DNA from: Reclinomonas americana ATCC 50394
Lineage: Eukaryota
Direction: 5' to 3'
Length of the DNA: 42,675 bases
Assembly: GCA_048213135.1 (NCBI GenBank)
Contig: PS015077.1
Span: 114,917-157,591 of the forward strand
Every line of letters starts with the position of its first letter. Positions within the stretch are counted from its first letter, which is position 1. A model generated the notes under the pieces. It made no database searches and was not told where the DNA came from. It saw only the letters and a list, made by a program, of their open reading frames with translations. The translations under genes were made by a program, and so were the position numbers. Shown here in pieces: positions 1 through 42,675 of this stretch.

Positions 1-53
1 GTGTGTGTGGAGAGAAAGAGAGAGATCCGACTGACTGGTGGCGACACACGCAG

Positions 54-1038
54 ACACGCGGGTTACTCGTACTCGGGGCCCACTGCCGCACACTCGTTCC
101 AGCACATCCCGCCAGAGGGCATGTTGCGTGTGCTTTCCCCGCCCCCTCGTTGTTCTTGTAGGTTGCGGGCGTCTGACCACGCGCGCGCACCTAGTCGTCG
201 TGTGTTTATCCTCGGCCCGTCGCACCACGTGTACTTTGAGAACATTTGCCTGCCGAGTGTGTCGGTGTACGAGACGCCACTGGGAAACCTCACCATTGAT
301 GCCGCAGGTGCACGGTTCTGCGTGTCTCTCTCTCTCTCTCTCGCTCTTCTGCTGGCACTGATTCTCTCTCTCTCTGGCACCCCGGTCAGTCGTGCAAGAG
401 CTGGCGCGCACCGGCAAGTTTGATCAGGTGGAGGCGCACGCCGATGAGGAGGAGCACAGCATTGAGATGCAGCTGCCGTACATTGCCAAGCTGATGGCGG
501 GGTACGTACGTCGCGGAGGAAGAACCGTGCTCTCTGCTTGCTCACCGCGACTGAGACAACTGCTTTTGCGCGCACACGCAGTCGTGAGTACACGATCGTG
601 CCGCTGATGGTCGGGGCGACGACGGGTGCCACCGAGGCCATGTACGGCGAGTTGCTGGCGCCGTACTTTACGCCGGAAAATCTCTTTGTGATCTCCTCCG
701 ACTTTTGCCACTGGGGCAAGCGGTGCGTCTCGTCCGCGCATGTTTTTCTTGCGTGCAAAACTCACACCGTGCGTGTCAGCTTCCGGTACACACACTACGA
801 GGAGAGAGATGGTCCGATCCATCGCAGCATCGAGCGGCTAGACAAGCGTGGCATGGAGCTCATCGAGGCGCTGGACGCCGACGGTTTCCTCAAGTACCTG
901 AGCGAGACGCGCAACACCATCTGCGGTCGCCATCCCATCTCCGTGCTTTTGCATGTTGCGTGGTCTCCACACATACACACACATACTCATACGCGCACAC
1001 ATACTCCCACTGACACACAGACAGACAGAAAGACAGGC

Positions 1039-1133
<95 letters not shown>

Positions 1134-1434
1134 GACAGACAGACAGAGACAGACAGACGGAGACAGAGACAGACAGAAAGAGAGAGAGACAGAGACAGAG
1201 ACAGACAGAGAGAGAGAGACAGAGAGAGAGACAGATAGACAGACAGACAGACAGACAGACACACACACACGCACACACGTCGCCATCTCAAGCTGTAGTA
1301 CCCCGCAGATGTTGAAGCACGTGAGCACTCGCGTGCAATGTCGCTTCGTGCACTACGCACAAAGCTCGCCGGCCAAGACCGCGCAAGACTCGTCAGTCAG
1401 CTACGCCGCGGGTGTGGTCACCGATGCCGACTGA
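54..1434 (+). CDS. MEMO1: MEMO1-family protein, 5'-truncated by window edge; exons ~54-122, 195-307, 390-501, 582-722, 780-954, 1309-1434
   Basis: Spliced translation has the MEMO1 motifs [47 protein letters not shown] and DSSVSYAA. All junctions are in-frame GT-AG; TGA at 1432-1434. Confidence 0.95.
1014..1270. repeat. (GACA)n/(GA)n microsatellite inside the last MEMO1 intron
   Basis: Visible GACA tandem run with interspersed GA runs; it lengthens intron 955-1308. Confidence 0.95.
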
Positions 1435-1963
1435 ACGAGAGAGAGACGGACTGTGGTGTGTGTGCATGTACAAAGTGCTGTACAATTGCTGAAACATGAA
1501 TGTAAGAGAGACAAAGACGAGAGGGAGGGAAGAGGAGGAGTCACGTGCCGATGCCGACTGACTGAGAGAGACGGACTGCGGTGTGTGTATACATGTACAA
1601 AGGACTGTACAATTGCTGAAACATGAATGTAAGAGAGACAGAGGAAGGGAAGAGGAGGGAAGAGGAGGGAAGAGGGAGGAGGAGGAGGGAAAGGATCACT
1701 TGACGATGCCGACCGACTGAGAGAGATGGACTGTGGTGTGTGTGTGTATACATGTACAAAGTGCTGTACAATTGCTGAAACATGAATGTAAGGGAGACGA
1801 AAACGAGAGGGAGGGAAGAGGAGGGAGAAGGAGGAGGGAAAGGATCACTTGCTGATGCCGACAGACAGAGATGGACTGTGGTGTGTGTGTATACATGTAC
1901 AAAGGGCTGTACAATTGCTGAAACATGAATGTAAGAGAGACAAGAGGGAAGAGGATCACTTGG
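1423..1963. repeat. Four tandem copies (~110-155 bp) of the spacer between two convergent genes
   Basis: The core CATGTACAAAG..CTGTACAATTGCTGAAACATGAATGTAAG recurs at ~1465, 1592, 1751 and 1894. Each copy starts with GATGCCGAC and ends with a TCACTTG-like motif. Confidence 0.9.
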
Positions 1964-2390
1964 CAGGCAAGTTCCGATCCATCCACGGTCGCAGTCGCGG
2001 AATGTTGGTCATGTACACTGGCGAAAGGTCGAGCCACTCGTGCTTCTTCACCTGCGCACCGCGTGAGTACAGTGAGCACAGTGTGAGCGAGAGACCGAAG
2101 CGGGGAACAGGAGAGCACCTCATCGGCTTTGAGCAACCGGTCATCCGGCTGCTGCGGTTTGAGATGACGCGGTGATGTGCGACCTGCCGAGCGAGAGAGT
2201 GAGAATGTGTGTGTGTGTGTGTGTGTGAGAGAGAAAGCGTGATTCGACACATACACACCCTTCTCCGCGTAGACTTTCTGCTCATTCAGCTCCGTCACCT
2301 TCCACCCAATCTCTCCTGATGATCGCCAACCACCACCAGTCAAAAAACCAAACCAAGAATGTGATGATGCTCAGAGGCACATCAAGTCAC

Positions 2391-2444
<54 letters not shown>

Positions 2445-2616
2445 GGAGAGAGAGAGACTGACCGGCACGTGCCGCTGGCTTCCTCGGACTGACTCCTCCT
2501 CTTTGCTGTTGTTGTTGTTGGTGTGTTGTTCTGGGAGAGCCCGTCATGGCGGGGTAGTTGGGCTTGAGGGCCAACTCCTCACGTGCAGCGGTGCCTCGTG
2601 TGTAGCGGAGACTCAT
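1956..2616 (-). CDS. Small hypothetical protein (~150 aa, about 4 exons)
   Basis: ATG at 2616 (MSLRYTRG...). Open blocks join in frame across GT-AG introns, two of which are CA-microsatellite-rich: ...GWKVTELNEQKVYAEK / GRTSPRHLKP...KADE / VKKHEWLDLSPVYMTNIPRLRPWMDRNLPAK*. No family recognised. Confidence 0.55.
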
Positions 2617-2978
2617 TGCGTTGTCTCACACGCTCTCGTCAATCCGGACACACCAATTGATTGCCACAAATGTGGATCCGGAGAAGCATCCGGCTGGTAG
2701 CAATAAGCTACTTGTGTTACTACTTTTATTCTTCAAGCAGCAACGCAGCTGTGAGGTGATCAAGTGAGCAACAGAAACGTCGACGTCGATCGACGTCGCG
2801 ACTTCCGAGGATGCGGAATTCGAATTCGAATTCGAGAAATCCGTGCTGCTGCCATTGTGGCTGGTGTTTGCATGTGTGTTCTTGGTTAGATTTAGAGGGT
2901 CATAGTCAGGAGAAACGCATTGTCTACAAAATCCGCCCGCCAAAAACAATTTCACGCTTTTGTGCGAGAGAAGAACAC

Positions 2979-5900
2979 ATGGGCGAGAAGCATTCGCGCC
3001 CGATTTCGTCGTCAAGCTCCTCATCGCTTTCGACCGATGTGTCAGGAACCTCCGCCGCAACGACCCCAGCAGCCACCTCAGCAGTGCCTCGCGTCAAGAC
3101 TGTGCCACTGAGTGCGTTTGCCGACCTTGCGGTGTTGCGATCGTCGTCGACCATGGCGGGAGTCGGAGGCGCGGAGAGCCCCGGGACGGGGCGTGGACTG
3201 GTGGCGAGTGGAGGATCGGTGACACGAGCACCTCCGTCACATCGCTGGCCACTTGGCCGCGCCTCGTGCGGCCACGCAATGGTCTCGCTGACGATTCCTC
3301 GCCGATGTCCGATTCGGCGAAACGATGACGACGATGACGACGACGACGGCGCGACTAGCCATGGTCTCGACGACGAGCAAGACTTTTGCGACGACGCGAC
3401 GGCGGTCTTTGGCGCCGGCGCCCACGCGTACAGAGGCAAAGTGGATCGTGCGCGATTGGCCATGTTTGTCATTGGCGGAGTCTCGGCGGCCGGATCCGGG
3501 CAGCGCGCGGCCCTCGGCGACGCCTGGATCTACTCACTTGGTGCGTTGAGAGCGAGGGTGTGCGTGTGTGGAAGGGGTGTTGGGCGAGAGAGAGAGAGAG
3601 GAGGGGGAGAACCCAGAAGAAGAATTTCGAAAATAATCCGGCACGAGTGTGTGTCGAAAAACCAATTTGCCGCTGTGGTGTTGTGTGTGACGATTCTCCG
3701 CCTTTCACTCTCGCACACTCACACACTCTTCTTGCTGTGATGTGGTGGTAGTTGCGCCATTGTGCGGGTTCCCGCCACACACAACGTTCCTCTCCACATC
3801 ATTTCCTTCTCCACTCTCTCACTGTCTTGCCCAAAACCGAAAGTACGCACTCACTCATTCCGCACTCTCTCTCTCTCTCCGCCTCTCTCTCTCTCTTTCC
3901 GTGCACACACAGAGGATGGCGCCTGGCAGACAGTGCCCATATGCGGTGACATTATGCCTCCACTGTCGCACGTGAGTGTGATTCCCGTGACACGCGTTCG
4001 CGCCAAATCCTCTTCTTCCGCGACTGGCGATGATGATGATGACGCGGGTGCATTTGCCGCACTCATGGACGACGATGTTGGTCACGGACACATGCCGTTC
4101 ACTATTGGTCGTCGTGAGAAGGAGGCAGAGGAGGAGGAGGATGAAGTGGTCGAGTTGTTGTTGATTCCCGCCTCCGAGGTGGCGCCATCGTCGGATCGGA
4201 AACCGACACCGTCGTCTGAGCACGACAATAGCAACTTGTCGGGACGTACTGTGTTCAAGATCACCTTGCGTGCCACCTCAGGTACGCCTTTTCGCTTGCA
4301 CGTTGTTGTTTTTCCGAGGCCAGTTCCTCACCGTTCTGTGTATGTAGACAAGGATGTGCGAGCGCAGTGCGTGCGGACCACGATGCATCCGGGTCCGGCG
4401 GTGCCGACGCGGTATCGTGCGGCGTCTCCGCTGGATGGAGGACAGCGGGCGTTCATGCTGGCCATGGGCAGCGATCCGTACCAGCGAGGCTTTGTGCTGG
4501 ACTGCAGTTTCGTCCATTGTTGGCCACTGGTGTGTGGCATTCACTCACGACACCGGCGCGATGTGTAGACACGTTGCATTGTCAGCCACTGCCTCTGCAT
4601 GGCGACTTGCCGCCGCCGACGCTGGCCGAGTTCTGCATGGTGTCTCTCGACGGACCCGACCAGCGTGTATTTGTGTGGGGCGGCTTTTGCGCGCTGACCG
4701 GTCAGAACGCCGATCCGTCGCTGGCCTACACCATCCACCCCCGCACCGGCATTTGCACGCAGCATGTGTTGCGAGGTCAGATTCCTGTGGCCTCGCGCGG
4801 CGCCAGTGCCGTCTTTTCGTCGCCCAACACGCTGCTGATTCATGGCGGTCGCGAGACCGCCGGCGATCAGACCACCGGTCGCCTGTATGCCGTCAATCTG
4901 CGTTGCGTGCGCCACTCCTGTCTACACACGTGCCACCGAATCGCGGTCCCTCACTTGTCGTGTGACTGCAGGCACGTTCGAGTGCAGCCTGGTGTGCGCC
5001 ACCGAGTTTGCGGCGTCGGAGCATGCCATGTCGTTTGTGCGCAGGCCGGCCACCGACACCCGCCTCCATCCCTCCGCGTGCCTCCTCCTGTTTGGCGGTC
5101 GCTCCAATGGCTGGATCCAGAACGACTTGTGTCAGATCGAGTGCGACGGATCGGTGCTGAGTTGCGTGGGTGCTGCTCTTTTCAATTGACGTGGCTGTTG
5201 TCTCACCCGACCTCTGCTGCTGCTGCTGCCGTGACAGTGGACAATGGCGACATTGACATGGCGCAGGTGCAGGAGTCGATGATGATGGACTCGATGCGCA
5301 TTTCGTATTTCAGGAGTGCCCGAGCGCCTGCGCCGGCTCCCGCACAGACTCTTCCCGCTCCGCCGCCGCCACCGCCATCATCAACGTTGATGCCGTCAGC
5401 CACGTCGGCCTTTGCATCGTCGGCCGCGGCCATGGCCGCCGTGGCGTCTGCGCAAATCGCGTCTCCCACTTCTCCGCCGCCGCCACCGCCGTCGACACCG
5501 CAAAAGGCGGCGGCACCACAGGAGGCATCGGTCAAGTCTCCGCGCATCACGCTCGACAGCCTCTTCAAGCTGCGGTCGCCCGATCGTGGCATTTCCGACG
5601 ACGACGACGACGAGCTTGGCGAGAGGGATCGTGACGACGGTCGCGACATGTTTGTGGTGGTGGAGGACGGATGCGATGTGTGGCCAGATGTGGACGACAC
5701 CACTCTCCTCGCCGGTGACCCGCAGCCAAGTGGCGCCGGCGTCAGTGGCAGCAGCAGCTGCGAGATCCGNNNNNNNNNNNNNNNNNNNNNNNNNNNNNNN
5801 NNNNNNNNNNNNNNNNNNNNNNNNNNNNNNNNNNNNNNNNNNNNNNNNNNNNNNNNNNNNNNNNNNNNNNNNNNNNNNNNNNNNNNNNNNNNNNNNNNNN

Positions 5901-8900
5901 NNNNNNNNNNNNNNNNNNNNNNNNNNNNNNNNNNNNNNNNNNNNNNNNNNNNNNNNNNNNNNNNNNNNNNNNNNNNNNNNNNNNNNNNNNNNNNNNNNNN
6001 NNNNNNNNNNNNNNNNNNNNNNNNNNNNNNNNNNNNNNNNNNNNNNNNNNNNNNNNNNNNNNNNNNNNNNNNNNNNNNNNNNNNNNNNNNNNNNNNNNNN
6101 NNNNNNNNNNNNNNNNNNNNNNNNNNNNNNNNNNNNNNNNNNNNNNNNNNNNNNNNNNNNNNNNNNNNNNNNNNNNNNNNNNNNNNNNNNNNNNNNNNNN
6201 NNNNNNNNNNNNNNNNNNNNNNNNNNNNNNNNNNNNNNNNNNNNNNNNNNNNNNNNNNNNNNNNNNNNNNNNNNNNNNNNNNNNNNNNNNNNNNNNNNNN
6301 NNNNNNNNNNNNNNNNNNNNNNNNNNNNNNNNNNNAGTCAGTCCGGACGACGACGACGACGACGGGCACCATCACCGGCATGTGCCGCAGAACCCTTCCC
6401 CCGATATTTTTGCGTCGTCGCAAGACCTGCTTGACAACGGCCTGCCGCTGCCAACAGAGCCGGTGGCCTCGTTTGGCGAGGTTTGTGGCGATTCTCTTAT
6501 TTGTGTGCATCTCGTTGCCATGGAGTCACTGACTCGACGCAGCTCACGGAGCCAATTGAGTTGTCGGCCAGTGTGGAGCTGGACCCCATCTTTGAGGTGT
6601 TGCGACAGCAGGCCGAGGCTGATGTGGAGTTTGCCAACGCCAGGGCGCGCGAGGTGCACGAATTCGTCGACACGAGTGTGTGGTGAATTAAATCACGTCC
6701 TGCTTGGTGCGTTTGGAGGATTACTGACTCGTGCGTCGTGCAGCTGGAGCGATCGACTGGGCGCAATGGTGGCCGAGCGTAATGTTTGCTTCCGCAAGGC
6801 TTTGGCTCGTCTGCAGGACGTTGCCGAGCACGCCCGCATCCTCCCATACTTGCAGTCACCGTCCCCCCTAAATGCGGGTACGTCTAGATCTCTTTGTCTA
6901 TTTGAAAAGTTGTCAACAGGTGATGACTGGATTGCGTGCTCGCAGATCTCGTGTCCATTCGCACGCCGCCGAAGCGATACACACCCTCTGTGCCGCTCTC
7001 TCCCTTCCCGGCTCAAGACCGCGACTTTGAGAATGGATCCATGCACTCGTCGATCTCGTCGACTGCGTCGCTGACATTTGTTGCGTGCACTCGCTTCGGT
7101 GTTGATTTTCAGTTGCTGATTACTTGTCGTGGCACAGGGACGGTCGGTGAACACGGCCATGCTGCTTGACGAGTATGCCTGCCTGGCCGACCAGTTCAGC
7201 ACCGCTGTTAGCTTGCACGAACGGGCGACACAGTTGACCAACGAGTTGCAGTTGAAACGACGTCGTGCTGCCATGCAGCGCTTCACCGTGCAGGAGAGCG
7301 AGGTGTGCTCCCCCCACATATGTGTATTGTTGTTTCTTGTGCCTCTGCTGCTGACCTCCTCCTGACAGGGCCATTTCGCGAAAGCCGCACACGCAACATC
7401 TTCGTCTCTCGACGACCTACGTTCGCTCCGTGCGACCACCATGGCGGCTGAGCAGGCGCTGCAGGCGGCCGAGGACGAGGTGCGACAGCTGGAATGCGTG
7501 GTCCACGAGTTGCTCGAGCAACATGGCCAGGCGTTGCCGGAAATGCAGCTGCGCTTCTCGTGGGATGCCAAGGTACGCTCACGCACCGCGCAAGGGGGGG
7601 AAAGGTGCTGCCTTTTTCTGATTTGACAGTCTCGCAGGCACGTCAGCTGGTCCCTCGCCGTCTCCTGTCGTATTTCCGCGATGGTCGACGTCTGCGCGAC
7701 TTTGACGCGTGCAGCGGTTCTGTGAATCGCGCTCTCTTCCCGGCCACGTGCGTCGCGCGCCCACCTCCGTCTCGCCGCACTGCTGCCGTCTTTCTCATTT
7801 CCCCTCTCTCCTTCTTGCTCCACGTGCAGACACAAGCACAATCGGACGCACCACATTCTCCAGCGCATGGCGGTTGGCGACAACGCATCCGCTGGCGAAT
7901 ACAGCCTCCAGCTGTGGCAACTGATTGGCTCGCTGACTGCGGTGCGTGTGGCCAGCCGCATGTGCTGGGATTTGACGGCAGGGGGCACTGATGGTCGTCT
8001 TCTTGTTTGCAGGTGCACAGTCCTTACGTGCAACGCGTCGAGGCGATTTTCTGCGAGGACGAGGCCAAGGGCCTGCTGTTCGCGCAAATGTCCAAGCCGA
8101 AGGGAAAGCTGTTGAGCGAATGGCTTGCCATGCGCGATCGACGGGAGCGTGACGTCCGCAACGTGCTGTTCATGATCCTGCAGGTGCGTTGTGTGCTCGT
8201 CCATTCTTGCTACCACAAAGCCGCTCACTCGCTCGGCGCACCTCTGCAGGGCTTGCGTGCATTGCATCAGGCCGAGGTGTGCCACGGAGCACTCTCGTGC
8301 GATTCGATTGTTGTGCAAGAGCACAGCGATGTGCCGGTGCTCATGGTTGAGCTCGCTCGGATGAGGGCATTTGATGTCAGGGGCGGTGGTGCGTCGGCCT
8401 TTCCCTCTCGTCTGGTTGCTTGCTGTATTACTCACTTGGTACACGCGCACCCAGCCGATGACATGAAGGCCTTTGGTTGCGTCCTGTATCGCTCACTGAC
8501 CGGCGTCGACGCCACCACGATTCCGCGCTACGGCTTCGCGTCGCTCACGGAGCCCTTCAACTGCCTGACCCAGTCGCTGGTGAGTCGTGTTTTTCTTTAC
8601 TGCTGTATCTCTCTCTTTGTTGCTGACAATGTTGTGCAGATGAACGACGATGCAACGGAACGTCCGTCGGCAGTCGAAGCGCTGTGCCACCCATACTTTG
8701 CGCCGTGTCGAGTTCAGGCCTCCAGTCTGTTCCGCGGCGCCACCAGTCGGCCACCAGCAGAGCTTGTGTGGTGTGTGCACGAGTCACCTCGACTCTGTTC
8801 GATCATGTTGCTTAAGGAGAGTGTGTGTGCATGCAGGGACATTCGACACAACATTATCAATGCACAGAGGCGACAGCGGCATTTGTGCGCCGACAAGGAG

Positions 8901-10401
8901 CCGGTGAGTCGTCGCACCTGGCTGCTCGACCGTGCTCGCTTTCTCATTGATTTTTTTTTGTTTTCCGTACCCGTTAGGCCGTGCTGCTGGTACGACGCAC
9001 ACACCTGGTCACCGACTTGCTGGCTGGCGGGGCCGACAGCAGCTGCCCACCGGACAAGTGGAACCGATTCATGCGTGTCGAGTTTCTCGAGAACAACGGT
9101 GTCGCTGGCGCGGTCAGCAAGCCCGGTCGTCTGGTGGACGTGATTGGCCCGGTTCGTTGTCGCAGCAGTTAGTTGTTCGTGCACGTCGCCGAGACTGACG
9201 TGCAGTCGCGTCCGCGCGTAGTTCTGTCGTGCAGTGTGCTGGGGAACCGTCGCCTTTGAGGTGTTTAGTGACACTGTGGTGTTGCCGCGCGCCATCAATG
9301 GCCTCGGATGCCCGGAACTCGTCTCGTGTCAACGGTACGCACGCTTCTGTTCGCGCCAAGAGTCCCTGTGTGCTCACTGTGCATGGTGGTGCAGGATTCT
9401 CGTCACACTCGGCCACTTGCTGGCACTCTGCGTCGAGTGCGACAAGTGTGTTCCATCGTTCCTGCGACTGCCGATCCTGTGGGATATGCTTGCGCGTTGC
9501 GTCTCGTGTTCTGTACCCTGCCCCCCTTGCTCTCCGTTTGCTTGTCGACTGAGAGTGTTGCGACTACTGCAGCGCACTCCTGGCTGCGCCGTGCCTGCGA
9601 AGACAACCGCGTTCCCGATGCACAGGTGGTCGATCGCGCCGAGCGGCTGCTGGCAACATGGCAGCTGGTGAGCACCGACGAGGCGCGTACCATGCGCGCC
9701 CTTTTGGCTTCGTCCAACACACCGGTGCCGGAGGCGCTGGTGGAGGCCATTGACGGCGGCTTGTACGGCGCGTGTGGCATGCCAGGTGAGTCGAGTTCGT
9801 GGCATGTGTCCACGAGAAAAAGAAAAGGGAACTGACTGATGGCTGCCTCGCAGACGTGGCCGACACGACATTAGTGGGCCGAGCACGCCTGGTGTGCGCC
9901 ATTATTGTGTCCAAGCTGGGCGGTCACGGACGCTTGGCGGCCTTTGACTTCATTCGCGAGGGTCTCACGCTGCGCTGCCTCAACACACTGGACGCGTCGG
10001 TGCGTCGCTCGGTGGCGGTCGCGATGGGACCGCGAGAGTGGATGATGCTGCTGTCGCCGGAGGAGACAATCGATCGCGCGTCACTGGTGGCCGCGCTGAC
10101 CTACGACAACGTGCCGGACCCGGCCATGGTGCAGCACGTACTCATGTGCATGCTGAGCGACGACGAACTGCGATTGCTGCTCGAGTACGTCACCGGCGCA
10201 CCAGCACTGTCACTGGACTCGCCCGGCGCGCACCACTCGGTGCCGGCCATTCGCATCCGCGGCGTCAATACATCGGCCAAGAACGGGCCCTCCAGTCACG
10301 TAGCAGTTCGCCAGCTCACCATCAGCACCACCAGTGACTCGGCCACGGCACTTCGCGATCACATACTGACCGCCTTGCGACTTCACTTGCAGTCGATGTG
10401 A
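2979..10401 (+). CDS. Multidomain protein: Kelch-like repeats, Pro-rich/acidic linker, coiled coil, degenerate protein-kinase domain, C-terminal HECT-like domain. Continuity across the gap at 5770-6335 is assumed.
   Basis: Kelch motifs: MFVIGG..LGDAWIY, VFVWGG, LLIHGG, LLLFGG..NDL. Kinase fold: ILQGLRALHQAEVCHGAL, DMKAFGCVLY, ERPSAVEALCHPYF. HECT-like: LLVRRTHLVTD..RVEF, LGHLLA, LRLLLEYVTG, PSSHVAVRQL. Exons splice in frame. Confidence 0.7.
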
Positions 10402-10686
10402 TCCGCTTTGTGTACATGTGTTTGTTTGTATTTGTTTGTTGTTGTTGCAGTTTGCATGTGTTGCCTTGTATGTTTGTTTTGCAGAAAAAGAAGGAGAAAG
10501 AGGAAAAGAAATGTACAGAAAAGTTGCATGTTGTCATGCGTCCCACCACAGTTTTTTCTTGTTGTTGCGTGCCAGCACCAAGCGTCTGCACCCTCTTGCA
10601 TACCATCGTGCATTCTCACTGTCTTCCTCTCTCTTCCTTCCTCTCTCCTTCTCTCTCTCTCAATTCACAGTTTTTCAGTGTCCACC

Positions 10687-12108
10687 ATGCATATGGAACC
10701 AGTGCAGTTCTTCGGGCTGGAGATCGCCCCCAAGAAGTCGTTCGCGTCGGAGGTGCCGCAGGGTGCGTTGCCTTTACACAACGAGCGAGTGCATGTAGAC
10801 AGTGAGAGAGAGAGAAAAACAACGACTGACTTTTGTCATGTTTCTTTGCGCATGCACAGGCGCAAGTCTCCGCGTTACTCAGGTACGTGCATGTGCTGCA
10901 GCGAGAGACTGCATGTGCGAGAGAGAAAGAAAAAAACAGAAAAAAAGTGGTTGTCTCGTGCACATGTGCATGTGCACCACGGTTGCATTTTTTTCCATAG
11001 ACCAACTTTTTTTTCTCTCTCTTCTTTTTTGCGTATGCAGGCGGCGCTTGATCCCAAGTCGCCGGCCAACGAGCGCTCGACTCTGTACGTGTCGATCAAC
11101 GAGGACAAGTTTGTGCTGGCCAACTTCAAGACGGGCCTGTGCGAGAACGTGCCTCTGAATGTCGTCTTTAGCGAGGGCAGCGAGGTCAGCTTCAGCGTCA
11201 GTGGCAACGGCACTGTGCATCTGACTGGCTACTACGAGGCCTCAGTCGAGGAGCTGTTGCGTTTTTCATTGCAAGGATCATGATTGATTGTCCGTGAGCT
11301 GACTTGTAGTGCAGTGGTTTCGGTGAGGAGGGCGAGGAGGAGGATGAGTTCTCTGACGATGATGAGATGGATCTGGACGACGACGACGACAGCAGCAGCA
11401 GCGAGGAGGAGAAGCCTGCGGCTGGCAAGAAGAGGGCAGCGTCGGGCAAGCCGCAGGAGGGCGAGCCGCCGCAGAAGGCGGTGAAGCAGGAGGCCAAGCA
11501 GGCGGCTCCGGCGGCCAATGGCGAGAAGGGTGGCAAGCAGGGCAAGCAAGGCAAGCCGCAGCAGCAGCAGGCTCCGGCCNNNNNNNNNNNNNNNNNNNNG
11601 CTTCGCCGGCGCCGCAGGGTGAGAAGGGTGGCAAGCAGGGCAAGCAGGGCAAGCCGCAGCAGCAGCAGCAGAAGCCGCCGCAGTCTCCGGCCGCGTCGCC
11701 AGCGCCGCAGGGTGAGAAGGGTGGCAAGCAGGGCAAGCAGCAGCAGCAGCAGAAGCCGCCGCAGTCTCCGGCTGCCTCGTCAGCGCCGGAGGGTGAGAAG
11801 GGTGGCAAGCAGGGCAAGCAGGGCAAGCCGCAGCAGNNNNNNNNNNNNNNNNNNNNAAGCCGCCGCAGTCCCCGGCCGCGTCGCCCGCCCCTCAGGGTGA
11901 GAAGGGTGGCAAGCAGGGCAAGCAAGGCAAGCCGCAGCAGCAGCAGCAGAAGCCGCCGCAGTCCCCGGCCGCGTCGCCAGCACCTCAGCCCAAGCAGGGT
12001 GGCAAGAAGAACAAGGTGGGTGATTTTGTGTTACGTGTGCGCTGTCTTCTCGCTTGAGTGCTTACAACCATCGCCGATTTAACGCAGGGTCAGGAGCAGA
12101 AGAAGTAA
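10687..12108 (+). CDS. Nucleoplasmin-like (NPL; HD2/FKBP39-type) protein with acidic tract and K/Q/P-rich repeat tail
   Basis: FFGLEIAP..LRVTQAAL..STLYV..KFVL..VPLNVVF..VSFSVSGNGTVHLTGYY is the typical NPL beta-jellyroll signature. It is followed by a D/E tract and a basic tail; TAA at 12106-12108. Confidence 0.85.
11519..12000 (+). repeat. Coding tandem repeat encoding GEKGGKQGKQGKPQQQQQKPPQSPAASPAPQ-like units (at least 5 copies)
   Basis: GAGAAGGGTGGCAAGCAGGGCAAGCA recurs five times. Two short N gaps suggest collapsed copies. Confidence 0.9.
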
Positions 12109-12358
12109 ACAACCCTGGTGCGCAGCAGTGTATCTTCACTCCCAGTGATCACCGCACTCGGCTTGCTCGCCTCGTAGCTTGGACCAAACTTAACAAGAAA
12201 AAATACACGCCTCTTTTTGTCTCTTGAGGACGCTTGTTGTTGTGATGCGGACTGTTGTTGTTGTTGTGTTTCCAGTGTCCGCACCAGTCCTCGGGAGGCG
12301 CACTGCGAATGGCCGTCGTCCTTGGCCACCTCTGCTCCTCGACGATACAACATTCTGC

Positions 12359-15276
12359 TCAGTAGTCGTCCACGGAGCCACCGTTGCCCTTCTCAATGTA
12401 CGAGTTCCACAGGCCGCCAAACGTGTCGGCAAAGAGTGTGCGTGAGCCAGTCGGCGGCGCAGTCTGGTCGGCCGTCAAAAAGTACGCGTGCGACATGAGG
12501 TGTGGAAAGTTGACGTCGGCGGTGAGCGACGTGGCCAGCGTGCTCATGGCCACTGGTGTCGGCCCGCGCATGCGAGTGGCCCGGTGCACTGGTGGCTGCG
12601 ATTCTCCCGCGCCAGCAGTCAGACATGCGCGCAGTACGTGCGACAATGTCGGCGAGATCTTGACGCTGCCAGTGGCCGTGGTCGCCGCGGCCGCCGTCGC
12701 GGCAGCAGTCAGAGTTGCACCAGCGCGACTGACTTGAGCCGACGCCACCTCGGCTTCGGAGATGCCCTCGTGGGCGCGGTGTGTCGGCAACGCCGATGCA
12801 GGAGCCGTCGTGGCTGCCGACGAGAGAAGCGTCTCGACACCGGAGCTGCTCGCCTGCCCGTCCGAGTCGATCACATCGCGCGGCGATGCTCCCAACATGA
12901 ACAGTGCGAGGTGGGCAAAGTTTCGCAGCAAGAAAATGCGCTTCTCCCGCAGAATACTCTGCAAGTCGGGGTCGTGTGGCTGCACACGCGGGTGTTACAT
13001 GGTTGTTGCGCGACAACGGATTGCTCGATGAGGAAAAAACGCAACATCAATGACCTGACCCCACACGGGAGGCCACACCACGACACGCTCGCCAAAGTCG
13101 GAAAGCATCACATCTGCTCGGCCAGGTCAGATACNNNNNNNNNNNNNNNNNNNNNNNNNNNNNNNNNNNNNNNNNNNNNNNNNNNNNNNNNNNNNNNNNN
13201 NNNNNNNNNNNNNNNNNNNNNNNNNNNNNNNNNNNNNNNNNNNNNNNNNNNNNNNNNNNNNNNNNNNNNNNNNNNNNNNNNNNNNNNNNNNNNNNNNNNN
13301 NNNNNNNNNNNNNNNNNNNNNNNNNNNNNNNNNNNNNNNNNNNNNNNNNNNNNNNNNNNNNNNNNNNNNNNNNNNNNNNNNNNNNNNNNNNNTGGGAACA
13401 GAGGGCAGAAAAAATCGTGCTGCACGCAACATTCAGGAAACACCTCCTCCACCACCGTGTACGACGTCATGCGATACAAATCCTGCGGCCACGAACATCA
13501 GTTTCACAGGCACGCGCCCCGTGCTAAACACAAGCGTACACGCACCCACATGGCGTGCAATATCTTGCCGCACCAGTACCGGAAGAGGCGGTCCTCTCTC
13601 ATGTGGCCACAGCGCGACACAAACTCGTACAGGGTCAGCCCCTGCGATCGCGCGCACGATTATTATACTTCCAGTCGCCAGACGAACAGAGAACAACCGC
13701 ACCTTGGTCTCCTCAACAAAGAAGGTGTGATAGAGGGGCGGAAAGTTCGCACATGATCCTCTGTACGACGGCACAAGCGGCGACAACACGAGCTGAATCC
13801 AGGCATCCAGCTGCATCACATTCCGATCAATGTCTTTGACGGTGTTGGTTCCGTCGGCGCCAATCGGGATGCAAATGGCTCGCAGACGCAGCTCTGCGCA
13901 TCAACACGATCTGAGTTGCGAAAATCTCCCACAATTGCGCCAATATGCGCGCCCACACCTTGCTGCGTGTTGGCCCTGTACACGGCTTGGAAACGATGCA
14001 GTCCGGGTCCGAGCGCCTTGAGCGCCTTGGTGACATCTTTCCGGTAAGTCACCTCCTTGACCTGCACCCCTCAATGTCAGCACTGTTACAAACAGAGTCA
14101 ACAACAGCAACAAACAAACGCACATCCACGCTGAGCCTCTCCAGCGCCTTTTGCATCGCGCCCTCGTAGTCGCGATGAAAGGTGTTGAAATCCCACGGCT
14201 CACGCTCGTAGCCCGCCACCAGCCGCGCATCAATGTGCTCCCAGAACAGAGACAGCTTGCTCTCGTCGCCCAGACTACGGTCGACAATGTCGATGCCCTC
14301 CTGTAGCTCGCTCTCGCACTCGCCGAGAAACTCTTCGGCTTCGCGCAGGCACATGAGCACGGCGTCCAGTTCGTCGTCAAGAAACGGCTTGTCCAAGTCG
14401 CGGAAGCGGCGATACGAGGCCAAGATCTTGTGCGCCTCAATGGTCGACTCGTGCAACAGCGAGTCAAGCGACTTGTACTGCGCCAGCATGTTCAACATTC
14501 GTGGATCTGTGGCACGCAAGGGAATCAATGCGTGCACACTCAAGGCCTGCCACGATCGCCTGTCGTACCTGCCGTGTCGTCCGTCTCCTGCGCCACCAGA
14601 GGCAAGTCGAGAGACAGGCCTCGACCGGCCGACTTGTGCGCCACTGGCAACGCATCGGCAGTGCCCGTACTCAGCCCACCATCATCATCGTCGTCGTCAT
14701 CGCTCACCAGCGCGCTCTCGTCATCGACCGCCGTCACGTTCCCTCGCAAGATCTCAATGCACAGTCGTGTCATGAGCTGCAACACCTGCTCAAACGTCAC
14801 CGGCAGCTTGATCGACACACTGCCACTACCTCCACCAGTGTCGCCCGCAAACTCCACACTGCTCTGCGTCGGCAACCGCCGCAGACACGTCTCATCGCTA
14901 TTCCACACACAACACACCAGCATAAGACGAGGCCTATGCAGCTCGACATACAACAGACAACTGACCGCGATCCAACGAGTCCATGCGCGGCCAAGTCGCG
15001 CACAAACGCAATCCTGCACACAGAGTCACATTCTCAGCACTCCGCACTCCATCCACAGTGCGCGTCAACTCACCACTGCGCGTGTGTCAGCAGGTACGGC
15101 ACTGGCTTGACACCGACTGCGGAGGCGGCAATGTTGGCGGCCGGCGAGGTCATCGACATGAGTGCGTCGACCCCGAGAGAGGCAATGGCCTCGGCAGTTG
15201 GCGAGGTGGTTGATGAGGGCGCCACAGGCACCGCGTGTTGGAGGAACACGCGGTGCAGGTGCGGGCCCACTGGCAT
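12359..15276 (-). CDS. Multi-exon protein with an N-terminal helical region and a C-terminal degenerate protein-kinase fold (probable pseudokinase)
   Basis: Spliced minus strand gives kinase subdomains in order: ALGPGLHRFQAVY, LRLRAI, LSPLVPSYRG, FFVEETKGLTLYEFV, LFRYWCGKILHAM, TVVEEVFPE, VMLSDFG, ISPTLSHVLRACL, LMSHAYF. The start at 15276 is tentative, and there is a gap at 13135-13392. Confidence 0.6.
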
Positions 15277-15329
15277 CGCTCACACTAATTGACAACGAAG
15301 TAACGTTCGCGACACAGGACGTCTCTCCA

Positions 15330-16469
15330 ATGATTGTCGCGGTGAAGGGATTCGACCAGCACTGCGATGCGGCTGCTGAGTTGAGCGAGTCACTGCTGGG
15401 CGATCGCGGTGTGGAGTTGTGTGGGTGGACCTCTGCTGCTGCGGCAATTCACCTGGCGGCGTTTGTGCATCAGGCAGTGGCCACGCGCACTCGTCTCTCC
15501 GTGCCGCGCCTGATGCGTGCACTGCGTCGCGCTGTGTGTCCCGAGTGTGTGTTGCCGACGGTGGCACGATGCATGCGGCGCACATTGGCGTGGCGACGCG
15601 ACTATGCTGCTCATTGTGGGCATGCGGTCGACGACATGTTTGTGAGGAGTATGGTGGCGGTGTTTGAGTTGGCGGCGTGGCTGCGTAGTGGTGATGCGGA
15701 TTCGGCGGGTGTGGCCTTGTATCGGCAGCGCTTTGTGGATGTGAGCTCCAAGAGGCGAGAGGAGGCGAGTCGAGAGTTCTATTTGGAGTGGTGTGGCGAC
15801 TCGGCAATTGATCGGCGCACATACTTGGAGGAGTCGTGTGTGCCACCACCACCTGTGCTGAAGGAGGAAGCAGAGGATGTGAGTGACGTGGCGCTGATGC
15901 AAGTGGACTTTCGCTTGGGGTTTCTCGAGTTGAGTCGCCTCGACGCCGACGCCATTCGGAACCGGAAGCGACCGGTGGGCGGTCTGTGTGTACTGGAGGG
16001 AGAACGGAACGTGTGCAAACCGGCTTTCCTGCTCTCGTTGCACGAGGCGCGCCCACTGTACACGTACGCCGAGCCCGACGCGCGACAAGGCCCACTGCCC
16101 CTGCCTCACGTGTTTGTGCTCGACGTGGTCGGACACTACGTGGCCGCACTCACTGTCCGCTTGGTGGCGGCAGACGAAGACGATGCCGAGGCAGAACAGT
16201 GCCCGGGTCACATGCTGCCGGAGAGCGCGCGCATCATGCTTGAGCGCGTGGAACTCGCGCTCACAGAAGCCGTCGAGGTGAGCGGGGAGGTTCCACTCAC
16301 CCTGCTGATAGACAGCATGGCAGCTGGCGACCTGCAGCAATACACCAGCTCTCCATCATCCCCGGCAGTGGTGCTCCACCGGACAGTCCATGGCGTGGAC
16401 CGCGACCGCCCACTTCGCGTACTCCTGGTGGATGGCGATGTCGCAGAGACCGCTGTTGATCTTGAGTGA
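15330..16469 (+). CDS. Intronless hypothetical protein (~379 aa), possible papain/Josephin-like cysteine peptidase fold
   Basis: Single uninterrupted ORF with first plausible ATG at 15330. VELCGW, VFVLDVVGHYVA and LLIDSM are ordered like a Cys-His-Asp triad (inference). Confidence 0.6.
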   Translation: MIVAVKGFDQHCDAAAELSESLLGDRGVELCGWTSAAAAIHLAAFVHQAVATRTRLSVPRLMRALRRAVCPECVLPTVARCMRRTLAWRRDYAAHCGHAVDDMFVRSMVAVFELAAWLRSGDADSAGVALYRQRFVDVSSKRREEASREFYLEWCGDSAIDRRTYLEESCVPPPPVLKEEAEDVSDVALMQVDFRLGFLELSRLDADAIRNRKRPVGGLCVLEGERNVCKPAFLLSLHEARPLYTYAEPDARQGPLPLPHVFVLDVVGHYVAALTVRLVAADEDDAEAEQCPGHMLPESARIMLERVELALTEAVEVSGEVPLTLLIDSMAAGDLQQYTSSPSSPAVVLHRTVHGVDRDRPLRVLLVDGDVAETAVDLE

Positions 16470-16722
16470 AAAACCACGTGCAATGCAAATGTTGCCCAAG
16501 TTCGTCAAGTACGGTAGACCACTGCCCAAAAGCGGTCAGCAGACAACACGAAGAAACAAGCAGCGCCTTCTCGTGTCTCAACAGTGCACATGTGCGCATA
16601 AGCATGCGCAGTCGAGAGGAGTGCAGTGAAGATATTGGCCGTCACCTCACACCCGAAAGGAAATTTTATGCGCCTGAATCTTACATCAAACCACGACGCA
16701 TTGCTCCGAGCGAAGATAGAGT

Positions 16723-17561
16723 ATGCGTCACGCCTACTTGGTGGCCATCGCAGCGGCGCTGGTGCTTGTCATCGCGCCACTGTGTGTGGCGGTGTTGCCA
16801 CAGCATGCTGAAGAGACGACACACATGGTGCAGCGCGGAGGCTGGTCGTATCCCGCGGACACTGACCATGTGGTGGCGGGTCTCCTCTCTCTGCAAACCA
16901 GTGGCCCGCTCGACCGCCCGCCGGAGTTGCACCCGGAGTTGCAGTGGCACTCGACGCGCGTGACGACTGTGCAGGCGGAGGGCGCGCGTGTGCGTGGGGA
17001 GGGCGGAGATGCTGCAGATGGCATGGTGCGCGACTTGCACGTCTCTGCCGCCACTGCGGGCCTCCGTGTGCGCATCATTGCGCTGCGTAATCACGTGCGT
17101 GTGGAGCCGGCCACCACGTTGCGCATGGTTGACATTATCCTGGAAGTTGCGTGAATGCAAGATTCATGTGTGTGTGTGTTTGTTGTCATGACGCAGTGCG
17201 TGAGAGAGTGTGCTTTTTCACGTGCTTGTTTGTGGTATTATCTGTGTGGTTATTCTCTCGCACTCGTGCTGTCTTTTCCTCCCTTTACCACTCGGCATGC
17301 GCATGCTGCGCCACATGCTTCGTGCCGGAAAAATGGCGCAAACACGTGCGGATGGACGCCTCTCTCACACCCTCTCTCCCACTCACACATACTCTCTCTC
17401 ACTCTCCCTCTCTCTCCCAATCACTCACGCTCACTTTGCGCTCCGTGCAGTCGGCGCCCAAGGGGAGCACGATTCATGACATCTCCATCGACTATCTTCA
17501 TGAGGTGAGTGAGTGAATGCAATGTGCACCCGTGCGGAGCGCATGTGGTTTGACTCGACTA

Positions 17562-17592
<31 letters not shown>

Positions 17593-20500
17593 GTGCAGCG
17601 CGCATTCCGCGTGATTTGTGATGACGCGGCGGTGGAGCGACTGCGTGAGCGCATGGGCAATGACATTGCCTGGGTTGGTGACTGGACTGCTGCGCTAAAA
17701 GTGGACGAGTCGACCAAGGACGTGGAGGCGCATGTGCGTGCCATGCTGCTGCATCGTGGTGAGAAGTGGGATGATGCGTGGCACTTGCGATCGCGTGCGT
17801 CGCGCTTCATGAAGGACGACGAGACTCTCGGTGACCGGTGGGCGACTGTGCACATTGAGGTGGCGCGTCACCCGAACGGTATCTCGCCAGAGCAGTTTGC
17901 CGAGCGCCTGATGGTCACCTTTAACGAGCACGGCATTCGGGGTGAGTGTGTGGTATGCATGAAGTTTTTCAGTGCAATGCACTGTGCTGAATCCCATTCC
18001 CACAGCGCGACTGGCCGACGTGACGGCCGGTGCACATGGCGTGCTGGCGCTCAACTTTGGCGACTTTTACGACATGCCGCGCGCCGTGAGCGCAGTATTG
18101 TCGCTGCCGAACGTCATGTTTGCTTATGTTGCGTCTCGGTTACCGCACGCGTTTCTGTTGCGGTCCCGCACCTGTTCTCATTCTTCACTTCCGGCCCCCA
18201 GATCGAGTCGCCGATCGGCGTGCCGGAAGATATTTCTCCAGCCAACTTTATGCCGCAACAGCAGCAGCAGCAGCTTTCGGCTGCGCCAGTTGCCGCCGAT
18301 TCCACCAGTGTGTCGACCACCGTCACCGATTCGCACACACACTCCAACATCTCCACGCGCAACTCGTCGGTCATCGGCATTGTGCAGTCTGGTACTGTGG
18401 GAACGGCACCGTTCGTCGGCGTGTTGTCGGGCAAGAACCAGCGTATCGGTGCGCGTCTGCTGGGCGTGTATCACACGATAACTGTTCTGCTGACTCCGTT
18501 TGCTGCAGGCATGAACGTGTCCGGCGTTGATTACTTCAACTGCTTCTTCCACGATCCGAACAGCGCAGTCACGTTTAATGTGCCCAGTTCCACACTCTCT
18601 GGCTCCAACATTTTCAGCGACACCACTGTCAACACCAATCACCGCAAGGTTTGCCATGCTGTTCTGTCGTGGCGGAGTGACGATGGCTGACTTTTGCTTG
18701 TCTCATGCTTGCCATGACAGATTCTGGTGTACGTCAACTTTGTCGGTGAGTGAGAGAGTTGTGCACAGTGTCTGTGTACTCTGCTTCACTAGCTCACGTG
18801 CCTATTGTGTGTACACAGACAAATACGATGCGCCGTCTCCGTCCAACGGAACCCACATGGTTTGCTTTGCCGCAGCAGGAGGACTTGAACTCGCCTCTGA
18901 GCTGATCTTGTATTTGTGTTGTAGGCTGGTACTATCTCCGGTAATGCCAACCCGAACGACGCTAGCAATTTCATCACGGGATTCAACGGCATCGCCACCG
19001 ACGCCAAGCTGATCATTCATGATACCGGTTGCAACGTCTCTCCCACCAGCGGCTGCACGACGACTTTCTTTTCTGGAACGGCGACTACTCCGCGATATGT
19101 CAGCGGTACACTCAACTATGTGATGGGGCACTTGATGTCGGTTCGTACATCCATGCTTTGTGTGTGCCTTGTCTCGGTTTGCTAACGTGTTCATGTCGTT
19201 CGACGTCGTCCGTTACAGAACCAGTTGCGTTCTTCTGTCTTCTCACTCCCTCGCTGCCGAGAAGTCCTCTGGTTCTGATTCTATGCGTGATTTTGCAGAG
19301 CGTACATCGTGCTGCATGGGTGAGTCCTCATTTCTCTGTCTCATTTGTGTCTCCTACCACCTTTTCATACTCACCGCTAACTTGCTGTTTGTGTGCGTGC
19401 GCAGTGAATCGGCAACATCGAATGCGTACAGTGCCACTGAGCGTGTGTATGATCACTTCTACGCTGGTACGAAGTTGCTTTTTCACGTCGCTTCAATAGT
19501 TGCGTGTGATCTGACCAACAACGCAGGCTGTCTTAGTGGATGCTCGGGTACTACCGCCGCGCAAAACTACCCGGATGCCACGGTGTGACTGTTGGCACTC
19601 TTTGCTCATTCTCGCTTACTTTCGTCGCTCATCCGAAGCTGCACGCTGCTTGTATCAGAACATGCTCGGCATCGTCAATCCGGGAAACATTCCGTGGAAC
19701 GGTGCCAGCTTTGCGACATTTGTCAGCACCGTGCGTGGCATTGGTCTGCTGAAGAACTCGCTTACGGTGGGCGCCAGTCGCTCGGACTACAAGCAAAACT
19801 ACACGACTGGCGTCGTGTGGACACCCGTTGAGTCGATGTGCTCGTGTGCCGGACTACAATTCGTGTTATGCGCCTGACGCAGTTGATGTTTTTTGTACAC
19901 AGGATGACATGGCGTACTATTCCGTGCCAGGTCTGGGGGCATCTGTGCACACAGCATTACTCTGTTCTATTGCCTCTCACATTGTTCCGTCGCACAGGCC
20001 CTGCCGGTGGATATACTTTGGGCGTGCCGATTGACGGACGTTACGGAATCCAAGTGGTGGCTCCGGGACAGGCCGTCCGCTCTGCGTTTGCGTATGACCA
20101 GTCTCTTGCGCCGGACACCAATGTGTGTGGATCTGGAAGTCGTACAGGTTCGTCGCACGTAGTGCACACTTGACCGTTTGTTAGTAGTAGCTCGGTTCTT
20201 ACCGCCAGCGAATGCGCAGTTACCAGCACCAACGTGTGCAAGCATGTCGGTCTGGATAACGACGCTGCATGCAACGTGTCACAGCGCTTCTCTATTGCCT
20301 CGGAATTCCCGCCCACTGCTGCTGTTGCCGGTGTTGCCGGTGCGTTTTACAATGCGAAGCTGACCGAGAACAATGCCTTCTGAATCATGGTCCCATGCGC
20401 AGCTCTTCTCCGCGAGTACCTGACAACGAGCTATCCGATGGCGCCCAACGCCAATGGCACAAACGCGGTGCCATTCACCAAGCCCCCGGCGTCACTGATG

Positions 20501-23500
20501 CGCGCTCTGCTTATCAATTCTGCTGATCGTCTGCCTGACACCGGCTACTATGGAGGCGATGCCAGTAACTCAGCCAACAACCCACCGACATTCTTCCAGT
20601 ACCAGATTTCGACTCTCACCGAGTTGCAAAAGTCGTACTTGTTCGGTAAGTGGTCGTGTCACCTTTCCATTGTACTTTTGTTCCCGTCGCCTAACGCATC
20701 CGCAATCGACGGTGACCGCAGGGTACGGTCTTGTGAAGCTGAACAATATCATGTCCCCGAACTCCGTGTCGCCGCGCTCGTACGCACTTGAAGCTGAGGG
20801 CTCCACGATCACCGCAGTCGACACAGTGCAATGGGCGACTCCGTTCTCATTCACCAACGGCTGCATTTACAATTTCATCCTCACCGGCACTGCGAATGTT
20901 GCGTTTTGCACTGTGATGAAGAAAAANNNNNNNNNNNNNNNNNNNNNNNNNNNNNNNNNNNNNNNNNNNNNNNNNNNNNNNNNNNNNNNNNNNNNNNNNN
21001 NNNNNNNNNNNNNNNNNNNNNNNNNNNNNNNNNNNNNNNNNNNNNNNNNNNNNNNNNNNNNNNNNNNNNNNNNNNNNNNNNNNNNNNNNNNNNNNNNNNN
21101 NNNNNNNNNNNNNNNNNNNNNNNNNNNNNNNNNNNNNNNNNNNNNNNNNNNNNNNNNNNNNNNNNNNNNNNNNNNNNNNNNNNNNNNNNNNNNNNNNNNN
21201 NNNNNNNNNNNNNNNNNNNNNNNNNNNNNNNNNNNNNNNNNNNNNNNNNNNNNNNNNNNNNNNNNNNNNNNNNNNNNNNNNNNNNNNNNNNNNNNNNNNN
21301 NNNNNNNNNNNNNNNNNNNNNNNNNNNNTTGCCACTCACTGCTGACTGTCGTTTCGTGATATGTGAGCAGCTTCGCATGACGCTGGCGTGGACTGAGTTC
21401 GGCAATGTGTCTGGTACAATCGCTATCCTCAAGTTGCGTCATCTGTCTTCTGCACTCCACGCGTTTTTTCGTTCTCCCAGGCAGGCTGATTGATTTCGTT
21501 TGTGTGATGCAGTGATTTGAACTTGGTGCTGGTGCGCGTCGATAATGGCGTCGAGACGCTGGTGCAGATCGGCAACTCACTGACTGGCTTCCCGACGAGC
21601 AATACCGTGAGCGGCTCGGCTGCCATCATGGCCAACACCGACACTCGTAACCTGGAGGAGCGTGTGACAGTTACCAATGCAGCTGCGGGCACTTACCGTG
21701 CATATATCTACGTTGCGTCATCCTCGTCTCTCAAGTGGATCACGTGACTCTATAGGCTCACATGTTGTAATTGTAGGCGCGCATTCTGCCGTCGACTCCC
21801 GGCATCAAGTTCTCACTGGCCATCACGGCGACTGCTAACATTGCTGGTGCGTGTTTGTTCCCACGTACTAGTGGGCTCCTGTGTGGTTCACGCTGATGGC
21901 ATTTTTGGTGCAGTGCCGCCGTTTGGGTTCTCGAACATTGCGAGTGCCGTTGTCGGCAACCAGTGCTCCGACATCTCGGTGGTGCTGAATCATCCGCTTC
22001 ACGACGGCGGCGTGTCTCTCGACGGCAAGAGTGGCATTTCGGCACGCGGGTATGTCATGCTTCTGCACGCACGCGCACGCACAGTATCATGAACTCATGC
22101 AAGTACTGCTGTGCAGCATTCGTATCTACCGGTCAAACGACGAGAGCACCTCGCTTGGCGACAAGACCGACACATCGAATCTGAACTCGAGCCAGTCGAC
22201 GTTTACAGCGTCTGCGGCTGACATTGCGGCAGGAACGTGAGTGCGCTTTTGCCGTGAACTAATCGTTTGAATCGTTGTTTTCGCTGACCTGCTATCGTTA
22301 TGACAACGTATGGACAGAATCTACATCAAGTCGCTGTTCACCAACACACAAGGACTCACCAGTGTGTTTGGCAAGGCTGGCAACATTACGCCAAAGGGCA
22401 CGTTTGCGGCTGTCAACGGACCATATACACTGTATGCCAGTGAGTTGATTCCCTGCTGCCATCCTGAGCCGTGTGCCACCTGCCATCTCATTCGTGCTCG
22501 TACGTACACTGATAGATGAAGCACCGGCTTGGGATGCTGGAATTTCGTCGTCGACGTTCAGTGCGCCATCGACTGCTAACCAGCTCGTTGGCACATTGAC
22601 TGCACCGGCGCAAGCATCAGCGCCTGTCACGTGGAGTGTCGTCGGTGGTGCTGACCAGTCGTCGTTTACTGTCGCCAATACGAATGAGCTGCGCTTGACT
22701 GCTGCCAATTTGGCGGTCGGGACGTACACGGTCATTGTGCGTGGCGTCGACAACAGCAGCAAGTGCTTTACGAAGACGTACACGATTACAGGCTCAGGTG
22801 CAGTCTGCATCTTGTGCACGCACTCGTTTGCTTGCGTGCCACTCACAACTGTACTCTCCGCTGCCACACAGCAACCGTGGCTCTCACCGTCACCAACGTC
22901 ACGCCGACGTCTGTGATTGGCAACAACGCGACCACGCTGAATCTGACAGGCACGACACTCAACCAGCTCACGAGCGCGGTGCTTATTGCCACCAACGGCA
23001 GCTGCACGGCCGGCACGCCCACCAACGATGCGTCGGTGACGGCATTGACAGTAACGGGCACGGCTTCGACCACCGCCACGCTGTCTGCCACGATCTCGCA
23101 GAACATTACGCTGAAGGTTCACTTGCGTTTTACAGCTTGGCGTGTTCATGTGGTTGCTCGAGATGGCTGAGTTTAGAGTTCTTTTTTGTTTTTGCAGTTG
23201 TGTGTTCAGCAGAACAACAGCACGTGGCTGGACTCTGGATTCACCGTCGCGTCCGTCATTAGTTGAGTATCTGCCTGCTGTCAATCGTGTTGTCCGTTGG
23301 GCTTGTCACTCAACGTGTGCACTCACCGTACACAGTGACTGTGACGAATGTGACGCCGACGTCGATCATTGGCAACAATGCGACGGCCGTGAATCTGACC
23401 GGTACAGCGCTGGACCAGCTGACAGCTGTGCGATTGGTGGCGAGCAACGGCACGTGTGCTGGCTCACCGACCAACCACGCTGCTGTGACGAATGCGTCGA

Positions 23501-26500
23501 TCACTGGGACACCGGCATCGACCTCGGCGGCTCTGTCGGTGACGCTGTCACAGAGCATCACGCTGAAGGTGAGTTCTTGAGACACTTGATTGTCCACTTG
23601 CGTTCGCTGACGTGGTGTCACCTCTGTACAGTTGTGCGTGCAACAAGGCAGTGCAGTGTGGATCGACTCGACGTTCTCGATCACATCCACGATTAGTTGC
23701 GTGACTTATCGATTGATGGTGCACAAACGAGTGGTCAGTGTGTGTACTGACAGCCATTGTGCTTTGTGCAACACAGTGACTGTGACGAATGTTACCCCGA
23801 CATCGATCATTGGCAACAATGCGACGGCTGTGAACTTGACTGGCACGACGCTGGACCAGCTGACAGCTGTGCGATTGGTGGCGAGCAACGGCACGTGCGC
23901 CGGCACGCCTACCAACGATGCTGCTGTGGCAAATTTGTCGATCACTGGCACACCGGCGTCGACGTCGGCGGCACTGTCCGTGACGCTGTCACAGAGCATC
24001 ACACTGAAGGTAAGTTTGGAAATGGTACTTTTTTTGTTCATTTGCGTCAATTCTGACGTCGTGTCCCCTATGTGCAGTTGTGCGTGCAACAAGGTAGCGC
24101 AGTGTGGATCGACTCGACGTTCTCGATCACATCCACGATCAGTTGCGTGGTTTATTGTTTGATGGAAGCAAGTGGTCGGTGTACTGACAGCTGCTGTGTG
24201 ACTTGTGCGACACAGTGACTGTGACAAATGTTACCCCGACATCGATTATCGGCAACAATGCGACTGCCGTGAACTTGACTGGCACGACGCTGGATCAGCT
24301 GACAGCTGTGCGATTGGTGGCAAGCAACGGCACATGTGCTGGCTCGCCGACCAACCATGCTGCTGTAGCAAATCTGTCGATCACTGGCACACCGGCGTCG
24401 ACCTCGGCGGCACTGTCGGTGACACTGTCACAAAGTATTACGTTGAAGGTGAGTTCTTGAGGCACTTGCTTGGTCACTTGCATTCATACTGACACCGTGT
24501 CTTCTCTGTGCAGTTGTGCGTGCAACAAGGTAGCGCGGTGTGGATCGACTCGACATTCTCGATTACATCCACAATCAGTTGCGTGGCTGATTGTTTGATG
24601 GTGCAGAAACAATTGGTCAGTGTGTGTACTGACAGCTGCTGTGTGCTTCGTGCAACACAGTGACCGTGACAAATGTTACCCCGACATCGATTATCGGCAA
24701 CAATGCGACTGCCGTGAACTTGACTGGCACGACGCTGGATCAGCTGACGGCTGTGCGATTGGTGGCAAGCAACGGCACGTGTGCTGGCTCGCCGACTAAT
24801 CATGCTGCTGTGACGAATGCGTCGATTACTGGCACGCCGGCATCGACCTCGGCGGCACTGTCGGTGACACTGTCACAGAGCATCACGCTGAAGGTGACTT
24901 GAATGGTACTCGTATTGTTCATTGCGTCAATTCTAACGTGATGTCTCCTCTGTGCAGTTGTGCGTGCAACAAGGTAGCGCGGTGTGGATCGACTCGACGT
25001 TCTCGATCACATCGACGATCAGTTGCGTGGCTGATCGTTTGATGGTGCAGAAGCAAGTGGTCGGTGTACTGACAGCTGCTGTGTGACTTGTGCGACACAG
25101 TGACTGTGACAAATGTTACCCCGACATCGATTATCGGCAACAATGCGACTGCCGTGAACTTGACTGGCACGACGCTGGATCAGCTGACGGCTGTGCGATT
25201 GGTGGCAAGCAACGGCACGTGTGCTGGCTCGCCCACCAACGATGCTGCTGTGACGAATGCGTCGATCACTGGCACACCGGCATCGACCTCGGCGGCACTG
25301 TCGGTAACGCTGTCACAGAGCATCACACTGAAGGTGTGTTCTTGAGATACCTTTGATTCTTATGTGCATGATTGTTGACGTGGTGTCTCCTCTGTGCAGT
25401 TGTGCGTGCAACAAGGCAGTGCAGTGTGGATCGACTCGACATTCTCGATCACATCGACGATCAGTTACGTGACTTATCGATTGATGATGCAGAAACAAGT
25501 GGTCGGTGTGTGTACTGACAGCTGTTGCGTTTTTTGTGCGACACAGTGACTGTGACGAACGTGACTCCCACATCGATTATCGGTAACAACGCGACGGCTG
25601 TGAATCTGACCGGCACGACGCTGGACCAGCTGACAGCTGTGCGATTGGTGGCAAGCAACGGCACATGTGCTGGCTCGCCGACCAACCACGCTGCTGTGAC
25701 GAATGCGTCAATCACTGGCACACCGGCGTCGACGTCGGCGGCACTGTCGGTGACGCTGTCACAGAGCATCACACTGAAGGTGTGTTCTTAAGGCACTTGC
25801 TTGTGCACTTGCGTCAATTCTAACGTGATGTCTCCTCTGTGCAGTTGTGCGTGCAACAAGGTAGCGCGGTGTGGATCGACTCGACGTTCTCGATCACATC
25901 GACAATCAGTTGCGTGGCTGATTGTTTGATGGTGCAGAAGCAAGTGGTCGGTGTACTGACAGCTGCTTTGTGATTTGTGCAACACAGTGACTGTGACGAA
26001 CGTGACTCCCACATCGATCATTGGCAACAATGCAACGGCTGTGAACTTGACTGGCACGACGCTGGACCAGCTGACAGCTGTGCGATTGGTGGCGAGCAAC
26101 GGCACATGCGCTGGCTCGCCGACTAATCATGCTGCTGTGACGAATGCGTCGATTACTGGCACGCCGGCATCGACCTCGGCGGCACTGTCGGTGACACTGT
26201 CACAGAGCATCACGCTGAAGGTGACTTGAGTGGTACTCGTATTGTTCATTTGCGTCAATTCTAACGTGATGTCTTCTGTGCGTAGTTGTGCGTGCAACAA
26301 GGAAGTGCAGTGTGGATCGACTCGACATTTTCGATCACATCCACAATCAGTTGCGTGACTTATCGATTGATGGTGCAGAAACAATTGGTCAGTGTGTGTA
26401 CTGACAGCTGCTTTGTGCTTCGTGCAACACAGTGACCGTGACAAATGTTACCCCGACATCGATTATCGGCAACAATGCAACGGCTGTGAACTTGACCGGC

Positions 26501-29500
26501 ACCACGCTGGACCAGCTGACAGCTGTGCGATTGGTGGCGAGCAACGGCACATGTGCTGGCTCGCCCACCAACCACGCTGCTGTGACGAACGCGTCAATCA
26601 CCGGCACACCGGCATCGACCTCAGCTGCGCTGTCCGTGACTCTGTCACAGAGCATCACACTGAAGGTGAGTTCTTAAGGCACTTTCTTTGTGCACTTACG
26701 TCCATGCTGACGTGATGCCTCCTCTGTGCAGTTGTGCGTGCAACAAGGCAGTGCTGTGTGGATCGACTCGACGTTCTCGATCACGTCCACAATCAGTTAC
26801 GCGGATGGTGCAGAAGCAATTGGCTGTTTGTGTACTGACGGCGGTTTTTTTTTGTATAACACAGTGACTGTGACAAACGTGACCCCGACATCGATCATTG
26901 GCAACAATGCGACTGCCGTGAACTTGACCGGCACGACGCTGGACCAGCTGACGGCTGTGCGATTGGTGGCGAGCAACGGCACATGTGCTGGCTCGCCGAC
27001 CAACCACGCTGCTGTGACGAATGCGTCGATCACTGGCACACCGGCATCGACCTCGGCGGCACTGTCCGTGACTCTGTCACAGAGCATCACACTGAAGGTG
27101 AGTCCAGAGACATATTTGATTGTGCACTTGCGTCAGTTCTGATGTGGTGTCTCCTCTGTGCAGTTGTGCGTGCAACAAGACAGTGCAGTGTGGATCGATT
27201 CTACGTTCTCGATTACCGCAGCAATTCGTGCGTTGCACCTATTGCCTTGCAACAGCGCTGCGCTTGTCACTCATGCCATTGCCTTGCCGCGCAGTGACGG
27301 TGACGAATGTGGCGCCGGCTTCGATTACGGCCAACAGCGCAACGGCTGTGAATCTGACAGGAACGACGCTGGATCAGTTGACGGCTGTGCGATTGGTTGC
27401 CAACAATGGCTCGTGTGCTGGCACGCCGACCAACCACGCTGCTGTGGCAAATCTGTCCATCACTGGCACACCGGCGGCGACCTCGGCTGCGCTGTCCGTG
27501 ACCATCTCACAAAGCATTACGCTAAAGGTGAACTGCGAAGACACAGGTTGATTTTTGTGCCCAATTGCTGATGATGTGTTTCCGCTGTACAGCTGTGTGT
27601 GCAGCAGGCCAGCACTGTGTGGATTGACTCCGGGTCGACTATCAGCGCTGCTGCTCGTTGAGTACTTGGGTATTGTCTGAGCGTGCCATTCCGCGTCTGC
27701 TTTGCGCTCACGAGGTTTTGCTGCACATTGCACAGTCACCGTGACCAATGCGAATCCGTCGGCACTGATCGGCAACAATACCACGACGGTTAATCTGACT
27801 GGCACGTCGCTAGATCAGCTTACTGGTGTCAAACTGGTGGCCACTGGCGGCATGTGTACGGGCTCGCCGACAAATGACGCATCTGTGGCGACACTGACAA
27901 TCGTGGGAACGCCGACGGGAACAATGGCCGCGTTGTCTGTGAAGATAACACAGAGCGTGACGTTGAAGGTACGGAAAGACAAGTCCGACCATCGACAATT
28001 GGTTGCTGACTCTTGTGCGTACGTACAGTTGTGCTTTGAGCAGAGCAGCTCATTGTGGCTTGATTCTGGGCTGACGATTAGCGCTGCCATTTGTTGCGTA
28101 GTCGCCTGTTGTTCTACGGCGCGTAGTGATCGCCATTTCTGACCTGTGTTGTGATCGACAGTGACCGTGACAAATGCGTCTCCGTCGACGGTGGTTCCGG
28201 GCATGGTGATCACGAATACAGTGAATCTGACCGGCACAGTGTTGGATCAGTTGACCGCCGTGAGGCTTGTGGCTTCCAATGGGAGCTGCGCGGCTACACC
28301 GACGAACGATGCTTCTGTGGCCGCCCTTGCAATCAATGGAACACCGACAGCCGGTGCTGCAGTGCTGACAATGTCGATTCTCCAGAACATCACGCTGAAG
28401 GTCCGTAACTTGTCTTCTCTGTCTTCGTAATGCGGTGCATCGTGCTCACTGCGGTGCACTACAATGCAGCTGTGTGTGCAACAAGGAAGTGCGGTGTGGA
28501 TTGACTCCGGTCGCACAATTACCGCGGCTACCAGTTGCGTTCGGGACGGAACGAGAAATATAGCACCAGACGCGAGCGTGTGTTGCTCATGCCGTGTTCT
28601 TTTTTGTTTGCGTAGTGACGGTGACCAACGTGACACCGTCGTCTGTGGTCGGCAACAACACCACGGCCGTCAACCTCACCGGCACGATTCTGGATCAGTT
28701 GACGGCAGTGCGGTTGGTGGCCAACAATGGTAGCTGTGCAGGCACGCCAACCAACCACGCGTCTGTGACGACGGCGACGATCACTGGCACGCCGACAGCC
28801 GGCGCGGCCGCTCTGTCGGTGCTGATTACGCAAACCGTGACGCTCAAGGTACTACACGGCTCTATTGGGGCGTTGCTTAATTGGAGTCGACAGCTCACTC
28901 ACATGTTCTCGCGCATCGTGCAGCTCTGTGTGCAGCAGGCAAGTCTGCTGTGGATTGATTCGGGATCGACGATTGCGTCGCTGATTTGTTGCGTGCGCTT
29001 CATGACGGCCGTGCTATTTTGCGGTGTACCTCACACCGTTGGCACTGTTGCGCGCAGTGACCGTCACCAACGTGGCACCATCGACTGTGGTGACCGGCAT
29101 GACGGTGGCGAATGCCGTCAATCTGACTGGCACTACGCTCGATCAGCTCACTAATGTGCGGCTTGTGGCCAACAATGGCACATGCACTGGATCGCCGACC
29201 AATCACGCGTCGGTGGCGGCGCTGACCATCACTGGCACGCCGGCATCCACTGCAGCTGTGTTGTCTGTGTCCATTTCGCAGGACATCACGCTGAAGGTTT
29301 ATCTGTCGCCCGTATCTCTGTTGGCTCTGTGTACGCCGCTTCATCTTTCTGACCCCATCACAAAATTTTTCGTGCAGTTGTGTGTACAACAAGGCAGTGC
29401 GGTGTGGATCGATTCGACGTTTACGATTACCGCGGCAACCAGTTGCGTGACATTCACCCATATTATGTGTATGTGTGGGTTTCGGAGAAACTCACCCGAT

Positions 29501-31774
29501 CGTTACTGTGCAGTGACCGTGACGAATGTCAATCCGACGGCGGTTGTCGGGAATGTGACGACCACGGTGAACCTTACGGGCACCATTCTGGACCAATTGA
29601 CGGCCGTACGACTGGTGGCGAACAATGGCACCTGTGCAGGCACTCCTACCAACCATGCCGCTGTGGGCACTCTGTCGATCAACGGAGTGCCGACGGCAGC
29701 AGCTGCGGTTCTGTCCGTGTCCATCACGCAGACCGTGACCCTGAAGGTGTGTTTACTAAGCCCCCTCACGCCATCGCGGGTCTCTGTGCTGTTACTGAAG
29801 TTCGCAAATCGCAGTTGTGCGTGCAACAAGCGAGTCTCGTTTGGTACGACTCAGGATTCGCCATTGCATCCACCATCAGTTGAGTTCCTTCAAAATGCGC
29901 TTTCTCCATCTTTTTTGTCAACTCATCGTTCGTTGACCGCGAACAGTGACGGTCACGGCCGTGACGCCAACGTCGCTGGTCGCCAGCATGGCGTTCGCCA
30001 ACACGGTGAATCTGACCGGCACAGCGCTGGATCAGCTCAGCGGAGTGCGGCTGGTTGCCAACAATGGCAGCTGCTCGGGAACACCGACAAACGACGCCTC
30101 CGTCGGAAACGTGACAGTGGCGGCAATGAAGACAGCCACCAGCGCGTCGTTCACTACGATTGTGACGGCGGCCGGTACGCTCAAGGTACACTATCGATCC
30201 TACAGTGCCCGTTTCGCGCTCGCAGTGCTAACTTTTGTGTGCGCGCGCAGGTGTGTGTGCAACAAAATAGCGTCATCTGGCTGGATTCGGGCTTTACTGT
30301 CACTGCGGCGCTGAGTTGCGTTTTTCCGACCGGTCCGCCATGGCTGTTGCATTTGGCACTTATTATTGTCGTTCTCTCCGACTAGTGACGCTGACCACTG
30401 TGGCACCGAACTCGCTGACTGCGGGCTCGACGACTGCCGTCAATCTGACGGGAACTGCACTGGACACGATGAGTGCGGTGAAGCTGGTGGCCAGCAACGG
30501 CGTGTGCGGCACGTCGGCCACTGACGCAGCTGTGACCACACTGACCATCACCTCCAAGGCATCGACAACGGCCGCTCTGTCCGTGTCTGTGTCGCAAGCC
30601 GGCACTTACAAGGTATTGTCGGTGTTAAGCGGCTTTGCGTGTCTCGCTTGATCCTTCATCTCACCCACTGGTGTTGTGCAGTTGTGCTTGGAGCAACTGG
30701 GCGTGCAGTGGTGGGACTTTAGCAAGAACATCACTGTGCAAGCAGGTACCTCGTCAAGCAATGTGCTGTCATTCTCGAGTGCTGTTTCACTGACGCATCG
30801 ATGCGTTCCGCATCGCAGCTACTATCGGTGTGGCCAACGTGACACCGAGCACCATTGTGGCCAGTCCAAGTAACGATTCGGTGCCGACCACCGTCAATCT
30901 CACGGGCGAGAACCTCGATCGCCTGGCTGACATTGCGCTGACCGCGGGTGTGTGCACTGGTACGCCAACCAATGACGCATCGGTGAATTCGGCCACCATC
31001 ACCTCCAACTCGGCAATGGCGGCTGCCTTGTCCGTGTCGATCTCTCAAAGCATCACCTTGAAGGTGGGTCTCCCAACTCGTAGTTTCGACCCTTGTCACT
31101 TTCCACTCATTGTACGTTTTTTTGTTGCAGTTGTGCGTCAAGGCAAACACGAATGTGTGGGCCGACTCTGGGGCCACCATCACTGCCGCCCTTCGTTGCG
31201 TACGACGCATATTGTTGAAAGTAGCAGAGAGTATGCCAGCGAAACTCATGGCTCCATACTCCTTTCTCTCTCTCTCTCCCCACTTGTGTAGCCACTCTGA
31301 CGAGCGTGACACCGAATTCCGTGAATGCGCTGGCGGCTCCTGGAAACACCATGCCCAAGACCACGCTGACGTGGACGGGTACCAATTTGATGGCCGGCAA
31401 CACATTGCGCATTGTGCTGTACTCGTCGGCTTGCACGGGCTCCACCGGTACGGCCACTGGTGTGACGCTGACCAACTATGCCACACCGAATGGCACCACG
31501 CACACTGTGGACATGACATCGTCGGTCAGTGGATCCGTGCACACGCCNNNNNNNNNNNNNNNNNNNNNNNNNNNNNNNNNNNNNNNNNNNNNNNNNNNNN
31601 NNNNNNNNNNNNNNNNNNNNNNNNNNNNNNNNNNNNNNNNNNNNNNNNNNNNNNNNNNNNNNNNNNNNNNNNNNNNNNNNNNNNNNNNNNNNNNNNNNNN
31701 NNNNNNNNNNNACATCGTCGGTCAGTGGAGTCCGTGCACACGCCGCAATGAGCTGAAGCACGTTTGTTTCTACA

Positions 31775-31819
<45 letters not shown>

Positions 31820-34800
31820 CTCGCAGGTTGGTGGCCGGTACCGTGCTTGCATTCTGTTTGCGAATCGCACCAAGTATGTGCAAGCCGGCGCCGACACGCC
31901 CATTTTGGTCATCGGTGTGTTGGTAGCGGCAGTTCTATTCATGTAAAGTGCGCTCTCTTGACGATTGCGTGCTATATTGTGCGACAGGTTCTGTGACTAG
32001 CATCGCGTCGCCGGCCACACCAGTGTACTTTACTGTCGGCACGACAGGATCGCTGGTCCTGGCTGGCTACGCGCTCACATCCGACGATGCGTTTTCGATC
32101 TCGCAGTCGGCTGCCATGTGCGGCGCCAACGCCGCAGCCATCACCATGACTGCACCGTCGGCAGGGCGCACCGCGTCGCAAGTGCCGCTGACACTGAGCT
32201 CCACGGCCAGTGGCTCATTCAAGGTGTGCGTGTCGTACAACGGCACGGTGGCATCGGCACAGGCTGTGAACGATCTCGTTCGCTTCCGCGGTGCGTTGGC
32301 GTCCACTCTGCATGCATGCAGCTGGACGCATCTCTCACTCTCTCCCATATGATATGCTTGCAGGTGCGCTGATTTCGTCGTCGCCCACTGGCATTCAGAC
32401 GAATGTCACGTCCAATGTGAGCATCACCGGCAACGGTCTCAACGCCGGTTCGGTGGTGAAGGCCGTCGGTTCCACCCAAGACTGCTCGGCGAACCAGGCC
32501 GCCACCACCACCATCTCGCCTGTCACGTTGACTGGAACGAGCACGCTCCAGTTCACTGTCCTGTCGACGTTGAGTACGGCATTGTGAATGTGCTATGCCG
32601 TTCTACGCCATTGCTGCGGCTCATTGCTTGTGTACAGGGTCAAGGCGGTGTTGAAACTGTGTGTGCGACAGTTTGCGGATGATGCATATTTGCCGGTGCC
32701 GAATGGCACGCTGGCAATCAACAGTTGCGTGGCGTGGTGTCGGTGAGCATGGTTGCTGGCTCGCAGAGTACTCATGCAGCAGTGCATTGCAGCGTTCGCC
32801 ACGAGCGGCCCGGCCAGCGTGACTGTGCAGAACGCAACACCGTTTGGTTTCGAGGTGGTGTGGCAGCCGTGCCCCGACGACGTCGACAACTTGGTGTCGG
32901 GCTACCAGATCGATATGCGCGGTAACGATGGTCAGACATATTCGTTCCCGCCAACCACAGTGGGAATTCCGTGGCAGGACTTTGACAAGCGTGACAAGCT
33001 TCTGTACAAGTTCTTGACGTTGCCGCCGGACACCACTGTTGCGTGTATGAGGGGAAAATGCGAAAGGACAAGGGTGGCATTGTGCTCAATGATAGTAATA
33101 CATGTATGCAGTACTCGGAGATTCGAGTGACGGCCTACTCGGGCACCGTCAACAGCGGCTCGAGGTTGTCGGACCCCTCTACCATCCGCACACTTGCTGC
33201 TCGTGCGTGGCGTGTGCTTTTTTGTTGCTGTTGAGTGTTGTTGTCGCTGACTCGAAGAATCGTGATCGTTTGCAGCTCCTGGTGAACCGCAGTCGCTGGT
33301 CGGCTCGGGATTTACAGTGGACGATGTTGGCTCGATTCGATGGACGTGGCAGCCGCCGGTGATTCCCGGTTCTCTCCAGCCGTCGTACGCGTACTACCTG
33401 CAGTACCGACTGCAAGGGTCGACCACGTGGTCTCGTCGAGTTCCGGAGACGGGTTCGATCACGGATCTGACGGTGACCACTGGCAGCCTCACGCCAGGTG
33501 CGTAACGCGAGAATTCTCGCCTCCATTATCACCTGTGGTACACACTTACTCACTGCTCCACTCGGGTGCAGGCCTCACGTACGAAGCTCGAGTGTTTGCG
33601 ACCAACAACAGATATGACGGATTCGGTCCGGCATCTGACGTTGCAGCGGCCACACCTCGTTGCGTTCGACAGTTTCCTTGCTTGGCAGTTGTGGTCTGTG
33701 CTCACGGACGACGGTCGCTGTTCGTACCACAGCGCCCGCAACCATCCCTGCGCGCCCTGTTAATTTTGCGGTGCTTGACAATGGCGGCACCATCCAATTC
33801 TTCTGGATTCAGCGCAATAATGGCGTGCCGCTGACCCGCTCCGTGATCACATGCACTGGGTTTGTTGGCGCTGTCTCCTGCTCTGGCTGGTTGTGCTGCT
33901 GCTATTGCCTGTTTCGTTGACTCGTGTGAGTGTCACTACAGCACCCCAAGCACGGAAATGTGGACTGTCGGCGTGCAGGCACCGCTGACGACGTACACCG
34001 TGACGGAGAGCGATGTTCTGAACCAGTTTTCGGACCCAAGTGCGCCGATTTCGTGCACGGTGACCGCTGTTGCCGATGGCAGTGGCTTGACGGCTACGGG
34101 CACGGCTGTGCCGCTCACGCGTTCGCTGCTGGCCGATCATATCGGTGAGCAAACATTGTGTTGCATGACTGTCCATTGGAGGAGGATGTGCACTCACACC
34201 ATGCGCGGGGGCGGTACACGCAGGTGTGATGCGCATGAAGGTGGAGAATCCGTCGGACATCACCGGTGCCGGAGATGCGGACGCACAGACGCCGACACTG
34301 ACGGTCACCACGCGCTCCGGATTCGCGGTGACGTGGAACTTTAGCCCGACCACCTTCTGCATGACGTCGAGTACGGTGGTGACAGTCGACGCCTCCAATC
34401 AGGCGATTCCACTTTCGATCCGCACGGTTACGTCTTGTCAGTGTGCGCACATTGCCGAGAACTTGCTCTTCTCACGTGTCTGCGTGAATATCTGCAGCTG
34501 TCGGCCTTTGTCGATGGTTTCGTGGTCACGACAGACAATGCTTGCACGATGCCACAGCGGGATACGCTGCGAACAGACAACCAGTGGCTGACCTCTGGCG
34601 GCGTAACCATCAACATTCCGTCCACGGTTGCGTGCCTGACCGGTGGTGAAGCCTGACGGACGGCTTCTGCTTTTTCCTCACCTCCTTTGTTGTGTGTCTT
34701 GCAGGTTGGTGACGTCGATCCACATCTCTTTAAGTACGACCCGGTCACTGGACAGCTGTCGGTCTCCGAGACCGCATGCGGCGGACTGCAAACGTACAAT

Positions 34801-35570
34801 CGTGCCAATGGCGATTTGACTGCTGTTGGATGTGCCGATGGCACGTACGCCATTGTCCGCAGCTTTGATCCAGGTGCGTGTGAAGCTGTGCTGGGCGACG
34901 ACGAGCATGTAGGAGAGATGCTCACTGCGTTTCTCGTTCTGTGTGCGTGTGTGTGCGTGCTTGTGCCTGCAGTGGTGGTTGTGAAGCCTGCCGTGTCGGA
35001 CAAGTGCGCTTGCGAGTGGTACTGCATTTTGTTGATTGTTGTGGGATGCGGCGTCGTGGCCTTTGCCTTGTATGCCGGCCTGCGTTGGTTCCTCCTGCAG
35101 CCGTCGGGAGCCAAGGGAGCGCCTCCGGCGCTCTCTGCGTATGGCGCTGGCGCCTTGGTTTGTCGATCGATCGGGGGTGCTCATTTTTGTTGCTGTTCTT
35201 GTGTTCTCACGTTGGTTGTTTTCTTTTCGGCAGACCACGGTCGATGTGCACGACGCTGAGGTTGCGGTGCGTTATCAGTATTGTTGTCGTTGTCGTGCAT
35301 GTTCCTTTGACGACTTACATTTGATGATTGCAGAGCCCTGTTGCTCGACGATCTGGGCTGATCGATTTGAGAACTCTGTCGCCCACCAAGTTGCGTCAGC
35401 CACCACCACTGTCTCCATGTTGGCGACGCAGCTTTCTTACCTGCCTCTTCTCCTCGCAGTCGTGCTTCGTTGCTGGCTGAGGGGTAAGTGATGCAATCAT
35501 TTATTCGAGCTACGTTGAGCCTAACTTACCCTCGTTCCGCAGCTCAACGTCGCCAGTAAACTCGCCGTAA
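16723..35570 (+). CDS. Giant single-pass membrane protein: signal peptide, S8 subtilase-like domain (KP-43/Dictyostelium Tag type, catalytically dead) with C-terminal beta domain, cadherin-like domain, ~19-22 IPT/TIG-like repeats, ~3 FN3 domains, TM helix, short S/P-rich tail
   Basis: Signal MRHAYLVAIAAALVLVIAPLCVA. S8 motifs GKNQRIGMNVSGVDYFNCFFHD, NHRKI, NGTHMAGTISG, KNSLTVGA, VVAPG, AVAGVAALLREY, PASLMRALLINS, FGYGLVKL, LNDLNL, RNLEERV. FN3 motifs VVWQP..GYQI and WTWQPP..YEARVFA. TM WYCILLIVVGCGVVAFALYAGL at ~35017-35085. Stop TAA at 35568-35570. Confidence 0.8.
22872..31194 (+). repeat. Intragenic array of 19 clear ~430-460 bp units (2 exons + 2 introns, ~99 aa each); about 3 more diverged units follow to ~32720
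   Basis: Example: exon 23336-23568 (233 nt) + exon 23632-23695 (64 nt) = 297 nt, encoding TVTNVTPTSIIGNNATAVNLTGT.LDQLTAVRLVASNGTC...SITLK/LCVQQGSAVWIDSTFSITSTI. Confidence 0.95.
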
Positions 35571-35656
35571 GGCCCGCCAGACAATGAAGAATGTACACTT
35601 GTTTTCATCAACAAAGTCCAGCGTCCTTCGTTTTCGTGTGTCCTGAATCGTCGTCG

Positions 35657-38600
35657 ATGGGTTGTGCGGCGCCAGTAGCCGCCTCGCGTCCACGCGCTGG
35701 TTTGCACATCTGATAGCACGCTACACTTGTGCTTGGCATACAGTCCTCACTGCGTCGCGCGCAGTGTACGATGATCCACCAACCGTGTACACACCGATTC
35801 CACCGCAGGTGTGCGATCGCATCGCCACGAGTAGTAGCGCTCTCCCCACACTCACACACATGTGCGCACTCTCTCTGCGAGCAGTTTGCGCCGGTGACTT
35901 CTCCGGCGCTGCTGCCACATTCACCGATGGCTTCGCCACCGACGCCATCCTCGTTGGTCGTTGCGGCGCGATCGCCACCGCAGCAATTCACTCCCGTACG
36001 CACGCCCAGCCGCATGATGAACCTCTCACACACAGCGACGCCACCGGTTAGTGCTGTTCACAAGAACGTTCTTATGAGTGCGCGATCTGTTGTGTGATGA
36101 ACAAACGCGGCTGCAGAATGCCACTCCGCTGGCCGTCTTGCGTGACAAGATCGAGCAACTGCGAATGCGCTGTCTCATGCGGTTGCGTGGTGATCGCCTT
36201 CGGCAGTGCTCGTCGCCCTGTGCGTCTCCTCATCTCGTGATCGTTCACCACGCCTCCAGCATCCGCGATGAACTGGAGTTGGCGTATCGCAGCTGCTTGG
36301 CTGTGCCAGTGAGCGCCGAGGTGATGGCGGGTCGGCATCTGCACGACACCACAAACGTGCCAGCGTGGGATCTGCTCGTGGAGTTTGCGAAACAAGACAG
36401 CGATCGCGTACTGCTGGTAGTCGGGCCGAGCGGGAGCGGCAAGACGATGCTGGCTCACAATCTGGAGGCGTTTATGTGGGAGGTTGGATCGCGATGTTGT
36501 GCGTGTGGGCGATGCACGTGTGTGTGGCTCACTCGCTTGTGCTCGCATGCACACTGGCAGAACTGGGAGTGGGGCAACTCGGCGCCCATTCCGGTGCGTG
36601 TGCCTCTGGATCTGTGCCTGCTCGACGATGTCGTCAGTGGCGAGTTCTGGGATCGTCTGCTGGCGCACGAGGGCTTCACGTTTGACGAGGTTTGTGTTGA
36701 TTCTCCACACATACTCTCCTTGCCATTTGCTCATGTGTCGCCGTCGTCGATGATGGCATCTAGCGAGCTGCGCTCAAGGTGCACCACGAAATCGTCTTCT
36801 TGTGTGACGCCTACGAGAGCCTGGCACCGAATCCTCCCAATCTCTACACTCACAACCGCCTGTCGGTTCGATACGCTATCAAGCTCCGCACGTCGCGGTT
36901 GCGACCATTCTCGCTCACACGCTCCCTTCATTCGTGCAGGCGTGGCAGGCAAAGCTCGTTGTGCTGTGCGACAGCGGCTTTATTCGCTCGTTCAAGCACG
37001 GCAACCTCTTCACCACCCTCTTCTCTCCAATATCAGCGTTTCCGACGCTGGGTAGTCCGCTCATACCCGGCCTGTCGCAGTGCTTCCTGAAACCGCTCAA
37101 CGATTCGCAACTGAATGCGTTTCTGCAAGAGTTGCGCTGCACTGTCGATCTCATTGTTGGTGTGTTGTCGTCGTCGTCGTCGTTCACCTCATGACGAATT
37201 CCGGGCCCCCAGGTTCGTCAAGACACCACATACGCAGTCGCGCGACTGGCAAGTGTACAGAAGGCAGCTGGAGGGTGTACCAGGCCTGCTGACCCTGTGT
37301 CGTGAGGTGCTGTCATCAGTCGCCCCTTGTCGCTTGCGTAACCCACGCACACTGAACAAGCTGTTGCGTGTTGCTTGCGCAGCCGTTGTATCTGAACCTT
37401 GCACTGGCCTGTTTGCCGGTTTCGTTCGCGGACGGCGATGTTGACGCAGCGTTTTCAACTGCCACGCATCGTGCACCGCTGAAGTCATACGAGCTGATCG
37501 GCGCGTTTGTTCGATGGTGGTTCACCAATGTCATTCGACAGCCGCCATTTGCGCAGGTGTTGTTGTTGTTGTTGTTGTGACGCCCACTACCAGCTGCTCA
37601 TTGACATCACCTGTGTCTGCAGGCCTTTACTCGAGAGCCGAGTCTCGCGCAGTCACTTCTCCCGTTTGGCAAGACTATTGCCTTTTGGTTGCTTGCCACC
37701 CCCGCTGCGCAAGTGTCGGAGGAGTGCTGCCCTGTCGGGTGGCAGTACATCAACAGTCTGTGCCATCCGACGCAACTGGATCTGCTTGTTCGCGCGGTCA
37801 GTTGTGCGGAGTATTCTCGTTGTTGTTGGTGTGCAGCTAGCTGATGCGCCATAATCAGGGCTGCATGTCGTGGACAGAGCAGGGTGGAATTCAGTTTGCA
37901 CACAGAGCATTGTTTGCGTACTTTGCCGCAGTGGAGACGGTGGAAACATGTGTGGCTGGCGGAGATAGACTCGAAGCGCACGCATTCAATCATCGCATCT
38001 TGACTTCGGAGGTGCGTTGTGTGTCTCTGCTCTGTCCCTGAAAAGCAAAGTTGACCTGGTTGTCGTCGCGCACACGTCAGCGACAATTGGTGTCCTTTAT
38101 CGGCGAGAGTGCCCAACGCAATGCGCAAGTGGCCGCTCGCTTGTTTGAGATTGTACAGAGCTCTGCGACGCGACCGGAGATGGCCATCGCTGCCAGCAAT
38201 GCTGCAACGGGTGCTTATTTTCCCATGGATTCAACGGCATTTCTTTTTTGCCTCTCATTCTCTATCTCTCCGTGCAGTGCTCAACTGGGCCAGTTTTTCG
38301 TTTGCCAACCAGAACATGGCCCATGTGCGACTCCCGTACGTTGACTTTTCGCGAGTGCGTCTATTGTCTCCGTGTGCGTGCGTGATTGCTCTCGTTTTGC
38401 TGACAACAGCACAGGCGTGGCTCGATGGCACGAATTTGGAGGGTGCGCACCTTCAGCACGCTGTGCTGGAGAAAGCGTGGCTGCGGCGAGCCAATCTGCG
38501 GAATGCCGACTTGTCGGACGCTGTGCTTCGAATGCATCCACACATGCACCATCCGGGCTGGGTCATGTGTGTGGCACTCTCTGCCAGTGGTTTGCACCTG

Positions 38601-41139
38601 GCCACTGGCTGCAAGGACTCGATGCTGCGGATATGTGCGTACTCGAATTGCAGCGTGGCGCGTGTTTTGTGAATGCTGTGAGTGACGGGTACCGTGTGTG
38701 CAGGGGACACGGAGGTGTTTGAGTGCGAGCGAGTGCTCGCCGGTCACACGGGCATGATCGAATGTGTTGCCTGGCTGCCGAGTTCTGCCATGGTGGTATC
38801 CGGCAGTGACGATTGTACTCTCCGCCTGTGGCATGTGGAAAAAGGAGTGTGTTTGCGCGTGCTGAACGGGCACACCAAGTGGGTCAGGTGAGAACGAACT
38901 GTTTCGCAACTCGGTCATCGTGGGTCATTCTCACACACTCCGCATCTGCTCGTGTGCAGGAGTCTGGCCCTCGCTGGTGGGTCGCTGATTGTGAGCTGTG
39001 GCGATGACGGCACGGTGCGCTCGTGGCCCTTTCGCACCTCGGGCGACGGCAAGGTCATTGACACGCTCCCGGAGCATTTGACCTGCATCGCGTCGTCTGG
39101 CGACGGTGCGCTCATAGGCGCGGGAGGCGACGGAAACACAGTGTATGTGTGGAGTGCCACACAGAGTACACGACTTGCCGTTCTGCACGGGCATCACGAA
39201 GAAGTCAGGTAGATGCAGCAGGCGTTGCAAGTGTCTTCTCGGTGTCTGACTGGCGGCGTTTTGCAGTGATGTTGCCTTTTCTCCCGACGGCCAGCTACTC
39301 GCCTCTGCGTCATTGGATCGACGTGTGTTGCTGTGGAAGACTCCGCCGGCTGATGCCGCACCCGATTTGAATGCCGACCACAAGCCGGTGTTGGAAATGT
39401 CTCACCCAGGCATGGTCAAGGTACGCTGCGCGGCATTGCGTGTGGCATGCCCACAGCGCCGCGTTTCACGCGAGTCTCACTCCTTGGTCCAACAGTGCCT
39501 GGCCTTCTCACCTGTTGGTCACATGCTGGCCACCGGGTGCGTGGACCTTGGCATGCGACTGTGGGACACGATCACTGGCGTTCTTCTCGCCACGCTTGAG
39601 CACGGCCCCACAGACTGGCCAACGGCGGCTGTGTTCACGCACGATGGAGAGTCCGTCATCTATGCCAGTCGCGACAGCGCAGTGCGCTTGGTGAGTGATG
39701 CAGTCACCTTTTCTGGTTGCTTTCTCGTGTCGACTCACAACGTGTGCGCAGTGGAGCCCACACGACAGGTGTGTCCTTGCGGCTTGCGCCAGGTGGTTTC
39801 GATTGCGCCCTCTGTGCTCATCTGCTCCTTTCTCCACAGTTTCCGTTCCCCCACCGCCGGTCAAGAGCACCATGGCAGCGTGCAGGCAGTGGCGGTTTCA
39901 CCCGATGGTCGCACACTGGCCACCTCTTGTGAGGATGCCAATGTTCGAGTGTGGAACGTGACAAATGGGCGACTGCTGGCCTGTCTGAGCGCGCATCGAG
40001 CGCCGGTGCTGGTGAGCTGCCGCCTCCGTCTCCACATACCACTTGTCGCTGTGATCTCACACACAAGTGGCGACGTGCATGCAGAATCTTCTCTTTTCTC
40101 GCGACAGTCAACTGCTCTTGTCGTTCGGAAGCGACATGGTGATCCATGTGTGGAGTGCGGAGCAGTTTGTTCTGCTGCGCACTCTGTCGGGTCTCACGTC
40201 GGAGGTGACGTGCGGAGATTTCTCTGCCGACGGGTCGTTGTTAATCACCGGGTCACTGGACTTTGGTGTTCAACGCTGGCTCTTCTCGACTGGCCTCGTA
40301 CTGCGCACTCACGTTGGCCACGTCGATGCTGTCACCTCTGTGGCGTGCTCCTCGGATGGCGTCAGCGTAGTTTCTGGTTCTCGCGACACTACAATCCGGC
40401 TGTGGAGTGAGACCGACTGTTTGCGCATTCTCTCTGGGCATCGCGGTACCATTAGCAGGTGTGTGTGCGTGCTGGGAGACTGACAAGTGGTGAGAAGAAA
40501 ACAAAGATTTATGTTTTCTTTCCGCAGCTTGGCTTTTGTGGGTCAAGGAGAGCGCCTGGTCTCAGCCTCCAATGATGGCACACTGCGCTTGGTGAGAGTT
40601 CGCGCTTGTATGCATGTAATTTCCATTGTGTGTGTGTCTCACCGCGCTCACCTCACGCAGTGGTCACTGTTGACGTTTGAATGCTGGCTGACGATCGAGA
40701 CCAGCCTTCGCACGGTTCACTCGGTGGCCTTGTCGCCGGACTCGAAGATTGCTGCGGTGGCCGGCGATGGCCTCGATGTGCTGCTGGTGGCGTTGGATAC
40801 GGGGCGCACGGTGGCGACGCTGGCCGGACACACAGCTGCAGTTCGCAGCGTGCGCTTTGCGGGCGACAATTTACTGGTACTGACTCGGCTCTCCGTCGAT
40901 TTCGTACAAAAAGGATTCAGCTCACTATTGTTTGCGTGTTGCAGAGCGGTGGCGACGACGGTACCGCCCTGCTGTGGAACTTGACCAGCCTCATGGACGA
41001 GTCCGTCGATCCTTGTAATGTGCCCGTGGAGTGGTGCGCCGGAACGCACCTGCTGCATCTGCGTGGTGCTTGTGTCGACGGCATTCGTGGTCTCTCCAGT
41101 GCGCAGGAACTGATGCTTCGCCAGAACGCTGTAAGATAA
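35657..41139 (+). CDS. STAND-class NACHT-like NTPase with pentapeptide repeats and C-terminal WD40 repeats (NLR-like), N-terminus MGC
   Basis: Walker A VLLVVGPSGSGKT; Walker B IVFLCDAYE; NLYTHNRL; PLYLNLAL; winged-helix IQFAHRAL; AASNAATVL; pentapeptide GTNLEGAHLQHAVLEKAWLRRANLRNADL; many GH..SGS.D.T.RLW repeats; C-terminal GLSSAQELMLRQ. Confidence 0.85.
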
Positions 41140-41724
41140 TGCATGTACAAAAGGACCATGGTATTTTTGTTTTACTTTCTCCACCGCCACTNNNNNNNNN
41201 NNNNNNNNNNNNNNNNNNNNNNNNNNNNNNNNNNNNNNNNNNNNNNNNNNNNNNNNNNNNNNNNNNNNNNNNNNNNNNNNNNNNNNNNNNNNNNNNNNNN
41301 NNNNNNNNNNNNNNNNNNNNNNNNNNNNNNNNNNNNNNNNNNNNNNNNNNNNNNNNNNNNNNNNNNNNNNNNNNNNNNNNNNNNNNNNNNNNNNNNNNNN
41401 NNNNNNNNNNNNNNNNNNNNNNNNNNNNNNNNNNNNNNNNNNNNNNNNNNNNNNNNNNNNNNNNNNNNNNNNNNNNNNNNNNNNNNNNNNNNNNNNNNNN
41501 NNNNNNNNNNNNNNNNNNNNNNNNNNNNNNNNNNNNNNNNNNNNNNNNNNNNNNNNNNNNNNNNNNNNNNNNNNNNNNNNNNNNNNNNNNNNNNNNNNNN
41601 NNNNNNNNNNNNNNNNNNNNNNNNNNNNNNNNNNNNNNNNNNNNNNNNNNNNNNNNNNNNNNNNNNNNNNNNNNNNNNNNNNNNNNNNNNNNNNNNNNNN
41701 NNNNNNNNNNNNNNNNNNNNNNNN

Positions 41725-42675
41725 CCGCCGAGTCAATCGACACCACCTCCAGTTTGTCGGCCAAATGCTCAATGCCGGCCTGCACGTCGATGAGGATCTT
41801 GGTGACGCGCTCGTACTTCTTGCGGTTACGCTCGCACTTGGCCTTGGCGTCGCCAAGTGGTCCTCGAACTCGTCGACAATGCGACGCGAGACCAGCGTGC
41901 CGGTGCCCGAGTACTTGAGCTCCTCCAGGCGCTTCTTCAGCTCGTTGCGCTCCGACGACAGCACGTCGATCTTCTCCTGACCCTCGCGCACCAGCTGCTG
42001 CAGGTTGCGGTGCGTGTCCTCTTGTGTGAGGAACTTCTGGATGACCAGGTTCACGTCGCTGACACCAGTGGCGTCCTTGATGATGCGGAAAATGCGCTCG
42101 TGCTCCGCAATCTTCTCCTCGTACTCGCGCATCTCCTCCTCCTCCTTCTTGGCGCGCGCCTCTGCCGTCAGTCCGTCGTCGGGGCCCGCCTCCTCGGCGT
42201 GCTTCTGCGCCTCTTTTTGTGCACGCTCACGCTCCTCAATCTGTGCCGCGCAAGGCACAAGTGTCAATAAAACACGGACGGGAGGGAAAGCGGGAGAGGG
42301 AGGGAGGGAGAGAGGAACGCACCCTCTCAGCCATGCGTCGCGTGACTTCCTCGCGCTGCGCCAGCACTCTCCGCTTCTCCTCCAGCTCCTTGAGGCGCTG
42401 CTCGCGCTGCTCCTCCACAAAGCGCTTGAAATTGTTGAGCTCGGTGCGCGCCACATCTCGAGCATGCGCCGCATCGTGGCACATGGTGTCGAGCTCCTCG
42501 TGATCGTGCATCTTGGCCTTCAACGTGCGCTCAATCGCCGACAGCTGGTTATCAAAGCCCACGCGCTCCTCCTTCAGCCGCTTCACAATCTGCTCGTACG
42601 TCTTGCGAATCGACAGCGCCTCGTTGTGCTTGATGACGGCCTTCTCCAGTCGGTTCTCCAGCATGCGGATTTGCT
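41725..42675 (-). CDS. ODAD3: Outer dynein arm docking complex subunit, CCDC151/ODA10-like; partial at both ends
   Basis: LENRLEKA..KHNEA..IRKTY..L.EE..FDNQL, HDA.HARD.A..EL, IKDATGVSD...IQKFLTQ and LEELKYSG match CCDC151/ODA10 as recalled. One intron at ~42242-42321 and an apparent 1-nt indel near 41850. Confidence 0.8.

Follow-up and report, generated by a model that had tools for sequence, protein, structure and literature searches.

Does the stretch of DNA analysed here, a window of 42,675 nucleotides from Reclinomonas americana, carry a second class of 5′ splice sites displaced by one base, and if so, how might such sites be read? The commonest non-repetitive 7-mer in the whole window is GTTGCGT, which is placed at the starts of short introns. 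It occurs 36 times on the plus strand and 5 times on the minus strand, with 8.1 occurrences expected under a dinucleotide Markov model. When the 7-mers with each inserted base are counted, T is the sole extra base that is enriched; GTAGCGT (0 on plus, 1 on minus), GTCGCGT (3 and 5), and GTGGCGT (7 and 4) show no strand excess. We define the shifted class as GTT[GA][ACG]GT and the canonical class as GT[GA][ACG]G[TC]. The core TGCGT is common to both classes, and what sets the shifted class apart is exactly one additional T. A best frame-restoring intron of 55–100 nt is found at 32 of the 46 plus-strand GTT[GA][ACG]GT sites and, by the same rule, at 0/9 minus-strand sites, the rule having overlooked a 66-nt solution at 13045 on the minus strand. 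An earlier note on this DNA had given 26 plus-strand and two minus-strand coordinates, and the motifs are as it described them except at 4507 (GTTTCGT) and 37131 (GTTGCGC). The shifted donors that it listed on the plus strand match GTT[GA][ACG]GT in 19/21 cases and are preceded by G in 0/21. The site at 4507 is doubtful as a shifted donor, and 37131 is read through as coding in one gene model and is probably exonic.

In a MEMO1-like gene (slashes mark the exon-intron cut), the predicted N/GTT cut of both shifted introns is set by protein homology. The first intron (123..194, plus strand, 72 nt, T/GTTGCGT) has been placed using PDB 3bcz and 15 homologues. Exon A ends at residue 66 of 3bcz and exon B begins at residue 68, leaving exactly the split codon between them, which bears out the PEGI/RRVF cut site proposed earlier. 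This junction is gap-free against 13 of the 15 homologues, and the other two have an insertion there. The second intron (955..1308, plus strand, 354 nt, T/GTTGCGT) contains a (GACA)n microsatellite; its H-M junction aligns without gaps to homologues of the shortest length class, and H-M is also present in P0003. According to the alignment, with the cut moved by one base, M would replace the conserved I/V/Y residue and H-V the H-M junction. The same gene provides a canonical comparator (723..779, plus strand, G/GTGCGT), placed by homologue alignment. For the exons of the gene with the ILN/DLNL and FAY/IES junctions, searches of Pfam and PDB gave zero matches.

For the remaining introns, a gene model was used that gives both donor types an equal score and ignores the exon base, with seven introns added and two removed by hand. 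The intron set was taken from this motif-aware model because the donor-neutral models were too noisy. After the hand edits, shifted donors account for 31/68 introns and canonical donors for 23/68, so both classes noted earlier among frame-restoring introns are recovered; paralogues within one gene make up 16 of the 31 counted shifted introns. Before these edits, the pipeline found 63 plus-strand introns (27 shifted, 23 canonical, and 13 other). The antisense control, the same pipeline on the minus strand, gave five introns, none of them shifted. Introns are dense in the window, which also codes for a flagellar dynein-docking protein; the best matches to this protein reach only 60–68% identity and come from diverse protists.

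Five shifted donors were picked by both donor-neutral models as well as the equal-score model. Two lie in a repeat array discussed below (28093 and 28988), and the other three, on the plus strand, are 4902..4971 (C/GTTGCGT), 11256..11314 (T/GTTGCGT), in a nucleoplasmin-like-domain gene with the Pfam NPL domain upstream of the intron, and 33038..33111 (T/GTTGCGT), within a weak fibronectin-III-like domain (fn3 match of the upstream exon, E = 0.043). The first donor-neutral model alone joined the equal-score model at 18128..18201 (T/GTTGCGT), 21433..21512 (A/GTTGCGT), and two plus-strand exceptions that follow G, 34427..34497 (G/GTTACGT) and 34627..34704 (G/GTTGCGT). The frame-restoring rule and the equal-score model both give 5161..5237 (A/GTTGCGT) and 19827..19930 (C/GTTGAGT), the latter with an ambiguous acceptor at 19902 or 19930. 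Introns at 21712..21776 (C/GTTGCGT), 32569..32637 (C/GTTGAGT), 32724..32792 (A/GTTGCGT), and 33659..33732 (C/GTTGCGT) come from the equal-score model; these, like those just given, are on the plus strand.

Further plus-strand sites are candidates. The 58-nt segment 7080..7137 (T/GTTGCGT) is frame-restoring, has flanks of 51 and 75 open codons, and is present in one gene model and absent from the equal-score model. At 9496..9572 (C/GTTGCGT), the motif is followed by a CAG acceptor at 77 nt, and the intron is absent from the models. The donor at 17146..17152 (A/GTTGCGT) has an uncertain acceptor, the frame being restored only by a 305-nt intron. The candidate 19224..19298 (A/GTTGCGT) has CTCAC and a CAG at 75 nt and is followed by a 21-nt exon; 35390..35459 (A/GTTGCGT) is followed by a 24-nt exon, and 20898..20904 (T/GTTGCGT) continues into an N gap. 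On the minus strand, a 66-nt shifted-donor intron with a CAG acceptor is found in a kinase-like gene (12980..13045, T/GTTGCGT), with the frame open on either side and a stop inside the intron, and a candidate donor at 13424..13430 (T/GTTGCGT) continues into an N gap.

The repeat array provides a comparison among paralogues, in which the intron at the second position (intron B) was reported as shifted in 17 of 19 units. This count holds, with 16 donors matching GTT[GA][ACG]GT and a GTTACGC variant (26796..26864, after A) that is left out of the 31. The array comparison and the equal-score model, all on the plus strand, agree on A/GTTGCGT at 24142..24215, 24578..24660, 25022..25100, 25909..25987, 26350..26432, 28534..28615, 29442..29513, and 30315..30385, on A/GTTGAGT at 23262..23335, on A/GTTACGT at 25464..25546, on C/GTTGAGT at 27657..27735, and on C/GTTGCGT at 31195..31291. 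T/GTTGCGT is found at 28093..28161 and 28988..29057. The intron at 23696..23776 (A/GTTGCGT), which the model read through because it is 81 nt long and in frame, was added by hand from paralogy and the array comparison; at 29879..29946 (A/GTTGAGT), the array comparison supersedes a spurious model donor at 29817. The two non-shifted units have G/GTACCT at 30746 and C/GTGCGT at 27228..27294, the latter supported by array comparison and the equal-score model and serving as an internal calibrator. In an identical protein register, the canonical unit reads ...ATT C/GTGCGT (27228) and the shifted paralogue ...ATT T/GTTGCGT (28093). Across eight diverged units, the heptamer is 94% identical, while the intron bodies are 54% identical compared with 53% in shuffled controls. 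The whole heptamer is under purifying selection in these units. Adjacent array introns that follow AAG/ keep GT alone, and their remaining intron bases are degenerate.

It could be argued that the class is an artefact of coding bias, the repeat, sequencing error, mis-modelled introns, or minor or euglenid-like splicing. The assembly is indeed rough, with seven N runs in the window, and the dynein-docking gene contains a frameshift that no intron accompanies; paralogues make up half of the cases, and the gene models are motif-aware. Against this stand the two cut sites set by homology, the shifted donors that donor-neutral models chose independently, and the strand bias and antisense control, which argue against chance. 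The donors and the CT[CG]A[CT] branch motifs are unlike U12-type signals, and introns outside the array show no excess of pairing between their ends (mean z = −0.45). The artefact reading is thus largely refuted, and we consider it scarcely credible.

The two classes differ in the exon base before the cut. G is found at −1 in 17/23 canonical and 2/31 shifted donors (Fisher p = 2.6e-7), and outside the array in 11/16 and 2/15, respectively (p = 0.003). This between-class difference agrees with the link to the −1 base suggested in the earlier note, and it is the pattern expected if G+1 replaces the absent exonic G−1. After non-G exons, 29 donors are shifted and 6 canonical; with 6/23 canonical donors following non-G, these are not rare exceptions. 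Compared with base composition, the depletion of G−1 in shifted donors outside the array is not significant (2/15 compared with 0.29, p = 0.14).

Other features do not separate the classes. Branch motifs such as CTGAC and CTCAC are common to both, the branch-to-acceptor distances are 25 and 24 nt, the acceptor is CAG, the introns are 68 and 74 nt long, and the GC content is 0.52. Based on the similarity in branch motif, acceptor, length, and GC, one major spliceosome likely handles both classes. We favor, with a probability of roughly 55%, the reading that the shifted-donor segments are real major-spliceosome GT-AG introns whose heptamer donor is read in one fixed register. The donor signal would be a single heptamer, G-(G or T)-T-G-C-G-T, bound in that register by the first donor-reading snRNA (U1, by analogy) and anchored on TGCGT, with cleavage before the first GT within the heptamer. 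An exon able to end in G would give the site G/GTGCGT. Where the exon is unable to end in G, the intron would provide that G, giving N/GTTGCGT, and the recognition helix would lie one base farther from the cut. Such a shifted helix would need U at +3, facing the A with which U+2 usually pairs. By analogy, U1 and afterwards U6 would be the readers of the shifted donors.

Whether the helix is shifted or a U is bulged bears on this reading. In a bulged register, U1 would pair with G+1 and one U, the other U would bulge, GCGT would pair normally, and the cleavage register would be unchanged. Human donors in which two U follow G are classed as 'bulge +2/+3', and bulge registers have been validated in humans (PMC4856993); the best predicted duplex of G/GUUGCGU with a GC-adapted U1 also has a bulge. 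However, −1 would still face the G-preferring C of U1, so the G−1 preference of canonical donors outside the array should persist in the shifted ones, which it does not, and any base could bulge but enrichment is seen for T only. Because the G−1 preference is lost, we infer that a one-base register shift fits better than a bulged U, which we regard as doubtful.

Simple duplex energies were calculated with a single U1 5′ end, either human (as in PMC4856993) or hypothetical and GC-adapted. Shifted sites then reach −10.4 kcal/mol after A and −7.3 kcal/mol after U, and canonical sites without G−1 reach −10.3 kcal/mol. Because these energies show no advantage, a single flexible U1 leaves the preference for shifted donors after non-G unexplained. 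Pairing of −1 with the next U1 base would be expected to enrich A there, and this enrichment is absent outside the array (3/15 compared with a background of 0.19). The shifted pairing put forward earlier therefore stands as a sequence pattern (shared core, T only, loss of G−1) but not as an explanation of the preference by a single U1.

Two snRNA populations might account for that preference. A variant U1, for example with A in place of the C that ordinarily lies opposite G+1, and possibly a matching U6 variant, would read GTTGCGT by full Watson-Crick pairing, and ordinary U1 would read G/GTGCGT. At shifted sites, such a hypothetical U1 reaches −14.7 kcal/mol after A and −11.4 kcal/mol after U, compared with the values above for a single GC-adapted U1, and it would account for the near-invariant seven bases, the T-specificity, and the absent G−1 preference. 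U1 genes with differing 5′ ends within one genome have precedents in the diplonemid S. specki (PMC12621601) and in reports on humans (PMC3561869, PMC10870369). On the other hand, the window contains no snRNA genes, U1 and U6 included, the modelled variant sequences are constructs of this analysis, and all other intron features are common to both classes. We consider this explanation possible, though unlikely on present evidence.

Recognition without U1 pairing would make the heptamer a strong signal within the intron, read by U6 or a protein factor, that offsets exons poorly paired with U5 loop 1. It would amount to a local form of the two human donor classes, which are distinguished by their potential to pair with either U5 loop 1 or the U6 ACAGA box (PMC11732430). 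The array fits this in that intron bases are degenerate where the donor follows AAG/, and the heptamer is invariant where it follows non-G. But compensation alone predicts N/GTGCGT with no extra base, whereas the shifted form prevails after non-G exons, and U6 pairing with G+6 and U+7 would presumably need a one-base slip. We consider this proposal highly improbable.

Our literature search did not find a description of such an extra-T donor class, and the donors resemble several known systems in part. U12-type donors have a long, nearly invariant motif without an exon-end preference. The shifted donors are likewise long, near-invariant, and without an exon-end preference, but their donor and branch motifs are not U12-type, and the branch motif and its distance match those of the local canonical introns.

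The two major 5′ splice-site classes described in PMC11732430 are U5-type AG//GU and U6-type //GURAG. Exon-supported donors (AAG/GT with degenerate intron bases) and intron-supported donors are distinguishable here as well, but the intron-supported class has an extra base outside that scheme as its abstract gives it. In the human shifted (+1) register, which PMC4856993 attributes to Roca and Krainer 2009, every donor/U1 pair moves over by one position, the consensus that follows GU is found one base deeper in the intron, and cleavage remains at GU. Both shifted and bulged U1 registers have been experimentally established in human cells (PMC4856993). In our case, the displaced consensus is GCGT, +3 is always U, and the role of U1 is assigned by analogy. 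The Bulge 1 (+2/+3) register of human donors (Roca et al. 2012; Tan et al. 2016; PMC4856993) shares with the donors described here two U after G and a normal consensus displaced by one base, but the G−1 preference expected for it is missing here. Tan et al. 2016 list 'bulge +2/+3' at 68 of 201,541 human sites, or 0.03% (PMC4856993, Table 3), compared with about 45% here. The human GUUAAGU analogue that the earlier note invoked is imprecise in its register label, since in PMC4856993 two-U donors are 'bulge +2/+3' and 'shifted' is a separate category. In humans, that shifted category covers only a very small number of atypical sites (PMC4856993), compared with 31/68 modelled introns here. A reading of intron starts that is rare in humans thus seems routine in this window, where its share of introns is almost half.

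The cut site of the shifted donors, which read GTT[GA][ACG]GT and carry one extra T relative to the canonical GT[GA][ACG]G[TC], is fixed at N|GTT, before the G, by two independent lines read from the sequence, one from the MEMO1-like gene and the other from the tandem repeat array. The MEMO1-like gene has been recognized by homology at positions 1–1434 of the + strand, and its protein fixes two junctions at 122|123...194|195 and 954|955...1308|1309, both with GT-AG ends. The earlier note had used the protein motif PEGI/RRVF to place the first of these cuts, and the placement holds: the exon before intron 123–194 ends at residue 66 of human MEMO1 (PDB 3bcz) and the next exon starts at residue 68, leaving just the split codon between the two. 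Both junctions (123 and 955) are gap-free against 15 homologues, apart from an insertion that two of them carry at the first. The Ile encoded at this first junction faces I, V, or Y in the homologues; the second encodes His-Met, the same as in P0003, one of the aligned homologues. A one-base slide of either intron would give Met at the first junction and Val at the second instead. The second intron (955–1308, 354 nt) is the sole clearly long intron seen and contains an extended (GACA)n/(GA)n microsatellite at 1010–1270 (+). A ~130-nt intergenic repeat in four to five tandem copies lies 3' of the MEMO1-like stop codon, at 1440–1960 (+); an exact 29-mer from this repeat has no match in metagenome contigs.

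The second line comes from the array at 23100–31300 (+), a 19-unit tandem exon duplication with ~440 nt per unit within one giant gene. Each unit comprises two exons, of 233 and 64 nt; the longer one is followed by an intron after AAG|, and the shorter one by the second intron of the unit. At one equivalent site, two paralogous units read ...ATT C|GTGCGT (27228, canonical) and ...ATT T|GTTGCGT (28093), and both units encode x-x-Ile-Leu-Thr-Val-Thr across the junction. The protein register is the same in both, and therefore the extra T is intronic. The donors of the introns after AAG| retain GT alone (GTGAGT, GTGACT, GTGTGT, GTCCGT, GTATTG, and others). The second introns follow non-G bases and have a GTTGCGT-like donor in 17 of the 19 units, as previously claimed. 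The array introns are ~77% identical in the early units and have diverged to background in the late ones. In eight diverged units, the second-intron bodies are 54% identical, compared with 53% in shuffled sequence, and the heptamer is 94% identical.

The other two protein anchors of the earlier note, ILN/DLNL and FAY/IES, belong to a putative protease gene at 17.6–22.1 kb. This gene gave no significant Pfam match for ten ORFs and ten exons, two of its exons had no useful PDB match, and a HMMER search of exon 21514–21711 against the whole library returned a single match, to an unrelated repeat protein. A motif resembling one in this gene is presumably conserved in the C-terminal domain of some subtilases. 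At the junction 33037|33112 the fibronectin-III match is weak (E = 0.043), and the comparison with the domain consensus there has been given no weight.

The window (42.7 kb, ~55% G+C, seven N runs) contains numerous short introns, and nearly all of its recognizable or modelled genes are located on the + strand, between 1 and 41139. Besides the MEMO1-like gene, these include a very large gene that holds the array (23.1–31.3 kb), a nucleoplasmin-like-domain gene near 11 kb, and a NACHT/WD40 gene at 36–41 kb. The nucleoplasmin-like-domain protein (11316–12060, +) has an acidic stretch followed by repeats of the kind PQGEKGGKQGKQGKPQQQQ, with two short N runs inside. The NACHT/WD40 gene is a large open region (36078–41139, +) with a P-loop (NACHT/AAA-like) motif and then WD40 repeats, and its exon structure is poorly resolved. 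The two exceptions on the − strand are a kinase-like gene (12.3–14.1 kb) and, at the right end of the window, an ODAD1-type (outer-dynein-arm docking) gene. The latter shows a reading-frame change at about 41840–41870 (−) without an intron signal, the probable cause being a fault in assembly or sequencing, or else a pseudogene lesion. For the two conserved proteins, the best database relatives share just 60–69% identity and are scattered over very diverse eukaryotes, so the organism is taken to be a flagellate without closely related sequences in the collections searched.

Donor-neutral gene models, in which GT...AG was the sole requirement, were too noisy for a donor logo, given the weak codon bias of the genome. 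Both such models chose the shifted donors at 4902, 11256, 28093, 28988, and 33038 without motif information, and the first model alone also chose those at 18128, 21433, 34427, and 34627. In a further model, GT[AG][ACG]G[TC] and GTT[AG][ACG]G[TC] received equal scores, any other GT was admitted solely after AG, and the exon base was disregarded for both main classes. This equal-score model gave 63 introns on the + strand (27 shifted, 23 canonical, and 13 other) and five introns on the antisense strand, none of them shifted. Two modelled introns were dropped as clearly wrong, one (29817) because it falls inside array sequence that is coding and conserved, the other (17838) for its AAG acceptor, and seven were added, five in the MEMO1-like gene by homology and two in the array by paralogy (23696 and 29879). 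The resulting set, which is model-based, comes from one window, and includes 16 paralogues among its 31 shifted members, counts 68 introns: 31 shifted, 23 canonical, and 14 other.

The counted set includes 13 of the 21 + strand sites of the earlier note. Sites 7080 and 17146 are present in other model runs and lie outside the set, site 20898 runs into an N gap, and sites 9496, 19224, and 35390 are plausible candidate donors outside the models. The motifs given in the earlier note are found at all of its positions except at 4507, which reads GTTTCGT, and at 37131, which reads GTTGCGC; both are doubtful as donors. GTTTCGT has been rejected as an additional donor type, its five + strand sites being mostly within exons, and the sequence at 37131 reads as coding.

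The heptamer GTTGCGT is, simple repeats aside, the most frequent 7-mer in the window, with 36 copies on the + strand and 5 on the − strand; a dinucleotide Markov model expects 8.1. As the extra base, T alone is enriched (+/− counts of GTAGCGT 0/1, GTCGCGT 3/5, and GTGGCGT 7/4). Most + strand copies are followed by CT[CG]A[CT] and then by CAG or TAG at 58–100 nt. The best frame-restoring intron is 55–100 nt long at 32 of the 46 GTT[GA][ACG]GT sites on the + strand and at none of the nine on the − strand, where the scoring overlooked a 66-nt solution at 13045. T at +3 is also seen without the GCGT core in weak AG| donors on the + strand (23117 GTTCAC, 29291 GTTTAT, 20148 GTTCGT, and 6481 GTTTGT), so T at this position is more widely tolerated in the genome.

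The two classes differ in the exon end as well as in the intron. All 31 shifted donors start with GTT, and the position tables place GCGT at +4 to +7, not at +3 to +6. G occupies −1 in 17/23 canonical introns and in 2/31 shifted ones (Fisher p = 2.6e-7), and outside the array in 11/16 and 2/15 (p = 0.003). Non-G exon ends are thus followed by 29 shifted donors and 6 canonical ones. The division into two donor classes proposed in the earlier note holds, with the qualification that a third group exists in which AG|GT is followed by degenerate intron bases. The proposed link of the classes to the −1 base stands as a loss of the G preference in the shifted class, but not as an exclusion of G (2/15 vs. 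0.29, p = 0.14): outside the array, the −1 bases of the shifted donors (A3, C5, G2, T5) are roughly background. Canonical donors after a non-G base had been regarded as rare exceptions, and at 6 of 23 they are not. The idea that an A at −1 would betray pairing with the next U1 base has been rejected, since just 3/15 shifted donors outside the array have one.

Apart from the donor, the two classes are alike. All 31 shifted introns have a YAG 3' end (26 CAG and 5 TAG), and both classes share the CAG acceptor, a similar median length (68 and 74 nt for canonical and shifted), and a G+C content of 0.52. A CT[CGA]A[CT] motif lies 8–45 nt before the acceptor in 27/31 shifted and 23/23 canonical introns, at median distances of 24 and 25 nt; a bonus for this motif in the model accounts in part for its presence, but not for its equal type and distance. 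The branch motifs CTGAC, CTCAC, CTCAT, or CTGAT occur in both classes. Shifted introns have the GT-AG ends and the CTRAY-like branch motif of U2-type (major spliceosome) introns. A U12-type identity has been rejected, since the donor GTT[GA][ACG]GT and the branch motifs differ from the U12-type signals. The shared branch motif, acceptor, length, and G+C content, together with the lack of U12-type or euglenozoan traits, suggest that the shifted class is another donor form used by the major spliceosome.

A single heptamer, G-(G/T)-T-G-C-G-T, cut before its first GT, covers both forms. In formal terms this scheme corresponds to the shifted register known from rare human sites, in which, given the presumed pairing with U1, G+1 would fill the slot of G−1. 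A consensus displaced by exactly one base and a lost exon-end G preference are the features of such a register, and both are found here. An alternative is that U1 keeps its register and one base of the donor bulges out. In one survey, human donors with two U after the G are classed as "bulge +2/+3" and account for 68 of 201,541 sites (PMC4856993). GTT in 31/31 shifted donors, with its two U after G+1, agrees with this alternative. In a bulge, however, the U1 base opposite −1 does not change from canonical to shifted sites, so a G preference would be expected to be kept, yet it is lost; also, the bulged base could be other than U, yet T alone is enriched. On these two grounds the pattern favors the shift, and the bulge is disfavored.

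Pairing with a single U1 does not account for the choice between the forms. Duplex energies calculated for the human U1 5' end and a hypothetical GC-adapted one are −10.4 (after A) or −7.3 (after U) kcal/mol for the shifted sites, compared with −10.3 for canonical sites without G−1. These predicted energies are no better, and the data do not explain the preference for the shifted form over N|GTGCGT where the exon ends in a base other than G. A hypothetical U1 with A facing U+2, constructed here for the sake of argument only, is predicted to bind the shifted sites at −14.7 (after A) or −11.4 (after U). The absence of an energy gain with a single U1 and the gain with this variant mean that a dedicated U1 (and U6) variant that would read the shifted donors has to be taken seriously. 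In a diplonemid, one genome is reported to carry U1 genes that differ at their 5' ends (PMC12621601). No snRNA gene or any other Rfam family is found in the window at the gathering thresholds.

Two donor-reading systems may be imagined to run in parallel. Either a second U1 (perhaps with a U6) would be complementary to GUUGCGU, or the scissile bond would routinely lie at a distance of either n or n+1 from the U1 and U6 helices. We hold this tentatively and would give it roughly three chances in ten. If true, nearly one in two introns genome-wide would rely on it. A genome with a consensus displaced by one base in nearly half of its donors would offer a natural system for the choice of the cleavage site independently of the U1 helix, for the takeover of a displaced site by U6, and for the partition of introns into classes by snRNA variants. 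On the practical side, gene-prediction programs whose training assumes one donor matrix will get about half of this organism's introns wrong.

In the main texts of the literature searched, no abundant donor class of this kind is described, though a genome paper may describe one. The non-conventional introns of euglenozoans lack GT-AG ends and show extensive pairing of the intron ends, and diplonemid donors read (G)/GTATG (PMC12621601). The non-conventional type has been rejected here, since the introns have GT-AG ends and the end-pairing z-score is −0.62 overall and −0.45 outside the array, with no excess over shuffled controls. Paired intron ends thus set the non-conventional introns of some euglenozoans apart from the introns of this window (PMC12621601). 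Donor recognition outside the canonical register is known solely as a rare exception in humans, the closest category making up 0.03% of sites (PMC4856993). The principle of a non-canonical register is known, but its use by about 45% of introns is not.

What the first reader, a model, noticed from the sequence alone, without database searches (positions are those of the whole stretch)
16723..35570. Giant surface receptor tipped by a fully inactivated subtilase
Seen, by manual alignment to KP-43/TagC-type S8 motifs: ADTGLD became NVSGVD (Asp to Val, 18517-18519), HGTH became NGTH (His to Asn, 18845-18847), and GTSMATP became SEFPPTA (Ser to Phe, 20306-20308). Flanking fold motifs and the oxyanion-hole GN are intact and the ORF is uninterrupted. 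The domain sits on a cadherin-like + ~20 Ig-like + FN3 stalk with one TM helix, roughly 3,500-4,000 aa by hand estimate. Inference: a pseudo-protease serving as ligand trap, adhesin or decoy held far from the cell surface. I do not recognise this architecture.
Basis: partly seen in the sequence, partly recalled or inferred. Interest (0 to 1): 0.8.

Follow-up and report, generated by a model that had tools for sequence, protein, structure and literature searches.

The report
Dead subtilase on giant membrane stalk
An intron-rich protist gene is predicted to encode a 4,000-residue cell-surface protein whose protease-like tip has lost the residues needed to cut proteins yet is kept intact by selection, so it likely works as a binding head held far from the cell, next to a related short-stalked gene that keeps those residues.

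Summary
Largely confirmed. The gene (16723-35570, +) is not an uninterrupted ORF: it models as 83 exons, 4,011 aa, without RNA support. The head is a KP-43/TagC-type subtilase (128.8 bits, best shuffle 3.6). Asp to Val and His to Asn are certain. The Ser motif is destroyed: Phe by fixed helix spacing, but the local register is ambiguous. Behind it lie a jelly-roll, one cadherin-fold domain, 22 IPT/TIG-like repeats, about three FN3, one TM helix and a 67-aa tail. An allelic haplotig and a paralog keep V/N/F and every mapped splice site; dN/dS in the S8 domain is 0.06-0.12 per branch, so it is not a decaying pseudogene. The nearest paralog (UFBoot 98; 15 of 19 introns identical, including a 5-nt microexon) keeps D/H/S and has only two repeats. 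The gene therefore likely arose by duplication, catalytic loss, loop insertions and stalk expansion. Best reading: a non-catalytic binding or adhesion head with a retained prodomain; ligand unknown. No ortholog was found elsewhere. Pseudo-subtilases are known (CspC/CspA); this architecture was not found in print. The scan had noted this gene before on other DNA of the same genome (e1-7397777, e1-9516245).

The parts
16723..35570 (+). Whole gene: 83 exons, 82 introns, 4,011 aa (hand model, no RNA)
   Evidence: splice dinucleotides kept 137 of 137 mapped in the allele and 59 of 59 in the paralog
16723..16794 (+). Predicted signal peptide (aa 1-24)
   Evidence: strongest hydrophobic 19-mer, KD 2.99
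16795..18354 (+). Prodomain region (aa 25-314) plus Gln/Ser/Thr-rich linker (aa 315-365) that is about 45 aa longer than in the triad-intact paralog
   Evidence: 31% identity (52 of 166) to the paralog's prodomain; insertions 313-327 and 345-374; no Pfam hit
18355..20747 (+). Degenerate KP-43/TagC-type S8 domain (aa 366-830), exons 5-19
18517..18519 (+). Val400 at the catalytic Asp position
   Evidence: posterior >=0.95; Val in all three copies
18845..18847 (+). Asn461 at the catalytic His position
   Evidence: Asn in all three copies
19219..19223 (+). 5-nt microexon needed for the frame
   Evidence: a 5-nt exon at the same place and phase in paralog G000:C794
19686..19688 (+). Oxyanion-hole Asn595, kept
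20306..20308 (+). Phe730 at the nucleophile Ser position by helix spacing (alternative register: Ser725 at 20291-20293)
20748..21846 (+). KP-43-type C-terminal jelly-roll domain (aa 831-990); spans the N gap 20928-21328, which the allele bridges
21914..22439 (+). Unassigned domain (aa 991-1116), also present in the triad-intact paralog
22516..22797 (+). Single cadherin-fold domain (aa 1117-1210)
   Evidence: model pLDDT 91.7; all 49 Foldseek rows shown are cadherin-family chains, best E 1.1e-3; profile vs PDB protocadherin-15 E 2.9e-5
22872..32723 (+). 22 tandem IPT/TIG-like Ig repeats of 97-111 aa (aa 1215-3412), two Cys each, 87 N-glycosylation sequons; 19 of them are two-exon modules (about 233+64 nt)
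   Evidence: fold and family
32793..34144 (+). About three FN3-like domains (aa 3413-3730)
   Evidence: Pfam fn3 E 0.043 for the first exon only; motifs by inspection
34224..34873 (+). Unassigned membrane-proximal domain (aa 3737-3903)
   Evidence: no informative Pfam hit
35026..35088 (+). Predicted single transmembrane helix (about aa 3922-3942)
   Evidence: KD 2.59, the only strong segment besides the signal peptide
35089..35570 (+). Ser/Pro/Thr-rich cytoplasmic tail of about 67 aa with four SP motifs and no recognisable domain

Best explanation
The gene is predicted to encode a type I membrane protein whose subtilase head lacks its catalytic Asp and His and its Ser motif, and which likely works as a non-catalytic binding or adhesion head held about 100 nm from the membrane on a predicted glycosylated Ig-like stalk. 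Shown by sequence: the substitutions, the domain order, purifying selection, and a triad-intact short-stalked paralog as nearest relative. Inferred history: duplication of a membrane-anchored KP-43-type protease; loss of the triad; gain of about ten 3-10-residue loop insertions in the S8 domain and a roughly 45-residue pro-linker; tandem expansion of a two-exon IPT/TIG module from 2 to 22 copies, with FN3 domains added. Inferred mechanism: unable to autoprocess, the head keeps its prodomain over the old cleft, as CspC does. It binds a protein or glycan ligand on another cell, prey or surface through the remodelled prodomain-S8-jelly-roll surface. The stalk gives reach beyond the cell coat. The short SP-rich tail anchors it or recruits adaptors rather than signalling catalytically.
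For: Triad loss. V/N/F kept in all three copies; no frameshift or stop in the mapped exons. S8 dN/dS per branch is 0.07, 0.06 and 0.12, p<1e-7 each. The rest of the gene has dN/dS 0.01-0.17 against the allele. The nearest paralog G000:C794 (allele C581) keeps D/H/N/S, groups with the window at UFBoot 98, shares 15 of the first 19 intron positions exactly, is 44% identical (170 of 390) in S8, and has two repeats and a TM. Insertions run 13 in the dead copy against 2 in the paralog within the aligned span, leaving out one at each end. The head unit was duplicated again at another locus (C2687-C2689), stays under purifying selection there, and lies in phase with an Asp-box propeller exon, as a portable binding module would. 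Precedent: CspC keeps its prodomain and is the proposed bile-acid germinant receptor (PMC6636752, passages).
Against: No ligand, localisation or expression data. The gene model is manual and crosses one unbridged gap (31548-31712), where the donor is seen only in the post-gap duplicate of the sequence. The S8 head could not be folded, so prodomain retention and cleft occlusion rest on analogy. There is no sign of diversifying selection in the variable loops (dN/dS <=0.26 in the 25-codon windows with most changes), which one might expect of a recognition receptor under conflict. The Ser register is ambiguous. No ortholog was found, so conservation is shown only over dS of about 0.2. The stalk length of about 100 nm assumes about 4 nm per extended Ig domain (established value, not computed).
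Confidence: 0.58

Rival explanations
1. The dead head regulates active subtilases rather than binding an outside ligand. It dimerises with, chaperones or inhibits the triad-intact paralog, or competes for its substrate as a decoy, in the way Csp pseudoproteases form complexes with related proteins.
For: An active-looking sister with the same head architecture and more than ten other TagC-like loci exist in the assembly. The oxyanion Asn and the fold motifs are kept. CspC forms a stable heterodimer with CspA (PMC12880746, abstract).
Against: The sister's head would sit about 15 nm from the membrane on two repeats, against about 100 nm here, which fits a cis partner poorly. Cleft-lining motifs are strongly changed. 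The genes are on different contigs.
Confidence: 0.18
2. The protein is a structural element of the cell coat (glycocalyx filament or spacer), and the dead S8 plus jelly-roll is a stable cap or oligomerisation knob without a specific ligand.
For: 87 sequons and 30% Ser/Thr in the stalk. Stalk amino acids are almost invariant between alleles (dN/dS 0.009). The genome has many other giant cadherin-like and TIG-like repeat genes.
Against: It does not explain the many specific loop insertions in the head, nor the re-use of the head in a TM-less paralog.
Confidence: 0.14
3. The head keeps or has rebuilt some catalytic activity through a shifted Ser (Ser725 or Ser728) and alternative partners.
For: HMMER aligns Ser725 to the nucleophile at posterior about 0.5, and that register has the least negative motif score (-2.1 against -7.5). 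Asn595 is kept. His464 and Asp404 lie near the old sites.
Against: It needs a 5-residue insertion in a helix whose spacing is fixed in 13 of 13 homologs, and Arg in place of the Gly two before Ser. The general-base His is Asn with posterior >=0.95. His464 and Asp404 are positions conserved in active homologs as non-catalytic residues. There is no sedolisin-type Glu or Asp at the His column or four residues after it.
Confidence: 0.05
4. It is a pseudogene, an assembly chimera, or two adjacent genes read as one.
For: No transcript evidence; two N gaps; nine near-identical central repeats could be mis-assembled (19 repeat motifs against 18 plus a gap in the allele).
Against: An independent haplotig is collinear over more than 37 kb and bridges the first gap. 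All mapped splice sites are kept. dN/dS is far below 1. The same head-cadherin-repeat-TM order is seen in the paralog. No internal start or signal peptide is needed.
Confidence: 0.05

Closest known systems
KP-43 / SubHal oxidatively stable proteases (S8A, PDB 1wmd, 5fax) and Dictyostelium TagA/TagC 'amoebae pyrolysins' (PMC9549277, passages)
   Same: S8 domain type followed directly by a C-terminal beta-barrel. An in-genome active paralog hits 1wmd at E 2.2e-14, and a profile of its public relatives covers the window's S8 and jelly-roll.
   Different: KP-43 is an active secreted protease; TagC is part of an ABC-family transmembrane protein. Here the triad is lost and the head sits on a cadherin, 22 IPT/TIG and FN3 stalk with one TM.
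Clostridioides difficile CspC and CspA pseudoproteases (PMC6636752 passages; PMC12880746 abstract)
   Same: Subtilase-fold pseudoproteases beside an active paralog. CspC does not autoprocess, keeps its prodomain and acts in signal sensing.
   Different: Soluble bacterial spore proteins with two of three triad residues changed, and the jelly roll inserted inside the subtilase domain; no stalk or TM.
Plasmodium PIMMS2 (PMC5520436, passages)
   Same: Protist surface-associated subtilisin-like protein with signal peptide and TM. Motifs around His and Ser are degenerate, several orthologs lack conserved residues, and the triad is not essential.
   Different: 836 aa with no Ig stalk. P. berghei PIMMS2 keeps D/H/S, and its domain appears to face the inner side of the surface.
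PCSK9 (recalled, no call)
   Same: Subtilase that works by binding with its prodomain left on the cleft.
   Different: It keeps the triad and autocleaves once; secreted; no stalk.
IPT/TIG-stalked surface proteins such as plexins and Dictyostelium TgrB1/TgrC1 (plexin hit; Tgr recalled)
   Same: Tandem IPT/TIG-like domains carry a recognition head above one TM helix.
   Different: Different head. Far more repeats here, and no sign of diversifying selection as in allorecognition loci.

Membership tests
Peptidase family S8A, active member | Asp-His-Ser catalytic triad | tested here: not met
   Val400 and Asn461 certain; Phe730 by spacing
Peptidase family S8A, active member | Oxyanion-hole Asn | tested here: met
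   Asn595
Peptidase family S8A, active member | Proteolytic activity and propeptide autoprocessing | not testable with these tools
   needs protein
S8 non-peptidase homologue, KP-43/OSP type | Sequence homology over the whole S8 domain | tested here: met
   128.8 bits against 3.6 for the best of 500 shuffles. PF00082 itself did not list this locus in an exon-by-exon genome search, and single exons had no S8 hit.
S8 non-peptidase homologue, KP-43/OSP type | C-terminal jelly-roll directly after the catalytic domain | tested here: met
   continuous profile match to aa 988
S8 non-peptidase homologue, KP-43/OSP type | Subtilisin fold confirmed by structure | not testable with these tools
   the domain is spread over 15 exons and was not folded
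S8 non-peptidase homologue, KP-43/OSP type | N-terminal inhibitor-type prodomain | tested here: inconclusive
   31% identity to the active paralog's pro-region; no Pfam or Atlas assignment
Dictyostelium TagA/TagC | Fusion to an ABC transporter | tested here: not met
   one TM and a 67-aa tail to the stop
Csp pseudoproteases | Jelly roll inserted within the subtilase domain | tested here: not met
   the jelly roll follows the S8 domain (PMC6636752 passages)
Sedolisins (S53) | Glu-Asp-Ser triad and oxyanion Asp (definition recalled) | tested here: not met
   Asn at the His column, Met four residues later, Asn at the oxyanion site
Cadherin superfamily | Cadherin (EC) fold | tested here: met
   pLDDT 91.7; 49 of 49 Foldseek rows shown are cadherins, none at E<=0.001; profile E 2.9e-5; Pfam Cadherin sub-threshold in 2 of 6 in-genome relatives
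Cadherin superfamily | Tandem EC repeats with calcium-binding linker motifs | tested here: not met
   a single domain, with no DxD or LDRE-type motifs by inspection
IPT/TIG domain (PF01833) | Profile match above the curated cut-off | tested here: inconclusive
   0 of 5 window repeat exons hit; 7 of 10 in-genome relatives have TIG as their only hit, E 4.5e-4 to 0.021, all under the cut-off; plexin E 0.084; low-confidence model (pLDDT 55) matches Ig-like sandwiches at Z<=6.4
Fibronectin type III | Profile match | tested here: inconclusive
   fn3 E 0.043 on one of the three FN3-region exons scanned

The most novel reading that the evidence does not exclude
A membrane-anchored subtilase was turned into a recognition receptor. 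After duplication, one copy lost catalysis, rebuilt its cleft loops into a new binding surface and grew a roughly 100-nm stalk. The same dead head was then shuffled onto an Asp-box propeller as a secreted partner. Together with the triad-intact short-stalked sister, this would be a three-part system (long-range sensor, soluble bridge, membrane protease) for prey or cell recognition, and a eukaryotic surface counterpart of the CspC/CspA/CspB logic.
Probability: 0.15. Interest if true: 0.75.

Novelty: new variant of a known kind. Interest (0 to 1): 0.45.

Why it matters
Pseudo-subtilases that sense or bind are known, but the ones found in print here are soluble bacterial proteins or short parasite proteins. 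This locus shows the whole transition in one genome: a triad-intact short-stalked sister, a dead long-stalked copy under purifying selection, and a further dead copy with another C-terminus. That makes it a clean case for asking how an enzyme becomes a receptor and what stalk length is for. The weight is limited by one species, no expression data and no ligand.

Tried and rejected
No RNA holder was listed for 21400-31000; this is no evidence either way.

Ortholog searches found nothing usable. The S8 N-terminal stretch had no hit at E<=0.01 (1,781 candidates, proteins of 262-2,000 aa only). The two-sequence prodomain profile against 1.84 billion representatives gave one weak hit that is a TIR-NTPase-TPR protein and was dropped as chance. 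The repeat alignment had no hit among 7,994 candidates scored. The ESM Atlas gave nothing at 0.9 or above for the prodomain. For a repeat it gave unnamed eukaryotic clusters and one cluster with TIG in 41% of members, at a recognition value under the tool's threshold. One S8 exon alone had no real PDB hit. These blanks are weak, because only single exons or one intron read-through could be searched.

The idea that raised allele divergence in the head reflects diversifying or balancing selection was tested and not supported. Synonymous and non-synonymous changes rise together, and the three copies are mosaic: 280 runs against a shuffle mean of 431, reached by 0 of 2,000 shuffles. This points to gene conversion with the paralog. 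The runs test does not separate conversion from rate clustering.

C2688 was first taken for a third allele and rejected, because its flanks differ. A cut one base later at the GTTGCGT donors was rejected, because homologous introns in the repeats and in the paralog use ordinary donors at the same position and phase.

My model of the sister gene slips frame after about aa 755, so only the first 19 introns were compared. The first profile used only 3 of 12 proteins and was replaced. The tree used HMM-matched fragments for nine in-genome paralogs, two of them under 200 columns; deeper nodes are weak (49-78).

Literature searches for this architecture found no description (listings only; the library lacks most subscription journals, and no supplements were read). 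No complex prediction was run, and the S8 head was not folded.
Full report
Setting. The window is eukaryotic: GC about 57%, short introns, and neighbours that include MEMO1, nucleoplasmin-like, HECT and WD40 genes. It lies at G000:C69. The 108-Mb assembly holds both haplotypes of this region, and some intronless S8 loci look bacterial. The organism was not identified.

Gene model. Reading the sequence gave 83 exons and 82 introns (median 73 nt) from the ATG at 16723 to the stop at 35570: 4,011 aa with no internal stop. All 82 acceptors are CAG or TAG and 81 donors are GT. The other donor lies at the gap 31548-31712, where about 35 bases are duplicated across the gap and only the second copy shows GT. 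No RNA run was listed, so the model rests on comparison. An allelic haplotig (C74) is 91-98% identical and collinear over more than 37 kb including flanks, and it bridges the gap at 20928-21328 as about zero bases. It keeps 137 of 137 mapped splice dinucleotides, and a paralog keeps 59 of 59.

The head. An active in-genome S8 locus hits KP-43 (1wmd, E 2.2e-14) and retrieved 12 public relatives. A profile of those 12, with no window sequence in it, matches aa 364-988 of the model in one piece at 128.8 bits; the best of 500 shuffles gives 3.6. It covers the S8 domain and the KP-43-type C-terminal barrel. The Asp and His columns have posterior >=0.95. The Ser site is less clean. Spacing to the downstream Arg is 14 in 13 of 13 homologs and gives Phe730. 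The motif is so degraded, however, that HMMER prefers Ser725 with a 5-residue insertion at posterior about 0.5. That register needs an insertion in the central helix and Arg for the conserved Gly, and it would still lack the His base. Loss of S8 catalysis is therefore a strong inference; 'all three replaced' is likely but not certain.

The stalk. After an unassigned 126-aa domain comes one cadherin-fold domain. Its model has pLDDT 91.7 and all 49 Foldseek rows shown are cadherins, best E 1.1e-3. A profile of in-genome relatives hits protocadherin-15 at E 2.9e-5. There are 22 repeats of 97-111 aa from aa 1215 to 3412, nine nearly identical, each with two Cys, with 87 sequons in all. They are Ig-like and probably IPT/TIG: 7 of 10 in-genome relatives have TIG as their only, sub-threshold, Pfam hit, plexins are the best weak PDB hits, and a poor model matches Ig sandwiches. 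About three FN3-like domains (weak), an unassigned domain, one TM helix and a 67-aa SP-rich tail follow. The exact repeat count is assembly-dependent: 19 repeat motifs here against 18 plus a gap in the allele.

Selection. Against the allele dN/dS is 0.12 in S8, 0.05 in the jelly-roll-to-cadherin region, 0.009 in the later repeats and 0.036 in the C-terminal part. On each of three branches the S8 domain has 31 synonymous to 7 non-synonymous, 16 to 3, and 27 to 10 single-base changes (dN/dS 0.07, 0.06, 0.12). V/N/F are present in all three copies. The dead head is thus maintained as protein. Allele divergence is higher at 18200-23700 (4-11%) than at most of both ends (1-5%). This lies inside the duplicated segment and the copies are mosaic, so gene conversion explains it better than diversifying selection, for which no signal was found.

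Origin. The nearest paralog, on C794 with allele C581, keeps LADSGLD, HGTH, PTGN and GTSHA. It shares the prodomain, jelly-roll, linker and cadherin domain, then has two repeats, a TM and a longer tail. It groups with the window at UFBoot 98 and shares 15 of the first 19 introns exactly; three more have the same phase a few columns off, and the 5-nt microexon is among those shared. Relative to it the dead copy has a pro-linker about 45 residues longer and about ten insertions of 3-10 residues in the S8 domain, several beside the old catalytic and oxyanion sites. A further copy (C2687, C2688, C2689, taken as one locus from consecutive numbering and abutting matches) has different flanks. It carries the dead head, the cadherin domain and two repeats, and then a phase-compatible exon of Asp-box repeats (Sortilin-Vps10 E 1.5e-13; BNR) ending in a stop with no TM. 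That splice is inferred; the propeller could be a separate gene.

How it likely works. Shown: the dead triad, the domain order, purifying selection and the active-looking sister. Inferred: no autoprocessing, so the prodomain stays on the cleft as in CspC (PMC6636752, passages); binding through the remodelled surface; a stiff glycosylated stalk of roughly 100 nm at about 4 nm per domain; anchoring or adaptor binding by the tail. I give this binding or adhesion reading 0.58, regulation of active paralogs 0.18, a structural coat element 0.14, residual catalysis 0.05 and artefact 0.05.

What is known. S8 pseudoproteases that sense or bind are established: CspC and CspA (PMC6636752 passages; PMC12880746 abstract), PIMMS2 orthologs (PMC5520436 passages) and PCSK9 (recalled). 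KP-43 and TagC define the parent type (PMC9549277, passages). The protein is an S8 non-peptidase homologue; it is not a Csp, a Tag or a true cadherin. Four literature searches did not show a dead subtilase on a cadherin-IPT-FN3 stalk, and three protein searches found no ortholog, though only exon-sized queries were possible. The scan had already noted this gene on other DNA of the same genome (e1-7397777 and e1-9516245; by size and title probably the allele and the paralog). Those notes were seen after my reading was recorded and are not independent support.

Side result that supports the model. Thirty of 82 donors are GTT[GA]NGT, the usual consensus shifted by one base. The class is enriched elsewhere in the genome, and the genome has a second U1 snRNA whose 5' arm is complementary to it. 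The scan had noted this many times.

Verdict. A real gene under purifying selection and a new architectural variant of a known kind, the pseudo-subtilase. Its clear active/dead paralog history is the main added value. Interest 0.45.

Noticed in passing
window 17146-35390 (donors); L093:1501-1654, L094, L095:1501-1673: A second donor class, GTT[GA]NGT, starts 30 of 82 introns (14 of 44 outside the repeats); 12 of those 14 follow a non-G exon end, while 26 of the other 30 follow G. In 173 kb of other contigs GTTGCGT is 2.7-fold over a Markov expectation, and 38 of 110 GTT[GA]CGT sites have a downstream branch point and AG, against about 10% background. The genome has a canonical U1 and a variant U1 whose 5' arm pairs with this class one base out of register; the three U6 copies have the normal ACAGAGA box. 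Already noted many times by the scan. Shifted registers are known as non-canonical cases in human (PMC4856993, passages).
   Followed up: yes
L075:2730-3608 (G000:C2689): A paralog of the dead head appears spliced in phase onto an intronless exon of about seven Asp-box/BNR repeats with no TM: a possible secreted chimera.
   Followed up: partly
L070:5798 to L071:3350 (G000:C794; allele C581): Triad-intact membrane subtilase with an unusual GTSH nucleophile motif, one cadherin-like domain, two TIG-like repeats, a TM and a long Ser/Pro-rich tail.
   Followed up: partly
G000:C75:135865-161137, C444, C5194, C8965, C2098 and others (L088-L092): A very large expansion of a cadherin-fold module: 150 of 150 scored matches from 1,710 candidates, including arrays of dozens of one-exon repeats.
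   Followed up: partly
L084, L085 (G000:C1067, C1139), L086, L087: Other genes carry the same TIG-like repeats followed by FN3-like domains, so the membrane-proximal stalk may have come from another surface-protein family.
   Followed up: partly
window 16096-16459: The 3' end of the upstream gene was duplicated together with the dead head; in C2687 part of it is tandemly repeated and follows a different WD40 gene.
   Followed up: no
window 36078-41136: The downstream gene appears to combine an NTPase (NACHT/STAND-like, weak Pfam hits), pentapeptide-like repeats (by inspection) and WD40 repeats.
   Followed up: no
window 40720-42675 (- strand): Coiled-coil gene that resembles an outer dynein arm docking subunit (recalled resemblance, not tested), which would suggest a flagellate.
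   Followed up: no
L001-L008, L010, L011, L016, L018: Several intronless S8 hits, some on megabase contigs with 47-52% GC, look bacterial, so the assembly probably includes co-cultured bacteria.
   Followed up: no
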